Shown: positions 1 through 64,000 of the stretch, piece by piece | Position numbering within the stretch: position 1 is the stretch's first letter | How the letters are laid out: each line of letters begins with the position of its first letter | Origin: Alphaproteobacteria bacterium | GTDB lineage: Bacteria > Pseudomonadota > Alphaproteobacteria > Rickettsiales > UBA8987 | DNA length: 64,000 nucleotides | Direction: 5' to 3' | NCBI GenBank assembly: GCA_030429725.1 | Contig: JAUIEX010000002.1 | Location: forward strand, 5,229 to 69,228 | Notes under the pieces: model-generated | Told to the model about the DNA's origin: nothing | The model's input: the letters and a program-made list of their open reading frames with translations, nothing else | Databases searched by the model: none | Made by a program: the position numbers and the translations under genes

Positions 1-1199
1 CGGTAAAACCAAAGTTAACCGTTATCGTCATTATTATTGTTACACTGGCATGGTTCGCCTCTTCACTTGTCTTTCCTCCCAATCTTGAGGTTTATGCCGA
101 TGAGCCAGCCCCTGCCAGGGCAGACATCTCAAGCGTGGCCGTTGCAAAGGTGGCGCATGATGACCTGATGCAAACCCTCAATCTATACGGCACAACCCAA
201 GCTAATGAACGTTTTGATATCCGCGCCGAGGTGACCGGTGAGGTGGCTGAAATATTAGCAGAAGAAGGGCAATGGGTTACTATAGGAGATAAAATTTTAA
301 CGATTGCACCCCGGGAGCGCGGCTTGCGTCTTTCCGAGCTTCGCGCGCGTGTTTCACAGCAAGAAATTGATTATAAATCTGCGCGCAATCTGGCACAAAA
401 AGGCCTGCAATCACAAAGCCGTGTTCAGAACGCTTTAGCGCAACTTAATGAAGCCAGAGCTGAATTGAAGGAAGCCCAGATTGCTGTTAACCTTGGCGTT
501 ATTCGCGCGCCGGCCTCCGGTATTTTAGAATCCTTAAATGTTGATGTTGGGGCACTGGTTGGCCCAAATATCCGCGTTGGCTCCGGCGCGTTTACCGATG
601 GCGACAGCATTGCCATGGTGCTGGATGTGGAGCCAACTATCGTTGTTGCTTATGTTCCTGAAAAATATCATGGCATGGTGCAGCTTGGCCGAGAAGTAAC
701 CGTTAAAACTGCCGATGAGCGCACCATCGTTGGACATGTTAAAACACTGGCAAGCCTTGCGGATGAGGCAACCAGAACCTTCAAAGTTGAAATTGAAGTG
801 AAGCAGGAAGTGGGGGTCAGCCATGAGAATTATATTCCCGTTGGCATGACCGCGCAAATCACTTTGCCTTTACAGCAACTTAAAGCGACGCTTGTTCCCA
901 CGTCATCACTCACAATTAGCCGTGATAATCAACTTGGTGTTAAAGTGATTCTTCCAAAAGACCAGCCGGCAACAGGTGAAGCGAATAAAATCACCGGTCA
1001 GGTGCAATTCTTTCCGGCAAAAATTGTTCAACAGGGAGCGGATAATCAAATTTGGGTCACCGGCTTACCATCTCCGGTGTGGTTAATTACCAGCGGCTTT
1101 GGCTACACACCTGATGGCAGTTATGTGACTGGAATATTTGACGCCTCGGACGCTAAGGAGGTTATTGCGCCACTGAATGATGGATCAGGTAATGAATAG
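1..1199 (+). CDS. RND-efflux periplasmic adaptor (membrane fusion protein, HlyD/AcrA-like); 5' end cut by window edge
   Basis: The frame of ORF 135..1199 stays open back to nt 3 and encodes a hydrophobic anchor (VIVIIIVTLAWFASSLVF). It has MFP-like lipoyl and coiled-coil segments (IRAEVTGEV..., VIRAPASGIL). It sits directly upstream of, and overlaps, an RND pump gene. Confidence 0.8.
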   Translation, partial: VKPKLTVIVIIIVTLAWFASSLVFPPNLEVYADEPAPARADISSVAVAKVAHDDLMQTLNLYGTTQANERFDIRAEVTGEVAEILAEEGQWVTIGDKILTIAPRERGLRLSELRARVSQQEIDYKSARNLAQKGLQSQSRVQNALAQLNEARAELKEAQIAVNLGVIRAPASGILESLNVDVGALVGPNIRVGSGAFTDGDSIAMVLDVEPTIVVAYVPEKYHGMVQLGREVTVKTADERTIVGHVKTLASLADEATRTFKVEIEVKQEVGVSHENYIPVGMTAQITLPLQQLKATLVPTSSLTISRDNQLGVKVILPKDQPATGEANKITGQVQFFPAKIVQQGADNQIWVTGLPSPVWLITSGFGYTPDGSYVTGIFDASDAKEVIAPLNDGSGNE

Positions 1200-4100
1200 C
1201 TTGATTGATGGCGCGCTTTCGCGTTCGCGTGCAACCATTGTTGCCCTTTTTCTGATTCTTGTGATTGGCGCGGCAGCCTACCGTTCCGTGCCGGTGGAAG
1301 ACTCCCCCGATGTGCGTATCCCTATTATTTATGTATCAATGTCGTCTCAAGGCATCTCCCCTGAGGATGCGGAGCGTTTGCTTGTTCGCCCGATGGAAAC
1401 GGAGCTTAAAAGCATTGAGGGCATTAAAGAGATGAAGTCTTATGCCTCTCAGGGACATGCTTCCGTTGTATTGGAATTTCAGGCGGGATTTGATGCCAGC
1501 GCCGCACTTCAGGATGTGCGTGAAAAAGTTGATATGGCAAAGCCTGAATTGCCGGCGGAAGCAGAGGAACCGACGGTTAATGAAGTCAATCTTAGCCTCT
1601 TCCCGGTCGTGAGTATTATCCTGACAAGTAATTTACCGGAGCGCGCTTTCCTGCAGCTGGCTAAGAAACTGCGAGATGATATTGAAAAAATCCCGGCCGT
1701 GTTAGAAGGCGAAATTGCCGGAGAGCGTGAAGAAACGGTGGATATCATTATTGAACCACGTATTGTCGAGCAATATAGATTAACCACGGATATTATCGCT
1801 CAGGTGCGTGGAAACAACATGCTGGTGGCCGCAGGCTATCAGGATAATGGCAAAGGAAGTTTTCAGGTGGAGGTTCCGGGGCTGCTTGAAACGGTAAAAG
1901 ATGTGATGCGCCTGCCTATTCTTTCCTCTAATGGCGCCACGGTTACGCTAGAGGATATTTCAACGGTTCAGCGGGGCTTTAAAGATGCAGATGGCTTCGC
2001 CAAGGTTAATGGTCAGCCGGCGCTGGTCATTGAAGTAAGCAAGCGCACGGGCATGAATATTATTGAAACAATTGAAGATGTTAAGGCGGTTGTTCACAAA
2101 GCCGCTGCTCTGTGGCCGGATGGTGTTAATTATGTGTTTGCGCAGGATAAATCTGCGGATATCGTTGAAATGGTCAGCAATTTAGAAAATAATATTTTTC
2201 TGGCAATCATTTTGGTGATGCTGGTTATTATTTGGTTTGTTGGAATTCGTGCGGGGCTTCTGGTTTCCGCTGCCATCCCCGGTGCATTCCTTATTGGCAT
2301 TATGACCATCGCCTTCATGCAGTTAACGCTTAATATCGTTGTTCTGTTCAGCTTGATATTGTCCATTGGGATGCTGGTAGATAACGCCATTGTGGTCATT
2401 GAATATGCTAACCGGCGGATGATGGCCGGAGAGTCTCATAAAACGGCCTATGCCACGGCGGCAAAACGCATGGCCGGCCCATTGATTGCCTCAACAATAA
2501 CCACGTTAATGGTATTCGCCCCCCTGCTCTTTTGGCCGGGTATTATTGGTCAGTTTATGCAGTATATGCCGCTGACGCTCATTGCAACGCTGACCGGATC
2601 ATTGTTAATGGCGCTGATTTTTTTGCCCGTGTTAGGCACATTATTTGGCAAGCCGGCACGCAATATTGAAGCGCAGAAAAAGAGGATTTTAATTGCGGAA
2701 TCCGGGGATTTATCACAATTATGGGGCGCAACCGCCAGCTATCTTAAGGTGCTTGGCAATGTCCTTAAAGCACCGTGGCTGTTTGCTGTGAGTATTGTGG
2801 TGTTGCTTTTTCTTACCATCGCAAGCTTTGCTTCTTATGGCCCGGGCGTTGAGTTCTTTCCGAATGTAGAGCCTCAGAATATTCAACTTCAGGTGCGCGC
2901 CAGAGGCAATCTTTCCGTTTATGAAAAAGATGATCTGCTAACGCAAGTAACACAGAAAGTGACGCCATTAGCGGATGAGGTAAAAGTTTTTTATGCACGC
3001 TCCGGGCGATTTAACAAAGGCGGGCAGGACGTTGCGGAGGATGTGGTTGGCGTTCTGCAAATGGAGCTGGTGAACTGGCGCTTCAGGCGGAGTGCCCATG
3101 AGATTCTTGAGGATATGCGTGTGCGTGCCAATACCATTCCCGGAATTATTGTTGAGACGCGTGAGGAGGAAATGGGGCCACCGACGGGCCGTCCCATTAA
3201 TATTGAAATTAGCAGCCTTTACCCGGAAACACTTGAGCCTGTGGCTAAAAATATTATTCAACGCATGCAGGAAGCGGGCACTTTTGTGGATATTAACGAT
3301 ACGTTGCCAATCCCGGAAATCAAATGGGAAATGGATGTGGAGCGTGAAAAAGCAGCGGTTTACGGGCTGGATATGCAGCGCATCGGGAACTATGTTAAGC
3401 TGGCAACGAATGGGCTGATTGCCTCCGCCTATCGGCCGGATGATGCCGATGATGAGGTGGATATCGTTTTGCGCTACCCGGAAAAATATCGGAATCTTGA
3501 ATCACTTAAAGAGCTTCGTGCTGTCACAAGTAAGGGGAGCGTGCCAATCAGTCATTTTCTTGAAATGAACGCGCAGCCAACCATTCAAACCATTCAACGT
3601 GTTGATGGCATTCGTATCATTCGCATTACTGCTGATGTGAAAGAGGGCGTGCTGGCCGATAATATGGTCAAATTTATGCAGGATGAAATTAGTAAAGCGT
3701 ATGAATCCGGAGAGATTCCTTCAATCGTCAATGTTGACTTTAAAGGTGAGCAGGAAGATCAGGCCGAAACAAGCCAATTTCTTGGCAATGCCTTTATTCT
3801 GGCACTTGCCGCAATGTTCTTGCTGCTTGTCTGGCAGTTTAATAGCTTCTTTTATGCCTTTATTATTATGAGCGCCGTTTTTCTGTCAACGGCGGGCGTG
3901 CTGCTTGGCCTTATTGTAACATGGCAGCCTTTCGGGATTGTGATGTGTGGCGTTGGGGTGATTGCACTTGGCGGTATCGTTGTGAATAATAACATTATTT
4001 TTATTGATACTTTCATACAGCTCAAAAATGAGGGAATGGACGGCGTGGAGGCAATTTATCGAACGGCGGCACAGCGTTTGCGGCCGATTTTGCTGACAGC

Positions 4101-4320
4101 GTTTACAACTGTGCTTGGTCTTATGCCCATGGTGTTTAGCCTGAACCTTGATTTCTTTACGCGTGAGGTGACAGTTGGCGCACCTTCATCGCAATGGTGG
4201 AATCAACTCTCAACCTCCATTGCCGGGGGGCTGACCTTTGCAACATTGCTGACCTTGTTTTTCACACCCTGCCTGTTACTTATTGGGGAACGTTTTGCTG
4301 CCAAAAAAGATGCAAAATAA
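1177..4320 (+). CDS. RND family efflux permease (AcrB-like inner-membrane pump)
   Basis: 1047-aa polytopic ORF with two large periplasmic loops and the RND TM4-type motif LSIGMLVDNAIVVIE. Alternative starts lie at 1180 and 1192; the latter overlaps the adaptor stop (ATGAATAG). Confidence 0.9.
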   Translation: MMDQVMNSLIDGALSRSRATIVALFLILVIGAAAYRSVPVEDSPDVRIPIIYVSMSSQGISPEDAERLLVRPMETELKSIEGIKEMKSYASQGHASVVLEFQAGFDASAALQDVREKVDMAKPELPAEAEEPTVNEVNLSLFPVVSIILTSNLPERAFLQLAKKLRDDIEKIPAVLEGEIAGEREETVDIIIEPRIVEQYRLTTDIIAQVRGNNMLVAAGYQDNGKGSFQVEVPGLLETVKDVMRLPILSSNGATVTLEDISTVQRGFKDADGFAKVNGQPALVIEVSKRTGMNIIETIEDVKAVVHKAAALWPDGVNYVFAQDKSADIVEMVSNLENNIFLAIILVMLVIIWFVGIRAGLLVSAAIPGAFLIGIMTIAFMQLTLNIVVLFSLILSIGMLVDNAIVVIEYANRRMMAGESHKTAYATAAKRMAGPLIASTITTLMVFAPLLFWPGIIGQFMQYMPLTLIATLTGSLLMALIFLPVLGTLFGKPARNIEAQKKRILIAESGDLSQLWGATASYLKVLGNVLKAPWLFAVSIVVLLFLTIASFASYGPGVEFFPNVEPQNIQLQVRARGNLSVYEKDDLLTQVTQKVTPLADEVKVFYARSGRFNKGGQDVAEDVVGVLQMELVNWRFRRSAHEILEDMRVRANTIPGIIVETREEEMGPPTGRPINIEISSLYPETLEPVAKNIIQRMQEAGTFVDINDTLPIPEIKWEMDVEREKAAVYGLDMQRIGNYVKLATNGLIASAYRPDDADDEVDIVLRYPEKYRNLESLKELRAVTSKGSVPISHFLEMNAQPTIQTIQRVDGIRIIRITADVKEGVLADNMVKFMQDEISKAYESGEIPSIVNVDFKGEQEDQAETSQFLGNAFILALAAMFLLLVWQFNSFFYAFIIMSAVFLSTAGVLLGLIVTWQPFGIVMCGVGVIALGGIVVNNNIIFIDTFIQLKNEGMDGVEAIYRTAAQRLRPILLTAFTTVLGLMPMVFSLNLDFFTREVTVGAPSSQWWNQLSTSIAGGLTFATLLTLFFTPCLLLIGERFAAKKDAK

Positions 4321-4337
4321 AATATTAAAGGATAGCT

Positions 4338-6110
4338 ATGCTTGATATCTCCACCTTACCACGCTGGAATTTAACGGATTTATATACCTCCCCTCGCAGT
4401 GAATCATTGCAAACGGATATAAAGAAATTACGCGCCATGGCAGCGCAATTTCGGAGTGATTATCAAGGAAATATTGGGCAATTATCTGCGGAGCTCCTCA
4501 CGCAAGCGATTCAAACCTATGAAGCATATTCTGATCTCTCAGGTAAAATTGCCAGCTATGCCTATTTAACTTTCTCAGAAAATATGGAGGATAGCCAGAA
4601 ATCTTCTTTTTATCAGTCAATTATGGAGGCAGTGAGTGATGCCGATAGCGATACTGTTTTTTTCACTCTGGAACTTAATAATATTGCGGATGACACTCTG
4701 GACGCACTAATTAAGTCATCCCCATCTTTGAAAATGTACCAACCATGGCTCCGGGAAATAAGGCTCTTTCGTCCGCACCAACTTTCCGAAGAACTGGAGA
4801 CAATGCTGCATGAAAAATCGATCACGGGAAAGCAGGCATGGTCACGTTTGTTTGATGAAAAGCTTGCGGAAGTCAGGTTTGATTATGATGGTGAAACTCT
4901 GGCCATTGGTGATATTTTAGATAAGCTTTCCGACCATGGTGAGGACACCCGAAAAAAAGCCGCGCACTCGCTGGGTAAAGGCTTGGCAAGTGAGGCTAAG
5001 TTTTTTGCTTATATCACAAATACGCTGGCAAAAGATAAAGCCATTGAGGATAAAAAACGTCGCTTTAGCGCCCCTATTTCATCACGCAATCTTTCGAACT
5101 CCATTGAAGATGAGGTGGTTGAAGCGCTGCTTTCCACCGTTCAAAAAAATTATCCGGCTTTATCGCATCGATACTATGCCTTAAAAGCAAAATGGCTGAA
5201 TGTGGATAAGCTGGATTATTGGAACCGCAACGCGCCACTGCCGGAGACGGATAAACGCCTGATTCCATGGGGCGAAGCCAGGGAAATTGTGCTGTCTGCC
5301 TACCATGACTTCTCGCCAACACTGGCAGAGATGGGGCAGGAATTCTTTGATAAGAACTGGATTGATGCCCCGTCATTGCCCGGAAAAGATTCGGGAGCTT
5401 TTTCGCATCCAACCGTGCCTTCTTCACATCCTTATATCTTAATGAATTATCAGGGGAAATTAAATGACGTGATGACTCTGGCGCATGAGCTTGGGCATGG
5501 CGTGCATCAGCTGCTTGCCAGAGAGCAAGGGGCGTTAATGTGCGACACTCCGTTAACGTTGGCGGAAACTGCCTCTGTTTTTGGCGAGCAACTAACATTT
5601 CAGGCGATTCTGAAACAGCAAAATAACAACAAGGATCGGAAGAATATTATTGCCAAAAAAGTTGAGGATATGTTGAACACAGTTGTTCGACAAATTGCAT
5701 TTTGTGAGTTTGAACGCCGAGTTCATAACGACAGAAAGCAGGGCGAATTAAGTGTTGAGCAGCTGGCCGGGCATTGGATGAATGTGCAGCGCGAAAGCCT
5801 TGGCCCGGCGCTTCAATTTGATGATTTATATCAGCATTACTGGGCGTATATTCCGCATTTCATCCATACCCCGTTTTATGTCTATAGCTATGCGTTTGGC
5901 GATTGCCTTGTTAACGCGCTATATGCGCAATATCAAAGCGGCGGCGTTACGGGTTTTGAGGAAAAATACCTCACCATGCTAAAAGCCGGTGGAACATTAC
6001 ACCACACGGAGCTGTTGGCGCCCTTTCATCTGGATGCCTCTCAGTCCAATTTCTGGCAAAAAGGCCTGGATATTATCAGTCACTATATTGATGAGCTTGA
6101 AGAGCTCTAA
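4338..6110 (+). CDS. pepF: M3-family oligoendopeptidase (PepF-like)
   Basis: 590-aa ORF with the zinc motif HELGHGVH (HEXXH). Length and overall sequence are typical of oligoendopeptidase F. Confidence 0.8.
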   Translation: MLDISTLPRWNLTDLYTSPRSESLQTDIKKLRAMAAQFRSDYQGNIGQLSAELLTQAIQTYEAYSDLSGKIASYAYLTFSENMEDSQKSSFYQSIMEAVSDADSDTVFFTLELNNIADDTLDALIKSSPSLKMYQPWLREIRLFRPHQLSEELETMLHEKSITGKQAWSRLFDEKLAEVRFDYDGETLAIGDILDKLSDHGEDTRKKAAHSLGKGLASEAKFFAYITNTLAKDKAIEDKKRRFSAPISSRNLSNSIEDEVVEALLSTVQKNYPALSHRYYALKAKWLNVDKLDYWNRNAPLPETDKRLIPWGEAREIVLSAYHDFSPTLAEMGQEFFDKNWIDAPSLPGKDSGAFSHPTVPSSHPYILMNYQGKLNDVMTLAHELGHGVHQLLAREQGALMCDTPLTLAETASVFGEQLTFQAILKQQNNNKDRKNIIAKKVEDMLNTVVRQIAFCEFERRVHNDRKQGELSVEQLAGHWMNVQRESLGPALQFDDLYQHYWAYIPHFIHTPFYVYSYAFGDCLVNALYAQYQSGGVTGFEEKYLTMLKAGGTLHHTELLAPFHLDASQSNFWQKGLDIISHYIDELEEL

Positions 6111-7712
6111 TTAGTCATGTTTCTTAAATGACCCGGCTTTAAGCCGCGTTATGTAGCTTGAAATATCTTCTTTGATGTCCTTCTGCAGGATATAGAGACC
6201 CAGCAGGTTCGGCAGCGCCATAGCAAGCAACAGATAGGTTGAGAAATCCACCACCGTTGCCACATCCGCAACGCCGCCAATAAAAGTACAGCTACAGAAA
6301 ATAACATAAAAAACACCAACATAACGCTCACCAAACAAATAGCGCCAGGCACGCTCACCGTAATAACTCCAGGCGATCATGGTGGAATATGCAAATAATC
6401 CAATCGCAATTGACAGGATAATTGGAAACCAGCCGATGACACTTGCAAAGGCGCTGCTGGTTAGCAGCACCCCATCATTAACGCCGGCATCCTGATAAAC
6501 ACCTGTAATTGTGATCACAAGGCCTGAAATAAAGCAGATAACGATAGTATCAATAAATGGCTCTAACAGCGCCACGCAGCCTTCCCTGACAGGCTCACTC
6601 GTTTTAGCGGCAGAGTGTGCAATTGGCGCAGATCCAAGCCCGGCTTCATTCGAAAATGCCGAACGTGTCACGCCTGCAATCAGCGCACCCAGCATGCCCC
6701 CTCCCGCCGCTTCAAATGAAAAGGCGCCGGAAATAATTAGACCAATGGCATGGCCAAGCTGGTCAATATGTGTCCCAATAACAACAAAACATGCCACAAC
6801 ATAAATAATGCCCATGATTGGAACGATCATTTCAGCCACTCTGGCAATCCTCCGAATCCCTCCGATAAGAACAACACCAACACTCACCGCCAGAATCAAA
6901 GCCAAAATGATATCTGCCTGTTTAAAATCAACCAATGTGTCTGTTAAGATTGAAACGGCCTGGCTGGATTGAAACATATTTCCGCCACCAATGGAGCCAC
7001 CAATACAGAAGATTGCAAAGAAGACGGCCAGAAACTTACCAAGTCTGGGCAGGTTTTTCTCCGCCAATCCCTTCTGGAGATAGTGAAAGGCGCCACCTGA
7101 AATACGCCCTTTATCGTTAAATTCGCGATATTTTTGTCCCATTGTTACTTCAACACATTTAGTGGTCATGCCGAAAAATCCGGCAACAACCATCCAAAAC
7201 ACAGCCCCCGGCCCTCCCGCCGCAACGGCCAAAGCAACGCCGGCAATATTTCCAAGCCCCACCGTGGCTGAAACGGCTGCCGAGAGCGCCTGAAAATGCG
7301 TTACCTCCCCCGGATCATCGGGCGAGCTATATTTTCCACGTACCACCGCAATTGCATGGCCAAATAGCCGAAAATTAATAAATCCAAGGCGAAGTGTGAA
7401 AAATATTCCACCAAGTATCAGCCATAAAACAAGGAACGGGATACCAAAAACATCAAAGAAAAGCACGGCCGCAATAAAATCCGTCAGCATCTGTAAGGCG
7501 GATTGGATGGACGAAACGAGGGATGAATCAAGAGCGCCGCCGGCATCAGTAATCAACGTCTCAAGCTCTGATGCCCCTGCTCCGAAGGCTGTGAAGCACG
7601 CCAAAAAGAAAAATAATGCTTTAAAACGATGAGCGAAACTAAGGGCATGGAAACTGGTAACATAAATCATATGAGGAGACTCACATATCTGAAAATCAAA
7701 ATCAACCGACAA
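6111..7712 (-). CDS. Alanine/glycine:cation symporter (AGCS family)
   Basis: Polytopic 533-aa ORF with the AGCS signature THFQALSAAVSATVGLGNIAGVALAVAAGGPGAVFWM. The ORF-track start is TTG; an ATG at 7673 is equally possible. Confidence 0.85.
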   Translation of the reverse strand: MSVDFDFQICESPHMIYVTSFHALSFAHRFKALFFFLACFTAFGAGASELETLITDAGGALDSSLVSSIQSALQMLTDFIAAVLFFDVFGIPFLVLWLILGGIFFTLRLGFINFRLFGHAIAVVRGKYSSPDDPGEVTHFQALSAAVSATVGLGNIAGVALAVAAGGPGAVFWMVVAGFFGMTTKCVEVTMGQKYREFNDKGRISGGAFHYLQKGLAEKNLPRLGKFLAVFFAIFCIGGSIGGGNMFQSSQAVSILTDTLVDFKQADIILALILAVSVGVVLIGGIRRIARVAEMIVPIMGIIYVVACFVVIGTHIDQLGHAIGLIISGAFSFEAAGGGMLGALIAGVTRSAFSNEAGLGSAPIAHSAAKTSEPVREGCVALLEPFIDTIVICFISGLVITITGVYQDAGVNDGVLLTSSAFASVIGWFPIILSIAIGLFAYSTMIAWSYYGERAWRYLFGERYVGVFYVIFCSCTFIGGVADVATVVDFSTYLLLAMALPNLLGLYILQKDIKEDISSYITRLKAGSFKKHD

Positions 7713-7741
7713 AAAATACAGCAGTCACGATGAATTAGGAC

Positions 7742-7770
7742 TTGACTAGAAGCCTTGCTGGCATTAGTTT
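7742..7770 (+). promoter_or_regulatory. Sigma70-like promoter upstream of rpsL
   Basis: TTGACT (7742..7747), a 17-nt spacer, then TAGTTT (7765..7770), about 70 nt upstream of the rpsL ATG. Confidence 0.35.
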
Positions 7771-7841
7771 GCGCGCTCATTTTGAGGTGTCGGATTTCCG
7801 GCGGCTCATTGTAATTGATTGAAAGTAAGTGGATTTTAGTT

Positions 7842-8213
7842 ATGCCAACAATAAATCAGCTTGTTCGCAAGCCACGCGTTAAGCAGGTAAAAAAGAACAA
7901 GGTTCCCGCGCTGGAGGCGTGTCCTCAGAAGCGTGGCGTGTGCACGCGTGTCTATACGACAACGCCGAAAAAGCCAAACTCCGCGCTGCGTAAGGTGGCT
8001 CGTATTCGCCTTTCTAACGGCTATGAAGTAACCGGTTATATTCCCGGTGAAGGGCATAATTTGCAAGAGCACTCTATGGTTTTGATCCGCGGTGGTCGTG
8101 TTAAAGATCTGCCGGGTGTGCGCTATCACATCATTCGTGGTGCGCTTGATACGCAAGGTGTTAAAGATCGTAAGCAAAACCGTTCAAAATACGGCGCTAA
8201 GCGTCCAAAATAA
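7842..8213 (+). CDS. rpsL: 30S ribosomal protein S12
   Basis: Begins [12 protein letters not shown] at the internal ATG 7842 of ORF 7815..8213. Canonical S12 sequence. Confidence 0.97.
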
Positions 8214-8225
8214 TAGGAGTATTTT

Positions 8226-8696
8226 ATGTCACGTCGTCGCGCCGCAGAGAAACGTCAGATTTTTCCTGATCCAAAGTTTGGTGATAAAACAGTTACCAAG
8301 CTGATCAATTACATTATGCTGGATGGAAAGAAATCCGCCGCAGAAAAAATTGTCTACAAAGCGCTGGATTCGCTTTCTCATAAAGCAAAAATGGATCCGG
8401 TTCAGGCATTTAAAGATGCCATTGAAAATGTGCGTCCTACAATTGAGGTTCGTTCTCGTCGTGTGGGTGGCGCCACGTATCAGGTGCCGGTTGAGGTTCG
8501 CGCAGAACGCGCCCTCGCTCTGTCACTCCGCTGGATTATCACTTTTGCGCGCAAAAGAAATGAGCGCACTATGCATGAGCGTTTATCCGGAGAGTTGCTG
8601 GATGCAATTAACAATCGCGGTGGGTCGGTTAAAAAGCGTGAAGACACGCACAAGATGGCGGATGCAAATAAAGCTTTTGCCCACTTCCGCTGGTAG
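8226..8696 (+). CDS. rpsG: 30S ribosomal protein S7
   Basis: [20 protein letters not shown]..., 156 aa, in the str operon position. Confidence 0.97.
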
Positions 8697-8742
8697 CAAT
8701 ACACTATTTATTAATCTCTAATTATTCAGGGCTTCATACAAA

Positions 8743-10818
8743 ATGGCACGTTCTCATCCAATCGAAAAATACCGTAACATCGGGATCATGGCGCATATTG
8801 ACGCGGGTAAAACCACGACAACCGAGCGTATTCTGTATTACACGGGCAAATCGCACAAAATTGGTGAGGTGCATGAGGGTGATGCAACCATGGACTGGAT
8901 GGAGCAGGAGCAGGAGCGTGGCATTACGATCACCTCCGCTGCCACTACCTGTTTTTGGGGCGATAGCCGCATTAATATTATTGATACTCCCGGGCACGTA
9001 GACTTCACCATTGAAGTTGAGCGTAGCTTGCGCGTGCTTGATGGCGCCGTTGCGGTGTTTGATGGCGTTGCCGGTGTGGAGCCTCAGTCTGAAACCGTAT
9101 GGCGTCAGGCCGATAAATACGGCGTTCCTCGCATGTGTTTCATTAACAAAATGGATCGTACCGGTGCGGATTTTTACAACTGCGTGAACATGGTTGTTGA
9201 CCGCCTCGGCGCAACTCCGCTGGTGTTGCAGCTTCCAATTGGCTCTGAAGAAAACTTTGAGGGCGTAATTGATCTGGTGAAAATGAAGGAAGTGGTTTGG
9301 AGCGGCGAGGAGCTGGGAGCAAATTTTGAATATCGCGACATACGCGCCGATCTTGCTGACAAGGCTGCTGAATATCGTGAAAAGCTTATTGAAACGGCCG
9401 TTGAGGCTGACGATGCCGCGATGGAAGCGTACCTTGACGGTAAAGAGCCGTCTGAGGATGAATTGAAGGCCTGCATTCGCAAAGGAACGATTGCTAACCT
9501 GTTCGTGCCTATTTTAACCGGCACGGCGTTTAAGAATAAAGGTGTGCAGCCATTGCTGGATGCGGTGATCGATTACATGCCCTCCCCGCTTGATGTTCCT
9601 GCGATTAAAGGCGTTGATAAATACACTGAAGAAGCTATTACGCGCAAAAGTTCCGATTCGGAGCCTTTGGGAGCGCTTGCTTTTAAAATTATGAATGACC
9701 CATTTGTTGGGTCACTGACCTTTGTGCGAATTTATTCCGGCGTCCTGAAGACTGGTGACGGCGTTGAAAACTCTACAAAAGATCGTAAAGAGCGCATTGG
9801 CCGCATGATGTTGATGCATGCCAATAGCCGTGAAGATATCAAAGAAGCGCATGCGGGTGATATCGTTGCGATTGCGGGTCTTAAGCAGACAACCACGGGG
9901 GATACGCTTTGTGATTCAAACAAGCCGGTCATCCTGGAGCGGATGGAATTCCCTGAGCCGGTGATTGAAATTGCGGTTGAGCCTAAGTCAAAAGCCGATC
10001 AGGAAAAAATGTCGGAGGCGATTGCGCGTTTGGTAGCGGAAGATCCGTCCTTGCGTGTTAATACCGATGAGGAATCCGGTCAGACCATCCTGAAAGGTAT
10101 GGGTGAGCTGCATCTGGAAATTATTGTTGATCGTATGAAGCGTGAATTCAGCGTTGAAGCAAATATTGGTGCGCCGCAGGTGGCTTATCGCGAAACAATT
10201 ACTCAAGCAGCTGACATCAGCTATACCCACAAAAAACAAACGGGTGGCGCGGGTCAGTTTGCTAAGGTTCAAATTCATTTTGAACCTAATGAGCCGGGCG
10301 CCGGTTTTGAGTTTAATGAAAAAATCACCGGCGGTAACGTACCTAAGGAATATATACCTGGCGTTCAGAAGGGTATTGAGCTTGCCGCTGAGGCTGGCCC
10401 TATTGCCGGTTACCCAACGATTGATTTCAAAGCAACGCTCTATGATGGCGCCTACCATGATGTTGACTCCAGCGTGATGGCGTTTGAAGTTGCCGGACGT
10501 TCTGCATTTCGTGAAGCTTGCAAAGTGGCAAAGCCTGCCCTGCTTGAGCCGCTGATGGATGTAGAGGTTGTGACGCCCGAAGAATATATGGGTGATATTA
10601 TCGGCGACTTAAACAGCCGTCGCGGTCAGGTCTCTGAAATGGAGCAGCGCGGTAATGCGCGTGTTGTTAAGGCAAAAGTGCCTTTGGCAAATATGTTTGG
10701 GTATGTTAGCCAGCTGCGTTCCATGTCGCAGGGGCGTGCGCAATTCAGCATGCAATTTGCAAATTATGCACAAGTGCCACAGAATGTTGCACAGGAAATT
10801 CAAGCAAAAGTTGCTTAA
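8743..10818 (+). CDS. fusA: Elongation factor G
   Basis: 691 aa with the GTPase motif [24 protein letters not shown]. Confidence 0.97.
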
Positions 10819-10854
10819 TAATTAATCACTTAACTTTTTAGGGAGTACGGTAAG

Positions 10855-12030
10855 ATGGCGAAAGAGAAGTTTGAGCGTAGTAAGCCTCACGTTAACATTG
10901 GCACGATTGGTCACGTTGACCATGGCAAGACGACGTTGACGGCTGCGATCACGAAATATTTTGGTGATTTCAAGGCGTATGATGAGATTGACGGTGCACC
11001 TGAGGAGCGCGAGCGTGGTATTACGATTTCAACGGCGCACGTTGAGTATGAGACGGAAGGCCGTCACTATGCGCATGTGGATTGCCCTGGTCACGCGGAT
11101 TATGTAAAAAACATGATCACGGGTGCGGCGCAGATGGATGGTGCGATTCTGGTTGTGAACGCTGCGGATGGGCCGATGCCACAGACGCGTGAGCATATTC
11201 TTCTGGCGCGTCAGGTTGGCGTTCCTGCGATTGTTGTTTTCCTGAACAAAGTGGATCAGGTGGATGATGAAGAGCTTCTGGAGCTTGTTGAGATGGAAGT
11301 GCGTGAGCTGCTCTCTTCTTATGATTTCCCGGGCGATGATCTTCCGATTGTGAAGGGTTCGGCTTTGGCGGCGCTGGAAGGCCGTGACGAAGCGATTGGC
11401 GAGAATGCGATTCGCGAACTGATGAAAGAAGTTGATGCTTACATTCCTCAGCCGGAACGTGCGCTGGATAAGCCATTTATCATGCCGATTGAAGATGTTT
11501 TCTCCATTGAAGGCCGTGGCACGGTTGTGACGGGTCGGATTGAAGCCGGCATTGTTAAAGTTGGCGAAGAGATTGAAATTATTGGCATTAAAGACACGAT
11601 TAAAACCACCTGCACCGGTGTTGAAATGTTCCGCAAATTGCTGGATCAGGGTCAGGCCGGTGATAATGTTGGCGTGCTTCTGCGCGGCACGAAGCGTGAC
11701 GAAGTTGAGCGCGGTCAGGTTCTTGCCAAGCCGGGCACCATCAAGCCTCATACGAAATTTGAATGCGAAGTCTATATCCTGAGCAAGGATGAAGGTGGCC
11801 GTCACACGCCATTCTTCGGCAATTATCGCCCTCAATTCTACTTCCGCACAACGGATGTTACCGGCGCGATCACCCTGCCTGAAGGCACGGAAATGATCAT
11901 GCCAGGTGATAATGCCAAGCTGACGGTGGAACTGATCGCCCCAATCGCCATGGATGAAGGCCTGCGCTTCGCTATCCGCGAAGGTGGCCGCACCGTAGGC
12001 GCCGGCGTCGTCTCTAAAATTATTGAGTAA
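10855..12030 (+). CDS. tuf: Elongation factor Tu
   Basis: 391 aa, begins [28 protein letters not shown]. Confidence 0.98.
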
Positions 12031-12056
12031 ACGCGTTAAAGATTAAAGGTCACGTC

Positions 12057-12380
12057 ATGGATAACCAAAAAATCCGCATTAAGCTGAAAGCATTTGATCA
12101 TCGTTTGCTCGATCAATCAACGCGCGATATTGTTGCAACGGTTCGTCGCACCGGCGCTGTCTCTCGTGGGCCAGTTCCTCTGCCCCGCAACCGGAGCGTA
12201 TTTACCGTTCTTCGTGGCCCTCACGTTAATAAAAAATCACGTGAGCAGTTCGAGATGCGTACGCATACGCGTCTCATTGACATTATTGAAACCAATGCTC
12301 AAACACTCGACGCGCTGGGTCGCCTTGACCTTCCCGCCGGCGTTGAGGTTGATATCCAAATCATGGGGGTACAATCCTAA
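12057..12380 (+). CDS. rpsJ: 30S ribosomal protein S10
   Basis: [17 protein letters not shown]..., 107 aa, first gene of the S10 operon. Confidence 0.96.
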
Positions 12381-13132
12381 TGCGTACAGGTTTAATCACA
12401 AAAAAACTGGGCATGACCCGTCAGTTTGATGTGGAGGGAAATCATATTCCTGTCACATTACTGCAGGTGGCTGATTGTCAGGTTGTTGCACAGCGTCACG
12501 AAGAGAAAGATGGCTACACCGCCATTCAACTGGGCGCGTTCAATAAAACTAAAGTTAAGAATGTTGCCAAGCCGCAGCGTCAGTATTTTGCTAATGCGAA
12601 GATTGAGCCTAAAGAGATTCTGGCTGAATTCCGCGTGGCAAATGATGCGCTGGTGGCCGTGGGCGAAACACTCATCCCAAGTCACTTCATCACCGGTCAG
12701 AAAGTTGATGTTATCGGCACGTCCAAAGGTAAGGGCTTTGCCGGCGCCATGAAGCGCCATAACTTTGCCGGGCTTGAAGCAACGCACGGTGTTTCCATCT
12801 CTCACCGTTCTCATGGTTCAACGGGTCAATGTCAGGATCCCGGTCGCGTTTTCAAAGGCAAGAAAATGGCTGGCCATATGGGCGATGAGCGGGTGACCAC
12901 ACAAGGTCTTGAAATTGTTAGTACAAATGATGAAACTGGTATCATCACCGTTAAAGGTGCTGTTCCCGGCGCGAAAGGTTCCGTTATTTTCCTGCGTGAC
13001 ACTATCAAAAGTTCACGCCCTGAAAATGCGCCCTTCCCTGCTGCGGTTTTAAGCGGCGTGAAAGCAAAAAATGAATCACAAGAACCGGCAGCGGAAGAGC
13101 AATCTTCCGAAGCTGCTCAAGATAACGCGTAA
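12380..13132 (+). CDS. rplC: 50S ribosomal protein L3
   Basis: [17 protein letters not shown]... The start overlaps the rpsJ stop (TAATG). Acidic C-terminal tail. Confidence 0.96.
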
Positions 13133-13144
13133 GGTTGGTAGATT

Positions 13145-13759
13145 ATGAAACTTCCTGTTACGACATTTGATGGCAAAGAATCCGGCGAAGTGACGCTGGA
13201 TAAGTCCATCTTTGGTGCGGAATTCCGTGCTGACATCCTTCACCGCGTTGTGCGCTGGCAGTTAGCCAAGCGCCAATCCGGTCTGCACAAAACAAAAGAG
13301 CGCAACGAAATTAGTGCAACCACTAAAAAGCCGTTCAAGCAGAAAGGCACAGGTAATGCTCGTCAGGGTACGCGCGTTGCTCCTCACCATCGCGGTGGTG
13401 GTGTTGCCCATGGTGCTCGCGTGCGCAGCCATGCTCACGACCTGCCGAAAAAAATTCGCAGCCTGGGGCTTCGTATTGCACTTTCTAAGAAAGTTGCCGA
13501 TGGTTCGGTGACGATTTTAAAAGATGCAGAGCTGAAGAAAGCCAGCACAAAGTCTTTGATTGGCAACAAAAACTTTAATCAAGGCTCCGCCCTTTTGATT
13601 GATGTTAATGTGAATGAGAATTTTGCGAAATCAGCAGCCAATATCCCTGGCTTGAACGCCATTCCCGTTATTGGTGCAAATGTCTATGACATCCTGAAAC
13701 ATCAGCAACTTATTTTAACTTCCGATGCTGTATCTGCACTTGAAGCGAGGCTCAAATGA
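13145..13759 (+). CDS. rplD: 50S ribosomal protein L4
   Basis: 204 aa, L4-like sequence ([26 protein letters not shown]) and operon position. Confidence 0.95.
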
Positions 13760-14064
13760 GTAAGAAAATAACCAGCCCTGTTTTATATGATATTATCCGC
13801 ACCCCGGTGGTGACGGAGAAATCTACTTTGTTGGGCGAGTATAATAAGGTGACGTTTAAAGTCGCTAAATCTTCCACCAAGGGCGATGTGAAGCGTGCCG
13901 TTGAAGCTTTGTTTAACGTTAAGGTAACAAACGTTAATACACTGAATCAAGACGGTAAAATCAAGCGCTTCCGTGGCAAGCTTGGGGTTCGCAATAGCTA
14001 TAAGAAAGCCATCGTCACTTTGGCCGAAGGCAATACAATTGACGTGATGGGAGGCGCAAACTAA
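13756..14064 (+). CDS. rplW: 50S ribosomal protein L23
   Basis: [14 protein letters not shown]..., ATGA overlap with rplD. Confidence 0.95.
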
Positions 14065-14900
14065 TGGCGTTAAAATCATTCAAACCAATGACTCCCGGTC
14101 AGCGGGGTTTGATCCTAACGGACAAATCTGAGCTTTATAAAGGCCGCCCGGAGAAAAAATTAACGGAAGGCAAGAAGCGCTCTTCCGGTCGCGATAATTT
14201 TGGTCACATCACCAGCCGCCGTCGCGGCGGTGGTCATAAGCGTCTTTACCGTATTGTTGACTTCAAACGCCACGTTAAACTGGACATTGAGGCAACGGTG
14301 GAGCGCATTGAATACGATCCGAATCGCACTGCACATATTGCTCTGATCAAATATTCCGATGGCGAGGTTGCTTATATTCTTGCTCCTCAGCGTTTAGCGG
14401 CAGGTGATAAAGTGATTGCTTCTGAAGCCGCTGACATCAAGGCTGGCAACTGCCTGAAGCTAAAGAACATTCCTGTTGGAACAGTCTTACACAATGTTGA
14501 AATGAAACCCGGTAAAGGCGGCCAGATTGCACGCTCCGCCGGCTCTTATGTTCAATTAACCGGTAAAGATTCCGGCTTTGCGTTGTTACGCCTGCGCTCC
14601 GGCGAAGTGCGTAAAGTACCTGCAGACTGCTTTGCCACCGTTGGCGCGGTGAGCAATCAGGATCATCAGAACCAGAATTTTGGTAAAGCTGGTCGCGCAC
14701 GCTGGATGGGCAAACGCCCGGCCGTACGTGGTGTTGCAATGAACCCGGTAGATCACCCGCATGGTGGTGGTGAGGGTAAAACCTCCGGTGGCCGTCACCC
14801 TGTCTCACCATGGGGCAAGCCAACGAAGGGTGCGCGCACGCGCTCTCGTAAGAAACAAAGTAATGCGATGATTGTTGTTCGTCGCAAGAATAAGAAATAG
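14064..14900 (+). CDS. rplB: 50S ribosomal protein L2
   Basis: 278 aa with [23 protein letters not shown]. Confidence 0.97.
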
Positions 14901-14915
14901 ATAAGAAGGTTTATT

Positions 14916-15191
14916 ATGCCACGTTCAGTTTGGAAAGGTCCCTTTGTTGACAGCTATCTCTTTAAGAAAGCTGAAGACGTGAAGGCATCAGGAAAGCACA
15001 CCGTGATCAAAACATGGTCACGTCGTTCAACTATTCTTCCACAATTTGTGGGTTTAACTTTCGGCGTTTATAATGGCCGCAAGTTTATTCCCGTGGCTGT
15101 GAGCGAGCAAATGGTTGGGCATAAATTTGGTGAATTCTCCCCTACCCGTACCTACACCGGGCATGGTGCAGATAAAAAAGTAAAGAAGTAA
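14916..15191 (+). CDS. rpsS: 30S ribosomal protein S19
   Basis: [12 protein letters not shown]..., 91 aa. Confidence 0.97.
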
Positions 15192-15202
15192 GCGAGTAAA
15201 TC

Positions 15203-15577
15203 ATGGCGAAGGCAAAACAAGAACGTCGTTTGGCAGATAATGAAGCTTCCGTGAAGTTGCGGAATCTTCGTGTTAGCCCACAGAAACTTAATTTGATTGC
15301 GGAGTCCATTCGTGGCCTTTCCGCCCAGGATGCGCTGACTCAGTTAGACTTTTCACGCAAGGCTGCGGCACGTGACGTTAAGAAAGCGCTCCTTTCCGGC
15401 ATTGCGAATGCTGAGAATAATCACAATCTTGACGTTGATCAGCTGGTGATTAAAGAAGCACATGTTGGCAAGGCACTGGTTATGAAACGCTTTCAGGCGC
15501 GCGCGCGTGGCCGTGGCTATCGTATTCTTAAGCCGTTTAGTCACCTAACCATCATTCTGAAAGAAAGTGAGGCATAG
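15203..15577 (+). CDS. rplV: 50S ribosomal protein L22
   Basis: [20 protein letters not shown]..., 124 aa. Confidence 0.95.
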
Positions 15578-15579
15578 TT

Positions 15580-16251
15580 ATGGGTCAAAAAGTTAATCCA
15601 ATTGGTCTACGCCTTGGCATCAACCGCACGTGGGATTCACGTTGGTATGCCGATGATAAATATGCAAAAATGCTGCATGAAGATCTCAATGTTCGTAAGT
15701 TCATTAATGAGAAACTGAAGGATGGCGGCATTAGTAAGATTGTTATCGAGCGTTCTGCACAAAAAATGCGCGTTACGCTTTATACCTCCAAGCCTGGTAT
15801 TGTTATCGGTAAGAAAGGTGCTGATATTGAGCTGATTCGCAAGAAGCTGGCAAAAATCACCACTGACGAAGTGAATCTTAATATCGTTGAAATTCGTAAG
15901 CCGGAAGTGGATTCAGCCATTGTTGCTCAATCTATCGCCAGCCAGCTGGAGCGCCGTATTGCATTCCGTCGCGCCATTAAACGCTCCTTGCAATCTGCCA
16001 TGCGGATGGGCGCGGAAGGTATTCGTATCAATGTTTCCGGGCGTCTTAACGGTGCAGAAATTGCGCGGATGGAATGGTATCGCGAAGGTCGCGTGCCGCT
16101 TCACACACTGCGTGCGGATATTGATTATGGCTTTGCCGAAGCAAATACCACTTACGGCGTTCTCGGTGTGAAGGTCTGGATCTTTAAAGGCGAGATTCTG
16201 GCGCACGATCCGAGTGCTCATGATAAGCGCATACAGGGAATGCTGAAGTAG
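15580..16251 (+). CDS. rpsC: 30S ribosomal protein S3
   Basis: [24 protein letters not shown]..., 223 aa. Confidence 0.97.
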
Positions 16252-16288
16252 CCTTACGCTACCTCTAAGAATTATAAGGATATTTGTC

Positions 16289-16699
16289 ATGTTAATGCCG
16301 AAAAAAACAAAATTTAGAAAAGCTCATAAAGGCCGCATTCATGGCCTTGCGACCACGGGTGCTTCAATTAATTTTGGTCAATATGGCCTGAAGGCACTCG
16401 AGCCGGATCGTATTACTTCCAGGCAGATTGAATCATGTCGCCGGACGATCCAGCGCCACCTGCGCCGGACGGGTAAGTTATGGATCAGAGTGTTCCCGGA
16501 TGTTCCTGTATCCGCCAAGCCGCTTGAGGTTCGTCAGGGTAAAGGTAAAGGTTCCGTAGAATATTGGGCGGCGCGTGTTAAGCCCGGTCGTATTCTGTTT
16601 GAACTGGATGGCATTTCAGAAGAGCTGGCTCGTGGCGCACTGGAACGTGCCGCTGCAAAGTTACCAATTAAAACCAAGTTTGTTGAGCGCGTTGGTTAG
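16289..16699 (+). CDS. rplP: 50S ribosomal protein L16
   Basis: [16 protein letters not shown]..., 136 aa. Confidence 0.97.
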
Positions 16700-16726
16700 T
16701 CGCCAACAAGGAAGCTAAGGGTAAAA

Positions 16727-16924
16727 GTGATGAAAAATGAAGAATTAAAAAGTAAATCTATGGATGAGCTGAAGGAGTTATTGCTTCAGTTTAAAAAGGA
16801 AGCATTCAATTTACGCTTCCAAAAAAGCAGCGGACAGCTTGACAACACGGCACGAGTTCGTGTAGTACGACGCACCGTCGCCCGCATCCGTACCTTGATA
16901 CGTCAGCAAGCGGCTGCGAATTAA
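16727..16924 (+). CDS. rpmC: 50S ribosomal protein L29
   Basis: [27 protein letters not shown]. The start is GTG 16727 or ATG 16730. Confidence 0.93.
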
Positions 16925-16974
16925 TTAAGACTACGTTGAAAAATCAACGTATTAGAAAATTTTAGGAGAACACC

Positions 16975-17211
16975 ATGCCACGTCGTATCCTGCAAGGAGT
17001 TGTGACAAGTGATAAGGCCGATAAGACAGTAACGGTCAGAGTTGAGCGTCGCTTGCGCCACCCTCTTTATGGTAAAATCATTCGCCGCTCAAAAAAATAT
17101 GCGGCGCATGATGAAAAAAATGCGTTCAACGTTGGTGATATTGTTCGCATCGCTGAAACACGTCCCATCTCGAAGAATAAATGTTGGGAAGTGCTGGAAG
17201 CCGTTAAGTAA
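16975..17211 (+). CDS. rpsQ: 30S ribosomal protein S17
   Basis: [25 protein letters not shown]..., 78 aa. Confidence 0.96.
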
Positions 17212-17242
17212 TATATTGTAGTGTGATTTAGTAGGGCAAGCC

Positions 17243-17614
17243 ATGATTCAGGTTGAAAGTAGATTAAAAGTTGCCGATAACTCGGGCGCGCGTGAGGTTC
17301 AGTGTATTAAAGTGCTGGGTGGCTCAAAACGTCGTTACGCCCGCATTGGAGACATTATTGTTGTTTCCGTGAAGGATGCAATTCCACGCGGTAAAGTGAA
17401 GAAAGGTGATGTGCATCGCGCCGTTGTTGTTCGCACAAGCAAGGAAACATTGCGTGCAGATGGAACCGCCATTCGTTTTGATACGAATGCAGCAGTTTTA
17501 ATCAACAAAAATAACGGGGAGCCTATCGGCACACGTATTTTTGGCCCCGTAACACGGGAGCTGCGCTCGAAAAAATATATGAAAATCATCTCACTGGCAC
17601 CTGAAGTGCTTTAG
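17243..17614 (+). CDS. rplN: 50S ribosomal protein L14
   Basis: [27 protein letters not shown]... Confidence 0.97.
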
Positions 17615-17641
17615 TGAATTGAGTGATTATTAGAGGATAAC

Positions 17642-17959
17642 ATGGCTAAATATCGTTTAAAAAAAGGGGATAAGGTTACCGTCATTGCCGGCAAAGATAA
17701 AGGCAAGCAAGGTGAAATTATCAAAGTGCTGACAAAGAATGACCGCGTTCTGGTCAATGGCGTAAATGTGGCCAAACGCCACACGAAAGCCTCTATGGTT
17801 AGCCAGGGTGGTATTGTGGACAAAAATCTGTCCGTTCATATTTCCAACGTCGCGATCACAGATCCGAAGAGCGATAAGCCTTCGCGCGTTCGATATAAAA
17901 TACTTGAAAATAATGAGAAAGTGCGTATAGCAAAGCGCTCTGGCGAAGTGCTAGCTTAA
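17642..17959 (+). CDS. rplX: 50S ribosomal protein L24
   Basis: [20 protein letters not shown] (KOW motif), 105 aa. Confidence 0.95.
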
Positions 17960-17969
17960 GGAGTATGTT

Positions 17970-18512
17970 ATGCCTGCGCGTTTAAGTGAAAAATACAATA
18001 AGGAAATCAAGCAAGCGATAATGAAAGAGCTTGGCGTGTCGAATGCACATCTGATTCCAAAGATTAAAAAGATATCCGTGAATATGGGTGTTGGCGAAGC
18101 GGCGAATGACGCAAAGCTGATCGATAGCGCTGTCAGAGAGCTGGCGCTGATCACCGGTCAAAAGCCTATTATTACACGTGCGAAGAAGTCCATCGCGGGT
18201 TTCAAGCTGCGTGAAGGTGTGCCGGTGGGCTGTAAGGTAACTCTCCGCAAAGATCGTATGTATGAGTTTATTGACCGTCTGGTGAACATTGCTCTTCCAC
18301 GTACGCGTGACTTTCGTGGCCTTTCTCCGCGCTCTTTTGATCGCAACGGCAACTATACGTTTGGCCTGAAAGAGCAGATCATTTTCCCGGAAGTCAATTA
18401 CGATAAAATTGACAAGGTGCGCGGATTGGACGTGACAATTGTTCTGGATTCCGAATCTAAAGAACATTCATTGGCGCTGTTAAAAGCATTTAACTTCCCG
18501 TTCAGAAAATAG
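17970..18512 (+). CDS. rplE: 50S ribosomal protein L5
   Basis: 180 aa, L5-like ([32 protein letters not shown]). Confidence 0.96.
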
Positions 18513-18533
18513 TGAAAGCAGAGGTTTAGAAAA

Positions 18534-18839
18534 ATGGCAAAATCAAGTATGATTCAGCGTGATGTTAGGCGTAAAAAGCTTAATGAAAAATACGGTTTAA
18601 AACGTACCGAATTGAAAGCAAAAGTGATGAATCGCGAGCTTCCGATTGAAGAACGTTTTGAAGCGTCCATGGCGCTTTCCACTTTGCCGCGCAACAGCGC
18701 CGCAAACCGTCAGCGCAATCGCTGCGGCCTGACTGGCCGCCCTCGTGGTTATCACCGCAAATTTAACCTTTCCCGCGTTGCACTGCGTGAACTGGCCTCC
18801 GTTGGGCAGATTCCGGGTGTAACAAAATCAAGCTGGTAA
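18534..18839 (+). CDS. rpsN: 30S ribosomal protein S14
   Basis: [16 protein letters not shown]... ending in W, 101 aa (long form without the zinc motif). Confidence 0.95.
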
Positions 18840-18863
18840 ACAGATAAAGATATAGAGATTATT

Positions 18864-19262
18864 ATGGCTGCAACAGATCCCATCGCTGATATGCTAACCA
18901 CCATTCGCAACGGTCAGGCCGTTAAGCTTATGGAAGTATCAACGCCATCTTCAAAAGTGAAGCGTGCTATTTTGGACGTGATGAAGGAAGAGGGTTACAT
19001 TAAGGGTTATAGCGAAGAAGAACTTCGCAAGGGCGTTAAGCAGCTGACCATCCAGTTGAGCTATGCGATGGGCAAGGCCGCTATTATGGAGCTTAAGCGT
19101 ATTTCTAAGCCTGGGCGTCGTGTTTATTCAAATGTGCAATCCATGCCTCGTGTGTATAACGGGCTTGGCATTTCCATTCTTTCAACTTCAAAAGGCATTC
19201 TGCCGGATTACAAAGCCAAGCAAGAAAATGTTGCTGGCGAAGTAATTTGTCGCCTTTATTAA
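18864..19262 (+). CDS. rpsH: 30S ribosomal protein S8
   Basis: DPIADMLTTIRNGQ..., 132 aa. Confidence 0.96.
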   Translation: MAATDPIADMLTTIRNGQAVKLMEVSTPSSKVKRAILDVMKEEGYIKGYSEEELRKGVKQLTIQLSYAMGKAAIMELKRISKPGRRVYSNVQSMPRVYNGLGISILSTSKGILPDYKAKQENVAGEVICRLY

Positions 19263-19286
19263 TCGGATTAGTGAACGGAGAGTCTT

Positions 19287-19814
19287 ATGTCCCGCATTGG
19301 CCAAAAACCTGTAGTTTTAAAACCTGGTGTTGAGCTTTCTGTTGATAACTCTGTTGTCACCGTTAAGGGCGCAAAAACATCAATGACTTACCAACTTCCT
19401 GAGAATGTTACATTGTCACAAGAAGAAGGTCAGGTCACGCTTTCCAATGACTCGCAATTAACCCGCGCATTGTGGGGCACGGCACGCTCAAACATTGAGA
19501 ATATGGTTCAGGGTGCTTCCGAAGGTTTCACCATTAAACTGGAAATAAGCGGTGTTGGCTATAAGGCGGCGATCAAAGGCTCCGAACTTGAGCTGGCACT
19601 TGGATTTAGCCACCCCGTTCTGTTTAAAATTCCGGAAGGAATCACCATCGTCTGCCCGAAACCAACAGAGATTGAAATTTCCGGCGCTAATAAGCAGCGC
19701 GTTGGTCAGGTTGCTGCAAATATTCGAAAATACCGCAAACCCGAACCTTATAAAGGCAAGGGAATCAAGTATGAAGGTGAACAAATTCGCCGCAAAGAAG
19801 GTAAGAAGAAGTAA
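19287..19814 (+). CDS. rplF: 50S ribosomal protein L6
   Basis: MSRIGQKPVVLKPGVE..., 175 aa. Confidence 0.96.
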   Translation: MSRIGQKPVVLKPGVELSVDNSVVTVKGAKTSMTYQLPENVTLSQEEGQVTLSNDSQLTRALWGTARSNIENMVQGASEGFTIKLEISGVGYKAAIKGSELELALGFSHPVLFKIPEGITIVCPKPTEIEISGANKQRVGQVAANIRKYRKPEPYKGKGIKYEGEQIRRKEGKKK

Positions 19815-19835
19815 GGATAATAGGAAGGTTTTATT

Positions 19836-20192
19836 ATGGCCGCTCAAGAATCACGTTTTACACGTCGCACACGTCGCACACGCTATGCTCTTAAGCAGCG
19901 TGCCGGCGGCAAGCTGCGCTTGTCTGTTTTCCGTAGCAACAAGCATTTGCATGCACAGATCATTGATGATAGCGCATCTGCAACGCTTGTCTCCGCCTCA
20001 ACAACGGAAACATCTGAGTTCTCAGGCAAGCAAACGGGCGCTGAAAAAGCGGCCAAGCTTGGTGCATTGATTGCCAAACGCGCAAAGGATAAAAAACTAT
20101 CTGATGTTGTGTTCGATCGTGGCGGTTACCGTTATCACGGTCGCGTGAAGCTTCTTGCTGAAGCGGCGCGTGAAGCTGGTTTAAAATTTTAG
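19836..20192 (+). CDS. rplR: 50S ribosomal protein L18
   Basis: [18 protein letters not shown]..., 118 aa. Confidence 0.95.
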
Positions 20193-20210
20193 GTAGTAAT
20201 TGGGGATATT

Positions 20211-20765
20211 ATGGCATTTGCTGAACAAAACGAAGACGGTATCATTGATAAGCTGGTAGCGATTAATCGCACCGCAAAAGTGGTCAAGGGTGGCCGGCGC
20301 TTTGGCTTTACTGCACTGGTTGTGGTTGGCGATGGTAACGGTCGCGTTGGTTTTGGCAAAGGTAAAGCCAAAGAAGTGATTGACGCTAAACGCAAAGCCT
20401 CTGAAGCTGCCAGAAAATCAATGATCCGCGTGCCGCTACGTGAGGGCCGCACCCTGCATCATGATACGATTGCACGCTCAGGCGCCGGTAAGGTTGTGCT
20501 GCGCGCAGCTCCTGCCGGTACCGGAGTGATCGCAGGCGGGCCGATGCGTGCCGTTTTTGAAGCGCTGGGTGTGAAGGATGTTGTGGCAAAATCAACCGGC
20601 TCTTCCAATGCCTATAACATGGTTCGCGCAACATTTGTGGCTCTCAACAGCATTCAGTCTCCGAAAGCGATTGCCGACCGCCTTAATCGTCGTGTGGGCG
20701 ACCTTATATCCCGCCGGGATGATGGCAGCTCGCATCAGGCAGCTTCTGAAGAAAACGCAGCGTAA
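20211..20765 (+). CDS. rpsE: 30S ribosomal protein S5
   Basis: [41 protein letters not shown]..., 184 aa. Confidence 0.96.
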
Positions 20766-20793
20766 TAAAGATTTTTGACTTAGAGAGATAATC

Positions 20794-20979
20794 ATGGCAA
20801 AAACTCAAACCATTAAAATAACCCAGACTGGCAGCCCAATTGGTCGCCGTAAAGATCAGCGTGCAACGTTGATTGGTCTCGGTCTGAATAAAATGCACCG
20901 TACTGTTGAGGTTGAAGATACAGCTGCAACGCGCGGTATGATCGAAAAAGTACATCACCTGATTCAGGTGGGTGAATAA
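20794..20979 (+). CDS. rpmD: 50S ribosomal protein L30
   Basis: [28 protein letters not shown]..., 61 aa. Confidence 0.95.
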
Positions 20980-21001
20980 TTAAAGCTATATGGAGCTTGC
21001 T

Positions 21002-21526
21002 ATGTCTTCTTTACTCAACACATTATCCGATAATGATGGCGCAACGTATAAATCCAAGCGCAAGGGGCGTGGTATTGGCTCCGGTAAAGGCAAAACGGCA
21101 GGGCGTGGCCTCAAAGGCCAAAAGTCCCGCTCCGGTGTTGCCGTTAAGGGTTTTGAAGGCGGGCAAATGCCTATTTTCCGTCGCCTTCCTAAGCGTGGTT
21201 TCACCAATTATACCCGCAAAGAATTTGAAGTTGTTAACTTTGAGCGGCTGGAACTTTTTATCAGCGAGAAAAAAATAAAAGCCACCGATATCACGCTGCA
21301 AACTTTGAAAGATGCCGGCCTGATAACCGGTGATAAAGATGGCGTTAAGTTGCTTGCCAAAGGTGAACTTAAAAGCAAAATTAGCATCACCGTGGATGCC
21401 GCTTCGGAAGCTGCAAGAAATGCGGTTGAGAAAGCGGGTGGCACGCTGAATCTGACTGAGAAAGCACCCCGGAAAGCTGAAAAGAAAGCAGCCACTTCTA
21501 AGAAATTGCGCCAGACCCGAACCTTC
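21002..21526 (+). CDS. rplO: 50S ribosomal protein L15, with no stop codon of its own (frame continues into secY)
   Basis: GGAG lies 6 nt upstream of ATG 21002. Sequence MSSLLNTLSDNDGATYKSKRKGRGIGSGKGKTAGRGLKGQKSRSG is canonical L15. After ...AVEKAGGTLNL the frame continues TEKAPRKAEKKAATSKKLRQTRTF straight into the SecY Met at 21527. The end coordinate given is only the last codon before secY. Confidence 0.85.
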
Positions 21527-22876
21527 ATGGCACGCTCATCAAAGAACAATCAAGCGTTTGACGTTTCTGTTTTAAGTCAGGCAACCGAGCTGAAGAAGCG
21601 TATTTGGTTTGTTTTGGCGGCATTGGTTATCTACCGCATTGGAACCTATGTTCCGCTACCAAGTGTCGATTCACGTGTTTTAACTGAATTGTTTAAACAG
21701 CAATCCGGTGGCCTGCTTGATATTTTCAATATGTTTTCCGGTGGCGCACTTGGTCGTATGACCATTTTTGCCCTTAATATCATGCCCTATATTACGGTCT
21801 CTATCATCATGCAGTTGATGACGGTGATGTCCCCTGCCCTGACGGCGCTTAAAAAAGAAGGCGAAGCCGGGCGGCAAAAAATCAATCAATATACACGTTA
21901 TGGCACGGTGCTCATGGCGGCCTTTCAGGGTTTTGGTATTGCACTTTTCTTGGAGGGCATGCGCAGCGGCACACAAACGGTTGTCATCGATCCCGGCTTT
22001 TTATTCAGATTAACCACTATTGTTTCTTTGGTTGGCGGTACATTATTCCTGATGTGGCTGGGAGAGCAAATTACCTCTCGCGGTATTGGTAACGGCATCT
22101 CACTGATTATCTTTACAGGGATCGTTGCGGAACTTCCACGCGCCATTGCCGGCACGTTTGAGCTGGGGCGCACCGGCGCATTATCCACGGCCATTATCCT
22201 GCTTGTCATGGTACTGGCGCTTGTGCTTATCGCGTTTATCGTGCTGATGGAGCGTGCTCAGCGTCGTGTTCTGGTGCAATACCCAAAACGTCAGATGGGC
22301 AATAAGCAGTTTGATGGGCAAAGCTCACATCTGCCAATCAAACTTAACCCTGCAGGGGTTATTCCGCCTATTTTTGCCAGTTCGCTTCTTCTCTTCCCTG
22401 CGACAATTTCAGGCTTTGCCTCTTCTCGTGGCGCTGAAATTGGCCCTGTTTTAGAGAATATTGCCCTCTATCTTGGGCATGGCAAACCACTTTATATTCT
22501 GGCTTATGTCAGCCTTATCACCTTTTTCTGCTTTTTCTATGCCAAGCATGTGTTCAATATGGACGATACCGCAGATATGCTGAAGCGCAATGGTGGTTTT
22601 ATTCCTGGCATTCGCCCCGGCGAGAAAACCAAACAATTCTTAGATAAAATCATGAACCGCCTGATTGTCATTGGCGCTGCTTATATTTCGCTGGTCTGTG
22701 TGATTCCTGAAATATTAATTTCTCAATATTCCGTTCCTTTTTACCTTGGCGGAACCAGCCTTCTGATTGTGGTGAATGTTGTTCTGGACACCATGACGCA
22801 GGTTCAATCACATCTTTTTGCACATCAATATGATGGGCTTATCAAGAAAGCTAAACTGAAAGGGAGGCGGCGTTGA
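21527..22876 (+). CDS. secY: Preprotein translocase subunit SecY
   Basis: The 449-aa segment starting MARSSKNNQAFDVSVLSQATELKKRIWFVLAALVIYRIGTYVPLPSVD matches a SecY N-terminus. It is in the same frame as rplO (ORF 20990..22876). Confidence 0.93.
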   Translation: MARSSKNNQAFDVSVLSQATELKKRIWFVLAALVIYRIGTYVPLPSVDSRVLTELFKQQSGGLLDIFNMFSGGALGRMTIFALNIMPYITVSIIMQLMTVMSPALTALKKEGEAGRQKINQYTRYGTVLMAAFQGFGIALFLEGMRSGTQTVVIDPGFLFRLTTIVSLVGGTLFLMWLGEQITSRGIGNGISLIIFTGIVAELPRAIAGTFELGRTGALSTAIILLVMVLALVLIAFIVLMERAQRRVLVQYPKRQMGNKQFDGQSSHLPIKLNPAGVIPPIFASSLLLFPATISGFASSRGAEIGPVLENIALYLGHGKPLYILAYVSLITFFCFFYAKHVFNMDDTADMLKRNGGFIPGIRPGEKTKQFLDKIMNRLIVIGAAYISLVCVIPEILISQYSVPFYLGGTSLLIVVNVVLDTMTQVQSHLFAHQYDGLIKKAKLKGRRR

Positions 22877-23475
22877 CATCTATTATTCTATTTGGCCCTC
22901 CTGGCGCAGGTAAAGGCACTCAGGCCGCTATCCTTATGGATAAGTATGGCATCCCCCAGCTTTCAACCGGAGACATGCTCCGCGCTGCTGTCAGCGCCGG
23001 CACGCCACTTGGCAAGGAAGTGGAAGGGGTGATGAAAGCCGGCGGCCTGGTCTCCGATGAAACTATCATTGCCATGATCGCCGAGCGCATTCAGGACTCT
23101 GATTGTGCCAACGGCTATCTGCTTGATGGCTTTCCACGCACTGCGGCACAAGCCAAGGCACTGGATGAAATGCTCCTGAACAATAGCACGAAAATTGATT
23201 TTATCATTGATATGCAGGTGCCGGATAACGAGCTGAAAAGCCGTTCGGCCAAACGCGCGCAAGAGGCTGTTGCCGCCGGCGAAGAGCCTCGCCCGGATGA
23301 TAATCCGGAAGTGTTTAGCGCGCGTTTACAGACCTATCGTGATCAAACCCTGCCCGTTCTGGACTATTATAGACACACGGCGCAAGGTCGTCTGCACACT
23401 GTGGATGGCACGCAACCTATCGAAACCGTAACAAAATCCATTGAAACAATTGTAAATAATAAAGTGGAAGCGTGA
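22873..23475 (+). CDS. adk: Adenylate kinase
   Basis: IILFGPPGAGKGTQA P-loop, 200 aa. The TTG start overlaps the secY stop (TTGA). Confidence 0.93.
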   Translation: MTSIILFGPPGAGKGTQAAILMDKYGIPQLSTGDMLRAAVSAGTPLGKEVEGVMKAGGLVSDETIIAMIAERIQDSDCANGYLLDGFPRTAAQAKALDEMLLNNSTKIDFIIDMQVPDNELKSRSAKRAQEAVAAGEEPRPDDNPEVFSARLQTYRDQTLPVLDYYRHTAQGRLHTVDGTQPIETVTKSIETIVNNKVEA

Positions 23476-23483
23476 TTTATTGA

Positions 23484-23511
23484 TTGACTTCCGCCAATCA
23501 ATCGTTATGTT
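23484..23511 (+). promoter_or_regulatory. Sigma70-like promoter upstream of rpsM
   Basis: TTGACT (23484..23489), a 16-nt spacer, then TATGTT (23506..23511), in the 76-nt adk-rpsM spacer. Confidence 0.3.
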
Positions 23512-23551
23512 TCGCTCTCTTAATTTTTAAGTCAGTGTAAGGAGAAGCATC

Positions 23552-23917
23552 GTGGCCCGTATTGCCGGTGTAAACATTCCAACGAATAAGCGTATTGAAA
23601 TTGCGCTTACGTATATTTATGGCATTGGCCGCGTGAGCGCGCTGAATGTCTGCCAAAAGGCCGGCATTGAGCCGGGTCTTAGGGTTAATCAGCTTTCTGA
23701 TGATGATGTGATTAAAATTCGTGAAACGATTGACGCGGATTATTCTGTTGAAGGTGATCTGCGCCGCGAAGTATCAATGAATATTAAGCAGCTTATGGAT
23801 CTTGGCTCTTACCGTGGCCTTCGCCACCGTCGCCGCTTGCCGGTTCGTGGCCAGCGCACACATACCAATGCACGTACGCGCAAAGGTAAAGCCAAGCCAA
23901 TCGCTGGTAAGAAATAA
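23552..23917 (+). CDS. rpsM: 30S ribosomal protein S13
   Basis: GTG start, [26 protein letters not shown]... Confidence 0.96.
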
Positions 23918-23950
23918 TTAGATTAAGTTAGTAAGACTGAGGAAATAGTT

Positions 23951-24334
23951 ATGGCTAAACCTGCCGCAAAGAAGAAAATTAAAAAAAGTGTCCCTAAGGG
24001 TGTTGTGCATATCAACTCCACCTTTAACAACACGATTGTGACTGTTACCGACACTTCCGGCAATGCCGTGACGTGGGCAACAGCAGGTGGCTCCGGCTTT
24101 AAGGGCTCACGCAAATCAACACCTTATGCCGCGCAGATTGCTTCAGAAACTGCCGCACAACGCGCCATGGATATGGGCATGCACACTGTGGATGTTAGCG
24201 TTAAAGGGCCAGGCTCAGGCCGCGAATCAGCACTGCGTGCATTACAAACTGTGGGCTTAAACGTTGGCTCAATCGTGGATGTTACCGGCATTCCGCATAA
24301 TGGTTGCCGCCCACGTAAGCGCCGCCGCGTATAA
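23951..24334 (+). CDS. rpsK: 30S ribosomal protein S11
   Basis: [22 protein letters not shown]..., 127 aa. Confidence 0.96.
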
Positions 24335-24370
24335 TTTTTTACAAGATAACCGCTAGAAAAGGACAAAAGA

Positions 24371-25399
24371 ATGTCTTACCAACTCGTAGCAAATAACTGG
24401 CAAGAACTGATCAAGCCAACCAAATATGATGTTAAGGAAAAATCCTCCAATGCGACCGAAGTTGTCGTTGAACCTTTGGAGCGTGGCTTTGGTCTGACAT
24501 TAGGTAATGCGCTGCGTCGTGTTTTAATGTCTTCTTTGCAGGGCGCGGCTGTAACCTCACTGAAAATTGATAGTGTTCTGCACGAATTTTCAACCATTGA
24601 AGGTGTGCAGGAAGACGTTGTAAACGTGGTGATGAACATCAAAAATGTTGCTATTGCCATGCAGGCCGAAGGTCAAAAGCGTTTGACGCTGAAAGCCAAA
24701 GGCCCGTGCATTGTTACCGCCGGCATGATTGAAACTTCAGCTGATATTAAAATCATCAACCAGAACGCCGTTATTTGTACTCTGGATAAAGGTGCTGAAA
24801 TCAACATGGAACTGACGGTGCAAACCGGTAAAGGTTATGTTCCTGCGGATCAGCACAGTAATGAAAAAGGCGAAATCGGCATTATCCCGATTGACGCGAT
24901 CTACAGCCCGGTTCGTAAAGTAAGCTACAAAGTGGATCAAACACGTGTTGGTCAGCGTACGGACTATGACAAACTGACACTTTCCGTTGAAACAGATGGT
25001 TCCATTAAGCCCGAAGATGCCGTGGCCTTTGCCGCTCGCATCCTTCAGGATCAACTGCGTGCCTTCATTAACTTCGATGATATTGAAGTGGCTGAAGTTG
25101 AGAAGAAAGAAGATGGCCCAGCCTTCAACCGCAACCTGTTGAAGAAAGTTGATGAGCTTGAACTTTCCGTGCGCTCAGCAAACTGCCTGAAAAATGATAA
25201 CATTGTTTACATTGGTGATCTGGTGCAAAAGCCGGAATCTGAAATGCTTAAAACACCGAATTTTGGTCGTAAGTCACTCAATGAAATCAAAGAAGTTCTG
25301 GGCAATATGGGACTTAGCTTTGGCATGGATATTGAAGGCTGGCCGCCTGAAAATATTGAAGAATTAGCTAAGAAATTTGAAGACCCATACAGCATGTAA
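24371..25399 (+). CDS. rpoA: DNA-directed RNA polymerase subunit alpha
   Basis: 342 aa, with an N-terminal dimerisation domain and a C-terminal domain ([21 protein letters not shown]). Confidence 0.96.
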
Positions 25400-25428
25400 T
25401 TGCCTTAAGGGTGTGATAGGAGAAGATT

Positions 25429-25866
25429 ATGCGACATCGTATGAAAGGACGTAAATTTAACCGGACAAGTGCCCACCGCGCGGCGCTGCTGCGCAACCTT
25501 GCAGCCAGTTTGATTACGCATGAACAGATCACCACAACATTGCCGAAGGCGAAAGACCTTCGCCCTGTTGTTGAAAAGCTTGTAACACTTGGCAAACGTG
25601 GTGACCTGCACGCACGTCGTCAGGCGCTGGCCTATCTCTATAATGATACTGAAACGGTGAATAAATTATTTGATGCATTAGCCAAGCGCTATGAGTCCCG
25701 CAATGGTGGCTATCTGCGCATCATCAAAGCCGGTTTCCGCTTCGGTGACTCCGCTCCGAAAGCCGTTATTGAATTTGTTGATCGTGATATCACCGCCAAA
25801 GGTACTGAAGACCGTGCACGTCATGAAGCTTTGAAGGAACTGGAAGGCGAGCTGCAAGCCGCTTAA
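25429..25866 (+). CDS. rplQ: 50S ribosomal protein L17
   Basis: [25 protein letters not shown]..., 145 aa. Confidence 0.96.
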
Positions 25867-25882
25867 ACTACTTCGCTTAGAG

Positions 25883-25920
25883 TAAAAAAAAGCCCCTCAT
25901 TGACTGAGGGGCTTTTTTTA
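25883..25920 (+). terminator. Rho-independent (bidirectional) terminator after rplQ
   Basis: A-run, then stem AGCCCCTCA (25891..25899), loop TTGAC, stem TGAGGGGCT (25905..25913), then a run of six T. Confidence 0.85.
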
Positions 25921-25943
25921 TGCCTTCTTCGTATCCTATGCTG

Positions 25944-25972
25944 GAAAAAGCGGCGGCCGCCGGCCGGCGGCC
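25944..25972 (-). terminator. GC-rich palindrome plus T-run downstream of maeB (probable terminator)
   Basis: Perfect 18-nt palindrome GGCCGCCGGCCGGCGGCC (25955..25972). On the minus strand it is followed by GCCGCTTTTTCC. Confidence 0.45.
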
Positions 25973-26009
25973 ACACCCCCAAGTTCTAACCATTTAGTTT
26001 ACCGCAAAC

Positions 26010-28268
26010 TTAGCCGGCACTTGCCAGATCCGCTGCCGCCATCGCTGTCATTGCAATGATCTCCGATACGGATGAATTCATCGGAACAATCTGCGCCGGT
26101 TTATCCAGCCCCAGAAGAATTGGCCCCACTAACGAGCCATTCCCAAGCTCACTGAGTAATTTTGATGAAATATTAGCCGTGTGCAACCCTGGCATCACCA
26201 GAACATTCGCCGGCCCTGAAAGACGGCAGAATGGGTATAAGTCCATCATAGAGTCATTCAGCGCCACATCGGCCATAATCTCGCCTTCATACTCAAAATC
26301 CACATCCATCTTATCTAAGATAGCAATGGCATCCCGAATACGCTTCGATTTATCGTAAAGTGGATTCCCGAAATTTGAGAAGGATAGCATCGCCACGCGC
26401 GGAGTTTGCCCCATAGCACGCGCCGCTGCTGCCGATTGCACGGCAATATTGGCCAGCTCTTCAGGCTCCGGCAGAAGATGAATGGATGTATCCGCCAGAA
26501 ATACCGTCCCCCGGCTTCGCGTGATATACATGCTTAGGCCGAACAAACGATGCTCATCGCGTGGCGGAATAATGCTCATCACACTTTTAAGCGACTGATT
26601 ATAGCTTCGCGTTAAACCCGTGACCAAAGTATCGGCATCCCCCGCTGCCAGCATGCTGGCGGCAAAGATATTCCGATCATTCTTAACCAAACGCACACAG
26701 TCGCGATGCAAATAGCCTTTACGCTGCAACTTTTGATACATGGCTTCAATATACGCTTCATTTTTGTCAGTCTTGGCAGCATTGATCACTTCAATATTCT
26801 CAAGATTCTGCACACCAAGCTTGTTAAACACTTCTTCAATTGGTTTTTCACGGCCAACCAACACAGCTTGACCAAACCCGCTATCACGCCATTCAATGGC
26901 AGCGCGAATGGCGGTTTCTTCCTCACCCTCAGCGAACACAACCTTCTTCGGCTCATCTCGTAACTGACGGTAAATCAGGTTCAGCGTATTAATACTTGGA
27001 TTCAGTCGCGCCTTAAGCTCTGTCTCATAGGCCGAAAAATCTTCGATTGGCTTTTTCGCCACGCCACTATCCATTGCCGCTTTGGCCACGGCAACCGGCA
27101 CGGTATGAATTAAACGCGGATCAAACGGGGTTGGAATAATATATTCCCGACCAAACTCAAGACGCTTACCATACACTGTCGCAACTTCTTCAGGGATAGG
27201 CTTACGTGCCAATTCTGCCAGCGCCCGCGCCGCAGCCACTTTCATTTCTTCGTTAATTGTTGTGGCATGCACATCCAGCGCACCACGGAAAATATACGGA
27301 AAACCAAGTACATTATTCACCTGATTCGGATAATCCGAACGCCCGGTTGCCATAATGGCGTCGTCCCGCACTTCCCGCACTTCTTCCGGACGAATCTCCG
27401 GATCAGGGTTGGCCATTGCGAACACAATCGGGTTCTTAGCCATACTTCCCACCATTTCCTTCGTCACGGCACCGCGCCCGGCCAGCCCATAAAATGCATC
27501 CGCCCCTCTCATGGCATCTTCCAGCGTACGATCCTTAGTCTCAATCGCATGGGCTTCCTTCCACTGATTCATGCCATCGGTGCGCCCTTTATAAATTACA
27601 CCCTGACGATCCACCAGCAGCGCATGCTTCACACCCAATGATTTTACCAGTTCAAGACAGGCAATCCCCGCCGACCCGGCACCAAGCACCACAAGCTTCA
27701 TATCTTCCAGTTTACGCTTGGTCAGATGCGCGGCATTAATAAGCGCCGCCGCCGTAACAATCGCCGTTCCATGCTGATCGTCATGAAAAACCGGAATATC
27801 CATCTTTTCTTTCAACTGACTTTCAATAATGAAACAATCCGGCGCTTTAATATCTTCCAGATTAATGCCGCCCCAGCTTGGACCAAGATATTTAATGGCG
27901 TTAACAAACTCCTCCGGATCTTCGGTATCCACCTCAATATCAATCGCATCAATATCTGCAAAACGCTTAAACAGAACCCCTTTACCCTCCATCACCGGCT
28001 TGGAAGCCAGCGCGCCAAGATTTCCCAAACCCAACACTGCCGTGCCATTGGAGACCACCGCCACAAAATTTCCTCGTGCCGTATAATCATATGCTTTTTC
28101 AGGATTTTTCTCAATTTCAAGGCATGGCGCTGCCACACCCGGGGAATATGCCAATGCCAGATCACCCTGCGTTAAAAGTGGCTTTGTTGCGGCAACCTGA
28201 ATTTTTCCGGGCTTTCCCTGTTTATGATATTCTAGGGCTTCATCATTGGTGTATGTATTGTCTGACAT
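26010..28268 (-). CDS. maeB: NADP-dependent malic enzyme (malic enzyme domain fused to a phosphotransacetylase-like domain)
   Basis: 752 aa. The N-terminal half is malic-enzyme-like (ALEYHKQGKPGKIQV..., VVLGAGSAGIAC Rossmann motif). The C-terminal ~330 aa are PTA-like, the MaeB architecture. Confidence 0.9.
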   Translation of the reverse strand: MSDNTYTNDEALEYHKQGKPGKIQVAATKPLLTQGDLALAYSPGVAAPCLEIEKNPEKAYDYTARGNFVAVVSNGTAVLGLGNLGALASKPVMEGKGVLFKRFADIDAIDIEVDTEDPEEFVNAIKYLGPSWGGINLEDIKAPDCFIIESQLKEKMDIPVFHDDQHGTAIVTAAALINAAHLTKRKLEDMKLVVLGAGSAGIACLELVKSLGVKHALLVDRQGVIYKGRTDGMNQWKEAHAIETKDRTLEDAMRGADAFYGLAGRGAVTKEMVGSMAKNPIVFAMANPDPEIRPEEVREVRDDAIMATGRSDYPNQVNNVLGFPYIFRGALDVHATTINEEMKVAAARALAELARKPIPEEVATVYGKRLEFGREYIIPTPFDPRLIHTVPVAVAKAAMDSGVAKKPIEDFSAYETELKARLNPSINTLNLIYRQLRDEPKKVVFAEGEEETAIRAAIEWRDSGFGQAVLVGREKPIEEVFNKLGVQNLENIEVINAAKTDKNEAYIEAMYQKLQRKGYLHRDCVRLVKNDRNIFAASMLAAGDADTLVTGLTRSYNQSLKSVMSIIPPRDEHRLFGLSMYITRSRGTVFLADTSIHLLPEPEELANIAVQSAAAARAMGQTPRVAMLSFSNFGNPLYDKSKRIRDAIAILDKMDVDFEYEGEIMADVALNDSMMDLYPFCRLSGPANVLVMPGLHTANISSKLLSELGNGSLVGPILLGLDKPAQIVPMNSSVSEIIAMTAMAAADLASAG

Positions 28269-28390
28269 GCTTTGCTATCCTTACTGCCGCGCGGGTTATA
28301 TCATGTTGAAAGATGGCGCAATGTATCAATGCGGATTGAAACTGTAAAGCAGCAGTTGAGACACAAGGGTAAACAGGATAAAAGCAAACC

Positions 28391-31078
28391 ATGTCTGCCT
28401 CTGCCGCTCGCTCAAACACGGAACCCGCTAACGATCTTGCGGCAAATCCATCGGGTATCCCTGCGGAGGCCACCCCAATGATGCAGCAATATCTAACCAT
28501 CAAGGCAAATTACCCGGATTGCCTCCTTTTCTACCGTATGGGAGATTTTTATGAGCTGTTCTTTGGCGATGCAAAAAATGCCGCCGCTGCGCTGGATATT
28601 GCCCTCACACGCCGGGGGCAACATCAGGGAGAGGATATTCCCATGTGCGGTGTGCCATGGCATAGCCATGAAAATTACCTGCATAAACTGATCCGTGCTG
28701 GCTTTCATGTTGCCATTTGCGAGCAAATGGAAGACCCGGCTGAAGCGAAAAAACGTGGTGCTAAATCCGTTGTTAAGCGGGATGTTGTCAGAATTGCAAC
28801 CCCTGGAACATTGCTGGAAGAAGGGTTGCTGCAGGGAACCAAGTCCAATTTTCTGGCAGCGCTCAGCAATATTAAGAAACAGGCCGCCATCGCGTGGCTG
28901 GATATGTCAACCGGGGAGTTTTACACGGAAGTTATGCCGCTTGAACAGGCTGAAAGCACGCTGGCGCGCATTCAACCCACTGAATTGCTTATTCCGGAGA
29001 GCCTATGGCAAAACCAGCTGCTGAATCAGAGCTTAAAGGCAGAAGGCCGCACCATCAGCGCACAGGCGGAGGCTTGCTTCAGCGTTTCTCGCGCTAAACA
29101 ACGCCTCAAAAAAGTGCTCGGCACGGATGAATTGGATGTTTTTGGAGATTTTAGTGATGCGGAGCTTTCCAGTTGCGGCGCTTTGGTTGCCTATCTTGAA
29201 ATAACGCAGAAGGGCTTTTTGCCCCGCCTTGAACCGCCAAAAAAGCAGGCCAATCATGCCATTATGTTGATGGATGCATCCTCCCGGCAAAGCCTGGAGC
29301 TTTTCGCCAACCAGCAAGGGCAGCGCAAAGGCAGCCTGTTGAATGTCATTGATCGCACAAAAACCGCGCATGGTGGCCGCCTCATTCAGCAATGGCTGGC
29401 CGCCCCCCTGATGGATATCACACCTATCAAGGCACGGCAGCAGGCCGTTGCCTTCTTTTTGAGTCATCATCTGGTGCATGAGAAAATTAATACCCAGCTT
29501 GAACACGCACCTGATATGCAGCGGGCAGTTGCTCGCCTTTGCATGCGGCGTGGCGGGCCACGGGATCTGGCCATGGTGCGCGATAGCTTAGTGGTGGCGC
29601 TGAACCTTTCTGAGTGCCTGACCTTTGCTGCAAATGAAGTGCCTCCGGCGCTTCTTGAGCGGCATTTGAAGCATCTCGGCGGCATGGATAGCCTGCGTGA
29701 AATGCTGATATCAGCATTGATTGACCAGCCGCCCATTCTAACACGGGATGGCGGCTTCATCCGCGATGGCTACCACGCCACGCTGGATCATCTGCGCAAC
29801 CTTCATTTTGAGAGTGGCAAAATTAAGCAGGGCTTGGTGGAGCAATACCGTCAGGAAACCGGCATTCAAAGCCTAAAGATTAAAACAAACAATGTCTTAG
29901 GCATGTTTATTGAGGTGTCGCCTCAACATAGCAAAAACATCCCTGAGCATTTTACACACCGGCAAACACTGGCCAATGCAGTGCGCTTTACCACCGAAGA
30001 ACTCCGCACGCTGGAGCAGGAAATGATTACCGCCAGCAGCCAGTCCATGGCATTAGAGCAGGAATTATTTGAAGATTTATGCCGTGAGGTTGAAAATTAT
30101 GCTGCGGAGCTTAATCGCGTGGCGCAGGCTATTGCGACAATAGATGTTCTTGCAAATTTTGCGGCCATCGCCGTCGCCAACCATTACACCTGCCCTCATC
30201 TCACGGATGCCGCGCTGTTGAGTTTGAAAAACTCACGCCATCCGGTGGTGGAATCCCTTAATCATGAAGGTTTTATTCCCAATGATTGTGCGCTGGAAGA
30301 CGATCAGCTCTTATGGCTGATGACAGGCCCTAACATGGCCGGAAAAAGCACCTTCCTGCGACAAGTTGCCCTGATCACCATCATGGCGCAGATTGGCTCC
30401 TTCGTTCCTGCCGAATCTGCCACTATCGGGTTAACTGACCGTATTTTCAGCCGCGTTGGCGCATCCGATAATCTGGCACGCGGGCATTCCACCTTCATGG
30501 TTGAAATGCTGGAAACTGCCGCAATTCTTCATCAGGCAACCAAACAATCGCTTGTTATTCTGGACGAAATTGGGCGTGGAACCGCTACCTATGATGGGCT
30601 GTCTATTGCGTGGGCAGTGCTGGAATATTTGCATAACAATATTCAGTGTCGCGGGCTGTTTGCCACCCATTACCATGAACTAACCCAGCTGGCCGCGCAG
30701 CTTTCTCACGCCGCTTCCTACACAATTTCCGTCAAAGAATGGCAAGGGGATGTGGTGTTTGAACATCGCGTTATACCGGGTGCTGCCGCCCATTCCTATG
30801 GCATACAGGTTGCCAAACTGGCCGGCCTGCCACGCGCCGTAACGGCACGCGCCACCGATATCCTCTTTCAATTGGAAACCTCCGGCTGCGCATCGTTAGG
30901 AAATCAGCTTTCACTTTTCTCCTCACCGATCGAAGAAACCCCCACTCAGCTTCCTGCAGAGCAGGTTAGTCTTAACCCTCTTGCGGGTGAGATTTTAGCT
31001 TTTCTGGAAAGCGTTAATCCGGACGAAATGACCCCGAAAGAGGCGCTGGATGCATTATACCGCCTAAAGTCAATTTAA
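28391..31078 (+). CDS. mutS: DNA mismatch repair protein MutS
   Basis: 895 aa with [31 protein letters not shown] (mismatch-binding domain) and Walker [15 protein letters not shown]. Confidence 0.96.
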
Positions 31079-31094
31079 CCTGCCGCTTTGATGC

Positions 31095-31123
31095 TTGACT
31101 GAGCGAACAATTATCGCTATAAG
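31095..31123 (+). promoter_or_regulatory. Sigma70-like promoter upstream of rpsT
   Basis: TTGACT (31095..31100), a 17-nt spacer, then TATAAG (31118..31123), 27 nt before the rpsT ATG. Confidence 0.45.
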
Positions 31124-31149
31124 GCGCTTCCAATCGATAAGGAAGAACT

Positions 31150-31416
31150 ATGGCTCATCATAAGGCTACACAGAAATCAATTCGTAAAAATGTAAAGCGT
31201 ACGGAGCTTAACCGCGCCCGTAAAACACGCTATCGCAACGCGATTAAGCAAACGCTTCAGGCAGTTGAATCCGGCAGTAAAGATGAGGCAAACCAAGCTC
31301 TTAAATCAGTACAATCTGCACTTGGTCGCGCTCAAGCCCGTGATATTATAAAGAAAAATACGGCTTCTCGTATCCTGAGCCGCCTGAATGCACGGATTAA
31401 ATCCCTCGCCGCTTAA
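31150..31416 (+). CDS. rpsT: 30S ribosomal protein S20
   Basis: MAHHKATQKSIRKNVKRTELNRARKTRYRN..., 88 aa. Confidence 0.95.
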   Translation: MAHHKATQKSIRKNVKRTELNRARKTRYRNAIKQTLQAVESGSKDEANQALKSVQSALGRAQARDIIKKNTASRILSRLNARIKSLAA

Positions 31417-31474
31417 GTAACAGGCAACGCCGGGCATTCTCTCTTTGCGGGGAATGTTTTCTTCAGCTTGCAGG

Positions 31475-32119
31475 CTATCTTTTAATCGCTTTAATTTCTG
31501 TCGTGAATTGCTGCGCTTTCTTATAATCTTCAAGTGCCTTTCTGGATTCACGCGTGCGGATACTTTCAAGCGCCCGGTGCGCACTGTTTTTAACCCAGTC
31601 ATCGTCATCCAACAACAGCCCTGCCAATTGAGGGACAAGCTCAGAGGCGGGTTTTCCAATCCTTCCCAAGGCATTCGCGGTTACTGCCCTGATTTCCGCA
31701 TCGTCATGGTTAATATAGCGCTTTAATGTTGGCAATGCATACACACCAAGACGCCGCATCCGCCCCAGCGCATATATGATATGGATTTCCATTTCTCGCT
31801 CACCTTCTTCCTCACGCAATAATTCTATCAGACGATGAATACCTTCCTTGCCCATATCTTCCAGCCCGTTGATCGCCTTCTCAAACATAACATTATTCGC
31901 TGAGCCAATATTATTGAGGTACATCTGCATGCGGAATTCACGCCGCTGCTCATCGGTAAAACCTTTCTGGGTTGGTGCTTCGGCCGCACGCTTGGCGGCT
32001 TCACTTTGCGGCTTTTCCTCGTCCTCTTCTTCTCCACCATGGGTGGAAGCCAGCACCGTATTCACAGGAGCGAAGGCAAAAAGCCCAACCACTAACAATA
32101 GTCTTATCCATTTTATCAC
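31475..32119 (-). CDS. Secreted HEAT-repeat protein
   Basis: Signal-peptide-like N-terminus (MIKWIRLLLVVGLFAFAPVNTVLAS), an acidic linker, then HEAT/PBS-lyase-type repeats (DAEIRAVTANALGRIG..., DDDWVKNSAHRALESI). The GTG start overlaps the stop of the upstream small ORF (GTGA). Confidence 0.6.
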   Translation of the reverse strand: MIKWIRLLLVVGLFAFAPVNTVLASTHGGEEEDEEKPQSEAAKRAAEAPTQKGFTDEQRREFRMQMYLNNIGSANNVMFEKAINGLEDMGKEGIHRLIELLREEEGEREMEIHIIYALGRMRRLGVYALPTLKRYINHDDAEIRAVTANALGRIGKPASELVPQLAGLLLDDDDWVKNSAHRALESIRTRESRKALEDYKKAQQFTTEIKAIKR

Positions 32120-32349
32120 TTCACCATCCTCCGAATTACCTCCCAGGCTAAGTATAGCATGGTGGGGATCAATGTCGCAATTAAAGCAGCTTTCACCCGC
32201 GTGGTCATAAACTCACTTCCCTGCCGAAGTTTGCGTAAATAGAACAGATCCTGCTGCATCTGCCGTGGCTCATCGGTATCAAAGCCCAGCCCAGACAGTG
32301 TTTCGTGAACAGTTTCATGGATGATCTTTTTCATTTCCTGCTGATTCAT
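32116..32349 (-). CDS. Small protein with a C-terminal transmembrane helix (phage-type, holin-like topology)
   Basis: A strong RBS (GGAGG) lies 4 nt (cgta) before ATG 32349, an internal start of ORF 32116..32412. The 77-aa product has a hydrophilic N-terminus and one C-terminal TM (VKAALIATLIPTMLYLAWEVI). The upstream part of the track ORF is built from a hairpin repeat. Confidence 0.5.
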   Translation of the reverse strand: MNQQEMKKIIHETVHETLSGLGFDTDEPRQMQQDLFYLRKLRQGSEFMTTRVKAALIATLIPTMLYLAWEVIRRMVK

Positions 32350-32457
32350 TACGCCTCCATAGTTTGCAGTCAGCGGTATGCAGTAAGCGGTGCGCCGTTT
32401 TTTATTCGTCATTGCGAGGAGCCATCAAGCGACGAAGCAATCTCCCGCCTCTTGAAG

Positions 32458-32478
32458 ACTGCTAACTGCTCACTAACT
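32458..32478. repeat. Degenerate 7-nt periodic array directly after the fibre-gene stop
   Basis: ACTGCTA ACTGCTC ACTAACT on the + strand, abutting the stop at 32480..32482. Confidence 0.5.
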
Positions 32479-32479
32479 C

Positions 32480-33373
32480 CTAACTTGGCTGCACCATCAA
32501 CCATGCCACGGTGGAAGCATCCGCCCCGTTGGTGGAGGTGATGGTGAAGGATGTGCCCACCGAACGCGCGGAAATATAAGGCACCCCCACCGTACCCGAG
32601 GGGCTTTGAATGGTCAGATAAATCCGGCTATCCGCCGCTACGGAAGCATTATTCACCACCGCCGTGCCGGAGGAGAGTGTGGCTGTGCCCATATGGGTGT
32701 TGGTATCTTCCTTCACCTTCAGCGCTCCGTCAACATTCACATCCTGCTTAAAATCCACATTACCCGTATCTTTATCCAGCACGAAAGATTGATAAAACGC
32801 GCTGCCATCGGGTGAAACTTTGAAAGAGAAATTATCTTCTCCAATCAGGCCAAATTCCGCTCTGCCGGAAAAATTATTCTGAAATACAAAACTGGCCGTA
32901 TCCGCCGTATCATCCTTGTTCAGCTTCACCTGCACATCATCCCCGTTATGGCTGAACAGAACGGCCGCACTGGCCACGCTCAGCTTGTTTGTGGCATCCG
33001 CCGTGGTGTTGATGCCCACCAGCGCGGCATTCTGAATGTTCTTCGCGGCAAACACCCATGCAGCCCCATCAAAGGCATAGAGCGCATCCTCATCCTTCAC
33101 CCACACGGCCAGCCCCTCATTGGGCTCTACAAACCGCCATATCTGCTCAAAATAGGCCAGCTGGCCTTCCTTCCCTGCCCAATCATCCGTCGCCGAAGCG
33201 CCCACAATATAAGCATCCCCTTCAGCCGGGCTGCCCGGCGGTGTGGCTAAATCCTTATCCTCCACCCCGCGATTCATCAGTGCGTCAATGCGCGTCAGCG
33301 CTTCATTCACCGTCACTTCCTTCTGCGCCTGGCTTTGCGCCACCAGGGCTAAATTCAAATTGGTTGTTGGCAT
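32480..33373 (-). CDS. DUF2793-like phage tail-fibre protein (GTA-associated)
   Basis: AGGAG RBS, then MPTTNLNLALVAQSQAQKEVTVNEALTRIDAL... (conserved N-terminal fibre-attachment-like region), then a Gly/Ser/Thr-rich beta-type C-terminus. ATG 33373 is internal to ORF 32480..33424. Confidence 0.65.
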   Translation of the reverse strand: MPTTNLNLALVAQSQAQKEVTVNEALTRIDALMNRGVEDKDLATPPGSPAEGDAYIVGASATDDWAGKEGQLAYFEQIWRFVEPNEGLAVWVKDEDALYAFDGAAWVFAAKNIQNAALVGINTTADATNKLSVASAAVLFSHNGDDVQVKLNKDDTADTASFVFQNNFSGRAEFGLIGEDNFSFKVSPDGSAFYQSFVLDKDTGNVDFKQDVNVDGALKVKEDTNTHMGTATLSSGTAVVNNASVAADSRIYLTIQSPSGTVGVPYISARSVGTSFTITSTNGADASTVAWLMVQPS

Positions 33374-33384
33374 GGTTTTCTCCT
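33347..33384. repeat. 38-bp direct repeat, copy 1 (RBS plus codons 1-9 of the fibre gene)
   Basis: GGCTAAATTCAAATTGGTTGTTGGCATGGTTTTCTCCT is identical to 34071..34108. Confidence 0.95.
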
Positions 33385-33426
33385 TATGGTGTTTAATACT
33401 TGGTCGTCTTGTGATAAAATCCACTC

Positions 33427-33714
33427 ATGGAACTGCATGATCTTCACTCCCACCGGGATGCAATCCTTCAGCTGGCGGAACGCTACCATGCTGGAAACGT
33501 GCGCGTTTTTGGCTCCGTTGCACGGGCGGAAGCGAGAGATGGAAGCGATATTGACCTACTGGTTCACTTCCTTCCTGGCGCTTCTCTGATGGATGAATCC
33601 GGTTTACAGCTGGCATTGGAAGACATGCTGAAAAAACCCGTAGATGTGTTAGCAGATGATGCCATTCGTCCGGAATTCAAAGCACGCATCCTCAGTGAAT
33701 CCATTCCACTTTGA
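33427..33714 (+). CDS. mntA: Minimal nucleotidyltransferase antitoxin (MntA-type)
   Basis: 95 aa with VRVFGSVARAEARDGSDIDLLV (a GS...D.D nucleotidyltransferase motif). The stop overlaps the next gene's start (TGATG). Confidence 0.8.
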   Translation: MELHDLHSHRDAILQLAERYHAGNVRVFGSVARAEARDGSDIDLLVHFLPGASLMDESGLQLALEDMLKKPVDVLADDAIRPEFKARILSESIPL

Positions 33715-34046
33715 TGGAGAAGATCAACCCGAATTTCTTGCGCCTGAAAGACATGCTGCAAGCGATTGATGATGCCACTTCTGCCCACACACGCGGGCTG
33801 GATGACCGCCACCTGCTGATGGCAGCCTCCTACGCCATCGCCATCATCGGTGAGGGAGCAGGCAAACTTTCCACCGATTTTACCGCACAGCACTCCGCCA
33901 TTCCATGGCGGCAGATTATCGGCATGCGCCACCGCATCATCCACGATTATGGTAATGTAAGCCGCGCCCGCCTGGAAGAGGCAATTATCAGAGATTTACC
34001 CATTTTGAAGCAAGAGATTGAAGAGATTCTCGCATCTGATTTCTAA
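33711..34046 (+). CDS. hepT: HEPN/DUF86 toxin (HepT-type RNase)
   Basis: 111 aa with the R-x4-H motif in MRHRIIHDYGNV. The likely ATG is at 33714. Paired with the upstream nucleotidyltransferase. Confidence 0.8.
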   Translation: MMEKINPNFLRLKDMLQAIDDATSAHTRGLDDRHLLMAASYAIAIIGEGAGKLSTDFTAQHSAIPWRQIIGMRHRIIHDYGNVSRARLEEAIIRDLPILKQEIEEILASDF

Positions 34047-34070
34047 CTGGTTTTTTAGCTCAGTGAAGCA

Positions 34071-34108
34071 GGCTAAATTCAAATTGGTTGTTGGCATGGT
34101 TTTCTCCT
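34071..34108. repeat. 38-bp direct repeat, copy 2 (orphan RBS plus ATG plus 9 fibre codons)
   Basis: Identical to 33347..33384. On the minus strand it opens a 33-codon ORF (33996..34097) antisense to the 3' end of hepT. Confidence 0.95.
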
Positions 34109-34138
34109 GTTTTGGTGATTAAAAAATTCGTCATTGCC

Positions 34139-34292
34139 TAACTCCCCCTTCACGGGGGAGTCTGAATTTTAAGCATTAGCGCATAAATTCAGGTGGGGGT
34201 CATGTCGCTACATCTGAAGGCTGCAAAGAACCCCCACCGGATCACGCATCGTTTCACTCGCGCGCTCCGACTCCCCCGTGAAGGGGGAGTTA
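34139..34292. mobile_element. MITE-like nested-hairpin repeat, copy A
   Basis: Termini are TAACTCCCCCTTCACGGGGGAGTC (34139..34162) and its reverse complement GACTCCCCCGTGAAGGGGGAGTTA (34269..34292). Internal inverted repeats are TGAATTT/AAATTCA and GGTGGGGG/CCCCCACC. Confidence 0.85.
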
Positions 34293-34334
34293 GAGACTAA
34301 AACAAAACTTACTCATTCCTTAATTTTTACTTGC

Positions 34335-34348
34335 AGAGAGAGAGAGAG
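34335..34348. repeat. (AG)7 dinucleotide microsatellite
   Basis: AGAGAGAGAGAGAG lies between TTGCAG (34331..34336) and TATAAT (34356..34361). Confidence 0.95.
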
Positions 34349-34496
34349 TTTAAGTTATAATTAAGGTTCATTTTTAGCTTTGGCTGAAATGAATTAGTGA
34401 GCTTTGCTCACATGTTCTTTCACCGGCTTTTTGTGGCATTCGCCACTTAACGATTAGGAAGCTGGGTCATTTTTTATCACCTAAACTTTTCTTGTT

Positions 34497-34697
34497 ATGA
34501 AACGTATTTGGAACAACCCATTTTTTAGATTTCTAATTTATTTCGTCGGCCTGCAGGCCTTCGGCCTCGGGGCCGTGCGGGTCATTTCTTGGATCGCAGG
34601 CCTAACCCCCGACATGGTCGGGTGGGTCATTTTTTGCTTTATTGCGGGCGGCATCATTGCCCCCATGGCAGTATCATGGGATTTTGATGAAGACTAA
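34497..34697 (+). CDS. Hypothetical 66-aa protein with two transmembrane helices
   Basis: An ATG ORF with two hydrophobic helices (FFRFLIYFVGLQAFGLGAV; VGWVIFCFIAGGIIAPMAV), followed by a long-stem hairpin and a T-run. No family recognised. Confidence 0.4.
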   Translation: MKRIWNNPFFRFLIYFVGLQAFGLGAVRVISWIAGLTPDMVGWVIFCFIAGGIIAPMAVSWDFDED

Positions 34698-34704
34698 TCC
34701 CGCC

Positions 34705-34806
34705 AAACCCTCCCTTCCCATACGGCACCGGGACGCAATCTTGCCGCAGCTTTCAAGCTCGCCGCATGATCGTCCAAACGCCGCAGGGGAAGGGAGGGTT
34801 TTTTTA
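34705..34806 (+). terminator. Long-range hairpin plus T-run after the 66-aa ORF (possible terminator)
   Basis: AAACCCTCCCTTCCC (34705..34719) pairs with GGGAAGGGAGGGTTT (34787..34801) and is followed by TTTTT. The loop is large (about 67 nt). Confidence 0.35.
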
Positions 34807-34844
34807 TGCCCGAAAGAAAAGCTTCTACCCAACTCCCCATCTAC

Positions 34845-35034
34845 TAAACTCCCCACTTGTGGGGGAGTCGAGGTGCGGCCTGTGAGATAAAATCGAGCGC
34901 CGCAACTCGGTGGGGGCTGCAAACTGCAAACCGCTAACTGCAACCCTCTACTCAACTCTCACCGCTCAATGACCCCCACCGGATCACGCATCGTTTCACT
35001 CGCGCTCTCCGACTCCCCCGTGAAGGGGGAGTTA
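34845..35034. mobile_element. MITE-like nested-hairpin repeat, copy B
   Basis: Left end is TAAACTCCCCACTTGTGGGGGAGTC and right end is GACTCCCCCGTGAAGGGGGAGTTA (35011..35034). The right ~60 nt are nearly identical to copy A. It contains a 7-nt periodic stretch (CTGCAAA CTGCAAA CCGCTAA CTGCAAC...). It ends 8 nt before the g15 stop. Confidence 0.85.
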
Positions 35035-35042
35035 AAGGCCAC

Positions 35043-38000
35043 CTAAACACTCACCTCCGCCGGTCGGCCACGCCCAATGCGCTCGGACATTTGATAAATC
35101 TTCACACTCACGCTGCTTTGCGGGCTGCCAAAATCGCTTGTTTGATCCGCAGCGTCATAGCTAACGGATGGAGTGGAGGCACTCAGCGTGCGAACCACAT
35201 CTTCACCGTCCAGAATGTCGATCTCATAGGCTTCGGAGGCCTCCGAAAGCGGCACGTCCACACCATCCCGCCAGCTGCCGCCATGGCGCGTGCGGCGAAT
35301 CCAGCTGATCGTCAGGTTGCCCGCCCCATCACGCTCCCCCGCCACATGCGCAGGTGCATATGGCTTCAGCGCATTGGCATTGTAAGCAAAGCTCTGCGCG
35401 TTGGTTTCTCCCAGTGTTTCACCAATCGAAACCGCCTTATAGAGCCGCGACAGGCCAATCAGCCCATCCGGCATATTCACCTTACCGATGCGGCTATCCA
35501 GCAGCACGAAATCATCCCCTGCCGCATGGCTTACAGTGGCATGCTCCGTGCCCAGCCGCCCGCGCAGCAAGCCACTTAAGCGATATTCACCCGCACTCAC
35601 CAGAGTTGCAGTGGTAAACTGAATCACCTCCCCGCCCAGCAGTGCCGCATTGGCGCCGTTCAGTAATGCCTCCGTAGAAACACTCTCCAGCGTGCCGTTG
35701 GAAAGCAGCACGGTCACATTATTTGCAACATCCATCACACCCGCCGCGCCATCCGCCAGCGCCGTAATGGCTTTGCCCATCACCGCCCGATTATTATTCA
35801 CCAGCACCTGCCCATAACGCGCACCGCCATCGTCCGAGCGATAGAGAATACTGCCCTGCCAGCCGGATTCCTCCCCGCTAACGGCCACCCGCAGCAAAGC
35901 GTCCTCTGCATCATCGCCGGCCAGCAGCGGCACATCCAGCAGCTTCAACCGCGTGGCGCCCGCCGGCACTTCCGCCTGAGTGCTGCCGCTTGTTTCCGCC
36001 GCCGCGGCGTCACTTTCATAAAGCGCCACATCCTCCGCAATGCCTTTGCAACGAAGGCGCCCACCTTCTTCCAGCGTGGTTTCCATAATGCGAATCGTGT
36101 GGCTTTGGCCGTTGCTTGTCACCGTCACCACATCGGCAGGAGAGATTGCCGCATATTTCGGCGGCAGGATAAACTGATAACGCATCCTCGCCGTCCAGGC
36201 CTGACACAGCGCCACATCCGCCGCCATCTTGCCGCGCTCATCCCCCATCACGATCGGGAAATTGATGATATGTTTTTGATCGCTCGCTACGGATTGCCGC
36301 GACGCACGCTGGGTGCCGATCTGATAATCAAAACCCCGGCTGAGGTAATTCACCTCCACCGCTTTGGGCAGATCGGCCTCCTGCCCGCGTGTGATGGCCA
36401 GATGCACCGCCTTTCCACGCTGTTTGAAGGGCACCAATTCATCCTCGGCAATCGTTACCGCAGACGCATTGCCGCGCGGCAGATAGTCCACCTGCCCGTC
36501 TTCTTCCCGCGCATCAAAAAAATACGCTGCCTGAAGCTGCGCAATGGCACTTCGCGCACTCACCGGCTGTTTCAGCACATAGCCTTCCACCAAATCACTC
36601 AGCTTGGTAACATCCATTTCACCACTATTTAAGCCCGCACGCAGCCCAATATCCTGCACAATGGCGGCAAGGGAAGATAACCCCATTTTACCATTCACCC
36701 AATGCCCGGTTTTCCATAATCCGCCATCGGTCCAGATATTTGTCATTTCCGGCCAGAAGGAAAATGGCCGCGCATCCCATGTCCAGACAAATTTTTGCTC
36801 CACCATGGTAGAGCCTTCCCACGCGGTTTCCGTGGCCTGCAACCCTAAACGCTGCGCAGAATTATCCACCCGCCCGCGTGAAAAGCGCGGAAAGTAGCTC
36901 TCCGAACTGGTCGGGTCATAAAACACATTCGGCTGGTTGGTTGCCCCATCTACGGATGGAAAACCATATTCCGTGAACCAGAATGGCTTGGATTCCGGCA
37001 CCCAGGCAGTGGTGCTGGCATCCGGGTTCACATGCTCATTTTCCCAGAACCATTGCAGATTTTTCCACGCATATTGTGGGCTGATCGCCGCCTGCGTCGT
37101 TCGCGCTTCATCCGTATATACCCAGTCATACCCCTCCCCGCTTGTCCAGCCATCAATGGCTTTTTGCAGGGTGATGCCGCTTTGCGGCTCATCCGTCAGC
37201 GGGAAATAGGCATCAATGCCGATAAAGTCGATATTCGCCGAAGCCCAGAGCGGATCAAGATTATACCAGCCATCATCCGTGTGGTGATATTCGCTCCAAT
37301 CCGCAGCATAGGTCACCTTCGTGCCACTACCCACAATCGCCTTTACACTGGCCGCCAAGCTCACCAGCGCGTCCACCGCCGGGAAGGAATCATCCCCACT
37401 ATCCTGCACGGAAGTTAAGCCCACCAGCTCCGAACCAATGACAAACGCATCCACATTCGAAGCATCTGCCAAGTTCGCATAATGCGTTATAAATTCATTA
37501 TAACCATTTGTTTTTGTAAAGAAATTAGCAACATTACTAACGCTCCCCGTCACCCGGCCGCGCCATGGCTTATTTTCCGTATCCATAAAAAACATCGGGT
37601 ACAGCATCACCTGATAGCCCCGGCTTTTCAGCTCCCCTATCAACCGCGCAACCGAAGCATCCGAAGGCGTGCCGCCATAAACCGGGTTACCATTTTCATC
37701 GAGCGAAATTTGCGGTGCGGAGGCACGATCCCAACTGCCCACGCCCCACTGATCCGGCTCTGTTGTCGCGCCATCTTTATATTCCACATAGGGCTTGATC
37801 GTACAGCCCCCGGCGTCCACATCATCCCCAAACCATGTCACCACAACACTCACCCATTCTAGGTTTGGAAAAGTGGCCTCCAGCTGATCCAGCGACGCCA
37901 GCACATCCGCCTTGCCGCTCACATTATTCTGGTTAATGCGCACCTGCTCACCGCTTTCGAAAAAATCATCGCCAATCTGCTGGCCAATCAGTTTTTTCTG

Positions 38001-38693
38001 CACGTTGGTGTCATACACAAACTCCCCGGAACCGGGAATCATCGTCATCGCCGTAATCTGCTCTTCCAGCGGCGCATCACCACTATTAAGCGCAGATTTA
38101 CGCACCTCAAACGTAAAGTTAGGAATACGATTGCCAAATTGCTCAAGCGGAAAATCCTCAATCACCACATACGCCACCCCGCGATAAGCCGGCACAAAAC
38201 CACTACCAAGCTCCGCCTCCATGGCAGAATCCGGCAATTGATCTTCCGTTCCTTTATACAGGCGATAAACACCTGAATAGTCATTGATATTAATGGTTTT
38301 AGCATCCGCCCACACGCGCACCACCTCGTCAATCTCCCCTTCGCAAATCGCAATGGCCAGCGTCACGCTATAGCTATAGCTGGTCTGGGAAACACTGCGG
38401 CCGCTGCCGCCCTTGCCGCTGCCGGATTCTGTCGTCGTAGCACTTTCCATAATCGGCTTAGACCAGATCACATTGCCCGCCACACGCGCCGTGCCATAAA
38501 GCTGCGGCACCATGCGGCCATAGGTGGAGGTTTGCACCTGCAAATCTTCCAAGCGCGGGCCTTCCACCACCAGCTTCTGCCCGGGCAACACACCCAGCGC
38601 AGTATCAATCTGCGCGCCCAGCTGAATGCCTTGCAGCGCAAGGCCAATATCCCCCGAAGCCGCTCCTGCTGCGCCTAATACAAGTGTAGTCAT
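35043..38693 (-). CDS. GTA g15-type host-specificity / baseplate protein
   Basis: 1216 aa. The N-terminus (PRLEDLQVQTSTYGRMVPQLYGTARVAGNVIWS...SYSYSVTLAIAICEGEI) and the central glycoside-hydrolase-like region are typical of RcGTA ORFg15 homologues. It is in the last structural gene position. Confidence 0.85.
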   Translation of the reverse strand: MTTLVLGAAGAASGDIGLALQGIQLGAQIDTALGVLPGQKLVVEGPRLEDLQVQTSTYGRMVPQLYGTARVAGNVIWSKPIMESATTTESGSGKGGSGRSVSQTSYSYSVTLAIAICEGEIDEVVRVWADAKTININDYSGVYRLYKGTEDQLPDSAMEAELGSGFVPAYRGVAYVVIEDFPLEQFGNRIPNFTFEVRKSALNSGDAPLEEQITAMTMIPGSGEFVYDTNVQKKLIGQQIGDDFFESGEQVRINQNNVSGKADVLASLDQLEATFPNLEWVSVVVTWFGDDVDAGGCTIKPYVEYKDGATTEPDQWGVGSWDRASAPQISLDENGNPVYGGTPSDASVARLIGELKSRGYQVMLYPMFFMDTENKPWRGRVTGSVSNVANFFTKTNGYNEFITHYANLADASNVDAFVIGSELVGLTSVQDSGDDSFPAVDALVSLAASVKAIVGSGTKVTYAADWSEYHHTDDGWYNLDPLWASANIDFIGIDAYFPLTDEPQSGITLQKAIDGWTSGEGYDWVYTDEARTTQAAISPQYAWKNLQWFWENEHVNPDASTTAWVPESKPFWFTEYGFPSVDGATNQPNVFYDPTSSESYFPRFSRGRVDNSAQRLGLQATETAWEGSTMVEQKFVWTWDARPFSFWPEMTNIWTDGGLWKTGHWVNGKMGLSSLAAIVQDIGLRAGLNSGEMDVTKLSDLVEGYVLKQPVSARSAIAQLQAAYFFDAREEDGQVDYLPRGNASAVTIAEDELVPFKQRGKAVHLAITRGQEADLPKAVEVNYLSRGFDYQIGTQRASRQSVASDQKHIINFPIVMGDERGKMAADVALCQAWTARMRYQFILPPKYAAISPADVVTVTSNGQSHTIRIMETTLEEGGRLRCKGIAEDVALYESDAAAAETSGSTQAEVPAGATRLKLLDVPLLAGDDAEDALLRVAVSGEESGWQGSILYRSDDGGARYGQVLVNNNRAVMGKAITALADGAAGVMDVANNVTVLLSNGTLESVSTEALLNGANAALLGGEVIQFTTATLVSAGEYRLSGLLRGRLGTEHATVSHAAGDDFVLLDSRIGKVNMPDGLIGLSRLYKAVSIGETLGETNAQSFAYNANALKPYAPAHVAGERDGAGNLTISWIRRTRHGGSWRDGVDVPLSEASEAYEIDILDGEDVVRTLSASTPSVSYDAADQTSDFGSPQSSVSVKIYQMSERIGRGRPAEVSV

Positions 38694-38854
38694 AGAGAAT
38701 CTCTGTGGTTAAAAGTTAATTATTTTTTATATAACGCCATGCAAAGCGGCGTAACTTTAGGCATTCCCTGCACGCACCAATGCAAAAAAGCCTTTTATAT
38801 AAATGACTTGAAAAAAAAAACGATCTGTTAGAATTAAGTTACAATCTTTTGAAT

Positions 38855-38977
38855 ATGGAAGCATTTTCAATATGCCTGATGTTATTTGGTGTGTGCGTTT
38901 CAATTGGAGCCTTAACGGCACAGCTTAAACGCATCGCCGATTCATTAAGCGATAAGAATCAGGAAACTGATTCTTAA
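38855..38977 (+). CDS. Possible 40-aa single-TM ORF on the opposite strand inside the g14-g15 spacer
   Basis: ATG ORF MEAFSICLMLFGVCVSIGALTAQLKRIADSLSDKNQETDS. TTGAAA-15 nt-TAGAAT lies upstream. No clear RBS. Weak support. Confidence 0.2.
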   Translation: MEAFSICLMLFGVCVSIGALTAQLKRIADSLSDKNQETDS

Positions 38978-39090
38978 GCTTAGCCCCAAGCCTTTGGGCG
39001 ATATGATGCGTCATCACTGGCTCGTTCCAGTAACGCAAGCATACTCGTTTACAAAAAGGCTTCGGGGCTTTTTTATTTTCCACTTCTCTC

Positions 39091-39726
39091 CTAACGAAAT
39101 TCATACACCCCCACCAAGCGCCGCTGCCAGCTTGCATCAAAATGCGTTTCCACCACCTTCCCGGCCGGCAGATAGGCATGGATGAGGCGGATGTTAGGTT
39201 CGTCATTCCCAACTTGATTGGGAATCCAGTCTATTTTTTTATTTCCTGGATCCCGGGTCGGATCCTGATACTGCGCATCAGGGCCGGGGATGACAGCACC
39301 GGGAAAACTTTTCTCACTGCCCACTGCGCACTGCTCACTAAAAACCAAACCAACATGCTGCGGCTGATGACGCATGCGGAACAAGCCAATCCGCACATCA
39401 TTAGTAACTCCCCCCTCGTGGGGGAGTCGGAATCTTTGACTCCGGCGGGGGGGGAAATTATTTCCCTCGTTACTCTTCTCTCTTTCATCTTGAATAAAAT
39501 GCCGCCCCAGCATCATCTGCAAACGCTCGCCATCCGGCTCACGCGGGTAATCCCGCTCATCATAATCTGCCACAAGCCCGCCAGAGGCGGAAGGGAGTTT
39601 TAATGCCCGCGCCACTTCCACAATCAGCCCAATGCAATCCACTCCCACGCCCCTCACCCGCCCCTGATGGTGAAATGGTGTTTCCAGCCAGCTGCGTGCC
39701 TCGGTGATTATTTCTTCATTACTCAT
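39091..39726 (-). CDS. GTA g14-type NlpC/P60 cell-wall peptidase carrying repeat-derived in-frame insertions
   Basis: N-terminus EARSWLETPFHHQGRVRGVGVDCIGLI (catalytic Cys context), then LFRMRHQPQHVGLVF and IHAY...VVE (His contexts). At 211 aa it is longer than the ~150 aa I recall for g14 homologues. The extra segments coincide with repeat DNA. Confidence 0.8.
   Translation of the reverse strand: MSNEEIITEARSWLETPFHHQGRVRGVGVDCIGLIVEVARALKLPSASGGLVADYDERDYPREPDGERLQMMLGRHFIQDEREKSNEGNNFPPRRSQRFRLPHEGGVTNDVRIGLFRMRHQPQHVGLVFSEQCAVGSEKSFPGAVIPGPDAQYQDPTRDPGNKKIDWIPNQVGNDEPNIRLIHAYLPAGKVVETHFDASWQRRLVGVYEFR
39315..39342. repeat. 7-nt periodic array inside the g14 coding sequence
   Basis: CACTGCC CACTGCG CACTGCT CACTAAA, translated on the minus strand as FSEQCAVGSE. 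Confidence 0.6.
39405..39458. mobile_element. MITE-like half element, copy C, in frame inside g14
   Basis: TAACTCCCCCCTCGTGGGGGAGTC followed by GGAATCTTTGACTCCGGCGGGGGGGG matches the reverse complement of the right end of copy D. It is read through as FPPRRSQRFRLPHEGGVT. Confidence 0.8.
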
Positions 39727-39935
39727 TGTAATACCTAGATAAATTGAAAAATAGATGAGACATTATTGTTTAGAGTGCTTTCGCTTTTCTTTGGTGCTAG
39801 GCAGCCAAGGTGAATAAAATTTTAGCGTACCTTTGATGAGCGGTTGCGCTGTGCGCAGAGCGAATCAACAAAAATGCCTACATGAATTTTCCGAATCCGA
39901 TGGCTAACAAAGCGCACGACGGAATGAAAAATGCT

Positions 39936-40778
39936 CTAGCGTGTTCCAGCTGTTTTCAGCATCGCATCCGTGCCCGGAACATGCGGAAAGCCCCTGAAAT
40001 TACTTATATTATTAAACCGCTGACGGCAGGTGGTCAGCGTTTTATCACACCCGCCAATCAGCGAATAGCCATCCCCCACCTCCACGTCATAGGGCATGGG
40101 CAACATCAATGTCAGCTCACCGTTATTAAAATATTTCACCTCCATGCTCAGGCCGTCATTTGCCCCGCCAGTGAAAATTATCTGCCCGTGATTAAACAAA
40201 CCGGCCGTTTCACTGCGTGCTGAATCTGCAAACACCGTGCGGCTGGTCACCGCGGTCACCGTCCCCGTCACCGTATGCGCAGCCAGATTCACCCCGCAGC
40301 GCCCGTCACCAAGCTCAGCGTCGCAGCCGGGGGTAAATAACCGCCCGATAGTGGTATCCAGCTTTTGCATCAATCCGCGCAACTCCGCTGTGAAATGGCC
40401 CTCCCCGGTCTGCACCTCACCAATCCAGCCCGTGCGCAGATTCATCACCCCATCTTCAGGGGATTCCGCATTCATCAAAAAGAGCGAAACTTCCGCATAA
40501 TCGTATTTTCCGGCCAGAATATCGGCCTCCGTAATTGCTTCATCATCCAGAAGCCCCAGAAGTTCCAGCGCATCCACCGCCAGATCATCCCGCCCCTTCA
40601 CCGCAGAGGCATTAAAACCACTGCCAGCCTGATAGGTTACGCTGTCATATTCAATATCCTGATCATGCTCCGTAAAGCCAAGCACGGCACCATCACGCCG
40701 TGTTATTTTCCAGCAGGTGGCCAGGCTGGTCAGCTCGCCACCCAGATGGGTTTGTAAATTTGCAGAAACTGTTTTCAT
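39936..40778 (-). CDS. GTA g13-type tail hub protein (DUF2163 / BR0599 family)
   Basis: MKTVSANLQTHLGGELTSLATCWKITRRDGAVLGFTEHDQDIEYDSVTYQAGSGF..., 280 aa, with a C-terminal Cys-containing region. Confidence 0.85.
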   Translation of the reverse strand: MKTVSANLQTHLGGELTSLATCWKITRRDGAVLGFTEHDQDIEYDSVTYQAGSGFNASAVKGRDDLAVDALELLGLLDDEAITEADILAGKYDYAEVSLFLMNAESPEDGVMNLRTGWIGEVQTGEGHFTAELRGLMQKLDTTIGRLFTPGCDAELGDGRCGVNLAAHTVTGTVTAVTSRTVFADSARSETAGLFNHGQIIFTGGANDGLSMEVKYFNNGELTLMLPMPYDVEVGDGYSLIGGCDKTLTTCRQRFNNISNFRGFPHVPGTDAMLKTAGTR

Positions 40779-40821
40779 TGAAGTCCATTCATCGTTAAAA
40801 GTGAAGTGATCGTAGCATCAT

Positions 40822-40898
40822 GTTCCCGTAGCTCAGCAGGATAGAGCAACAGATTCCTAATCTGTAGGTCGGAGGTTCGAATCCTCTCGGGAACACCA
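40822..40898 (+). tRNA. tRNA-Arg (anticodon CCT)
   Basis: Manual cloverleaf. Acceptor stem GTTCCCG/CGGGAAC, D stem GCTC/GAGC, anticodon stem ACAGA/TCTGT with loop TTCCTAA, 5-nt variable loop, T arm GGAGG-TTCGAAT-CCTCT, discriminator A, encoded CCA. Confidence 0.9.
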
Positions 40899-41013
40899 TT
40901 CATTCTTTTTAAGGGTTAAGCAACAGCGCCTTAAAAAGGATGGATAATTTTCATTTGAGGATGAGAACAATGTTCGAAACCGAGGGCAACAGCCCGCAGG
41001 TTCGGCGAAGCCA

Positions 41014-41032
41014 ATCCTCTCGGGAACACCAA
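41014..41032 (+). repeat. Duplicate of the tRNA-Arg 3' end (att-like scar)
   Basis: AATCCTCTCGGGAACACCA is identical to 40880..40898. It is preceded by AGGTTCG (40999..41005), which resembles the T arm. Confidence 0.85.
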
Positions 41033-41037
41033 CAGCC

Positions 41038-41640
41038 CTAAACCCGCACTTCCACCAGCGGGATTGGGTTCACGGCAAAGGCGCCATAATCCTGCAGGCT
41101 GACGGAAAGCTGATCCACATCAAACCGCACCGGCACATCAAATTCAAAATCCGCCTGAATTGCCACCCCGCCACCCGGCGCACTATCAAACGTCACCTCG
41201 CCTGTGGCGGCATCCACAGTAACACCACTGCTTTGCAGCACGGAATCCAAATAGATATTCACCGTGCTATCCACCGGCTTGGTGATGTTGCGTGTTTCAG
41301 TGCGCGCACCACTTTGATAGGTCTTCACCAGCTGGAACACGGTGGTTGCACCATCGCCCGCGCCAATCACCTGCCCGGTTGCCTGATAATCCGCATGATC
41401 CTTGAAACGAAAGCCATAGGCACGCCCTTTGCGGGCACGAAAAAACGCAATCAGCGTATCCAGCTCCGCTTGTGTTTTCACCCCACGCGCCACATTATAA
41501 CGCGCGCGCGCCGCACTCCAATTCACATTGCGCTGTTCATACCCATTGGCAAGCATCACAATATCCGTGGCATATTCCGGCCCCCCGGTGCTGCCATAGG
41601 CAATGGCATCGGGAAAGCGCACTTCATCAAAAGCGGCCAT
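41038..41640 (-). CDS. GTA g12-type distal tail protein (DUF2460 family)
   Basis: MAAFDEVRFPDAIAYGSTGGPEYATDIVMLANGYEQRNVNWSAARARYNV...LIAFFRARKGRAYGFRFKD, 200 aa. Confidence 0.85.
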   Translation of the reverse strand: MAAFDEVRFPDAIAYGSTGGPEYATDIVMLANGYEQRNVNWSAARARYNVARGVKTQAELDTLIAFFRARKGRAYGFRFKDHADYQATGQVIGAGDGATTVFQLVKTYQSGARTETRNITKPVDSTVNIYLDSVLQSSGVTVDAATGEVTFDSAPGGGVAIQADFEFDVPVRFDVDQLSVSLQDYGAFAVNPIPLVEVRV

Positions 41641-41700
41641 ATTTATTCCTAATGTTTTAGGTTAAATTATTATTTTAAATAATTGATTATAATTGCATTA

Positions 41701-42387
41701 TCACGCAACAGTTCCGCGCCGTTGCCCGCGCTCCGGCGCAAACTCATCCGCACGATTGAGGGATGGCTTAAATTCCTGCTCATTACCAATGCCTTCCAGC
41801 AGCGCACCCAAATCAAACGCGTGCTTCATGCCATTCTCCATTTCTTCCATGCGGGCATAATGACGCTCCGTCTGCACAATGGCCACCATCATATGCTGGC
41901 GCTCGGCAATATCCGCCATCTGATCCGGCGTCAGATCTTCCACGGACAGCTCACTATTACTGCCATCCAGATAATCCCCCAGTTTTTGGGCAAGTTTGTT
42001 CATGCCCTGCATGCTAACCGCCACGCCAAGCTTATCCAGCGCCGTGGTGAGTTTTTCTTTCATTTCCAGTGAAAGTACACGATCTTCTTCCGTCGCATAA
42101 CTTCCTGAATCACTATTATTTTCGGATGAAGCATCACCACTACCATCCACAATGCCCCCGGCATCCGCAGGGATTTCTCTAAAACCACGCGGATCATCAA
42201 AACCCGCATTCGCGTCTTCCGCCGCGCCTTGATTTGACACCGGCTGGTCGGCCGGCATGCCGTTAATCATCCTTGTTAATTCCGGTGGCAATTCAAGCAA
42301 ACTACGCACACCGGCACCGGCAAGGCCACTGCCAATTTTCTGCGCTTCTGCTGCCAATGCATCATAACTCATAGTTAAATATACCAT
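41701..42387 (-). CDS. Acidic 228-aa protein at the tape-measure (g11) position
   Basis: Assignment is by position only (between the major tail module and the g12-like gene). It is acidic, low-complexity and helical. I see no similarity to the Gly-rich RcGTA g11 sequence as I recall it. Confidence 0.3.
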   Translation of the reverse strand: MVYLTMSYDALAAEAQKIGSGLAGAGVRSLLELPPELTRMINGMPADQPVSNQGAAEDANAGFDDPRGFREIPADAGGIVDGSGDASSENNSDSGSYATEEDRVLSLEMKEKLTTALDKLGVAVSMQGMNKLAQKLGDYLDGSNSELSVEDLTPDQMADIAERQHMMVAIVQTERHYARMEEMENGMKHAFDLGALLEGIGNEQEFKPSLNRADEFAPERGQRRGTVA

Positions 42388-42418
42388 AAAAAGCTTTAAA
42401 ATTCATTAAAATAATACC

Positions 42419-42715
42419 TTAATGACCACCTAAATTAAGAAGTGATTCAAAAATATTGCTACCGCCATCCGCAGAAAAACGCCCACCGGACGCCCCCACC
42501 CCGTCTGAAAGACCGGAAAGCTGCTGCACAAAACCTGAAATTTCCTGAAATTGCTGAATTAATCGCAACATATCCTCCAATTGTTTCAGGCCATTGGTAA
42601 AATCATCGCTTATAATTGAACGAAACTCACTTCGCAAAATGCGGCTTGTGCGGAGCAATGTTTCCATTTGCGCCTGCATTTCCTGCAATTGATTTGAGCT
42701 TAAATTCTCTTCCAT
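42419..42715 (-). CDS. 98-aa coiled-coil protein at the tail-chaperone (g10) position
   Basis: Assignment is by position only. It starts 9 nt after the major-tail stop. Helical heptad-rich sequence with a Gly-rich tail. Confidence 0.3.
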   Translation of the reverse strand: MEENLSSNQLQEMQAQMETLLRTSRILRSEFRSIISDDFTNGLKQLEDMLRLIQQFQEISGFVQQLSGLSDGVGASGGRFSADGGSNIFESLLNLGGH

Positions 42716-42724
42716 ATCAAACCT

Positions 42725-43135
42725 TTAAGCAGCGTTATAAGTAACATTTCCGGAGGATTGCAGCACCACGCGCACCTCCTCCGCACCGTTGATTGCCCCC
42801 TGCCGCTGATAATCCCTGATCATCGCCGGAAGCACCATGTCATCCCCATTACCAAAGCTCACTTTTACATTGGCCGCCGCGCCATTAAAGGCCATTGCCC
42901 GCAGGCTTTCTTCCACTGAAGCATCCGTAAAAAGCCCTTCCAGCGTCAACTGCACCTGCGCAATGCCACTTTCACCCAGCTCCTTCTGCCATGCACCGCT
43001 GGTGACATACACGGCCGGCACCGGGCGGCGCTGAATGCGAAGCTCTGTCACGCGCACACCCGGCAATAACGTAAACACTTCCGGATCCGCACCATCACCC
43101 AATGCACATGTTAAATTTTTACCCGCCTGAATCAT
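42725..43135 (-). CDS. GTA g9-type major tail protein (TP901-1 family)
   Basis: 136 aa. ...VTSGAWQKELGESGIAQVQLTLEGLFTDASVEESLRAMAF... matches the RcGTA g9 pattern. Position fits. Confidence 0.8.
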   Translation of the reverse strand: MIQAGKNLTCALGDGADPEVFTLLPGVRVTELRIQRRPVPAVYVTSGAWQKELGESGIAQVQLTLEGLFTDASVEESLRAMAFNGAAANVKVSFGNGDDMVLPAMIRDYQRQGAINGAEEVRVVLQSSGNVTYNAA

Positions 43136-43143
43136 AGCTCAAC

Positions 43144-43548
43144 CTATTGTTTTTGAATACGAAATCTTATTAAACACTCAGCCTGATAGCCAATCACATC
43201 GCGGTGCACTTCCGCCTCAACGCCCTCCAGCCAGTGGTCAATCACCGCGTGGTTAGATAACGCTAAATTCGAGGCCTCCAACACAGCCACCGCCCTTTCG
43301 ATAATCTCAAGCACCGTCAGGCGTGATGGCACATCGCTATGCGCGCGCAAAACAACATCCAGACGCGAAATATCCACGTTCAATGCCGGTTCACTCACAG
43401 ATTCAGTCATGTTAATTAAGAGATAGGGCGATTCAGCGCCTTGCGGTGCATGGTCATAAATCCCGCTAACCAGCGCCGCCAATGTTGCATCCGCCGTCAG
43501 CTCACTATAAATCGCCGCTTGAAGCTCTTTCCAGCCCAAAGCACTCAT
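43144..43548 (-). CDS. GTA g8-type tail completion protein (DUF3168)
   Basis: 134 aa, LTADATLAALVSGIYDHAPQGAESPYLLI. ATGA overlap with the upstream gene. Confidence 0.75.
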   Translation of the reverse strand: MSALGWKELQAAIYSELTADATLAALVSGIYDHAPQGAESPYLLINMTESVSEPALNVDISRLDVVLRAHSDVPSRLTVLEIIERAVAVLEASNLALSNHAVIDHWLEGVEAEVHRDVIGYQAECLIRFRIQKQ

Positions 43549-43898
43549 AACGCCACCCCACTTTCAGCAATAATGTCCAACTGCTCTTTGCGCCCCGTTG
43601 GATCAGACAAACTCCGAATATTGAGCATTTCATCCTGATAACAGATACTCATAGATTGAGTTAGATTATCCTTATATCGTATTGTTATTTTATATTTTTT
43701 CTTATTATTAATTTTACCATTTTCCATAATCTCTTTACTGGCCTGCGCAGGCGAATATGGCAGAACTTCCGCCCAGACCGTGCCAATATTCACCCAACTC
43801 ACCGTAAAACCTCCGGCAAAATCGGATGTGCGAACAGGATTACGAAAACTAATGCGTGATGTCAGACGGGATGCCAGAATATCTTTTTTCATCACCAC
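43545..43898 (-). CDS. GTA g7-type head-tail adaptor / head-closure protein
   Basis: 117 aa, RISFRNPVRTSDFAGGFTVSWVNIGTVWAEVLPYS... typical of SPP1 gp16 / HK97-type adaptors. Confidence 0.8.
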   Translation of the reverse strand: MVMKKDILASRLTSRISFRNPVRTSDFAGGFTVSWVNIGTVWAEVLPYSPAQASKEIMENGKINNKKKYKITIRYKDNLTQSMSICYQDEMLNIRSLSDPTGRKEQLDIIAESGVAL

Positions 43899-43899
43899 C

Positions 43900-44442
43900 T
43901 CACAAATAAATCACGCGGTAAGGGTCATATTGCATCAGCGTATCGGGCGGCAGATTTGTCTGGCCACGATGCTCAAACATATAGGCCACATGCGCCAGCA
44001 AGCCCTGTTGAATATCATAGGGAACCTGGCTGGCATCGCCATAACCCGCCACATATTCCACCTCCACCATGTGCGCCACGGGGGAAATATCGAACCGCAA
44101 TGCGGCATTCCCGGCCGAAAGCGTATAAGCACTGCCGGATAATGCCTGTGAAGTGCCGTCACGTGTGGTCAGCGTCACCGCCATAATTGATTGCACGGGC
44201 CCACGCATCAATTGCACCCGGGCGGGCGCAAAATCATCAAAACCCATTTTCCAGCGCTGCGTAATCAGCGAACGCCGCATGAATTTCTCCGCTGCCAGCC
44301 GCGCTGCGCGAATCATCTGCAGCAAGGTGATATCCTCATCCTGCTCATCAATTTTTAGGTATAATTTTGTTTCTGCCAAACTGAGTGGCTCCGTTGACGG
44401 AGCAAGAGTTTGGGTTAAATGCGGCATGCGTGATGTCAGCAT
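43900..44442 (-). CDS. GTA g6-type head-tail connector (gp6-like)
   Basis: 180 aa, LSLAETKLYLKIDEQDEDITLLQMIRAARLAAEKFMRRSLITQ... is a connector-family N-terminus. Confidence 0.8.
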   Translation of the reverse strand: MLTSRMPHLTQTLAPSTEPLSLAETKLYLKIDEQDEDITLLQMIRAARLAAEKFMRRSLITQRWKMGFDDFAPARVQLMRGPVQSIMAVTLTTRDGTSQALSGSAYTLSAGNAALRFDISPVAHMVEVEYVAGYGDASQVPYDIQQGLLAHVAYMFEHRGQTNLPPDTLMQYDPYRVIYL

Positions 44443-44501
44443 GGATAGACTCCAGGAATTGGGATTACAGAGATAATGTGAATAGTGTGCAGTGTTCGGT
44501 T

Positions 44502-44670
44502 TAACTCCCCCTTCACGGGGGAGTCTGAATTTCGAGCGTGAGCGAAGAAATTCAGGTGGTGGTTTCTGCCGATCGAAGGCAGAAAACAGAGGACTGACGA
44601 GCTAATTTCTGACTTCTGACTAACCCCCACCGGAATCAGAGATTCCGACTCCCCCGTAAAGGGGGAGTTA
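44502..44670. mobile_element. MITE-like nested-hairpin repeat, copy D
   Basis: Left end TAACTCCCCCTTCACGGGGGAGTC (44502..44525), right end GACTCCCCCGTAAAGGGGGAGTTA (44647..44670). Internal pairs are TGAATTT/AAATTCA and TTTCTGCC/GGCAGAAA. Confidence 0.85.
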
Positions 44671-44719
44671 TAGCTTTTTCTCTTTAACTGCTCATTACCC
44701 ACTGCATACTGCTTACCAA

Positions 44720-45130
44720 CTAAGCCACCGGTGCATCGGCAGCCTGGGATTGCAGTGCCACGGCGGCAATCGGCGCATTGCCGGTATTGCCTGCCGGCGT
44801 AATAGTCAGGCGCACATAGCGCTTGCTGCCATTGTAACCAATCTTCTTCACCACATCGTCATTGGCAAAGGTGAAGGAAGCATCCGCTTCCGTGCCTAAC
44901 AGATTCGCATCCGCCACGGCTGCCGCGTCACTAAGGTCACTGGCGTCACCCTCTTCCACCAGCGTGGTGAAGGTGGCATCGGCGTCAGCCAGCGTGCCGG
45001 TCAGAATGCCAAATTCCAGCGTGTTAAAGCCCTGCATGTCAATGATCTGGCTCACCGCCGCCGTGTTATCCGTAATCACCGCCGGGCTGATCGCACGGCT
45101 GAGTTTAATGTTGTTATGGAGGTCTTTCAT
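44720..45130 (-). CDS. 136-aa phage head-associated protein (possible decoration/cement protein), not in the canonical RcGTA set
   Basis: An intact ORF between the capsid and connector genes, bracketed by MITE copies D and E. Ala/Asp/Thr-rich beta-type sequence ending ...KKIGYNGSKRYVRLTITPAG... The family name is not recognised with certainty. Confidence 0.4.
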   Translation of the reverse strand: MKDLHNNIKLSRAISPAVITDNTAAVSQIIDMQGFNTLEFGILTGTLADADATFTTLVEEGDASDLSDAAAVADANLLGTEADASFTFANDDVVKKIGYNGSKRYVRLTITPAGNTGNAPIAAVALQSQAADAPVA

Positions 45131-45169
45131 AGTGTTATCCTTTTTTGTGATTTGTTAGATTGTGAACTC

Positions 45170-45381
45170 TAATTCCCCCCTGAATGCCCCGAAGCGCGAA
45201 GCGCGTGGGGCGATTCAAAATGTGGGGGAGTCGCAGAGCCGCTTGCGTAGCGCGGCGAAGCGTGGGGGGGGCATTTTACAAAAAGATTGCTCAGCAAAAT
45301 AATCAAGGCCGTGTGTTCCTTGAACACCCCCCACGACTCACACCTTCGGTGCTCGTCTGCTCCCCCTCAAGGGGGGAGCTA
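45170..45381. mobile_element. MITE-like repeat, copy E (subfamily 2, with a nested insertion in its left hairpin)
   Basis: TAATTCCCCCC [TGAATGCCCCGAAGCGCGAAGCGCGTGGGGCGATTCAAAATG] TGGGGGAGTCGCAGAGCCG... ...GCTCCCCCTCAAGGGGGGAGCTA. It is collinear with copy F apart from the bracketed insertion. Confidence 0.8.
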
Positions 45382-45393
45382 TTTTTACGCAAC

Positions 45394-46584
45394 CTAAGAA
45401 GCCAATTTCAGCAGTTTGATGGCCTCAAAGTTCACCACATCACCGCCCACACGTTTGGTGCTATAGAACTTCACGAACGGTTTTTCAGTGTACGGATCAC
45501 GCAGGATGCGAACACCCGCACGGTCAACAATCTGATAGGCACGGCTGAAATCACCCACCGCCACGGAAAGTGTGTCCGTATCCGGCGTTGGCATATCCGC
45601 CGCCTGAAGCACAGGAACGCCCATCAGCGTATCCGGCGTGCCCGTCACCAGACCCGGATTCCACAGATACTGATTCGTGGTCGCTTCTTTCAGCAACCGC
45701 GCCTGCTGCACGGCAGAACGGCTCATCAGGAAGGTGGCGCGGGTGGCATATTCCTCTTTCAGTGCATAGAAAATCTGCACCAGACCATCGGCTGTCACCT
45801 GCCCGTCCGTGCCGGAGTCGATCTGTTCGATCTGCCCCCAGCCTGTGCCGGCATCATAGCTTAAGATGCCGCGCGGCTTGCCCACTCCGTCCCCGGAAAT
45901 AAACGCCGTGTTTTCCTTGCGGGTAAACACATCCGTCAGCTTGCCGGAAAGCCAGCCTTCAATATCCACGCTCGCATCATCAATCAGCTTTTGTGTTGCT
46001 TTGGGTTGAGCGCGGAGTTCATGCACAGGGATGATCTTTTTATTCACCTGCGGTGTGGTGGTATCGGAAATGCTGTCTGCCTCCGCATACCAGCCCGCGC
46101 CGGCCTCATCCTTATCCACAATCACTTCCAGCGAATCGGAGGAAATCGTCTCCACCGCCGCCAGTTGACGCATAGGGGAAGATTCAAACACCGTCTTAGC
46201 AATGGTTTGTGCCATGGTTGGCGTCACCAGATAGCCGCCATCCGGGTCGGAAGCCGCAGAAAGCGCCTTCTTCTCAAGGTAGGAAAGTTCTTCCTCCACA
46301 CCTTTGCGCAGATAGTTACAAAAGGCGGTCTTATGATCGCGCACATCAGGGCTGGCAATGGTAGCACCCCCCATCTCCGGCCGGCTGATGGCCGTTTCCA
46401 GCGTATGCATCCGGCTCTTTTGCTCATCCAGCGCGTTGGAAATGCGCCCCAAATGCTCTGTTGTCAGCGCGTCGGCATTGCCTTTGCGCTCAATTTCCTG
46501 CAAGCGGCGATCATTGATCGACTTAAACTGCTCCCAGGTGTTGCCAAGCGTTTCCATACGCTCCGTTAATTCACGTAAACTCAT
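45394..46584 (-). CDS. GTA g5-type major capsid protein (HK97 fold)
   Basis: 396 aa with an N-terminal coiled-coil delta-like region, then an HK97-family body (...GGYLVTPTMAQTIAK..., ...NQYLWNPGLVTGTPDTLMGVPV...). Confidence 0.9.
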   Translation of the reverse strand: MSLRELTERMETLGNTWEQFKSINDRRLQEIERKGNADALTTEHLGRISNALDEQKSRMHTLETAISRPEMGGATIASPDVRDHKTAFCNYLRKGVEEELSYLEKKALSAASDPDGGYLVTPTMAQTIAKTVFESSPMRQLAAVETISSDSLEVIVDKDEAGAGWYAEADSISDTTTPQVNKKIIPVHELRAQPKATQKLIDDASVDIEGWLSGKLTDVFTRKENTAFISGDGVGKPRGILSYDAGTGWGQIEQIDSGTDGQVTADGLVQIFYALKEEYATRATFLMSRSAVQQARLLKEATTNQYLWNPGLVTGTPDTLMGVPVLQAADMPTPDTDTLSVAVGDFSRAYQIVDRAGVRILRDPYTEKPFVKFYSTKRVGGDVVNFEAIKLLKLAS

Positions 46585-46671
46585 ACGATTTCTCCTTTGT
46601 GATGAGTTGGTTAGTTAGAGTAAAGTAGCGCCGTCGCTATAAAGCGCGCGAGCCAGTAACCGCCTGCCTTA

Positions 46672-46828
46672 TAACTCCCCCCTCGAGGGGGAGTCGCAGA
46701 GCCGTCTACGTAGCACGGCGATGCGTGGGGGGGCCGCCTGAATACAACTATAACTGAATGACCCCCCACGACTCCGCGTCGCTGCATGCGCAGCTTGCTT
46801 CGTCCGCTCCCCCTCAAGGGGGGAGCTA
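46672..46828. mobile_element. MITE-like repeat, copy F (subfamily 2)
   Basis: Left end TAACTCCCCCCTCGAGGGGGAGTC (46672..46695), right end GCTCCCCCTCAAGGGGGGAGCTA (46806..46828). Its last 3 nt are the protease stop codon. Confidence 0.85.
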
Positions 46829-47383
46829 GTAGTGAAGCGCCCGCTCCGCTTTTTCCACGGCCCGTAGCAACCGTTTCAGCATCAGCGGGGAAATCTCCTC
46901 CGGCAATTCGGCCTTCTCCTCACGCTTCACACTGGTCACCGTTGCCAATTCATTGGCGGGGAAAGTGACCAGGGAAACTTCCCACAAATCCGCCTGCAAA
47001 ATCTTCCGCACGCCGGTTTCCGGATTCACCTCCGTCTGCTTGGCGGTATAGCCAATGCTTAACCCATCCAGCGCGCCGGATTGCAGCAGGCTGTGCGCCT
47101 CCCGCGCCCGCGCCACATCCAGCAGCAGCTGCCCCTCCACATAAAGCCCGCGCCTGTCCTCACGGATGGTGGTCAACACGCCGATAGGCTCCTCCGGCTT
47201 ATGCTGCCACAGCAGCTTGATATCCGCCGGCTTCTGCGCCAGCAAACTCTCACGGAATGCCCCGCGCATCACAACATCCTTCTGCCGATCCGTCACCTCA
47301 AACACGCTGGCATAGCCGGAGAAAAACCCGCTCTCCTTCACATCCTCCAGCATCAAACTGCTTGCTAACTGTTTCTTTTGCAT
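46826..47383 (-). CDS. GTA g4-type prohead protease (HK97 family)
   Basis: 185 aa, GFFSGYASVFEVTDRQKDVVMRGAFRESL...LLWQHKPEEPIGV... Confidence 0.88.
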   Translation of the reverse strand: MQKKQLASSLMLEDVKESGFFSGYASVFEVTDRQKDVVMRGAFRESLLAQKPADIKLLWQHKPEEPIGVLTTIREDRRGLYVEGQLLLDVARAREAHSLLQSGALDGLSIGYTAKQTEVNPETGVRKILQADLWEVSLVTFPANELATVTSVKREEKAELPEEISPLMLKRLLRAVEKAERALHY

Positions 47384-47397
47384 GATTTCTCCTATTT

Positions 47398-47530
47398 CAA
47401 CTCCCCCTTCATGGGGGAATATGCAGTAAAAAATTATTCCCCCCTGGTGGGGGAATCGACATCTATGATGTCGATGGGGGGCACCCTCACCGGAATCAAA
47501 GATTCCGACTCTCCCATCAAGGGAGAGTCA
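47398..47530. mobile_element. MITE-like repeat, copy G (composite/diverged)
   Basis: CAACTCCCCCTTCATGGGGGAAT..., ATTCCCCCCTGGTGGGGGAATCGAC/GTCGATGGGGGG..., CCGGAATCAAAGATTCCGACTCTCCCATCAAGGGAGAGTCA. Confidence 0.7.
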
Positions 47531-47585
47531 TTGCCTACTGGCTCGCAGATCACCCTGTCATCCTTGAGGGCAAGAAAAAGTTTCT

Positions 47586-47664
47586 GTCATTCCAGCGAAA
47601 GCTGGAATCTCTAACCTCTTGCACTGATCATTATCCAGAGATCCCAAATCAAGTTTGGGATGAC
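47586..47664. mobile_element. Second small hairpin-ended element (GTCATTCC...GGAATC type)
   Basis: GTCATTCCAGCGAAAGCTGGAATC (47586..47609; 8-bp stem, GAAA loop) and the inverted ATCCCAAATCAAGTTTGGGATGAC (47641..47664). A relative, GTCATTCCCAACTTGATTGGGAAT, lies inside g14 (39203..39225). GTCATTGCGAGG...GCAATC lies at 32408..32444. Confidence 0.6.
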
Positions 47665-47682
47665 AAAAACGCCCCCTACGCA

Positions 47683-47710
47683 CTGCCTACTGCCTACTGC
47701 CTACTGCACA
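47683..47710. repeat. Heptamer tandem array abutting the portal stop codon
   Basis: CTGCCTA x3 plus CTGCACA, then the stop (CTA at 47711..47713). On the mRNA strand this reads TAG TGTGCAG TAGGCAG TAGGCAG TAGGCAG. Confidence 0.9.
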
Positions 47711-48976
47711 CTACTCCCCATCAACCCCCGCCAGCTTCCGTTTCTCGTCCTGTGTCAGGAAATCCGCCTCATTCAGCCGCTTCCACAGCTTTTCCCGGCG
47801 CAGCCCAAGCGCGTGAATGCCATCCACATCATAACTCAGTTTCAGCGCATGCCCTTCCCTTTGCGGGAACATCGGCACCAGCCAGCCATTCAGCGCCGCC
47901 GCGAAATGATCCAGCATCGGCAGCACAGTCTGCTCCCACAGCGCCAGCCGCGCTTCCGCTAAATTGCTATAGGTATTATCCCCGGGAATGCCCAGCAGCT
48001 GCGGCGGCACCCCAAAAGCCAGCGCAATGTCGCGCGCGGCGGAATGCTTCGCCTCCATAAAATCCATATCTTTCGGCGAAAGGCTCATCTCCTGCCATTC
48101 CAGCCCGCCTTCCAGCAGCAGCGGCCTTCCTGCATTGGCAGCACCTGAAAATTGCTCCTGCATTTCCGCTTTCAGGCGGTCAAACTGCTCATCGGAAAGG
48201 TTGCCACTGCCCTCCCCCTTCACCACCAGCGCGCCGGATGGCTTTGCGCCATTCTGTAATAAAGCCTGATTCCACTGCGCCGCCTGATTATGCTGGTCAA
48301 TGCTATAAGCCGCCGCTTCCACCGGGGAAAGCCCATGCCAGTCATCCGTCGGGTGGAAGGTTTTTAGATGCAATATCTGCGACCTGCCCGTAATCGCATC
48401 CACCGGATAGCGCCTGGTCACACCATCCACCGTATAATCATAGGCCGCCGGCAACCCGCCCCGTCCGGCAATCACCTGCACCCTGTCCGGGCGCAGCGTA
48501 TAAATCTCACGCGGCGAATCCGCACCCACCGCCAGCAAAAACACATTGCCCGCCAGCAAACGCTGCACCGCCATATTCTCTATAAGCTCCGTACCCTGAC
48601 AGCGCGGGGATGGGCACTCCATCAGGCTTAAAAGCGGATGCTGATTCACCGCAACCGCACCCTCCGGCCTTTGCATGGAAAGCTTCCATGGCACACTGGC
48701 CGCGGCCTCCGCCACCATGCGGATGGCGCGGTGTGCAATCACATTCCGGCGATAAGCCTCCTCCGCAAAGCGGGCATAATCCCGCCCCATCCACACTGCC
48801 TTGCCAGGTTGCGTAAAATAGGTTGAGGTTGCAGATGCCAGCGGCAGCGCATAGTCCGGCGCAAATTGTTTCGCCTCGTTGTTGCTGCCATTGGCCGCAT
48901 CATTACCGGTAAGAAGGTTAAATAGTCCCTGCATGCGGGACGGCTTCGCCCCGCGTTGTTTCTGCGCTTTGCTCAT
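47711..48976 (-). CDS. GTA g3-type portal protein (HK97 family)
   Basis: 421 aa, ...RNVIAHRAIRMVAEAAASVPWKL...LLAGNVFLLAV...HPTDDWHGLSPVEAAAYSIDQHN... portal-family sequence. Confidence 0.9.
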   Translation of the reverse strand: MSKAQKQRGAKPSRMQGLFNLLTGNDAANGSNNEAKQFAPDYALPLASATSTYFTQPGKAVWMGRDYARFAEEAYRRNVIAHRAIRMVAEAAASVPWKLSMQRPEGAVAVNQHPLLSLMECPSPRCQGTELIENMAVQRLLAGNVFLLAVGADSPREIYTLRPDRVQVIAGRGGLPAAYDYTVDGVTRRYPVDAITGRSQILHLKTFHPTDDWHGLSPVEAAAYSIDQHNQAAQWNQALLQNGAKPSGALVVKGEGSGNLSDEQFDRLKAEMQEQFSGAANAGRPLLLEGGLEWQEMSLSPKDMDFMEAKHSAARDIALAFGVPPQLLGIPGDNTYSNLAEARLALWEQTVLPMLDHFAAALNGWLVPMFPQREGHALKLSYDVDGIHALGLRREKLWKRLNEADFLTQDEKRKLAGVDGE

Positions 48977-49122
48977 GAAAAATCCTGTGTGATGTCTGTA
49001 ATAAGAAGCAGTATGTTTGTTACTATCCGCTCTTGATATTTTCAGAATACGCTAACTTCCAAAACCCGGAAGGGGGAAAGTTTGCCTCCGTCTATTTTTT
49101 TAAAACGGCTGAAATCAAACGA

Positions 49123-49404
49123 TTAATTGTTGAATAACTCAGCATGAGAACCCATTCGGATAAACAGAATAACGTTATTATCTTCATCACGTTCATAAAT
49201 GAGGAGCCAATCGGGCTCAATATGCAAATCACGGCATCCACGAAAATTTCCCGTCAATGCATGATCCTTATACCGCTCAGGCAGTGGAATATTATGGTAT
49301 AAAAACTCGTTAACATCCTTAAATTTCTGTATATCTTTGCCCTGTTTTTGGCAACGTTTTACATCACGCTTAAATTTTGCAGTCCATTTAATGGCATAGG
49401 GCAT
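49123..49404 (-). CDS. yafQ: YafQ-family type II toxin (ribosome-dependent mRNA interferase)
   Basis: MPYAIKWTAKFKRDVKRCQKQGKDI...LPERYKDHALTGNFRGCRDLHIEPDWLLIYE... aligns closely with E. coli YafQ as I recall it (YKDH.L.G...RD.H.EPDW.LIY). ATG 49404 is internal to ORF 49123..49410. Confidence 0.85.
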   Translation of the reverse strand: MPYAIKWTAKFKRDVKRCQKQGKDIQKFKDVNEFLYHNIPLPERYKDHALTGNFRGCRDLHIEPDWLLIYERDEDNNVILFIRMGSHAELFNN

Positions 49405-49456
49405 CACCAATTTTTATACATAAAATTACCTTTCTGCAAGGATGGAACTCTCTCTG

Positions 49457-49717
49457 CTAAATCCCCAGATCGTTATAGAATTCCTCCAATGATTCGGCGC
49501 GGTGAACCCGCCCCTCCTCAGCATCTTTCATGGCGGCCAGCGTCGTTTCATTTGGAATTTTGGCAACCGGCTGAAAGGGTAGACCACCCATCGTGACGGA
49601 TTGATGCAAAAACATCCGCACCGCATCCTGCGTGGAAAGCCCCATGGAAGCAAACAGCGCATCCGCCGCGCGCTTAATTTCTCCGTCCACACGGGTTTGT
49701 ATGAGTTCTCTGGCCAT
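49457..49717 (-). CDS. dinJ: DinJ/RelB-family antitoxin
   Basis: MARELIQTRVDGEIKRAADALFASMGLSTQDAVRMFL...LPF...ending YNDLGI. It parallels E. coli DinJ, including the C-terminal LGI. A GGAGG RBS precedes ATG 49717. Confidence 0.85.
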   Translation of the reverse strand: MARELIQTRVDGEIKRAADALFASMGLSTQDAVRMFLHQSVTMGGLPFQPVAKIPNETTLAAMKDAEEGRVHRAESLEEFYNDLGI

Positions 49718-49750
49718 AATCAGCCCTCCGGTAATATATGTTGCACTATG

Positions 49751-49779
49751 ATTATACCGCCAAACATAGCATTCAACAA
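49751..49779 (-). promoter_or_regulatory. Sigma70-like promoter of the dinJ-yafQ cassette
   Basis: On the minus strand: TTGTTG (49774..49779), a 17-nt spacer, then perfect TATAAT (49751..49756). The inverted repeat ATGCA-N8-TGCAT just upstream (49820..49837, + strand) could be an operator. Confidence 0.5.
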
Positions 49780-57398: not shown

Positions 57399-58499
57399 CT
57401 AATATCGTCCCGTGCCTTTCTCCGCGCCCACATTGCGCTCCATAGCGGCGCCCTCTTTCGCCAGATAGGCTCTGCCAAGTGCAACCATGCCATCCACATA
57501 GGCTTGCAACTCGCTTTTTATCTCAGATGTGCCACTTTCTGCATTTAGGAACACACTTCCATGCTCCCATGTGTTGATTGTACGCATGAACTCTGCCATC
57601 GGCTCACCCTTACCCATGTTCTTGTCAAAAATTTCATGTTGAAGCTTCATCGCCGGATCATACGCCGCAATCACCTCCTCCGCCGCCAGCACTAGATTTT
57701 CATGCTCGCTTTCATTAAACATAGCTATAACCGTACAGTTATTTACAGTATCTTCATGCGTAATTGGCTTCTCAAAAAGCCATTTATTAACAAACAGCAA
57801 ATCACTATTCGCCGCATGCTTCTCTAAATCTTCCAGCATGTCCGCCCCTTCAAGGCTGGTGCGCATCGTTTTATAAAAATGCCTGCCACCAACACTGCAT
57901 AAAAGCACCTGCCCTTTTTCGGATTCTTCAGCAAAGCCCAGCATCACACCGCCCATGCCCACATCACGCTGCGCCATGCCGTCATCCTTCACATTTTCCC
58001 GGTAGGAATCCTGCTGCGCCACATCCAGCGCCACCACCGGAATCCCCATTTTATCACATAAAATCACCATCAGCGCCTCCGGCGTAGGCCGCGGCACATA
58101 ATCATCATCGGCCTTTTTCTTCCCAATATTAGGATAAAGCTCGGTCAACATATCACCGGATTTATCACGAATCTGCTCAATCTGATCCGCACGATACTCA
58201 ACACCGTGCGACACATCCAAACCTTCCGCTTTCAGCGCAATCAGCATCGCAAAGCGGCAGGATGTTTCCACATAATCTTTTTTATCATGCGACAGGGAGG
58301 AAGCCAGTATCAGTGAAGCCGAGCCATTTTTAATATCATCGCTATACTCTTTTAAAACCTCTTTTGTTTTTTCAATAACATGGTTGAAAGATTCCTGAAC
58401 GGTATACCGACCACCCTCTATGGCAGTTCTAAATTCTGCCATAATTGCATTCAATTCTTCTTCCAATGTTTTATCCGCCATAAAATTACTGAATATCAA
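57399..58499 (-). CDS. Hypothetical protein (366 aa), no recognisable family
   Basis: A long intact ORF with no overlapping alternative. Acidic and soluble-looking, with no signal peptide, TM or motif I can name. Confidence 0.5.
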   Translation of the reverse strand: MIFSNFMADKTLEEELNAIMAEFRTAIEGGRYTVQESFNHVIEKTKEVLKEYSDDIKNGSASLILASSLSHDKKDYVETSCRFAMLIALKAEGLDVSHGVEYRADQIEQIRDKSGDMLTELYPNIGKKKADDDYVPRPTPEALMVILCDKMGIPVVALDVAQQDSYRENVKDDGMAQRDVGMGGVMLGFAEESEKGQVLLCSVGGRHFYKTMRTSLEGADMLEDLEKHAANSDLLFVNKWLFEKPITHEDTVNNCTVIAMFNESEHENLVLAAEEVIAAYDPAMKLQHEIFDKNMGKGEPMAEFMRTINTWEHGSVFLNAESGTSEIKSELQAYVDGMVALGRAYLAKEGAAMERNVGAEKGTGRY

Positions 58500-58557
58500 T
58501 ACTCTCTCTAAAATCAGACTAGCAAAAATATGTTAATAATTAATTAATATTAAAGCA

Positions 58558-59847
58558 GTGGCAAGATACCAATACGCTCTGTATAGTGCCGCGATGCATC
58601 GCACCATCGCCTCATCGCTCAGAATCTACCTCACACCGAAACTCATCGGCATCGGCCTGCTTGGGCTTGCCAGCGGCCTGCCAAAGGCGCTTATTACCTC
58701 CACCCTTGCCGTGTGGATGCGCGAGGAAGGCATCAGTCTTCAGAATATCGGTTTGTTCGCGCTGGTTGGCTCGCCTTACGCCCTCAAGTTCCTATGGGCT
58801 CCGCTGGTCGATCAACTGCCCATTCCTCTGCTGGAAAAACTCCTTGGCCGCCGCCGTAGCTGGCTGTTCTTAATGCAAATCGGGCTGGCCGTTAGCATCA
58901 TTGCACTTGGTATCTGCGACCCACACAACAACCTGTTGATGATGGCGGGCGCTGCACTGGCAGTGGCCATCTTCTCTGCCACGCAGGATATTGTCATTGA
59001 TGCCTATCGTATTGAGTTGCTGGAGGCAGAAGAACAGGGCGCGGGGGCCTCTATGGCGGTGTATGGCTGGAGCATCGGCGCACTCATTTCCGGTGCGGGC
59101 GCACTTTTCATCGCGGAGGAGATTGGATGGTTCCTCACCTATGCTATTATGGGCTGCCTCGTATTCATCGGCATGGCGGCAAGTCTATGGGCGGGTGAAC
59201 CCGCGCGCATCAACCCTGCCCGTGCCAAACATGTTGGCGAGTGGATGCGTACCGCCATCATCGATCCCTTCCAAGAATTTATGCAGCGCAGCGGTTGGCT
59301 CATCACCCTCATTTTCATAGTCCTTTATAAGCTGGGCGATGCCTATGCCGGAGTGATGACCGCCCCCTTCGTCATCGACCTGGGCTTTACCAAACAGGAA
59401 TATGGCCTCATTGTTAAGGGCTACGGCTTCATTGCAGGGCTGGTAGGGGCATTCCTTGGCGGCATCATCGTCCATCGCTATGGCATGATGCGTTCTCTGC
59501 TGATCTCCGGCATATTGATGATGCTCTCCAACCTCGTCTTCATCGCCCAAGCCTGGATAGGCTTACATCACGGTATGCTGGCACTCACCATCACCGTGGA
59601 AAACCTCACCGGCTGGATGGGTAATGTGGTGATCGTGGCCTATTTAAGCAGCCTGTGTAATGTGCGCTTCACCGCCACGCAATATGCGCTATTCAGCGCA
59701 CTGGCCGCCACCGGACGCACGTGGCTTTCGGCCTCGTCTGGCTTTGTCGCGGAGCAGTCTGGATGGGAAGGATTTTTCCTTATCTCCACCATCATTGCCC
59801 TGCCCGGCCTGATGATGATCCGCTACCTGCCTAGCAGCAAGCAATAA
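58558..59847 (+). CDS. ampG: AmpG-family muropeptide/MFS permease
   Basis: Polytopic, LLGLASGLPKALITSTLAVWMREEGISLQNIGLFALVGSPYALKFLWAPLVD...RRRSW is AmpG-like. The track start is GTG; ATG 58594 is possible. Confidence 0.85.
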   Translation: MARYQYALYSAAMHRTIASSLRIYLTPKLIGIGLLGLASGLPKALITSTLAVWMREEGISLQNIGLFALVGSPYALKFLWAPLVDQLPIPLLEKLLGRRRSWLFLMQIGLAVSIIALGICDPHNNLLMMAGAALAVAIFSATQDIVIDAYRIELLEAEEQGAGASMAVYGWSIGALISGAGALFIAEEIGWFLTYAIMGCLVFIGMAASLWAGEPARINPARAKHVGEWMRTAIIDPFQEFMQRSGWLITLIFIVLYKLGDAYAGVMTAPFVIDLGFTKQEYGLIVKGYGFIAGLVGAFLGGIIVHRYGMMRSLLISGILMMLSNLVFIAQAWIGLHHGMLALTITVENLTGWMGNVVIVAYLSSLCNVRFTATQYALFSALAATGRTWLSASSGFVAEQSGWEGFFLISTIIALPGLMMIRYLPSSKQ

Positions 59848-59888
59848 GGCTCATGCAACGTGGCAGCTTGGAAAATTCCAAAAAAAAA

Positions 59889-60215
59889 TTAAGCCGCTTT
59901 CTTCTCAACCTTTTCGGCCACCGCTTCCACATATTCGGAAATGGTATTAAGCGCCTCTACAACGATCGCATCCGCCTCTTCCTGAACAGCAGCAGGATTA
60001 GGCTGCGAAGAAGTGCCACCTTCATTTAATTCATCCTGCATCATCAATGCAGACATCACCAACAGAAGTGTATCATTTGATGTTTGCACTGACTCTGAAA
60101 GCTGCTGCACGCGCGCCGATACCTGCTTGGCCAGCGCCTGAAGATGCCCTTCCTGCCCCTCATCACATGCCAGCTGAAAATCGCGCTTACCAATCTGAAT
60201 ATTAACAATTGCCAT
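59889..60215 (-). CDS. zapA: Cell division protein ZapA
   Basis: MAIVNIQIGKRDFQLACDEGQEGHLQALAKQVSARV...LLLVMSALMMQDEL, 108 aa. Confidence 0.85.
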   Translation of the reverse strand: MAIVNIQIGKRDFQLACDEGQEGHLQALAKQVSARVQQLSESVQTSNDTLLLVMSALMMQDELNEGGTSSQPNPAAVQEEADAIVVEALNTISEYVEAVAEKVEKKAA

Positions 60216-60574
60216 CAGATTAACTCCTGCTGCCGCACATTCCCGTTATTTGCCATATGCTCCACCTGCGAAATCACCGCAGATAGTTTAGTGCGCACCT
60301 CATCCCGGCGCTGCGCCAAACGGACATAATTTGATTCCGCACGAGAAATTTCCTCCCGCAGCCGGGTATTTTCCTTCTCCAGATGCTCAACACGCTTTGC
60401 CGTTTCCGACAATTCATCCTGCGTGGTTTTCAGCGCTTCAAGCGTTGCCAGATCAGTTCCATCCGCTTCGGCGCTCAACGCAACATCCACCACATGCTCA
60501 AGCCGCGACAGTGCCCGCCGCAACCGCTCTTTTGCTTGCTCCATAGATTCTCTCATAGCTGAGTTATACCGCAC
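60215..60574 (-). CDS. Coiled-coil protein upstream of zapA (DUF4164 / ZauP-like)
   Basis: All-helical heptad sequence. The stop overlaps the zapA start (TGATG). This position matches the alphaproteobacterial ZapA-partner gene. Confidence 0.5.
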   Translation of the reverse strand: MRYNSAMRESMEQAKERLRRALSRLEHVVDVALSAEADGTDLATLEALKTTQDELSETAKRVEHLEKENTRLREEISRAESNYVRLAQRRDEVRTKLSAVISQVEHMANNGNVRQQELI

Positions 60575-60630
60575 ATTTTATCCAACGCAAGGGGATAGCA
60601 TCAGAAAATGGTTCATGCTAATTTTCCGAC

Positions 60631-61230
60631 ATGAGCCACTTCCCCACTTCTGACAACTGCCCGCTGGAAACATTCAACACATGGTTTGATGAAGCAAAAC
60701 AAGCCATTAGAAAAGATCCCAATGCCATGACCCTTGCCACCGCATCCCCCAGCGGCACGCCGATGGTGCGCGTGGTCTTATTAAAAGATGTCAGCCCGGA
60801 GGGGTTTGTTTTTTTTACAAACTATGAAAGCCAGAAAAGTCAGCAGCTTCAAAGTAATCCGGTTGCTGAACTGAATTTTTACTGGCGGGAACTGAATTAC
60901 CAGGTTCGCATTCATGGCCGTGCGGGAAAAATTTCTTCATTGAAATCAGATGCCTACTTTGCACAACGTCAGCGCCCAAGCCAGATTGGCGCATGGGCAA
61001 GCATGCAATCTCAACCGCTGACTGCCTATGCCGCATTGGAGAAGCGAATTGAGCATTTTGAAGCGCTTTATGAGGGAAAGGACGTTCCACGCCCGCCACA
61101 TTGGGGAGGGTGGTGTGTGCAACCCGATTGGATTGAATTCTGGCATCAGCTGGACTACCGTCTGCATCAACGCTGTCGCTATACAAAAGAAGCTAATGGA
61201 CGCTGGGCGTACAGTTTACTATATCCTTAA
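60631..61230 (+). CDS. pdxH: Pyridoxamine 5'-phosphate oxidase
   Basis: 199 aa, MTLATASPSGTPMVRVVLLKDVSPEGFVFFTNYESQKSQQL...RPPHWGGW...EFW...RLH. Confidence 0.9.
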   Translation: MSHFPTSDNCPLETFNTWFDEAKQAIRKDPNAMTLATASPSGTPMVRVVLLKDVSPEGFVFFTNYESQKSQQLQSNPVAELNFYWRELNYQVRIHGRAGKISSLKSDAYFAQRQRPSQIGAWASMQSQPLTAYAALEKRIEHFEALYEGKDVPRPPHWGGWCVQPDWIEFWHQLDYRLHQRCRYTKEANGRWAYSLLYP

Positions 61231-61256
61231 AAGTAATTTTTTTAATAGGAATCATC

Positions 61257-62081
61257 ATGAGTAATCGCCTGGCTTTACCCGCACCGGATGTTGCCTCCGC
61301 CACCACGCAAGCACTGCCACACACAAAGGTGCTGGAGCAGGCAAGCAGCATGGATATCACCATGTTTGGCCTGTTTCTGGAGGCCGACCTTGTGGTGAAA
61401 ACCGTCATTATGCTATTGATTCTTGCCAGCATTTGGAGCTGGGCCATCATTATCGAAAAACATTTGCTGCATGCGCGCCTTCGGCGCAAAATGGATCAGT
61501 TTGAAAATAACTTCTGGGCAAATCTCAAACTTGACGAATTTTACGACAAGTGGAAACATACCGCCAAAGACCCCATTTCCCGCGCCTTTGTTGCAGGAAT
61601 GTATGAATGGCGGCGAACGACATTAGAAGATATTAGCAATACCCAATTCTCGCTGGAATCCCACAAAGTCAAAGGCTTAAACGCCATTCTTTCTCGCTCA
61701 CGTGATGTGAAAGATGCCTTAAAAGAACGCCTTTATAGCGGCATGGAGTTATCAAGAAACCGTGAAATTCGTCAGCTTGAAAAGCACCTGTCATTTCTGG
61801 CAACCACCGGCTCCGTCTCGCCATTTATTGGGCTGTTTGGCACGGTATGGGGCATTATGAACAGCTTTACCGCTATTGCCGCCACACAAAATGCCACCCT
61901 TGCCGTTGTTGCCCCCGGCATCGCCGAGGCACTCTTTGCCACAGCCATTGGCTTGTTTGCCGCCATTCCTGCGGTGATTTTCTATAACAAATTCAGCAAT
62001 AAATCAGCGGATGTGAGTGAGCGTGTGGATGCCTTCACCGATGAATTTATTGCTGAACTTTCACGCATGATGGATCGCTGA
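61257..62081 (+). CDS. tolQ: Tol-Pal system protein TolQ (MotA/ExbB family)
   Basis: LVVKTVIMLLILASIWSWAIIIEK... and C-terminal ...LATTGSVSPFIGLFGTVWGIM...IAEALFATAIGLFAAIPAVIFYN. An alternative start at 61350 (MDITMFGL) would remove a 31-aa extension. Confidence 0.88.
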   Translation: MSNRLALPAPDVASATTQALPHTKVLEQASSMDITMFGLFLEADLVVKTVIMLLILASIWSWAIIIEKHLLHARLRRKMDQFENNFWANLKLDEFYDKWKHTAKDPISRAFVAGMYEWRRTTLEDISNTQFSLESHKVKGLNAILSRSRDVKDALKERLYSGMELSRNREIRQLEKHLSFLATTGSVSPFIGLFGTVWGIMNSFTAIAATQNATLAVVAPGIAEALFATAIGLFAAIPAVIFYNKFSNKSADVSERVDAFTDEFIAELSRMMDR

Positions 62082-62539
62082 TGGGTGCTTCCCTTCACAG
62101 CGGCGTTGGCGGCCGGATGACACGCCACAAGCCGGGGCGAAGGCAGCGCTCGCGGCGCTATATGATGAGCGAAATTAACGTGACACCCTTCGTGGATGTT
62201 ATGCTGGTTTTGTTGATTATCTTCATGGTTGCCGCGCCAATGATGACCGTTGGCATTAAAGTGGATTTACCCGAGGCCGATGCGCCGGCGCTGGCCGGGA
62301 ATGATGAACCTCTGGTGATTAGCTTAAAAAAGGATGGTGCAATTTTCTTACAGGAAACACCCATCAAACTGGAAGAGCTGGGCGCCAAATTGGATGCAGT
62401 AACCGACCGGAAACGTGATACACGCCTGTTCATTCGCGGAGACGCTAAACTGAATTATGGAGATATTATCAAACTGATGGGCATTCTGACGCAAACGGGA
62501 TATACACGCATTGGTTTAGTTTCAGAGCCGGCAGGATAG
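62081..62539 (+). CDS. tolR: Tol-Pal system protein TolR (ExbD family)
   Basis: SEINVTPFVDVMLVLLIIFMVAAPMMT..., 152 aa. The start overlaps the tolQ stop. Confidence 0.88.
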   Translation: MGASLHSGVGGRMTRHKPGRRQRSRRYMMSEINVTPFVDVMLVLLIIFMVAAPMMTVGIKVDLPEADAPALAGNDEPLVISLKKDGAIFLQETPIKLEELGAKLDAVTDRKRDTRLFIRGDAKLNYGDIIKLMGILTQTGYTRIGLVSEPAG

Positions 62540-62549
62540 GCAGGCTCTC

Positions 62550-63461
62550 ATGACCGTGCGGATCGTTCGCAAGCAATTTCATCACTCAAAATCGATACGC
62601 CCTGAGAAGTCGGCAGCTTGGAGGATGCTTGCCTCAATAAAGTCAAAAGCAATTGATTTTGCTCGCAAATTTCCTGGCATCACCGGCTCACTTGCAATGC
62701 ATGTCCTGTTATTTCTATAGCTGATTGGCGATGCATTCTTTCATTTTCTTTCTCCAAAATTGCCAGCAACACCGCCCGTTATAATGCTGGAAATGCTTCC
62801 CATTGCAGAGAAAACCAACCTTCCTCCTCAGCCTCAAAAACCTGTAAAAGCACCTGAAAAACCAAAAGAAAAACCAGAGCCACCTAAACCAAAACCGCCG
62901 GCTCCGCCCGCCAAGCCAAAGGAAAAACCCAAAGCTCCAAAGCTGGCCGCGCCTCCGGCCAAGCCAAAAGCAAAGCCCAAAATACAAGAAAAACCCGCTG
63001 AGAAGCCAAAGGAGAAACCGCCGGAAATTGTGAAGAAGAAAGACCCTCCGAAACAGGATTTCGGCTCCGTTCTAAAGAATCTGGAGGCATTGCGCGAAGA
63101 AACCAGCCAACCCAAAGCGCAATCTTCGGCCAATGATTATGACCCGTCAAAACCACTCTCCGTCAGCGAGATAGACGCGTTCCGGCAGCATATGCGTGAA
63201 TGTTGGCGGGTTCTTCCGGGCGCAAAGGATGCGGCGGAAATGGTGGTCACAGTACATTTTTCTCTCAATCGCAATGCACAAGTGATTAACGCAGAAATTC
63301 AGGATCGTGGACGCTACCAGCGCGATAGCTTCTTTCGCGCCTCCGCCGATGCGGCACTGAGAGCGGTCTATGAGTGCGCTCCTTATGATTTCTTACCCAC
63401 TGAAAAATACCAACAATGGAAGGAAAATGAGTTCACCTTTGACCCAAAAGATATGCTTTAA
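62550..63461 (+). pseudogene. tolA: tolA interrupted by an in-frame TAG (62718..62720) inside its membrane anchor
   Basis: ATG 62550 opens a 56-codon frame ending ...GITGSLAMHVLLFL-TAG. The same frame continues LIGDAFFHFLSPKLPATPPV..., through a Pro/Lys-rich domain, to a TolA/TonB-like C-terminal domain (ORF 62760..63461). The S-x3-H anchor motif is present before the stop. Confidence 0.7.
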
Positions 63462-63479
63462 CCGGCTGATATATTAGCG

Positions 63480-64000
63480 CTAAATATCCCAATTTATCTC
63501 ATAACATTCACGCGTGGCTGCAAGCAGCGCCAGCCGCCCCACCAGCCCCTGCACCGGACAAAGGCTTGGCCGCCCGCTTTCTTCATGCGCATTACCGTGC
63601 CGAAACGTCATCCCGGCGGCATTCAAATTACCATACACATCCCGCGCTTCATTAACACGGTACGTGCAGCCAACAGGATTCCCACCAATCAGGTAAACCA
63701 GAGGCTCGGCAGGGTTACCGTTCACGTGATCAATGGTTGGCACGCCTTCCTGAATCATCACCTCCGTGTTCTTCACGCCTTCCTTAATGGCATTCATTTT
63801 GTGCCGTGACTTCTTATTAATCTCTAATAATTCCGCACCGGAGCGAACCGTCATTATCCCCATGCCATAGGTTCCGCTATCAGCTTTGATAAAAACATAC
63901 GGCGTCTCATCAATGGCATATTCATCATATTTCTGCTGAATAGCCGCCAGCACACGATCCACCCTCTGCGCCACATCTTCCAGCCCATCACGCGTTTTAA
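63480..64000 (-). CDS. Glutamate--cysteine ligase-like protein (GshA-type, ATP-grasp-like); 5' end beyond the window
   Basis: The frame is open to nt 64000. ...YVFIKADSGTYGMGIMTVRSG...IQEGVPT... resembles the proteobacterial GshA family as I recall it. Confidence 0.5.
   Translation of the reverse strand, partial: KTRDGLEDVAQRVDRVLAAIQQKYDEYAIDETPYVFIKADSGTYGMGIMTVRSGAELLEINKKSRHKMNAIKEGVKNTEVMIQEGVPTIDHVNGNPAEPLVYLIGGNPVGCTYRVNEARDVYGNLNAAGMTFRHGNAHEESGRPSLCPVQGLVGRLALLAATRECYEINWDI

Follow-up and report, generated by a model that had tools for sequence, protein, structure and literature searches.

Within the window, by which we mean the whole 64,000-nt stretch of DNA analysed, the genes rpmD, rplO, secY and adk lie in that order, which is shared by the loci of the two nearest relatives found (L001 and L002). 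An earlier sequence-only reading had claimed that L15 and SecY share one frame of 624 codons without a stop, and both the ORF list and direct reading of the sequence agree with this: the frame is uninterrupted from the ATG at 21002, which is preceded by GGAG 9 nt on its 5' side, to the TGA at 22874-22876. An earlier ATG, at 20990, gives a product of 628 aa for the same frame, with the same end at 22876. The fused frame comprises a complete L15 (rplO), a linker of 24 residues and a complete SecY. The L15 part scores 154.1 bits against TIGR01071 (cutoff 77.95), with residues 5-149 aligned to positions 2-143 of the 144 in the model, and 69.5 bits against PF00828; the SecY part scores 395.5 bits against TIGR00967 (cutoff 253.6), with residues 198-609 aligned to model positions 1-413 of 414, and matches PF00344 over its full length (1-306 of 306). 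Both halves are ordinary members of the uL15 and SecY families. The parts of the rplO-secY-adk unit are as follows:

21002..21505, plus strand: rplO (uL15), 168 codons according to the conspecific contigs; matches TIGR01071 and PF00828; product identical to P0126 (168 aa)
within 21002..21505, plus strand: C-terminal tail of the rplO product, TEKAPRKAEKKAATSKK, 17 residues, K/A-rich, as in P0126
21499, plus strand: first record-specific base, T in the window and C in both other assemblies (TCT versus TCC, Ser/Ser, synonymous)
21506..21508, plus strand: position of the rplO stop, TAG in L115 and L116, TTG (Leu) in the window
21509..21526, plus strand: rplO-secY spacer, cgccagacccgaaccttc, 18 nt, no Shine-Dalgarno (SD) motif; identical and non-coding in L115 and L116
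21527..22876, plus strand: secY, 449 codons plus TGA, intact; matches TIGR00967 and PF00344; product 73% identical to P0005
22873..23475, plus strand: adk, with a TTG start overlapping the secY stop (GTTGA) and GGGAGG upstream; normal downstream end of the unit

A protein search centred on the junction returned P0126, a 168-aa L15 that is identical to residues 1-168 of the window product and derives from two independent sequencing runs, SRR24442552 (contig L115) and ERR3428548 (contig L116). The former is an Illumina HiSeq metagenome from a shrimp biofloc aquaculture system (PMC10582022); a literature search on the latter found no paper. Over the 1,628 bp that correspond to 20286/20287..21913 of the window, both contigs align with zero gaps and two mismatches, at 21499 and 21507. 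At the second of these positions L115 and L116 have A and the window has T, such that AAG AAA TAG in the contigs reads AAG AAA TTG in the window. In the contigs rplO ends at this TAG and is followed by the 18 intergenic nucleotides and then by secY at the same ATG. The window L15 has no stop of its own to mark it as a separate polypeptide, whereas the L15 of L115 and L116 has one, in the TAG at the equivalent of 21506.

SRR24442552 supplied two other contigs that match the window at 100.000% identity, L117 over 23463..29169 (5,707 bp) and L118 over 34976..39284 (4,309 bp). The comparison thus consists of 20286..21913, 23463..29169 and 34976..39284, with 21913..23463 lying outside it, and yields gapless agreement at 11,642 of 11,644 bases. 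Part of this identical sequence was retrieved through look-ups of exact proteins; when the genes concerned are set aside, ~7 kb remain and the conclusion is the same. Exact look-ups of the EF-Tu and Adk proteins gave no match, nor did those of SecY by itself or of the fused ORF in its 628-aa and 624-aa forms. At this level of identity, L115-L118 and the window represent one strain. The fused frame is due solely to the A-to-T difference at 21507. A single base can fuse the genes because the 18-nt spacer is a multiple of three and contains no in-frame stop; in the fused frame of the window, 21509..21526 is translated as RQTRTF. The two mismatches are 8 bases apart, a spacing that has a probability of ~0.0014 under uniform scatter, and both record-specific differences are changes to T. 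Two differences within 9 bp and none elsewhere in 11,644 bp point to one local event or error.

These contigs also bear on where L15 ends and on how its stop came to be missing. L15 had been taken in the sequence-only reading to end normally at ...AGGTLNL, but the L15 of the same strain elsewhere runs on to ...TEKAPRKAEKKAATSKK, at 168 aa; that end was placed too early, since the tail is normal L15 sequence and not read-through. Among artefacts, the same reading put first the gain or loss of one base during assembly near 21445-21456, where TGA triplets stand out of frame. Such triplets are indeed present, at 21447, 21453 and 21457. L115 and L116, however, are gapless over the 1,628 bp, the L15 proteins agree in full up to residue 168, and the TAG of the contigs (21506-21508) lies 50 nt downstream of the TGAs, all of which refutes an indel at that place. 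What survives of the idea is that a fault in a single base suffices to remove the normal stop; the fault is a substitution, A to T.

An evolved and functional L15-SecY fusion, or a programmed recoding event in which a frameshift leads to an out-of-frame TGA or TAA, with the ribosome being tethered to the translocon, was also considered. The open frame itself and the out-of-frame stops at 21447, 21453, 21457, 21478 and 21499 are what speak for it. However, an ordinary TAG is present elsewhere in the same strain, making recoding unnecessary; by eye there is no canonical X XXY YYZ slippery heptamer in 21440-21526 and no stimulatory structure near 21440-21500; the RNA of the junction folds less stably than shuffled sequences do (z = +1.13); and the frame-0 tail to ...SKK is the real L15 tail, such that a shift to the earlier out-of-frame stops would truncate L15. 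The surveyed junctions and proteins, moreover, contained no conserved clade of fusions. We therefore regard an evolved fusion or recoding as very improbable.

The survey of scripted loci covered 84 in total, namely 80 species-representative genomes (among the matches listed) and L001-L004; the genome contig scan returned, among the matches listed, no relative above ~64% identity, and a junction-specific query of metagenome contigs found no conspecific sequence. The rplO stop is present at 82 of the 84 loci and is lacking only in L003 and L004, which are ridden with errors. The rplO-secY spacers span 0 to 222 nt across the surveyed loci. Where metagenome junctions have both genes in the same frame the stop is kept in every case (13 of 13), including some that read '...KKN*MSSEN', in which the stop abuts the secY ATG and one substitution would fuse the genes. 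Altogether ~95 junctions were inspected (82 + 13) and the stop was missing in none. One locus, L059, was flagged as fused by the junction script; this was an artefact, its L15 stop being at 3457. The comparison with close relatives that the sequence-only reading had put forward as a check shows the nearest relatives and the surveyed genomes keeping the rplO stop save for the frameshifted contigs. Because no lineage has lost the stop, although one substitution would often be enough, it evidently appears to be under strong selection elsewhere.

The L15 proteins of the surveyed genomes (L001-L084) are 145-227 aa in length, with the extra length, in those relatives whose sequence was read, consisting of a lysine/alanine-rich C-terminal tail. 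Long K/A-rich L15 tails are usual in Alphaproteobacteria. In the two nearest relatives, whose SecY is 72-73% identical to that of the window, L15 measures 174 and 186 aa and ends in a K/A-rich tail.

Other full-length L15-SecY single ORFs were limited, among the best matches in 5.8 billion proteins, to P0003 and P0004. Like the window, the contigs that encode these have one L15-SecY ORF in which the stop is unread, but they are full of broken genes, whereas the window has no others and differs by a clean substitution. In L003 (P0003; ENA contig_105737) rpoA is in three pieces, L18 is truncated, S5 is over-long (253 aa) and no separate L30 is called; in L004 (P0004; ENA ctg343928_5x_l), the name of which carries '5x' coverage, S5 is in two pieces, L18 is absent, and S8 and L6 are shortened. 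Six further proteins from the junction-centred query (P0122-P0125, P0128 and P0129), as judged from the proteins alone, are cut off inside SecY or have their parts in scrambled order. P0001 and P0002, which by length resemble fusions, are in fact SecY duplications or misassemblies (SecY-SecY, 612 and 832 aa). Public metagenome assemblies thus contain spurious L15-SecY and SecY-SecY ORFs alongside split rpoA and rpsE, with frameshift-ridden contigs feeding odd 'architectures' into databases. A literature search found no report of an rplO/secY fusion.

An evolved fusion would be expected to recur in related genomes of good quality; instead the 82 loci and the 13 same-frame junctions keep the stop. 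A genuine evolved L15-SecY fusion, one of the options of the sequence-only reading, thus finds no support, given the TAG in two data sets of the strain and the stop in every other intact genome inspected. Natural fusions of the Rosetta-stone type, which arise by loss or read-through of a stop, are formally the same event, i.e. a change from stop to sense ahead of an in-frame, stop-free spacer; those that have evolved are conserved in clades, whereas the fusion of the window is absent even from other samplings of its strain. Because the same strain keeps the stop in two other data sets, the stop-codon difference can be regarded as private to the window record and not as an evolved fusion, and the L15-SecY fusion is not a normal product of this bacterium.

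The normal arrangement is that of two genes, with rplO terminating at TAG (21506-21508), an SD-less spacer of 18 nt and secY starting at the ATG at 21527. This matches the canonical spc-operon junction of Escherichia coli and most bacteria in gene order and, in the conspecific contigs, in having separate genes with a short spacer; in contrast with it, the rplO stop of the window reads TTG and both genes are in one frame. The presence of adk directly after secY in the window is as in many Alphaproteobacteria. The ATG at 21527, which is in frame, begins the product MARSSKNNQAFDVSVLSQATELKKRIWF... (N-terminus MARSSKNNQ...) and is the orthologous secY start, as alignment with the starts of P0005 and P0008, the nearest SecY proteins, shows. 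The lack of a Shine-Dalgarno sequence ahead of it, reported in the sequence-only reading, was confirmed by a scan of the preceding 22 nt (attgcgccagacccgaaccttc), which contain no GGAG/GAGG/AGGA-type motif; such a motif is present for 21 of the 28 operon genes. The spacers of the nearest relatives are also short (L001, 3990..4000, 11 nt; L002, 3981..4000, 20 nt) and have no SD recognisable by eye.

The SD-less secY of the window, behind its short spacer, is probably translated by coupling to rplO, with ribosomes that terminate on rplO probably re-initiating at secY, and the junction sequences suggest that secY may depend on termination-reinitiation in this lineage. Such coupling fits both the local RNA around the junction, which is less stable than shuffled sequences (z = +1.13) and hence unstructured, and the polar effect of an amber mutation in E. 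coli, rplO215, which lowers SecY by ~70% (PMC2063957). At the other end of secY, the secY-adk junction (22873..22876), with a strong GGGAGG before the TTG, is another coupled junction in the operon.

In the window record alone, the middle base of the stop is T and not A (TTG for TAG), together with a synonymous difference 8 nt upstream, and that single base joins rplO and secY into the 624-codon frame. How the T came to be in the record depends in part on how error-prone the record is. Approximately 30 of the larger ORFs over the 64 kb were compared with Pfam and give end-to-end family matches, 19 of them reaching both ends of the profile exactly. Examples include AcrB (5-1017 of 1021), all five domains of MutS, a malic enzyme with PTA, ParE/GyrB, HisF and, from a gene transfer agent, the portal, capsid and terminase. 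In the str, S10, spc and alpha operons every gene for a ribosomal protein is of normal length, the gene map is compact and regular, and no split or truncation was found among the ~30 large ORFs tested. Because the rest of the window is intact, the stop-less junction is an isolated anomaly within it. Abutting pairs of ORFs at 31306..32412, 33427..34046 and 51081..51590 were tested as split genes and none was found to be one. A suspected split rpoC (ORFs 135..1199 and 1177..4320) proved by Pfam to be an intact HlyD-type adaptor and AcrB-type pump, i.e. an ordinary overlapping pair. The two genes of this RND efflux pair, with which the window begins on the left (135..4320, plus strand), overlap by 23 nt.

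The reading that we consider probable is that the T at 21507 misrepresents the organism: it may be an error of sequencing or of the consensus, or the assembler may have picked a minor haplotype. The record is at odds with both other samplings of the strain, the differences are clustered and both are to T, and the stop appears strongly selected elsewhere. Against this, the window is otherwise of high quality, with random errors being rare, and if it was built from Illumina data, as was the matching biofloc sample (PMC10582022), two linked substitutions fit a real haplotype better than read errors.

Alternatively, the record may describe a real stop-loss mutant, with the sequenced strain or the dominant population carrying TTG. 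Every ribosome translating rplO would then read via LRQTRTF into secY to give a 624-aa L15-SecY polypeptide. Internal initiation at 21527, without an SD, would be the sole source of free SecY, and proteolysis that of free L15. Such a variant would have arisen recently and, though tolerated, would probably be deleterious. The N-terminus of SecY is cytoplasmic and, because of this, an L15-SecY fusion is topologically possible. L15 tails that bring the protein to between 145 and 227 aa suggest that its C terminus tolerates extensions, the remainder of the window is without assembly defects, and the linked synonymous change is what a multi-nucleotide mutation or a separate haplotype would give. 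The identical fused ORF is also called as one gene, P0241, on a 78,409-bp contig of an NCBI assembly, which is most probably the record of the window itself, the source then being a draft assembly. These points have to be set against the TAG in two other samplings of the same strain and against the absence of stop loss from every other lineage, though a single substitution would be enough in many. Further, the fusion would make no sense stoichiometrically, since cells produce far more ribosomal protein than SecY; surplus SecY is toxic or degraded, and for these reasons an obligatory 1:1 fusion should be costly. Finally, there are no other differences in 11.6 kb, so very little time would have been available for the variant to spread. 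A stop-loss mutant is accordingly the less likely of the two readings.

Were the T real, there would be no free L15 but an obligatory L15-LRQTRTF-SecY polypeptide, and the coupling of rplO and secY would be lost. It is rather improbable that the T is both real and dominant in the living strain, such that all L15 is made as the 624-residue L15-SecY, or the cell relies on some form of processing or on internal initiation. If this were true, the strain would be a natural experiment in which the cell survives a covalent link between a protein of the large ribosomal subunit and the translocon. A real and dominant variant would be a curiosity with respect to tolerance of ribosome-translocon tethering; nothing found supports its being both. 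For the reading in which the T is unrepresentative, the value of the case lies mainly in quality control, because P0241 is a probable annotation artefact and a false "L15-SecY fusion" could spread to databases and domain-architecture surveys. The rplO-secY junction is fragile where spacers are short, in frame and stop-free, in that a change of one base is enough to merge two essential genes; even so, every intact junction inspected retains the stop.

The window also carries a complete RcGTA-like gene transfer agent (GTA) cluster on the minus strand (32480..51262), the Pfam-assigned members of which are:

49838..51262, minus strand: GTA terminase
47711..48976, minus strand: GTA portal
45394..46584, minus strand: GTA capsid
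41038..41640, minus strand: GTA DUF2460 protein
39936..40778, minus strand: GTA baseplate hub
35043..38693, minus strand: GTA TIM-barrel protein
32480..33424, minus strand: DUF2793/K1-lyase_C protein

Inside the cluster, on the plus strand, is a toxin-antitoxin pair of the MNT/HEPN type, with a nucleotidyltransferase (33427..33714) and a HepT-like RNase (33711..34046). On either side of the pair stands one copy of a perfect 38-nt direct repeat (33347-33384 and 34071-34108) that takes in the SD of the DUF2793 gene and its first codons, and the region 33347..34108 looks like a cassette insertion with target duplication. Several copies of a REP-like hairpin, CTCCCCCGTGAAGGGGGAG, follow (34138-65, 34266-93, 34847-77 and 35008-34). 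The same region has a direct repeat of 83 nt (34230-34312 and 34972-35054), exactly where the Logan contig L118 stops. Between the hub and DUF2460 genes, on the opposite strand to them, lies a tRNA-Arg(CCT) (40822..40898, plus strand). An RTX-repeat protein (51660..53417, minus strand), with 10 HemolysinCabind stretches and resembling serralysin-C, adjoins parE.

Follow-up and report, generated by a model that had tools for sequence, protein, structure and literature searches.

In an uncultured Rickettsiales-like alphaproteobacterium, a small toxin-antitoxin (TA) operon of the MntA/HepT type lies between two exact 38-bp copies of the start of a tail-fibre gene, at the junction of g15 and the DUF2793 fibre gene of an RcGTA-like cluster. 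We tentatively interpret the operon as moron-like cargo that entered this junction in a single event duplicating its 38-bp target, and among the routes to such an outcome we favour a single crossover with a circular intermediate (a probability of roughly 0.4 for this reading). The duplication itself is real; from this sequence alone its origin can be proposed but not decided. The case bears on the evolution of GTAs and on the sites at which TA and defence genes become established.

Duplicated fibre-gene start and the enclosed TA operon

The stretch of DNA analysed in full (64 kb, hereafter the window) contains the following features at and around the junction:

32480..33373, minus strand: tail-fibre gene, Rcc00171-like, 297 aa, with an N-terminal DUF2793 domain and K1-lyase_C (Pfam; full-length homologue alignment)
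33347..33384, minus strand: direct-repeat copy 1, with Shine-Dalgarno (SD) AGGAG, 6-nt spacer, ATG and codons 2-9 of the functional fibre gene (exact 38-mer; ATG compared with Met1 of homologues)
33393..33420, plus strand: promoter-like site TTAATA-16-TAAAAT with extended TG, ending 6 nt before the mntA ATG (consensus scan only)
33427..33714, plus strand: mntA-like minimal nucleotidyltransferase (antitoxin), 95 aa (NTP_transf_2 3.2e-10 and Polbeta 3.6e-10, both over the Pfam cut-offs)
33714..34046, plus strand: hepT-like HEPN RNase (toxin), 110 aa, its start overlapping the mntA stop in TGATG (PF01934, HepT-like, 5.9e-17)
33996..34097, minus strand: 33-codon ORF opened by copy 2, 33 aa beginning MPTTNLNLACFT, with an antisense overlap of 51 nt with the hepT 3' end (ORF list)
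34071..34108, minus strand: direct-repeat copy 2, with identical SD, ATG and nine codons, joined to the original upstream DNA on the side of MITE copy A and g15 (exact 38-mer)
34139..34293, unstranded: MITE-like palindromic element copy A, its left hairpin and T-run terminator-like on the plus strand (RNA fold z = -8.4)
34497..34697, plus strand: orphan 66-codon ORF, a predicted membrane peptide between the MITE copies and doubtful as a gene (no Pfam or NCBIfam match)
34847..35034, unstranded: MITE-like palindromic element copy B, abutting the g15 stop
35043..38693, minus strand: GTA g15, 1216 aa, with GTA_TIM, Phage-tail_3 and Rcc01698_C (Pfam)

Interrogation of the window with the 38-mer GGCTAAATTCAAATTGGTTGTTGGCATGGTTTTCTCCT returned its two exact copies, with 0 mismatches, and no third copy even when three mismatches were tolerated; 100 shuffles gave 0 matches, and 0 are expected by chance. 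The original prediction that this sequence occurs twice and perfectly, and that copy 1 is the genuine 5' end of the fibre gene, is borne out on both counts. Read on the minus strand, copy 1 runs from AGGAG to the ATG at 33373-33371 and through eight further codons (MPTTNLNLA); this Met aligns with Met1 in 13 homologues, among which the DUF2793 N-termini are strongly conserved, and the ORF matches DUF2793 (1.6e-30) and K1-lyase_C (2.5e-26). The duplicated block starts at the first base of AGGAG and stops at a codon boundary, so that a complete start is regenerated. No dyad-symmetric core is recognisable within the 38-mer.

Both edges of the repeat are also both edges of the foreign DNA, and this coincidence is the footprint of a single insertion event that duplicated its target. 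The two copies agree at 38 of 38 positions, compared with 88-89% identity among neighbouring copies of the MITE-like family, which suggests that the duplication is comparatively recent. A further claim, that weaker similarity continues for about 20 nt beyond each copy, did not hold: past the SD-proximal side the flanks share only TGGTG(T/A)TTAA (p about 0.02 in an anchored alignment, about 0.2 in an unanchored local one), and there is no similarity past the opposite side (p about 0.64). Extended homology, marginal on one side and at chance level on the other, was rejected as not significant, as was a 12-nt match, ATTCGTCATTGC (32404/34126), no more than chance would give in a region of 4 kb.

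The 686 bp between the copies (33385-34070) contain, as predicted, a nucleotidyltransferase/HEPN pair and no other gene, on the strand opposite to the fibre gene, with margins of 42 nt upstream of mntA and 24 nt downstream of hepT. The mntA product scores 40.7 bits against NTP_transf_2 (cut-off 21), and its translation carries the GS..DIDLLV motif, GSVARAEARDGSDIDLLV, of the GSx(n)DxD form seen in MNT-fold nucleotidyltransferases. The hepT product scores 61.9 bits against PF01934 (cut-off 23.5) and has the Rx4HxY motif of the HEPN domain; in its RHRIIHDY stretch RHRIIH and Y are invariant in eight relatives, as is a G, and D is replaced by G in one. The mntA stop (33712-33714) overlaps the hepT ATG (33714-33716), giving a bicistronic, antitoxin-first, coupled arrangement, and gene order is identical in the relatives L083-L085. 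Scores nonetheless fall below the NCBIfam equivalog cut-offs for MntA_antitoxin (42.3 vs 60 bits) and HepT_toxin (23.8 vs 60 bits), and membership of the type VII HepT/MntA systems can be assigned at the superfamily or Pfam level only.

The SO_3166/SO_3165 pair of Shewanella oneidensis, a type VII system, likewise has the MNT gene first and the HEPN RNase second, a stop/start overlap, and the GS..DxD and Rx4HxY motifs; HepT toxicity is neutralised via AMPylation catalysed by MntA (PMC7641770). Relative to such systems the proteins described here are short, score under those NCBIfam cut-offs, and are known from sequence. Their closest relatives (49-59% identical, the nearest HepT homologue being 58-59%) are wedged among housekeeping genes, outside GTA clusters. 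The composition of the pair matches that of the host, and the possibility that it is foreign in composition was rejected. The TA pair itself is small and ordinary.

Cargo at the g15-fibre junction

The surrounding cluster extends from terminase to g15 and the fibre gene and is recognised as RcGTA-like from its genes alone, through an ordered head-tail module reaching g12-g15 (DUF2460, Gp84_N/BR0599, GTA_TIM/Phage-tail_3/Rcc01698_C). In common with the RcGTA structural cluster it has terminase, portal, protease, capsid, tail tube, DUF2460 (g12), g13, g15 and the DUF2793 fibre (PMC5026251, PMC10883770); DUF2793/Rcc00171 acts in RcGTA as tail fibre, and fibre genes are exchanged horizontally (PMC5026251). 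It differs from RcGTA in placing the fibre gene after g15, an arrangement shared by phage RDJLphi1 and most of the relatives sampled, and in being riddled with MITE-like elements (seven), together with one tRNA gene and two TA pairs, the second of which (RelB/YafQ) lies between terminase and portal. The usual picture of a GTA cluster is that of a conserved, domesticated operon.

Comparison with 48 related loci identifies the TA pair as an insertion, since relatives normally have g15 next to the fibre gene: the gap between the two is at most 50 nt in 25 of these loci. In 16 others, about one third of the sample, it exceeds 300 nt and holds 350-2200 nt of varied cargo, compared with gaps above 300 nt in 0/23, 5/33 and 3/35 cases at other junctions. 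The cargo includes BrnT, MazE+PIN, ArsR+LMWPc (ArsR/ArsC), Cation_efflux, APH_6_hur and bPH_3+SHOCT, and is on the opposite strand in 13 of the 16 loci. These figures mark the junction as an insertion hotspot, at which the TA pair, lying between genes that adjoin in related clusters, is one more cargo.

Morons and accessory-defence hotspots are familiar between conserved structural genes of phages, as in the morons of HK97 and lambda and the hotspots of P2 and P4. These too are self-contained cargo between genes adjacent in relatives, varied in content, including TA pairs, and usually independently transcribed. The present case differs in that the host element is a GTA cluster rather than a phage, and in the duplication of the downstream gene start, which is seen in this instance alone. 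Flanking repeats do not exceed 14 nt in any of the 16 relatives that carry cargo, and in the three HepT-relative loci the pair lacks long flanking repeats. A flanking duplication as a habit of the TA subfamily or of the hotspot was accordingly rejected, and the 38-nt duplication appears to be a one-off, with no sign of a recurrent mechanism.

The TA pair had also been credited with separating the fibre gene from g15. This is correct in part: the interval from g15 to the fibre ATG is now 1669 nt, of which the TA unit accounts for 724 nt, but the remainder is made up of the two MITE-like copies and the orphan ORF. The MITE-like palindromic elements constitute a dispersed family with flanking TA bases. 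An 83-nt repeat of 88% identity (34230-34312 and 34972-35054), considered as a second target duplication, was rejected, as it represents two copies of this family. The orphan ORF, which has a single weak match among 1.84 billion representatives and is missing from the protein collection, was rejected as a genuine gene for want of credible homologues.

Origin of the insertion

The TA pair was originally proposed to have arrived by an event that duplicated its target, through either recombination or a long target-site duplication. The exact repeat, the coincidence of its edges with those of the insert and the adjacency of g15 and fibre gene in relatives uphold the general proposal; the second of its two routes fares less well, as neither transposase nor inverted repeats accompany the cassette. 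No terminal inverted repeats join 33385-33430 with 34040-34070. The cassette encodes the TA pair and no transposase, and sibling copies are absent from the window, plasmids, phages and IMG/VR. Neither the cassette nor the window ORFs scanned with Pfam contained a tyrosine or serine recombinase; the scan covered the GTA cluster, its neighbours and some flanking ORFs, with a minority of those at 1-26 kb, and the search for a recombinase or donor thus took in 64 kb of genome and part of its ORFs. Neither the hepT-distal flank nor the MITE ends fit the R' consensus of an attC site (RYYYAAC...GTTRRRY, judged by eye), and no Rfam family of the attC-like kind matched. Readings of the unit as an integron gene cassette or an IS-type transposon, lacking attC, inverted repeats and transposase, were rejected.

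The reading we favour begins with a single insertion that would have duplicated the 38-bp target (SD, ATG and nine codons). Because the target was duplicated, the fibre gene would have kept its translation start intact, with the former start left behind as the 33-codon ORF. A circular, or ends-in, intermediate bearing one 38-bp block could have integrated by a single crossover inside the block, whether by a RecA- or short-homology-dependent (Campbell-type) route or by the action of a site-specific recombinase supplied in trans, as for integrase-less elements flanked by att sites; on both routes the edges of identity would match those of the insert and the gene start would be regenerated. Campbell-type integration of a circle duplicates the homology on both sides, leaves the target gene intact and is reversible. 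Acting through a short homology, it predicts exactly the outcome seen here, although no 724-bp circle was seen and the origin of a natural circle with 38 bp of a gene start is left unexplained. The second route has its counterpart in CIMEs, which are integrase-less elements flanked by att sites, and in those islands that integrate into a gene end while carrying a replacement copy. There, likewise, direct repeats of tens of bp correspond to the end of the target gene, and the gene is reconstituted by an element without its own recombinase; the repeats described here resemble att sites in that identical cores at both ends (38/38) overlap a gene end and reconstitute the gene. The present element differs in comprising only 686 bp, in the absence of an integrase from the cassette or the scanned ORFs, and in having no siblings in the collections searched.

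Several observations were weighed for and against this reading. A circle already bearing the fibre start needs an origin, which the model does not supply. Also counted against it were the failure to find an empty site, a circle junction or a second cassette copy in the collections searched (the window, plasmids, phages, IMG/VR and JGI metagenomes), the lack of repeats longer than 14 nt in the 16 relatives, and the host-like composition of the TA pair; counted in its favour were a Logan contig ending exactly at 33384, the exact repeat with edges equal to those of the insert, the cassette's restriction to the TA pair, the hotspot in relatives and the RelB/YafQ pair elsewhere in the cluster. The exact 38-mer is absent from IMG/VR and the JGI metagenomes, blastn of 33300-34200 found no match in plasmids or phages, and the HepT profile retrieved nothing from IMG/VR. 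Related strains were examined for an empty site, as originally proposed, but no collection that was searched yielded one, nor any close relative: fibre homologues reach at most 56% identity among 5.8 billion proteins and 61%, over a partial match, among GTDB representative genomes. Insertion polymorphism cannot be seen because the nearest relatives are too distant.

Among processes that could leave the same anatomy, a transposition-like duplication arising through break repair is unlikely. Here damage or an unknown enzyme would nick the two strands at points separated by 38 nt, giving a staggered break to which a 686-bp fragment is joined before the overhangs are filled in. The edges of repeat and insert would then coincide, and the incoming DNA would need no prior homology; but 38 nt far exceeds the 2-15 bp usual for transposon target duplications, terminal inverted repeats and a transposase are lacking in the cassette (the latter also among the scanned window ORFs), no other hotspot cargo is flanked by duplications, and an edge exactly on the first SD base would have to be attributed to coincidence or survivorship. 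We consider slightly less probable again a replicative template switch of the FoSTeS/MMBIR type, whereby a nascent strand that had passed the fibre start would jump to a TA locus, copy 686 nt, and return 38 nt back to copy the block anew. This would produce a duplication-flanked insertion without recombinase or defined element ends, and it would suit a cassette trimmed nearly to the operon; it requires, however, a donor TA copy in the same cell, and the 64-kb window contains none. That copy 2 is instead the stump of an older fibre gene seems more doubtful than either. Tandem DUF2793 genes with identical starts, or replacement of the resident by a TA-plus-fibre segment through one homologous and one illegitimate crossover, could have left nine codons behind, and the conservation of DUF2793 N-termini, the horizontal swapping of fibre genes (PMC5026251) and a second partial DUF2793 match just downstream in one relative (L050) are all congenial to it. 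Yet at least two events are required, identity has to end precisely where the insert does at either side, and 38 identical positions giving way abruptly to unrelated sequence are unlike two diverged genes.

An assembly artefact is about as improbable as such a stump. The sequence comes from a metagenome-assembled contig (78 kb, uncultured organism), and a free-standing circle of 724 bp, or another strain's cassette with the same 38-mer, might have been threaded into its chromosomal path. In Logan assemblies the fibre gene and g15 occur at 100% identity in two read sets, and six other proteins of the region are also seen, whereas MntA and HepT are recorded from the NCBI contig only. Moreover, in the k=31 assembly of ERR3428548 one contig (L001) covers all 38 nt and ends exactly at the outer repeat edge, 33384, a stop not expected of a strict k=31 graph if both copies were integrated. 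Against an artefact, normal reads, like the larger assembler k values, exceed the 38 nt of the repeat, so that both junctions should be read-supported; the TA composition matches the host; and a graph branch exactly at the repeat edge in an independent read set means that the 38-mer has real alternative neighbours. Logan likewise lacks g12, g14 and a 136-aa protein at 44720, all three encoded in the GTA cluster, and absence of the TA pair there is uninformative for that reason; as evidence that the cassette is missing from those samples it was rejected after this control. Logan contigs with the protease measured 1.8 and 5 kb, compared with about 600 bp expected.

Predicted consequences for retention and expression

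Under the crossover reading, the repeats would let the cassette excise precisely, forming a circle of 724 bp, and cells losing it would be penalised by the TA pair. The duplication is a neat footprint of an insertion that spared the downstream gene, and it predicts reversible excision; its general importance is limited, as it is a single instance with neither comparative support nor an identified enzyme. Very unlikely, in our estimation, is the broader proposition that the 724-bp unit is a recombinase-less, excisable mini-cassette whose 'attachment site' mimics a DUF2793 fibre start. Such a cassette would enter GTA or phage fibre loci by short homology or in-trans recombination, always regenerating the start, with the toxin punishing excision, and would exemplify a broader, as yet undescribed movement of cargo (TA, defence and resistance genes) through the junction of g15 and fibre gene.

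Transcription reading through from g15 to the fibre gene would be antisense to the entire TA operon. Copy 2 opens the predicted 33-codon ORF into hepT, and the 'decoy' start, antisense to that gene, is correct as a description of the sequence, a decoy role being hypothetical; the ORF is absent from the protein collection. The TA operon is itself flanked by a sigma-70-like match (33393-33420) and by the hairpin and T-run at 34141-34171 in MITE copy A, 95 nt past the hepT stop on the plus strand, both recognised by consensus matching only. The promoter-like site is weak, being the sole match in 2.9 kb where 2.6 are expected.

The duplicated fibre-gene start and the pair that it encloses

A 38-mer, GGCTAAATTCAAATTGGTTGTTGGCATGGTTTTCTCCT, occurs at 33347-33384 (copy 1) and 34071-34108 (copy 2) with 0 mismatches; a third copy is absent from the 64 kb even with three mismatches allowed, and 100 dinucleotide-preserving shuffles yielded 0 occurrences. 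Read on the minus strand as AGGAG, AAAACC and ATG CCA ACA ACC AAT TTG AAT TTA GCC, it comprises a Shine-Dalgarno (SD) site and, after a spacer, codons 1-9 (MPTTNLNLA), its edges falling at the first base of the SD site and at a codon boundary.

ORFs at the repeat
32480-33373 (-): fibre gene, 297 aa, extending from copy 1; DUF2793 1.6e-30, K1-lyase_C 2.5e-26
33427-33714 (+): mntA; NTP_transf_2 3.2e-10, motif GS...DIDLLV
33714-34046 (+): hepT; HepT-like 5.9e-17, motif RHRIIHDY
33996-34097 (-): 33-aa ORF opened by copy 2; antisense overlap of 51 nt with the 3' end of hepT

The fibre ORF aligns with its homologues over its full length beginning at the first Met, and the homologue N-terminus (M..T.NL..LV.QSQAQKEVT) is strongly conserved. 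The original prediction was borne out in proposing an exact repeat (38/38) with copy 1 as the real fibre-gene start, a nucleotidyltransferase/HEPN pair as the only genes between the copies, and a 33-codon ORF running from copy 2 antisense to the end of hepT. The weaker similarity that it described past each copy was not confirmed: next to the SD site only TGGTG(T/A)TTAA is shared (anchored p ~0.02, unanchored ~0.2), and on the other side there is none.

The 686 bp separating the copies encode mntA and hepT alone. The mntA stop overlaps the hepT start (TGATG), and both products pass Pfam thresholds and carry the catalytic motifs, with scores under the NCBIfam equivalog cut-offs. In Shewanella, MntA AMPylates and neutralises the HepT RNase (PMC7641770); by analogy, MntA would do so here. 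Foreign-looking composition was not found for the pair. A sigma-70-like match (TTAATA-16-TAAAAT with TG; consensus only) ends 6 nt ahead of the mntA ATG, and the left hairpin of a palindromic element toward g15, followed by a T-run on the toxin-antitoxin (TA) strand, lies 95 nt past the hepT stop (consensus match; fold z = -8.4). At the loci of the closest HepT/MntA relatives, 49-59% identical (L083 4714-5336, L084 2707-3336, L085 2709-3333), the pair is co-directional with the housekeeping genes that flank it at distances of just 0-7 nt (serS / mntA-hepT / surE, for example, and aroQ / mntA-hepT / ABC ATPase), and none of the three has long flanking repeats.

The g15-fibre junction in GTA clusters

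The window carries an RcGTA-like gene transfer agent (GTA) cluster on the minus strand, with Pfam support.

Genes of the cluster
49838-51262 (-): terminase
47711-48976 (-): portal
46826-47383 (-): prohead protease
45394-46584 (-): capsid
43900-44442 (-): head-tail connector ORF, weak match just under the Pfam cut-off
43545-43898 (-): head completion protein
43144-43548 (-): tail completion protein
42725-43135 (-): tail tube protein
41038-41640 (-): DUF2460 (g12)
39936-40778 (-): g13
39091-39726 (-): NlpC/P60-like g14 (likeness judged on a GVDC motif), without Pfam match
35043-38693 (-): g15

DUF2793/Rcc00171 is the RcGTA tail fibre, required for gene transfer, and in phage RDJLphi1 it directly follows homologues of g12-g15 (PMC5026251, PMC10883770); R. 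capsulatus expresses its fibre gene from a separate locus (PMC5026251). The host, an uncultured alphaproteobacterium, is Rickettsiales-like: its best fibre homologues (55-61% identity) come from MAGs labelled 'Rickettsiales bacterium' and 'Alphaproteobacteria bacterium', and none closer was found among 5.8 billion proteins and the GTDB representative genomes.

The most useful by-product of the analysis is comparative: GTA clusters repeatedly accommodate cargo between g15 and the fibre gene. Among 48 related loci having both genes, the gap between them is 50 nt or less in 25, 51-300 nt in seven and 350-2200 nt in 16 (L011, L014, L022, L025, L027, L030, L035, L038, L039, L047, L048, L054, L056, L059, L064 and L072); the window has 1669 nt there. 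At other junctions of these loci, gaps above 300 nt are much rarer (g12-g13, 0/23; g13-g14, 5/33; g14-g15, 3/35). Unrelated cargo occupies the expanded gaps, running antisense to the GTA genes at 13 of these 16 loci; it includes bPH_3+SHOCT proteins, a 473-aa protein, BrnT and a partner, MazE with PIN, ArsR with an LMWPc arsenate-reductase-like protein, cation-efflux proteins and an APH(6)-type kinase. With such varied, mostly antisense cargo in its expanded gaps, the junction therefore resembles a phage moron site or an accessory hotspot, to which the MntA/HepT pair adds a further cargo in the common orientation. Flanking repeats longer than 14 nt were found in none of the 16 cargo-bearing relatives; the flanking duplication is a habit neither of the hotspot nor of the TA subfamily. 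The elements involved are of ordinary kinds, a HepT/MntA-type pair and moron-like cargo; the 38-bp duplication of a gene start is an unusual, one-off footprint.

Origin of the duplication

At both sides, identity ends where the foreign DNA ends, the sequence just beyond being unrelated. Judged from sequence, the arrangement was probably left by one event in which the target was duplicated; this part of the original prediction is the most economical reading. The 38/38 identity of the repeat, against 88-89% between the nearby palindromic copies, argues for a comparatively recent event, with the reservations that 38 nt is a coarse measure and that copy 1 is subject to selection. No inverted repeats join the cassette ends, neither an attC-like structure nor an Rfam match was found, no recombinase was recognized among the window ORFs scanned (the GTA cluster, its neighbours and some flanking ORFs, with a minority of those at 1-26 kb), and sibling copies of the cassette occurred in no collection searched.

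Five mechanisms were ranked. We tentatively place highest, at a probability of about 0.4, a single crossover inside the shared 38-bp block by which a circular or ends-in intermediate was integrated. The crossover could be of RecA/short-homology type, or the work of a site-specific recombinase supplied in trans, the situation of integrase-less att-flanked elements. Such an event would explain the functional character of the block, which spans the SD site to codon 9 and so restores the gene; the weakness of the model is that it supplies no origin for a circle already bearing the fibre start. Capture of the fragment in a staggered break, whose 38-nt overhangs were then filled in, seems unlikely, replicative template switching from a donor copy ranks below it, and we give still less credence to the repeat as the stump of an older fibre gene.

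An assembly artefact appears as improbable as such a stump. Logan contig L001 (ERR3428548) carries an identical fibre gene, and its position 1 corresponds to window 33384, the outer edge of the repeat; therefore the independent k=31 graph branches or ends there. Only the NCBI contig is recorded as a source of MntA and HepT, whereas Logan has the fibre, g15, protease, capsid, portal, g13, the weak connector-like ORF and a HEAT protein as well; the pair's absence there does not decide the question, because g12, g14 and a 136-aa GTA protein are likewise NCBI-only. Over two integrated copies, a strict k=31 unitig is expected to stop 30 nt into the repeat. A second Logan contig (L002) does so, ending at window 34976, 30 nt into an exact 34-nt repeat of the palindromic elements, but L001 passes through all 38 nt. 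By this comparison of ends, the ERR3428548 population may lack the same two-copy arrangement, and the Logan population may differ just upstream of the SD site.

Should transcription from the g15 side still reach the fibre gene, the transcript must cross two strong hairpins; it would present the duplicated SD site and ATG, giving a 33-aa peptide, and would run antisense to the entire TA operon. The two repeats should permit precise cassette loss, which a stable toxin would penalise.

Palindromic elements and other features of the cluster

The TA unit, the pair plus one 38-mer, accounts for no more than 724 nt of the 1669-nt gap. The remainder consists of two copies of a MITE-like palindromic family (~155-195 nt, TA-flanked), which account for the 83-nt, 88% direct repeat reported by a repeat finder, and of 550 nt in which an orphan ORF of 66 codons lies.

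MITE-like copies in the window
34139-34293: in the g15-fibre gap
34847-35034: in the g15-fibre gap
~39380-39460
44502-44670
~45200-45382
46672-46828
47398-47530

The orphan ORF (34497-34697, +), a predicted membrane peptide between the two gap copies, is followed by an inverted repeat with 31-nt arms (hairpin 34705-34801); a search of 1.84 billion representatives gave it no credible homologue. The family's ends have the form TAACTCCCCC-loop-GGGGGAGTC ... GACTCCCCC-loop-GGGGGAGTTA; all hairpin matches in the 64-kb window (13/13) are intergenic and inside the 13-kb GTA cluster (chance expectation 0.15). One palindromic element (hairpin 39407-39427) lies in frame in the g14 ORF, encoding the peptide ...RFRLPHEGGVTN... 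and leaving the ORF open, an arrangement reminiscent of the Rickettsia palindromic elements.

A second TA pair, RelB (49457-49717, -) and YafQ (49123-49404, -; YafQ_toxin 2.9e-33), occupies the terminase-portal interval in GTA orientation, with a GC of 0.38 and without flanking repeats; an independent Logan assembly contains it as well (sample SRR24442552; L086 667-1261). Wedged between g13 and g12 on the opposite strand is a tRNA-Arg(CCT) (40822-40898, +), whose 3' end has a 30-nt, 83% copy 104 nt downstream (41002-41031); together they look like the att-type footprint of a former integrative element in the cluster. About 400 nt upstream of the terminase gene is a 585-aa RTX-repeat protein (51660-53417, -; HemolysinCabind x12, Peptidase_M10_C).

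Follow-up and report, generated by a model that had tools for sequence, protein, structure and literature searches.

A nested-hairpin, REP-like repeat that has probably accumulated in a permissive GTA locus

The locus described here raises the question of whether a repeat that, in the DNA analysed, lies only among GTA genes is a device of the GTA or has settled there for other reasons. In the 64,000-nucleotide stretch that we analysed (the window), Pfam matches and ORFs define an RcGTA-type cluster on the minus strand (L112; 32480..51262), comprising terL, portal, S78 protease, HK97-type capsid, a 136-aa gene, g6 to g13, g14, g15 with its GTA_TIM domain and a DUF2793 gene. The run of GTA genes is broken by RelB/YafQ, a nucleotidyltransferase/HEPN-like toxin-antitoxin pair and tRNA-Arg(CCT); small antisense ORFs also occur in the cluster. 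A first-pass annotation had described seven MITE-like copies of a nested-hairpin repeat in this cluster, proposing either that GTA spacers are permissive targets or that the elements act as RNA hairpins in the GTA transcript.

The seven copies (A to G) are real: repeat analysis, self-BLAST and a covariance model all agree on them. The core CTCCCCCN5GGGGGAG, with up to two mismatches, has 13 matches in the window against 0.15 expected by chance, and all lie within 34142-47527. The covariance model, run on the window without filters, scored A at 106 bits, D at 90, F at 88, B at 80, G at 51, E at 33 and C at 19. It gave no match with E<0.05 outside 34.1-47.6 kb, leaving the other ~50 kb of the window empty, so that within the window the family is indeed confined to the GTA locus. 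The next-best match is a 97-nt palindrome in the same region (AAACCCTCCCTTCCC...GGGAAGGGAGGGTTT, 34704..34802), which scored 14 bits (E about 0.01) and could be either a terminator or a remote member of the family. The two subfamilies distinguished by eye, A/B/D and E/F, were recovered by repeat analysis and self-BLAST, A and B having 83 nt in common at 88%, A and D 62 nt at 89%, and E and F 47 nt at 89% plus a 29-nt end at 97%.

Most of the copies fill spacers (no strand is assigned to the repeats). A and B share the 1.6-kb interval between g15 and DUF2793 with a toxin-antitoxin pair and a small ORF; the 34704-34802 palindrome lies between them, directly after a 66-aa ORF on the plus strand. 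Copy A (34139..34292) is full, with two terminal hairpins around three inner hairpins; a duplicated 5' end of DUF2793 lies 16 nt away. Copy B (34845..35034), also full, has an enlarged central loop with a CTGCNNA heptamer tract, its right end being 8 nt from the g15 stop codon. The full copy D (44502..44670) separates the 136-aa gene from g6, and E (45170..45381) separates capsid from the 136-aa gene, its right end and the capsid stop codon being 12 nt apart. The covariance-model match of E spans 45221-45369, and its left terminal hairpin is split by a nested palindrome of 37 nt (45181-45217), already noticed by eye. In the protease/capsid spacer, the terminal CTA of copy F (46672..46828) doubles as the protease stop codon, which reads TAG on the opposite strand (46826-46828). 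Copy G (47398..47530), in the portal/protease spacer, is rearranged and abuts the protease ribosome-binding site; its right arm is 85% identical to that of D, and it carries an extra hairpin followed on the sense strand by a terminator-like U6 (47456-47436).

Copy C (39405..39458) is the exception to the filling of spacers, being an inverted half element that lies in frame inside g14 and has 85% complementarity to D's right arm. This gene (39091..39726, minus strand) encodes an NlpC/P60-type peptidase of 211 aa, compared with 130-175 aa in homologues, and hosts two in-frame repeat inserts while keeping the residues that are invariant across homologues. In a protein alignment copy C corresponds to about aa 90-108 (NFPPRRSQRFRLPHEGGVT), a stretch missing in 11 of 12 homologues. 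The other insert, a CGTC-tagged REP dimer with a heptamer tract (39190..39345), makes up about aa 128-179 and is missing in all 12; one related MAG has a different REP-type insert near the same g14 loop. CGTC-type REPs, as defined by Di Nocera et al. (2013, PMC3733652), constitute a second repeat family, which a pattern scan of the window placed in this locus only (39201, 47585 and 47641). The unit at 39201-39228 reads CGTC ATTCCCAA CTTGA TTGGGAAT CCA; the other two (47585-47608, plus; 47641-47665, minus), followed by a CTGCCTA heptamer tract, belong to a CGTC/TGTC-tagged dimer (47560..47710) between the portal stop codon and copy G.

Full copies of the nested-hairpin family are 112-190 nt long and follow a five-helix plan, in which a central GGTGGGGGG…CCCCCCACC stem has on either side first a variable and then a terminal hairpin. 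The two 24-nt terminal hairpins, built of G/C runs, are mutually inverted copies, the central stem is conserved among full copies, and the two small variable hairpins differ in sequence by lineage with their pairing kept. The whole element can fold shut as one long stem, its ends being inverted copies of each other (96% over 28 nt in A, 91% over 32 nt in D). Fold energies of the full copies in the window run from -70 to -99 kcal/mol (A -93.1, z -11.5; B -91.0; D -88.5, z -10.5; F -93.3), and all window copies fold far below shuffled controls (z -5 to -11). A covariance model and alignment of 38 full copies gave one common plan with 39 consensus pairs, in which 94.7% of cells are paired, against 83% in shuffles and 50-62% in slid alignments; double changes fill 165 cells, whereas shuffles give 51. 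The compensatory signal across genomes is strong and extends to every pair of both variable hairpins, and the loops of the two terminal hairpins co-vary with each other. The four bases adjoining the terminal stem are TCGA, CCGA or CAGA. Both ends of the element are TA in the source genome; since they are CA...TG in other genomes, the TA is perhaps part of the repeat rather than a target duplication. The TA or AT flanking copies is self-complementary. A search of Rfam for a curated RNA family gave no match, and no coding capacity was found in the element.

The family extends far beyond this locus. Its terminal hairpin is present in more than 110 genome blocks from many MAGs, although chance alone would account for about 17 across the entire collection. 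Of these blocks, 100, each of 8 kb and together representing more than 25 MAGs, contain about 84 distinct full copies, the hosts being Alpha- and Gammaproteobacteria and others, including unclassified MAGs. GTA genes are present in just 1 of 110 hairpin-carrying blocks, and non-GTA blocks can hold 3-5 copies per 8 kb. The flanking genes elsewhere are housekeeping genes (cysH/cysI, queE/queC, DAHP synthase), and a search for a protein family recurring beside the copies found none. Seven full copies are in frame inside genes (addA-like, mutS, aroA-cmk, two in alaS, uvrC and ileS-like), all of them read as NSPLEGES...SVGG. Among 2.9 million viral contigs only three lone hairpins were found, indicating that the family is not phage-borne. 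The family is absent from 60 of 64 related GTA-type loci, of which compact relatives exist, and three others (L103, L113 and L130) have members in head-module spacers too. It is thus not GTA-specific and has no intrinsic link to GTA; its presence in housekeeping genes of many uncultured bacteria marks it as selfish DNA of a familiar type, and the suggestion of a GTA-specific device falls.

Why, then, does it cluster here? Junctions with copies number 6 of 21 inside the locus and 0 of 53 outside (Fisher p=2.9e-4, nominal), and enrichment by non-coding length gives p=0.013, figures that hold for the window only, where the comparator is mostly tightly packed ribosomal-protein operons, and clusters of copies exist away from GTA genes. 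We favour, with a probability of about 0.72, the reading that this is a new non-coding, non-autonomous mobile repeat of REP-dimer/REPIN/RPE-like kind, piled up in a permissive, much-invaded GTA locus. An enzyme acting in trans would generate copies and place them at new genomic sites. They would persist where harmless, in the short gaps that separate a stop codon from the ribosome-binding site that follows it and, in a single reading frame, in protein loops. Mobility is inferred from the distribution of the copies, since no transposase, RAYT (as the first-pass annotation had envisaged) or parent insertion sequence with matching ends was found linked to them. The GTA cluster of this lineage would be permissive and often invaded, and would for that reason have gathered its seven copies; it has also acquired a tRNA gene, two toxin-antitoxin modules, CGTC-type REPs and small antisense ORFs. 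Of the two alternatives first proposed, permissive spacers therefore fits best.

The other alternative, a putative role as RNA hairpins, draws modest indirect support from fold strand asymmetry and post-capsid hairpins. Terminator-like sites on the sense strand occur only inside G and B; the other copies, which have no sense-strand U-tract, would be read through within the polycistronic GTA RNA and would form very stable intercistronic stem-loops there, which could serve as barriers to 3'-exonucleases or as processing sites. Such a role would be most plausible for copy E, directly 3' of the capsid gene. A rival reading would make the elements selected RNA modules of the GTA operon, domesticated from the repeat family, whose stem-loops segment the transcript, set relative mRNA and protein levels and bracket the capsid cistron (F upstream, E downstream), which we consider rather unlikely. 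Folded on the sense strand, intergenic copies lean stronger and intragenic copies weaker (Mann-Whitney p=0.016, from a small sample and a test chosen post hoc). In 54% of 63 related loci, strong structure (z<-2) is present in the first 100 nt past the capsid stop codon, again by a test picked after the data were seen; the corresponding share is 6% for windows within capsid, 17% downstream of portal, 15% downstream of g6, 11% for g12 and 8% for g13. Copy E holds this position in the window, 12 nt past the stop codon, as does a copy of the same orientation in L103, and L130 and L113 have copies upstream of capsid. The sequences that build these structures are unrelated to one another and include simple hairpins, heptamer palindromes, several REP types and true terminators. 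However, the signal owes partly to the mere existence of a spacer there. All six E/F-type copies between co-directional genes have a single orientation, whereas the other subfamily shows both orientations within one MAG (L016). Moreover, most related clusters work without the family, and identical elements are found in unrelated operons and inside ORFs. In E. coli, a REP hairpin that lies no more than about 15 nt from a stop codon can depress, rather than raise, the output of the gene before it, so that one as near as E could reduce capsid output. Nevertheless, the copies in L103, L113 and L130, the post-capsid hairpins and the strand asymmetry leave room for selection at the RNA level over pure tolerance.

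Clustering could also reflect a mechanistic preference, the enzyme targeting existing hairpins or TA at stop codons; as GTA junctions provide both kinds of target, the locus would then be a true hot spot. This is suggested by ends that abut stop codons (F overlapping the protease TAG, B at 8 nt, E at 12 nt and the L103 copies at 2-8 nt), by the palindrome inserted into copy E's own hairpin, by the simple hairpins after capsid in relatives, which are possible targets, by clustering in other genomes as well and by the limitation of both window repeat families to the GTA locus. We nonetheless regard it as distinctly unlikely, as the intragenic insertions lie mid-ORF with no stop codon or hairpin evident, and survivorship bias, by which harmless insertions alone persist, yields an identical picture. 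Finally, it is very improbable that the elements are recombination sites, attC-like or REP-mediated, marking the borders of gene cassettes that entered the cluster by shuffling, for which the candidates would be the 136-aa gene (flanked by D and E), the protease (by F and G) and the small ORF (by A and B). Although head-module genes are each bracketed by copies, whose ends by eye loosely resemble ...YAAC / GTTR... core sites, no integrase was found in the window or beside copies elsewhere, the genes in question belong to the ancestral cluster (capsid is followed by a homologue of the 136-aa gene in the element-free relatives L116, at 54% identity, and L154), the gene order is the standard GTA order, and copies in ORFs and housekeeping operons are unlike cassette boundaries.

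The family has several known counterparts. REP dimers, BIMEs and REPINs are likewise short G/C-rich inverted palindrome pairs around a spacer that can form one long hairpin, occur in many copies per genome, lie mostly 3' of genes between co-directional or convergent genes and are occasionally intragenic, notably in repair genes; Agrobacterium CGTC-3 dimers also have structured spacers with small stem-loops at both ends, and for CGTC REPs, too, no dedicated transposase is known (Bertels & Rainey 2011, PMC3116915; Di Nocera et al. 2013, PMC3733652). The present unit differs in having no GTAG or CGTC tag, in stems of C5-6/G5-6 runs that are not AT-started and in a spacer with a conserved third stem (GGTGGGGGG/CCCCCCACC) within a fixed five-helix plan. 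Members from different classes share that plan, whereas a REPIN sequence is usually confined to one lineage, and no RAYT was found for the family. IS-derived MITEs such as Neisseria Correia and enterobacterial ERIC/IRU elements are similar in their 100-170 nt, terminal inverted repeats, co-transcription with neighbours (as we infer here) and long RNA hairpins that are processable or mRNA-stabilising. Correia elements have TA at both ends, as the present family does in its source genome. Here, by contrast, each terminal repeat is itself a perfect hairpin, and no insertion sequence was found whose ends would make it the parent. Intercistronic stabiliser or attenuator hairpins are known from the malE-malF REP and from stem-loops after phage major capsid genes; they resemble copy E as very stable stem-loops right after the gene for an abundant product, with no sense-strand U-tract, but the present hairpin is a copy of a dispersed repeat and its role is putative. 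Rickettsia palindromic elements (RPE-1 to RPE-10) are AT-rich repeats of 100-150 nt in Alphaproteobacteria, found in spacers and in frame in genes, and enter even essential genes, adding 20-50 residues without destroying the protein. The present family has G/C-run hairpins, genomes of about 50-65% G+C and hosts that include Gammaproteobacteria and unclassified MAGs, yet its in-frame inserts in g14, mutS, uvrC, alaS, ileS-like, aroA and addA-like genes match the description of these elements.

Repeat finding and self-BLAST of the window recovered the seven palindromic copies (A to G) and the two subfamilies that had been proposed from reading by eye. The core hairpin CTCCCCCN5GGGGGAG, with up to two mismatches, occurs 13 times in the window, always within 34142-47527, where 0.15 occurrences are expected by chance. 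We built a covariance model from 38 copies and ran it unfiltered over the whole window. Its matches were exactly copies A (34139-34292; 106 bits), B (34845-35034; 80 bits), C (39405-39458; 19 bits), D (44502-44670; 90 bits), E (45170-45381, between the capsid gene and a gene for 136 aa; 33 bits), F (46672-46828, between protease and capsid; 88 bits) and G (47398-47530, between portal and protease; 51 bits), with no other match at E<0.05 in the remaining ~50 kb of the window. The next-best match (14 bits), a palindrome of 97 nt at 34704-34802, likewise falls within the gene-transfer agent (GTA) locus. The folding check bore out the proposed stems, all copies being far more stable than shuffled controls and the full copies reaching −70 to −99 kcal/mol. 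The second palindrome reported inside the left terminal hairpin of E is indeed present, as a 37-nt insertion, and copy G is rearranged. The claim that the copies occupy GTA spacers holds for most of them but not for C, a half copy within the g14 open reading frame (ORF). A and B lie within a 1.6-kb interval that is only ~40 nt long in a related locus (L132). A second repeat family is confined to the same locus, with units at 39201, 47585 and 47641, each consisting of CGTC or TGTC, an 8-bp stem starting with AT, a 4-5 nt loop and a CCA or CTC tail; it matches the published definition of the CGTC-tagged REPs of Alphaproteobacteria (PMC3733652).

Alignment of the window copies with those from other genomes, where full copies are 112-165 nt long, revealed a single plan. 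The 5′ half reads xAACTCCCCCC-TTGA-GGGGGAGTCG, a variable hairpin and GGTGGGGGG, and is followed by a 3′ half of CCCCCCACC, another variable hairpin and CGACTCCCCC-TCAA-GGGGGGAGTTx. In the consensus fold the two termini pair with each other (98% of cells) and enclose three inner helices. Standard pairs filled 94.7% of cells, compared with 83.1% when partners were shuffled and 50-62% when they were slid, and 165 cells were changed on both sides, compared with 51 and 16-40, respectively. In the two variable hairpins, each of the 13 pairs shows compensatory changes. The loops of the left and right terminal hairpins also co-vary, TTGA occurring with TCAA, TTGC with GCAA and TTCAC with GTGAA (loop-base counts, left versus right, AU:28 and CG:10). 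The compensatory changes and loop covariation therefore argue that the element evolves as a single folded unit; the fold could form in single-stranded DNA while the element is being mobilised, in RNA or in both, which covariation alone does not distinguish.

The host locus is an RcGTA-type cluster on the minus strand at 32.5-51.3 kb (32480-51262), identified by ORFs and Pfam, within a window of 49.9% G+C whose housekeeping DNA (1-32 kb and 51-64 kb) carries the str/S10/spc ribosomal-protein operons, EF-G, EF-Tu and others. The cluster runs terL, portal (PF04860), S78 prohead protease, HK97-type capsid (PF05065), the 136-aa gene, g6 to g11, g12 (DUF2460), g13 (PF09931/PF09356), g14, g15 (GTA_TIM, Phage-tail_3 and Rcc01698_C) and a DUF2793 gene. 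By EF-G, the closest matches show 76-84% identity and include the ‘Rickettsiales’ MAG CAZPQM01 (82%), which has an orthologous GTA cluster. Nothing points to a foreign origin of the locus, and orthologous clusters occur in relatives of similar EF-G identity. GC3 is 0.59 in the GTA genes and 0.51 in the housekeeping genes, a GC3 above that of housekeeping genes being usual in GTA clusters.

Several other features interrupt the cluster. A RelB/YafQ pair lies between terL and portal, and a nucleotidyltransferase/HEPN-like toxin-antitoxin pair at 33427-34046. The latter is bracketed by a 52-nt direct repeat (92% identical; 33347-33396 and 34071-34122) that gives the DUF2793 gene a duplicated 5′ end and looks like the insertion footprint of the module. 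A tRNA-Arg(CCT) gene at 40822-40898, on the plus strand and so opposite to the GTA genes, lies between g13 and g12, with a 40-nt imperfect inverted repeat after it at 40875-40968. Two small hydrophobic ORFs run antisense to the GTA genes on the plus strand, one of 66 aa (34497-34697) between g15 and the DUF2793 gene and one of 39 aa (~38866-38985) in the g14-g15 spacer, and both have promoter-like and terminator-like signals. The 136-aa gene (44720-45130, minus strand, between capsid and g6) has no Pfam match; in many relatives the capsid gene is followed by a homologous or analogous ORF of ~137 aa (54% identity in L116; also L154, L122, L123 and L130), so that it is apparently a clade-specific addition to the head module. 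Tracts of four to five heptamers, (A)CTGCNN, lie on the plus strand at 47672-47708, 44688-44718, 39318-39345 and 34905-34935; they are found directly after the portal and 136-aa-gene stops, beside REP-type elements, within g14 and in the central loop of copy B. Palindromic heptamer arrays also occur 3′ of capsid in five relatives (L130, L140, L133, L156 and L153).

Within the window, 6 of 21 gene junctions inside the GTA locus are occupied and 0 of 53 outside (Fisher p=2.9e-4), and clustering by non-coding length gives p=0.013, both values being nominal and set against a weak comparator of ~2.2 kb of spacer in total, mostly in essential, highly expressed operons. The simplest reading is a permissive locus combined with a repeat family that is prone to cluster. 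Of the two inferences made in the first-pass annotation, permissive spacers was the better one; CGTC REPs, a tRNA gene, two toxin-antitoxin modules and small antisense ORFs have entered the same locus. A genuine target preference may instead operate: copies end within 0-12 nt of stop codons, the TAG of the protease gene comes from F, and E has received a nested insertion. An attC/cassette reading was rejected because neither the window nor the flanks of copies elsewhere showed an integrase, and because the genes between copies belong to the ancestral cluster.

Related clusters were collected by a capsid-protein metagenome scan, which returned 62 loci of 32-73% identity and, together with L103 (from the species-genome scan described below) and L113 (the MAG CAZPQM01), gave 64 GTA-type loci. 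Family members or variants were present in four of these. L103 has copies in the capsid-g6 and g12-g13 spacers, L113 has one between portal and protease and a weaker variant between protease and capsid, L130 has a CTCTCCC/GGGTGAGGG variant between protease and capsid, upstream of portal and upstream of terL, and L173 has a distant type. Given the 60 loci without the family and the existence of compact, element-free clusters such as L175, the elements are best seen as lineage-specific additions, and in genomes that host the family the GTA head module has been colonised repeatedly. Nearly every GTA spacer of L113 holds some REP-type repeat. Palindromic repeats of other families lie there at 5286-5442, 6660-6775, 7690-7880, 8700-9080 and 10590-10886, and its repeat types include a CGTC type (GTCATTGCGAG...CTCGCAATGAC), an CCCTCACC/GGGAGAGG type and tandem GCCCGGGTAAAACAG units. 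In seven metagenome loci (L122, L123, L125, L127 and L129-L131), inserts of 2-3 kb with extra ORFs often part the head genes, at portal-protease, protease-capsid and capsid-g6, which makes the GTA clusters of this clade much less compact than the classical RcGTA. Two Logan contigs identical to the window (L001 and L112) show short-read assemblies breaking exactly at repeat copies, L001 covering 45356-46808, from E to F; the coincidence of contig ends with copies indicates that the repeats fragment assemblies of the GTA locus.

Restriction of the repeat to the GTA locus holds within this window but not for the family as a whole. We scanned 185,579 species genomes with the pattern AACTCCCCCN5GGGGGAGTC, for which ~17 chance matches are expected, and the matches listed included more than 110 8-kb blocks with the hairpin. 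These came from MAGs labelled Rickettsiales, Alphaproteobacteria, Azospirillum, Rhodospirillaceae, Pseudohongiellaceae, Gammaproteobacteria and Opitutales, and from unclassified chromosomes of 3-4.4 Mb. Applied to the first 100 blocks, the covariance model detected ~84 distinct full copies. Copies reach 3-5 per 8 kb in some blocks without GTA genes (L012, L065, L003 and L090), densities that are biased upwards because the blocks were selected for carrying a hairpin. Among the matches listed, GTA genes occurred in just one block, L103; neighbours elsewhere include cysH, a sirohaem-synthase-like gene, sulfite reductase, queE, queC and DAHP synthase. The use of one orientation is a rule of the E/F subfamily only, the other subfamily lying both ways within one operon (L016). 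Carriage by phages was rejected, viral contigs holding only three lone hairpins. When the 1,749 ORFs of 110 blocks were clustered for a linked transposase, no family occurred in more than six blocks, and the top families beside copies were a surface protein, an ABC ATPase and an IS1182-like transposase, the last in three high-GC genomes only. This transposase ORF recurs near copies in the unclassified high-GC chromosomes L007, L019, L020, L024 and L084, a group in which a recurring flank, TTTTGGTTGAGCGCACGCTTTTGAA, adjoins a terminal hairpin. As a parent insertion sequence the IS1182-like ORFs were rejected, since their flanks differ; they may belong to an insertion sequence that lands beside or within the repeats.

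Copies also lie inside genes. The g14 product has 211 aa, compared with 130-175 aa in homologues, and alignment with 12 homologues located two inserts, residues ~90-108 (copy C) and ~128-179 (a CGTC REP dimer and a heptamer tract), with every residue invariant among homologues retained. The CAZPQM01 orthologue (193 aa) carries a different REP-type insert in nearly the same loop. Full copies elsewhere lie within ORFs for an AddA/UvrD-like helicase-nuclease (1161 aa), MutS (961 aa), an AroA-Cmk fusion (701 aa), UvrC, a class-I aminoacyl-tRNA synthetase (1306 aa) and, twice, alanyl-tRNA synthetase. All seven use the same 5′ frame, N/S-S-P-L/P-E-G-E-S ... S-V-G-G, one of two frames open there. The class-I synthetase ORF (L073, 259-4179) additionally has a GNAT acetyltransferase domain (aa 417-559) in the synthetase core. 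Rickettsia palindromic elements and intragenic REPs are described as behaving in this way, and the latter are often located in genes for replication and repair (PMC3733652).

The other inference in the annotation was that the elements act as RNA hairpins. On the GTA sense strand, a hairpin with a U-tract, as in an intrinsic terminator, is formed only by inner hairpins of G (47456-47436) and B (34909-34894), and the T-runs beside A, D and E belong to the antisense strand. Since the terminal hairpins have no sense-strand U-tracts, the copies would be read through and yield very stable intercistronic stem-loops. Two observations bear on selection at this level, from tests that were both picked post hoc, on small samples and with junctions unmatched for spacer length. 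First, the fold energies of the two strands differ: 14 intergenic copies between co-directional genes lean to a more stable sense strand and 8 intragenic copies to a weaker one (Mann-Whitney p=0.016), as would be predicted where a G·U pair in one strand becomes an A·C mismatch in its complement. Second, when the 100 nt after a stop codon were scored as structured at z<−2, this was the case after capsid in 54% of 63 loci, compared with 6% for an internal capsid window in the same number of loci, and after portal in 17% (24 loci), g6 in 15% (26 loci), g12 in 11% (18 loci) and g13 in 8% (13 loci). The post-capsid structures are built from unrelated sequences in different loci; copy E takes this position in the window, as does a family copy of like orientation in L103. 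These indirect signals favour some RNA-level selection and lend modest support to the predicted RNA-hairpin role at the capsid junction. In E. coli, REPs can protect upstream mRNA, and those within ~15 nt of a stop codon can reduce translation of the upstream gene. A stronger proposal, which we consider unlikely, is that the GTA head modules of this clade need a stable stem-loop after, and often before, capsid, made from any palindromic DNA, and that E and F were recruited here as this intercistronic RNA module; if so, selfish repeats would be raw material for tuning the stoichiometry of GTA head proteins.

Searching full texts for the hairpin strings brought up no paper, and Rfam, at gathering and permissive thresholds, holds no such family: tRNA-Arg alone passes, and the best sub-threshold match is whalefall-1 to part of G (23 bits; threshold 37). 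As far as these tools can tell, the family is apparently undescribed, with a wide distribution, a fixed five-helix plan and in-frame copies in repair and translation genes of uncultured bacteria. This bears on MAG annotation, where such copies give spurious ‘NSPLEGES’ peptides, split Pfam domains and break assemblies. The GTA cluster tolerates heavy invasion while its ORFs stay intact, and a stem-loop 3′ of capsid, arising from unrelated sequences in different lineages, is possibly a general feature.

Compared with known systems, the family shares with MITEs derived from insertion sequences its terminal inverted repeats, its length below ~500 bp and its lack of an ORF. In the sampled blocks no hairpin pair encloses a transposase-sized ORF that would mark a parent insertion sequence with the same termini, the longest variants between hairpin pairs being 430 nt and non-coding. 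Copies are flanked by TA...TA in the window and by AT|CA...TG|AT in other MAGs; as both flank types are self-complementary, a target-site duplication is indistinguishable from an extension of the repeat. Units of the REP superfamilies GTAG and CGTC (Di Nocera 2013) are palindromes of 20-40 bp in which a stem of 5-13 bp carries a short loop, and the terminal hairpins of the family agree with this, having 8-9 bp stems and 4-5 nt loops. The unpaired GTAG or CGTC (TGTC/CCTC) end tag of REPs is absent, the bases next to the stem being TCGA, CCGA, CAGA or CCCG, whereas the second family of the window has the tag (CGTC/TGTC). All of the ~84 full copies are inverted pairs with hairpin-bearing spacers, like the head-to-head dimers of REPs, some of which have structured spacers. 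A tblastn search of ~1.4 Mb of sampled DNA for a cognate RAYT (Y1/HUH), using an approximate E. coli RayT query, gave no match. The family shares with REPINs the formation of one long hairpin from two inverted REPs and a spacer, with REP-REP pairing kept. Its likeness to Rickettsia palindromic elements RPE-1 to RPE-10 lies in insertion behaviour: like them, it enters genes in frame and leaves them open, in g14 and with seven copies in six housekeeping genes of five MAGs. The repeat family is real, and it is of the REP-dimer, REPIN or RPE kind.

Follow-up and report, generated by a model that had tools for sequence, protein, structure and literature searches.

Palindromic repeats inserted in frame in a g14-type NlpC/P60 peptidase gene of an RcGTA-like cluster

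We analyzed a 64-kb stretch of DNA, hereafter the window, that bears an RcGTA-like cluster, and found that the gene for its g14-type NlpC/P60 peptidase carries two insertions. The insertions are present, derived from repeats, and in frame, and the core residues of the enzyme are conserved; both blocks consist of repeat modules whose other copies in the window are intergenic. The reading that we favor, and regard as likely correct, is that repeats inserted in frame into the g14 gene and are now translated as two disordered loops on an intact catalytic core. A first-pass annotation made from the sequence had proposed that repeats survive in frame inside this virion-associated peptidase, and the alignment, the repeat copies elsewhere, and the open frame all support it. 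Judged from its sequence, the gene appears still to be translated and functional, and we infer that the inserts add no function and are passengers that the enzyme tolerates.

The insert-bearing ORF encodes 211 aa and contains the Cys context GVDCIGLI and the His contexts PQHVGLVF and IHAY, all found as that annotation had quoted them. A phmmer search with this protein returned 210 family homologues. The TIGR02219 profile (phage_NlpC_fam) matched it in two stretches (E 4e-14; 53.2 bits against a curated cut-off of 81.9), and the Pfam profile PF00877 gave no match to it; split matching around the inserts could explain both results, and some decay could as well. We aligned 24 sequences, comprising the window protein (P0001), a second protein, P0002, and 22 homologues of 133-175 aa. 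The catalytic Cys-His-His triad (Cys31, His124, and His183) is invariant in 24/24 of them, and the window protein keeps all 20 of the family's invariant columns, including those downstream of each insert. Its gene is flanked by the g13 (hub) and g15 (GTA_TIM) genes, with PF09931/PF09356 domains encoded upstream and PF13547/PF13550/PF23666 downstream, in a cluster that also has terminase, portal, protease, capsid, connector, and tail genes. The ORF is a predicted g14-type NlpC/P60 peptidase of an RcGTA-like cluster. Long repeat-filled gaps separate g13, g14, and g15, and a tRNA-Arg gene lies on the opposite strand inside the cluster. An Rfam scan of the window returned one tRNA and nothing else, and a promoter/terminator scan around the g14-type gene returned the repeat hairpins themselves and nothing more.

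The size of the insertions was read from the spacing of invariant residues. P64 and H124 are 59 residues apart in the window protein compared with 33-41 in the 22 homologues, and H124 and H183 are 58 apart compared with 10-15. From H183 to W200 the spacing is 16, which is invariant in the family, and that from C31 to P64 falls within the family range. Insertion 1 lies between Cys31 and His124 and insertion 2 between His124 and His183, both therefore between catalytic residues, where the first-pass annotation had put them. That annotation had estimated about 60 added residues; the addition stands, and its size becomes ∼67 residues (∼204 nt in all), which lengthens the core by 47%. Neither block brings a stop or a frameshift, as had also been claimed, and conserved residues resume in frame after each. 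The orthologue alignment that had been proposed as a check shows both insertions to be private to the window protein relative to the 22 homologues, and none of the 210 homologues has the same residues. Because the nearest homologue is just 37% identical overall, insertion boundaries can be placed only to within ∼3 codons, and no allele shows the empty site. Among the best 120 of the 210 homologues, P0001 and P0002 are the only proteins longer than 175 aa.

Table 1. Features of the g14-type gene, its two inserts, and related intergenic elements (window coordinates)
Feature	Coordinates	Strand	Basis
g14-type NlpC/P60 peptidase ORF, 211 aa, bearing both inserts (predicted)	39091..39726	-	ORF list
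Catalytic Cys31 codon (GVDCIGL)	39634..39636	-	Invariant column in alignment; read directly from sequence
Catalytic His124 codon (PQHVG)	39355..39357	-	Invariant column; pairs with catalytic-strand His of MepS/Spr
His183 codon (LIHAY), third triad residue	39178..39180	-	Invariant column; pairs with 'FVHA' of MepS/Spr
Insertion 1, aa 89-109 (NNFPPRRSQRFRLPHEGGVTN), ∼21 aa	39400..39462	-	In window sequence only, in alignment; boundaries +/- 2-3 codons
Insertion 2, ∼aa 130/132-178 (..SEQCAVGSEKSF...KKIDWIPNQVGNDEPN), 47-49 aa	39193..39339	-	In window sequence only, in alignment
Repeat of block 1: a single arm of the TAACTCCCCC...GGGGGAGTTA MITE-like element	39405..39452	+	Similarity to intergenic copies
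Block 1 substructures: hairpin A; hairpin B; G-run	39407-39427; 39428-39445; 39447-39454		RNA fold
Small extra hairpin GGGAAATTATTTCCC, edge of block 1	39452..39466	+	RNA fold; no repeat copy found elsewhere
Full-length intergenic MITE-like element; right arm is block 1's best match	44502..44670	+	
REP 1: CGTC tag, 8-bp stem ATTCCCAA/TTGGGAAT, loop CTTGA, tail CCAG	39201..39229	+	Direct reading, hairpin scan
AT-rich 16-nt spacer between REP 1 and REP 2	39230..39245	+	L057 1806-1877 arranged alike
REP 2, inverted: TGTC tag, stem ATCCCCGG/CCCGGGAT (7/8 pairs), enlarged 26-nt loop, tail CCAG	39246..39295	-	
Nested palindrome CCTGAT-N7-ATCAGG in REP 2 loop	39264..39282	+	
CACTGCN heptamer array, period 7, 3.6 copies, translated SEQCAVGS	39315..39339	+	
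Intergenic counterpart of block 2: tail-to-tail TGTC REP dimer (47585-47665), spacer, TACTGCC heptamers	47585..47715	+	

Insertion 1 contains block 1, which represents a single arm of a MITE-like element. Positions 39405-39451 match an intergenic arm at 44624-44670 over 47 nt at 85% (E 2.9e-9) and a further copy at 47484-47528 over 45 nt at 82% (E 2.3e-7), with at least seven further copies; a 24-mer from the block has seven matches at three or fewer mismatches in the window and none in 100 shuffles. This agrees with the earlier description of a half MITE translated as FPPRRSQRFRLPHEGGVT, the peptide that we also read through the block. Full copies at 44502-44670 and 34139-34292 have 28- to 32-nt inverted ends that are 91-96% complementary, so that the element has the terminal inverted repeats and multiple copies of a MITE, and the in-gene copy is one arm only. 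There are 12 copies of hairpin A between 34.1 and 47.5 kb, a single one of which (that of block 1) is inside a long ORF. A scan of genome contigs for the hairpin-A pattern found copies in many unrelated phyla, and none from the genome of the window, among the matches listed. The predicted RNA fold of block 1 has an energy of -35.1 kcal/mol (z -3.5). Inspected by eye, the sequence around 39400-39470 has no flanking direct repeat of the kind left by target-site duplication.

Block 2, within insertion 2, consists of a complete inverted REP dimer (39201-39295) followed by a spacer and then by CACTGCN heptamers. The first-pass annotation had correctly recognized a hairpin, which we place at 39202-39225, the small palindrome, and the heptamers, and had missed the second, inverted hairpin at 39246-39295. 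The tags are CGTC at 39201-39204 and TGTC on the reverse strand at 39292-39295. CGTC REP stems have 8-9 bp beginning with A-T and T-A pairs; REP 1 has this stem with 8/8 pairs and REP 2 with 7/8. The 5-nt loop of REP 1 fits the 4-5 nt typical of the class, whereas the 26-nt loop of REP 2, with its nested palindrome, does not, and families with other loop lengths have been noted (PMC3733652). Both in-gene REPs have the CCA-type tail, ending CCAG; the intergenic pair at 47585-47665 ends CTCT. Besides the in-gene two, tagged hairpins occur in the 64-kb window at 47585-47611, at 47638-47665, and, by direct reading, at 32404-32447, and shuffled sequence yields 0-2 matches under looser criteria. The same tail-to-tail pairing of tagged hairpins is found at 47585-47665 and at L057 1806-1877. 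Taken individually, sequence matches to block 2 are weak within the window, at E 0.036 (28 nt, 82%) between its hairpin and 47640-47667 and at E 0.11 for the heptamers; loci of other genomes (L028, L105, L062, and L057) match the hairpin over 35 nt at 83-86% (E 6e-5). The string ACTGCNNACTGC occurs 19 times in the window compared with 4.0 expected, a count reached in 0/100 shuffles. Other clear heptamer arrays lie outside long ORFs at 32366-32391, 32458-32469, 34916-34941, 44701-44712, and 47682-47714, and the order of REP end, 16-20 nt, and heptamers recurs at 47638-47714 and 44648-44712. The predicted RNA fold of block 2 has an energy of -49.1 kcal/mol (z -2.2). Its GTCAT...ATGAC core (39202-39294) measures 93 nt, or 31 codons. 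We dropped the idea that these elements obey an exact multiple-of-three rule: the length is 93 nt here, 72 in L057, and 81 at 47585-47665, but 82-83 in L001.

In the gene's orientation, two of three frames are open through insertion 1 and one of three through insertion 2; counting all six frames, four and three are open, respectively. GC-rich palindromes are open in several frames, and the absence of stops is therefore a weaker argument for selection than it would appear. Intergenic TACTGCC heptamers give TAG in all three frames of the strand concerned, whereas the in-gene CACTGCN heptamers are stop-free.

The assembly at g14 is correct. Two independently assembled Logan contigs, L121 and L122 (run SRR24442552), match window positions 34976-39284 and 39260-40935 at 100% and together cover the whole gene; they break and overlap at 39260-39284, within block 2, and a second sample is reported to contain them as well. 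A comparable insertion is present in another lineage: P0002, the nearest homologue (L001, another MAG), has an in-frame 82-nt CGTC REP dimer in the loop of insertion 1. Over its full length that dimer aligns with an intergenic copy (E 1.6e-10) and differs from both insertions of the window protein.

To locate the insertions on the fold, we used an AlphaFold2 model of the window protein. The NlpC/P60 core is modeled at pLDDT >90, insertion 1 at 56-61, and insertion 2 at 41-58. Insertion 1 is placed between a helix (81-86) and a strand (111-118) and insertion 2 between two strands (121-130 and 179-185), both at turns between secondary-structure elements. The inserts are probably floppy, low-confidence loops on a high-confidence core, which bears out, at the level of predicted structure, the suggestion that they occupy surface loops. 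Foldseek's top matches to the model were LytE, MepS, and further NlpC/P60 domains (TM to target ≤0.73), in keeping with a papain-like NlpC/P60 fold in the predicted structure. A profile search of solved structures matched MepS/Spr and LytE and found no RcGTA g14 chain among them, in agreement with the report that g14 could not be reconstructed (PMC7296036). Like RcGTA g14 (Rcc01697) and the TIGR02219 proteins, the window protein combines a g13-g15 position, an NlpC/P60 fold, a Cys-His-His triad, and the N- and C-terminal sequence blocks; unlike RcGTA g14, which has 150 aa (PMC7296036), it has 211. RcGTA g14 is reported to have peptidoglycan hydrolase activity and to be present in particles, and it is believed to occupy the tail channel as a monomer (PMC7296036). 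The literature that we searched for GTA together with REP contained nothing relevant, and searching it for the repeats themselves, as strings of letters, gave primer noise only.

Rickettsia palindromic elements (RPEs) are reportedly inserted in frame in ORFs, as Ogata et al. are said to have described in 2000 and 2002. Their occurrence in ORFs is summarized in PMC10969869 and PMC1166351, and in R. felis 85 of 728 RPEs are in ORFs (PMC1166351). The g14 repeats resemble RPEs in being short palindromes that occur between genes as well as in coding DNA, that sit in frame in a conserved gene and are absent from its orthologues, and that occupy sites compatible with the fold. They differ in that the host is an uncultured GTA-bearing alphaproteobacterium and not Rickettsia, that the element sequences are different, and that one small gene holds two composite inserts of at least three module types. 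We found no other gene with such inserts in the 64-kb window, so that what is a genome-wide habit in Rickettsia is seen here for one gene. The comparison with Rickettsia made in the first-pass annotation proved closer than stated. The block 2 hairpins agree in tag, stem, and tail with the CGTC-tagged REP superfamily as published, to which Di Nocera et al. assigned RPE-4 and RPE-6 (PMC3733652), a link at the level of the superfamily only. With CGTC REPs (Di Nocera, De Gregorio and Rocco 2013, PMC3733652), they share the CGTC/TGTC tag, an 8-bp stem starting with AT, a 5-nt loop in REP 1, a CCA tail, inverted dimers with 16- to 24-nt spacers, and a mostly alphaproteobacterial occurrence. In published cases, intragenic dimers encode 20-30 aa and clusters 43-82 aa (PMC3733652). 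Unlike the usual arrangement, the dimers here are tail-to-tail, which is called rare (PMC3733652), a palindrome is nested in the 26-nt loop of REP 2, and a heptamer array is attached. The published targets are mainly DNA repair and replication genes (PMC3733652), whereas the target here is a phage-derived virion enzyme. Block 1 is comparable to bacterial MITEs fused in frame (ERIC, BOX, Correia/NEMIS, and QMITE1; PMC10969869) in being derived from a non-autonomous element bounded by terminal inverted repeats with an in-gene copy predicted to be translated, and it differs in being a single arm of the element.

Under the favored reading, non-autonomous palindromic repeats of the genome's intergenic DNA would have entered the g14 gene at two places. 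Their sources would be the MITE-like element with TAACTCCCCC ends, the CGTC/TGTC-tagged REP hairpins, and the heptamer arrays found with them, and their landing places would be the turns between secondary-structure elements of the NlpC/P60 fold. Because the gene would be under selection, only insertions that keep the frame and contain no stop could persist, so the repeats would now be translated as disordered loops of ∼21 and ∼47 residues with the core otherwise intact. The route of insertion may have been transposition or recombination; CGTC REPs are not known to have a dedicated transposase. Further counterpoints deserve mention: a protein ∼45% larger might not fit the tail channel, and the organization of the cluster looks loosened, with repeat-filled gaps and an opposite-strand tRNA.

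That last impression leads to the alternative of a young pseudogene, or of relaxed selection in a decaying GTA cluster, with repeat invasion as a symptom and the open frame as a leftover. It would account for the score under the TIGR02219 cut-off and the missing Pfam match, for the crowding of all hairpin-A repeats of the window in and around the GTA cluster, for the g13-g14-g15 gaps and the opposite-strand tRNA-Arg gene, and for a related cluster (L001) without g8-g12 at the expected place; the inserts, moreover, would be open in several frames anyway. We nevertheless consider decay unlikely, since two separate insertions are both in frame and stop-free, 20/20 invariant residues including the triad are kept, and, of the other head and tail genes in the window, all that were tested are intact, with domain matches over their full length. 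The in-gene heptamers also depart from the intergenic ones exactly at the base that makes TAG, and the divergence of REP 2 (its enlarged loop and one stem mismatch) suggests that time has elapsed without disruption. Co-option, in which the peptide loops serve a tail-borne enzyme as a spacer or interaction surface or the mRNA hairpins tune translation or stability of the late tail genes, is very improbable. These copies are indistinguishable from neutral passengers: their retained hairpin potential (z -3.5 and -2.2) is equally expected of recent insertions, and the independent REP dimer of a second lineage in the insertion-1 loop, being a different element at different residues, is what a merely permissive loop would yield, even though REPs are commonly believed to work through RNA (PMC3733652).

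Misjoining of repeat copies into the gene during metagenome assembly is a natural suspicion for what looks like a metagenome-assembled contig (78 kb), given that repeats are classic chimera points. The 100% Logan contigs that overlap inside block 2, and their presence in a second sample, make it highly improbable; in addition, the in-gene copies are just 70-85% identical to others and thus not collapsed repeats, and a chimera is unlikely to restore both frame and flanking conserved residues twice. That the loops are native, lineage-specific extensions resembling repeats by chance seems scarcely conceivable. The weak in-window values for the block 2 hairpin and heptamers would allow it, but block 1 would not (E 2.9e-9), and neither would the four-part architecture of block 2 (tag, stem, and tail; inverted partner; spacer; heptamers), which recurs in intergenic DNA at 47585-47715 and partly in L057, nor the finding that 0/210 homologues share the residues.

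In-frame repeat insertion in g14 is a fresh, clear example of REP/RPE insertion, a phenomenon documented from Rickettsia, and not a new kind of biology. It adds a virion protein of phage origin, and an uncultured alphaproteobacterium with a GTA, to the known range of such repeats in proteins, and it offers a natural case of a small enzyme grown by nearly half, with the His-His spacing stretched from ∼14 to 58 residues. With a different element in the same loop of a second lineage, two insertion-tolerant NlpC/P60 sites are marked; the locus is of value as a case that is documented well and as an indication of which loops are permissive, and concepts are unchanged. RcGTA g14 is needed for tail assembly and is thought to be tail-lumen cargo, so that the enlarged version amounts to a natural test of how much extra mass is tolerated. 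A bolder proposal, which we rate as improbable, is that the two g14 turns are recurrent REP landing sites in repeat-rich alphaproteobacteria and that the inserts are perhaps not neutral, with 67 disordered residues altering packing in or ejection from the GTA tail channel or mRNA hairpins setting the dose of the late tail proteins; more widely, GTA clusters, expressed in few cells, would be REP sinks. If so, the locus would show a domesticated virus tolerating invasion or starting to decay. The contigs of the closest capsid relatives (L119 and L120) stop short of g14, and no close empty-site orthologue was found among them. Capsid relatives at 65-72% are labeled as Rickettsiales or Hyphomicrobiales MAGs.

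The NlpC/P60 peptidase ORF is flanked on its 3′ side by the gene for a 1216-aa protein with GTA_TIM, Phage-tail_3, and Rcc01698_C domains and on its 5′ side by that for a 280-aa hub protein (PF09931, PF09356), with genes for DUF2460, tail tube, tail completion, head completion, connector, capsid, prohead protease, portal, and terminase farther upstream. This is the gene order of RcGTA-like clusters, and the ORF therefore occupies the g14 position. It matched TIGR02219 (phage NlpC/P60 peptidase; E = 4e-14) at 53 bits, below the curated 81.9, and a domain search gave no match to Pfam PF00877. A search of 5.8 billion proteins recovered 210 homologues; among the best 120, all except the window protein (P0001) and its nearest homologue (P0002) are 126-175 aa long. 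RcGTA g14 is a 150-aa, peptidoglycan-degrading protein that is needed for tail formation and is probably a monomer in the tail channel (PMC7296036). The window version, as predicted from its sequence, is 45% larger and may or may not fill those roles.

We aligned the g14 ORF with 23 homologues (alignment A1). The window protein retains all 20 invariant columns, Cys31, His124, and His183 among them; these three align with the catalytic residues of MepS/Spr. The C31-P64 spacing of 32 falls within the family range (24-38), and the H183-W200 spacing of 16 is identical in every homologue. In contrast, P64-H124 spans 59 positions versus 33-41 in 22 homologues, and H124-H183 spans 58 versus 10-15. 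This pattern marks two insertions private to the window protein among the 23 homologues, ins1 and ins2, which correspond to the two repeat blocks noticed in a first-pass annotation. The large in-frame addition proposed there held up, but the size given, about 60 residues, was low: the spacing yields ∼67 added residues on a ∼143-residue core.

Features of the g14-type gene and its repeat blocks
Feature	Position (nt)	Residues	Strand	Basis or structure
g14-type NlpC/P60 peptidase ORF	39091..39726	211 aa	-	ORF call
ins1	39400-39462	~89-109	-	A1 spacing
ins2	39193-39339	~130/132-178	-	A1 spacing
Hairpin A	39407-39427			stem-loop in block 1 arm, ACTCCCCC-N5-GGGGGAGT
Hairpin B	39428-39445			stem-loop in block 1 arm, then G-run
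REP 1	39201-39229			CGTC ATTCCCAA cttga TTGGGAAT CCAG
REP 2 (mirror unit)	39246-39295		other strand	TGTC ATCCCCGG [26-nt loop] CCCGGGAT CCAG

An AlphaFold2 model built on A1 had a mean pLDDT of 79.6, with a core above 90 and inserts at 41-61, and a Foldseek search with it against the PDB retrieved LytE, MepS, and other NlpC/P60 domains. In the model, ins1 connects helix 81-86 to strand 111-118, and ins2 forms the turn joining strands 121-130 (His124) and 179-185 (His183). Given their low pLDDT and these positions, both inserts are predicted as disordered loops, sited at turns whose length already varies slightly in the family. The predicted structure agrees with the earlier placement of the loops between catalytic residues: ins2 separates His124 from His183, and ins1 precedes His124.

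Block 1 was described as a half MITE read through in the gene, and the comparisons bear this out. Positions 39405-39451 match a 169-nt inverted-repeat element (44502-44670) along its right arm (47 nt, 85%, E = 2.9e-9, the best match), 47484-47528 (45 nt, 82%, E = 2.3e-7), and shorter stretches of at least seven further copies; the 24-mer originally singled out has seven matches at ≤3 mismatches in the window versus none in 100 shuffles. Intergenic arms read PHRNQRFRLPRKGGV and PHRNQRFRLSHQGR in one frame, and the g14 copy is translated in the equivalent frame as PPRRSQRFRLPHEGGV. Twelve hairpin-A-type stems occur between 34.1 and 47.5 kb, and only the g14 copy is within a long ORF.

For block 2, the hairpin, palindrome, and heptamers first reported are present, but a complete two-hairpin dimer had been missed. 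REP 1 and REP 2, separated by a 16-nt AT-rich spacer, form a tail-to-tail dimer (GTCAT...ATGAC) of 93 nt, or 31 codons; the CCTGAT-N7-ATCAGG palindrome sits inside the REP 2 loop. A 19-nt spacer and CACTGCN heptamers (39315-39339) follow. Dimers with this layout occur in a Rickettsiales-labelled MAG (L057, 1806-1877) and in the window's intergenic 47585-47665, where a 16-nt spacer leads into an array of TACTGCC heptamers. The block 2 hairpin aligns with copies in other genomes over 35 nt (83-86%, E = 6e-5), and the window contains 19 copies of the heptamer motif versus 4 expected, with the other clear arrays outside long ORFs. CGTC-tagged REPs are defined by a CGTC/TGTC tag, an 8-9-bp stem starting AT, a 4-5-nt loop, and a CCA tail; they are found mainly in Alphaproteobacteria, frequently as inverted dimers, and their superfamily includes Rickettsia RPE-4 and RPE-6 (PMC3733652). 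The intragenic REP dimers catalogued there encode 20-30 aa and the clusters 43-82 aa (PMC3733652). Judged by sequence, the block 2 units appear to fit this definition, with a REP 2 loop of 26 nt versus 4-5 nt.

As initially claimed, neither block brings a stop or frameshift: the gene frame is open through both, and invariant residues are kept on either side. In gene orientation, one of three frames is open in ins2 and two of three in ins1. On the gene's strand, intergenic TACTGCC heptamers put a TAG into each of the three frames; in the in-gene heptamers, C replaces the stop-making T. Because the elements are stop-poor generally (7 of 12 frames open), the lack of stops argues only moderately for selection; stronger evidence is that both insertions are in frame and that every flanking invariant residue is retained. 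An opposite-strand 153-codon ORF (39142-39603, +) spans both blocks and is most likely spurious, reflecting stop-poor palindromes. Between them, two contigs in Logan, both from run SRR24442552, cover the full gene including its two blocks; they match window 39260-40935 and 34976-39284 at 100% identity and share 25 nt at the nested palindrome. With just 70-85% identity to their paralogues, the in-gene repeats cannot have arisen by repeat collapse.

P0002 (193 aa, 37% identity overall; GCA_964588995.1, locus L001) lacks ins2 and, by spacing count, carries a separate excess of 31 residues between P64 and H124. Within its gene, L001 10282-10363 is a dimer of CGTC-tagged hairpins that aligns end to end with intergenic L001 8710-8791 (82 nt, E = 1.6e-10) and also matches several further copies. 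This element differs from block 1; it occupies the ins1 loop but sits a few residues farther upstream. P0002 is a second, independent case of repeat insertion in g14.

Our preferred reading is that repeats of the REP/MITE type, which abound around the GTA cluster, inserted at two permissive g14 turns and survived because the reading frame was kept; the protein would then be an ordinary NlpC/P60 core bearing two floppy loops. As the chief alternative, the GTA cluster may be under relaxed selection or in early decay, a view supported by its repeat-filled gaps and internal tRNA-Arg gene, by the family score under the cut-off, and by the truncated cluster in L001; however, the frame is intact, conserved residues are kept, and the neighbouring genes are all intact. 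The loops or hairpins may also have been co-opted for a function, a reading that nothing in the analysis favours. Palindromic repeats inserted in frame are already known from the RPEs of Rickettsia and from the REPs of many bacteria (PMC3733652, PMC1166351, PMC10969869), with 85 of 728 RPEs located in ORFs (PMC1166351). Repeat insertion into g14 is the same phenomenon with a GTA gene as host, for which our literature search found no report; it stands out in that the addition is large relative to the protein, lies between catalytic residues, and recurs in a second lineage.

All 12 hairpin-A copies in the window lie in or beside the GTA cluster (34100-47720), intergenic or just past stop codons apart from the g14 copy, whereas the first 34 kb, home to translation and ribosomal genes, has none; within the window, the GTA region forms a local hot spot for repeats. 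The TACTGCC array at 47681-47715 begins at the portal stop codon, carries TAG in all three coding-strand frames, and may be a built-in translational stop pad. At 32366-32476, a CGTC hairpin (CGTC ATTGC ... GCAAT CTCC) of the type inserted in P0002's g14 has inverted heptamer arrays on either side; the heptamers may be outer ends of a larger composite element. The ACTCCCCC-N5-GGGGGAGTCGGA hairpin recurs in more than 116 stretches (L002-L117) of genomes that serve as species representatives; their phyla differ widely and include, among the matches listed, Nitrospirales, Terriglobia, Ca. Versatilivorator, Acidobacteria, and Rickettsiales-labelled MAGs. This hairpin often lies within a few hundred bases of CGTC-tagged REPs (e.g., L028 at 2778 and 3250), which points to a modular repeat system common to several phyla.

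In the related MAG (L001 7325-10582), g7 is followed by an unrelated 198-aa ORF, g13, and g14, with REP copies in the gaps; the genes for tail completion, tube, and tape measure, as well as g12, are absent there. This cluster may have been rearranged or be decaying. The window (47396-47528) and L001 (4483-4615), whose capsids are 69% identical, each have a MITE-like element with TAACTCCCCC ends in the interval from portal to protease, which could be an old orthologous insertion. Within the window's cluster, g13 and g12 are separated by a tRNA-Arg(CCT) gene (40822-40898, +) that runs opposite to the GTA genes, which is unusual in what is normally a single transcription unit. Also unusual are the long g15-g14 (397 nt, 38694-39090) and g14-g13 (209 nt, 39727-39935) gaps, the former seeming by eye to contain a 40-codon plus-strand ORF (~38856-38977) for a hydrophobic peptide. 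Directly after the capsid gene, a 136-aa ORF (44720-45130, -) without a Pfam match has equal-length counterparts after capsid in two related loci (L119 10182-10592, L120 1747-2157) and is probably a real, uncharacterised GTA gene.

Follow-up and report, generated by a model that had tools for sequence, protein, structure and literature searches.

Why does a tRNA gene lie on the opposite strand between two tail genes of a GTA cluster, and why does its 3' end recur shortly beyond it? We addressed these questions in a stretch of 64,000 nucleotides from an alphaproteobacterial contig, referred to here as the window. The features that frame the problem are as follows.

35043..51262, minus strand: RcGTA-like head-tail cluster (Pfam and NCBIfam matches)
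39936..40778, minus strand: g13-like gene (baseplate hub; PF09931 and PF09356; BR0599 family), full length, with homologues aligning from residue 1
41038..41640, minus strand: g12-like gene (DUF2460), full length, with homologues aligning through residue 200
40822..40898, plus strand: tRNA-Arg(CCT) gene of 77 nt with encoded CCA (ARAGORN; Rfam tRNA; Logan contig L008)

The cluster encodes terminase, portal, protease, capsid, connector, head completion, tail completion, tube, g11, g12, g13, g14-like and g15 proteins. These families follow the conserved order on a single strand (minus), and none of the genes is truncated. The g15 product carries the GTA_TIM, Phage-tail_3 and Rcc01698_C domains. 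The g11 gene is a 228-aa ORF (41701-42387) which has no family match and is assigned by position and size only. The g14-like gene is an NlpC/P60 gene (ORF 39091-39726, 211 aa) whose match to the phage NlpC/P60 model TIGR02219 is confined to the first 89 residues, with 53 bits against a cut-off of 82. The flanking genes encode a GyrB/ParE-type topoisomerase subunit, HisF, MutS, malic enzyme and an RTX protein. Among the larger ORFs in or beside the cluster no integrase was found, nor any replication or lysogeny module. Judged by its gene families and their order, the housekeeping flanks and the absence of an integrase from these ORFs, the locus is an RcGTA-like head-tail cluster and not a prophage. 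The gap between g12 and g13 spans 40779-41037 (259 bp), with the g13 start at 40778 and the g12 stop codon at 41038-41040. The original prediction had placed a tRNA gene, antisense to the GTA genes, in a 259-bp gap bounded by the g13 start and the g12 stop; the gene families, coordinates and strands all agree with that description.

Several genes at the borders of the cluster were also noted. A 585-aa RTX calcium-binding-repeat protein with a serralysin C-terminal domain (51660-53417, minus strand) is encoded directly upstream of terminase, between the GTA cluster and the GyrB/ParE-type gene. Downstream of g15 lie a gene for a fibre- or spike-like protein with DUF2793 and a K1-lyase C-terminal domain (32480-33424, minus strand) and then one for a HEAT-repeat protein (31475-32119, minus strand). 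The relatives L170 and L172 have DUF2793 genes after g15 as well.

The tRNA gene had been described as well formed, and both programs support this description. ARAGORN called it at 40822-40898 on the plus strand as the sole tRNA in the window, and Infernal scored it against Rfam RF00005 at 71.6 bits (E = 1.5e-15; gathering score 29). In the RF00005 alignment every stem pair is Watson-Crick or G-U, with no non-canonical pair. Read directly from the sequence, the acceptor stem is GUUCCCG/CGGGAAC. The D-loop contains GGA (A20), the anticodon loop is UUCCUAA with C35 and U36 present, and the T-arm is GGAGG-UUCGAAU-CCUCU; discriminator A73 precedes the encoded CCA. A20 and A73 are arginine identity elements known from work in E. 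coli. With its intact cloverleaf stems, CCU anticodon, A20 and A73, the gene has the features of a canonical elongator tRNA-Arg, and we regard it as a functional-looking chromosomal gene for tRNA-Arg(CCU). No sigma-70-like promoter site was predicted upstream of it, and its expression is assumed here.

The 3' end of this gene is present twice, in an exact direct repeat of 19 bp.

40880..40898, plus strand: repeat copy 1 (tRNA positions A58-A76), attL-like core
41013..41031, plus strand: repeat copy 2, an attR-like displaced 3' fragment of the tRNA, 6 nt short of the g12 stop codon
40899..41012, plus strand: interval of 114 bp between the copies (45% GC), the presumed element remnant

The repeated 19-mer is AATCCTCTCGGGAACACCA. 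Within the window it occurs at these two sites only, even with up to three mismatches allowed, so that it is not a common repeat within these 64 kb. None of 100 shuffles matched it, and the chance recurrence of one 19-mer is about 5e-7. The copies are separated by 114 nt and start 133 nt apart. The original prediction was right that the last 19 nt of the tRNA recur exactly, but its second copy began one position too late (41014, after 115 nt, instead of 41013, after 114 nt). The limits of the 19-mer coincide with landmarks of the tRNA, as it runs from A58 in the middle of the T-loop to the last A of CCA (A76). Compared at the offset of 133 nt, the sequences agree at 15/58 positions ahead of the block, at 19/19 inside it and at 4/20 beyond it. 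An ungapped repeat of 30 nt (25/30 identical) was also reported, to which the extra 11 nt contribute little. The T-arm-like AGGTTCG said to precede copy 2 does so at a distance of 8 nt (GCGAAGCC); its likeness to the tRNA did not hold up, since neither this 7-mer nor any other tRNA-like snippet of the spacer can be told from chance (p = 0.13 forward, 0.35 reverse).

Other repeats were sought around the block and rejected. Further tRNA-like fragments in the spacer (GTTCGAAACC, AGCAACAG and the inverted GAGGATGAGAAC) were not significant. A larger island that would comprise the module from the head genes to g12 was considered, and no third copy of the fragment was found in the window with three mismatches allowed. 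A target-site duplication flanking the tRNA block was likewise dismissed, the shared 8-mer CCATTCAT being at chance level. A precise loss of the 133-bp unit would join ...GGTTCGAATCCTCTCGGGAACACCA directly to ACAGCCCTA.

Could the repeat be a product of assembly or of chance? An independent Logan assembly of run SRR24442552 (L008) agrees base for base with the window over g13, the tRNA and the 37 nt that follow it, which confirms the order of g13 and tRNA. The Logan contig ends at 40935, so the remaining 100 bp or so, from there to g12, stand on the NCBI contig only, and this join is the one place where an artefact could be sought. The 19-nt repeat is, however, too short to cause a misjoin at usual k-mer sizes. 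On either side the NCBI contig gives back the universal g12-g13 order, and it is not credible that an erroneous join would recreate this synteny by accident. A coincidental repeat has to contend with the expectation of about 5e-7 given above. Taken together, an assembly artefact or chance repeat is the least probable of the explanations considered here.

Sublocation classes of tyrosine-integrase integration into tRNA genes were reportedly set out by Williams in 2002. Such integrases act on the 3' portion of a tRNA gene: after recombination the incoming element makes the gene whole again, and the original end comes to lie on the far side of the element (PMC4383910). The arrangement in the window can be read in the same way. 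A prophage or genomic island with a tyrosine integrase would have recombined with the 3' end of tRNA-Arg(CCU), the attP sequence of the element would have regenerated the tRNA, and the original 3' end would have been pushed to the far side of the element. The element would later have been deleted down to 114 bp, and this remnant may now supply the terminator of the tRNA. The region 40880-41031 would then consist of attL, a 114-bp remnant and attR of a decayed integrated element. An end fragment lying downstream in the same orientation, together with a sharply bounded block from T-loop to CCA, makes this the best reading, and we put its probability at about one in two. We infer both the integrase event and the deletion from this geometry.

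We compared the locus with the criteria that the Islander database applies to tRNA-integrated islands (PMC4383910). It agrees with them in tDNA, end fragment, configuration, orientation and CDS overlap. The target gene is intact, as judged by the ARAGORN call and the 71.6-bit Infernal score. The 19-mer (A58-A76) is an end fragment and not an internal one, as it ends at the last base of CCA. The 3' fragment lies 114 nt downstream with both copies on the plus strand, and it ends at 41031, whereas the g12 ORF including its stop codon extends from 41038. It departs from them in integrase and length: the interval holds no ORF of at least 50 aa, and it measures 114 bp against 2-200 kb for islands. 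Because no integrase lies between the copies and the interval is only 114 bp, the structure is at most a scar. Islands with a 3' fragment are the common kind in Islander (3760 vs. 159 with a 5' fragment), and for 1836 islands attP falls in the region of the T-stem (PMC4383910). The idea of an integrase scar, as first proposed for this locus, thus stands in the geometry of the displaced 3' fragment, but no integrase, cargo or related element was found to go with it.

We then examined the spacer itself. The 114-bp sequence is unique within the window and all fetched loci, and a dispersed repeat or MITE was therefore rejected as its source. It contains no ORF of at least 50 aa and has no match in phage or plasmid collections. 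BLAST of the whole 259-bp gap against phages and plasmids gave generic tRNA similarity of at most 85% only, with the spacer unmatched. The 19-mer was not found as an att site in phage, plasmid or IMG/VR contigs, which counts against the scar reading. Its single IMG/VR match, weighed as a possible phage att site, falls in coding sequence with no tRNA and was set aside as chance. The most prominent structure in the spacer directly follows the tRNA.

40899..40957, plus strand: hairpin followed by the U-rich tail UAAUUUUCAUUU (fold and z-score)

The core stem of this hairpin is formed by CTTTTTAAGG and CCTTAAAAAG at 40905-40914 and 40929-40938, and it extends over 40899-40945 as plus-strand RNA. 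A hairpin with a 10-bp stem had been described at 40905..40938, and its position was confirmed. The plus-strand hairpin folds with -19.1 kcal/mol (z = -4.63), whereas the minus-strand version gives -14.2 kcal/mol and lacks the U tract. With its U-rich tail on the tRNA strand only, the predicted structure resembles a terminator that would act on the tRNA but not on the GTA transcript. It was absent from a simple terminator scan because of its AT-rich stem and long loop.

The folding data also bear on whether copy 2 is functional and kept by selection, either as the end (...ACCA) of a cloverleaf-like RNA formed with the upstream 55 nt or as an antisense site in the GTA mRNA. The segment 40955-41022 is predicted to fold into a multi-branched structure (-23.8 kcal/mol; z = -2.6) with the 19-mer's AUCCUC paired to GAGGAU at 40957-40962. 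This fold speaks for a functional copy 2, but the z-score is modest, the acceptor stem has no partner, and the segment has no Rfam or ARAGORN match. Moreover, the comparison yielded no homologous sequence for covariation, and the terminator-like hairpin lies upstream of the segment on the tRNA strand. We consider a selected function for copy 2 very unlikely.

How the tRNA came to lie between g12 and g13 can be approached through relatives. The comparison set comprised 167 other loci with g13 homologues, taken from genomes, metagenomes and IMG/VR, to which three further relatives with long contigs were added later. The window has no close neighbor among them. Its best g13 homologue among 5.8 billion proteins is 60% identical, and a g13 search of 185,579 species genomes gave 7 loci with at most 54% identity. 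EF-Tu (10855-12030, plus strand), g12 and g13 each form a singleton 90%-identity cluster among about 15 billion proteins. These singleton clusters and the lack of a closer g13 match suggest that the DNA comes from what appears to be a poorly sampled alphaproteobacterial lineage, and synteny is thus comparable at 38-60% identity only. For 152 of the 167 loci we could place g12 as well as g13. They overlap by 4 nt in 82 of these 152 clusters, and the gap is below 39 nt in 128 (the 82 overlapping ones included). None of the 152 has a tRNA at the g12/g13 junction, so that an antisense tRNA at this place occurs in 1 of 153 clusters, the window's own. In the closest relatives with long contigs no tRNA was found within 10 kb.

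In the remaining 24 of the 152 clusters (within loci L010-L167) the junction holds inserts of 39-4042 bp. Staphylococcal-nuclease (SNase) homologues are present in L063 and L096, a lysozyme in L147, an antisense glyoxalase in L119, an antisense DUF3800 protein in L079 and a SASA esterase in L163. The largest insert ORF is antisense in four loci (L019, L079, L080 and L119), and in the loci with antisense ORFs g12, g13 and g15 are full length. Near relatives of the window also have widened junctions, of 567 nt in L011, 421 nt in L019, 107 nt in L030 and 100 nt in L031. These unrelated inserts and widened junctions indicate that the g12/g13 junction is a recurrent insertion point, tolerant in many lineages. 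The g13/g14 junction also looks variable among the compared loci. A chimeric cluster joined at the tRNA was considered too, and rejected: the best relatives of g12 are also those of g13 (r = 0.66), and the junction therefore does not mark the meeting of two different clusters. As a separate observation on the tail module, L170 and L172, which are among the closest relatives with long contigs, carry four large genes (about 300-650 aa, no Pfam match) between tail completion and g12, in the place expected for tube and tape-measure genes (L170:3449-9195 and L172:3036-9327). In L173, tail completion is followed directly by g12.

Given such a junction, there are two options for the arrival of the tRNA. 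It may have been there first, with its flanks of 43 nt to g13 and 6 nt from the fragment to g12, or a block of about 250 bp may have come in as a moron-type insert. In the latter case the tRNA, its terminator and an already old scar would have been copied from their original chromosomal locus by one illegitimate-recombination event, the integration having taken place earlier and elsewhere. The readiness of the junction to accept unrelated DNA of 39-4042 bp (24 of 152 clusters) fits this proposal, as do the undamaged g12 and g13 at 6 nt and 43 nt from the block and its GC content of 47%, compared with 54-56% in the neighboring genes. However, the 64-kb window contains no donor locus or second copy, and the spacer is unmatched in the window, the fetched loci and the phage and plasmid collections. 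We hold this copying event to be improbable as it stands. Since it still requires the integrase event, it is in any case a variant of the decayed-element explanation and not an alternative to a scar.

A tRNA inside or abutting the tail module was found in only two other loci, L011 and L162. In L162 (3187-3274, an IMG/VR contig) a tRNA-Ser(GGA) lies 40 nt past the g13 homologue on the same strand, with no flanking repeat. In L011, whose g13 is 55% identical to that of the window, a tRNA-Ser(CGA) lies on the GTA strand after g14 (L011:5371-5596). The first 17 nt of this tRNA, along with the 3 nt before it, recur without a mismatch 133 nt upstream; this spacing equals the start-to-start distance in the window. 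A 23-nt tandem repeat (5397-5442) lies between the two copies of the 5' end.

This second case is relevant to the main true rival of the scar reading, a tandem local duplication with a period of 133 nt. Slippage or unequal recombination would have duplicated the whole tRNA or its 3' end alone, and copy 2 would have decayed except for its last 19 nt; no integrase is needed. Such a duplication would account for the absence of integrase and cargo, and the weak snippets AGCAACAG and AGGTTCG are collinear with the tRNA in order. The repeat in L011 is again 133 nt away, but it is a 5' end and lies upstream, and since islands with a 5' fragment exist (159 in Islander), L011 fits the integrase model too. 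The snippets are non-significant, with p = 0.13 and 0.35. More tellingly for the present locus, neutral decay should not yield 19/19 beside 15/58, and the limits of the block match tRNA landmarks as att cores do. A tandem duplication is therefore possible, but in our estimation unlikely.

The case for the decayed element as a whole can now be weighed. In its support, the junction is permissive (24 of 152 clusters), and g12 and g13 are both intact and have their best relatives in common. Against it, no integrase or coding remnant was found among the ORFs checked, either between the repeats or beside the cluster, and the 114-bp interval is far smaller than any real island. The model leaves the origin of the tRNA between g12 and g13 unexplained, and no promoter-like site was found for the gene. 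In addition, the nearest g13 homologues are 60% identical, and the relatives examined have no tRNA at the junction.

The antisense position of the tRNA raises the question of whether g12 and g13 can still be transcribed together. The original prediction held that they were unlikely to share one transcript, as transcription would collide with expression of the tRNA. This objection is unsupported. The hairpin is directional, no terminator-like or promoter-like site was predicted on the GTA strand in the 259-bp gap, and antisense protein genes occupy the same junction in other intact clusters (L019, L079, L080 and L119). GTA transcription thus probably still reads through the antisense tRNA, as far as the predicted signals tell. 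Translation is a different matter. The 4-nt overlap, which probably couples translation of g12 and g13 in most clusters, is certainly lost here, and for g13 direct reading gives only a weak GGA seven nt upstream of the ATG.

We also considered whether the tRNA might serve the codon demand of the GTA genes. Per 1000 codons, AGG occurs 3.3 times in the GTA genes against 1.5 times in the window's housekeeping genes; the portal gene accounts for 6 of the 14 AGG codons. A weak difference of this size is expected in a comparison with highly expressed genes, so it makes no case for a GTA-specific role of the tRNA, and this explanation was rejected.

A tRNA with a displaced 3' fragment is a well-known kind of feature, produced by an ordinary mechanism and here in a moderately unusual location. 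The scar itself is textbook biology; the locus is a curiosity whose value is descriptive and which offers no new mechanism. If the scar reading holds, an antisense tRNA and an att site have been absorbed by a GTA operon, usually a compact and translationally coupled unit, while its genes all kept their full length. Together with the 24 other insert-bearing clusters among 152, this would mark g12/g13 as a soft junction in GTA evolution. The locus also lends itself to testing, in a natural setting, whether GTA tail genes depend on a single uninterrupted transcript. A stronger version would make g12/g13 a true hot spot of gene capture, which here took up, along with an att site, the sole tRNA-Arg(CCU) gene of the cell; we regard this as decidedly doubtful. 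If it were true, an essential housekeeping gene and a live integration target would sit inside a GTA operon, retention of the GTA tail module would be tied to an essential tRNA, and the operon would be exposed to disruption by every element targeting tRNA-Arg(CCU). It would also document the relocation of a tRNA gene by an integrative element.

Among known systems, defective remnants at tRNA-Arg(CCU)-type sites provide a close parallel. E. coli argW is said to be a tRNA-Arg(CCU) gene with a prophage remnant, CPS-53/KpLE1. In S. meliloti, tRNA-Arg(CCU) (gene 050) is single-copy and prophages integrate there (PMC11476347), so the same isoacceptor is the target. Unlike the structure in the window, the remnants in S. 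meliloti and at E. coli argW are kilobases long, retain recognisable phage genes and lie in an ordinary chromosomal context, not in a GTA operon. The wider family of tRNA-integrated islands and prophages (PMC4383910) shares with the window an intact tRNA followed by a 3' fragment in the same orientation, with a block from T-loop to 3' end. It differs in carrying an integrase and cargo and in a minimum length of 2 kb, compared with 114 bp and nothing beyond att-like repeats and a hairpin here.

The block also resembles phage morons and phage-borne tRNAs, as a small self-contained unit with its own terminator-like hairpin, placed between structural genes where other lineages carry additional, unrelated genes. 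In contrast to morons, it is antisense and has no predicted promoter, and AGG is only slightly commoner in the GTA genes. The usual rationale for phage tRNAs does not apply, since a GTA does not replicate its own genes. The cluster itself is like RcGTA of R. capsulatus (g1-g15, rcc01682-rcc01698) and other alphaproteobacterial clusters in having the same families in the same order from terminase to g15 and housekeeping flanks with no integrase. In place of the 4-nt overlap found in 82 of 152 RcGTA-like clusters, it has 259 bp and an antisense tRNA between g12 and g13. It also differs from RcGTA clusters in its long g13/g14 (209 bp) and g14/g15 (397 bp) spacers at 38694-39935, spacers of about 300 bp being frequent elsewhere in the window too.
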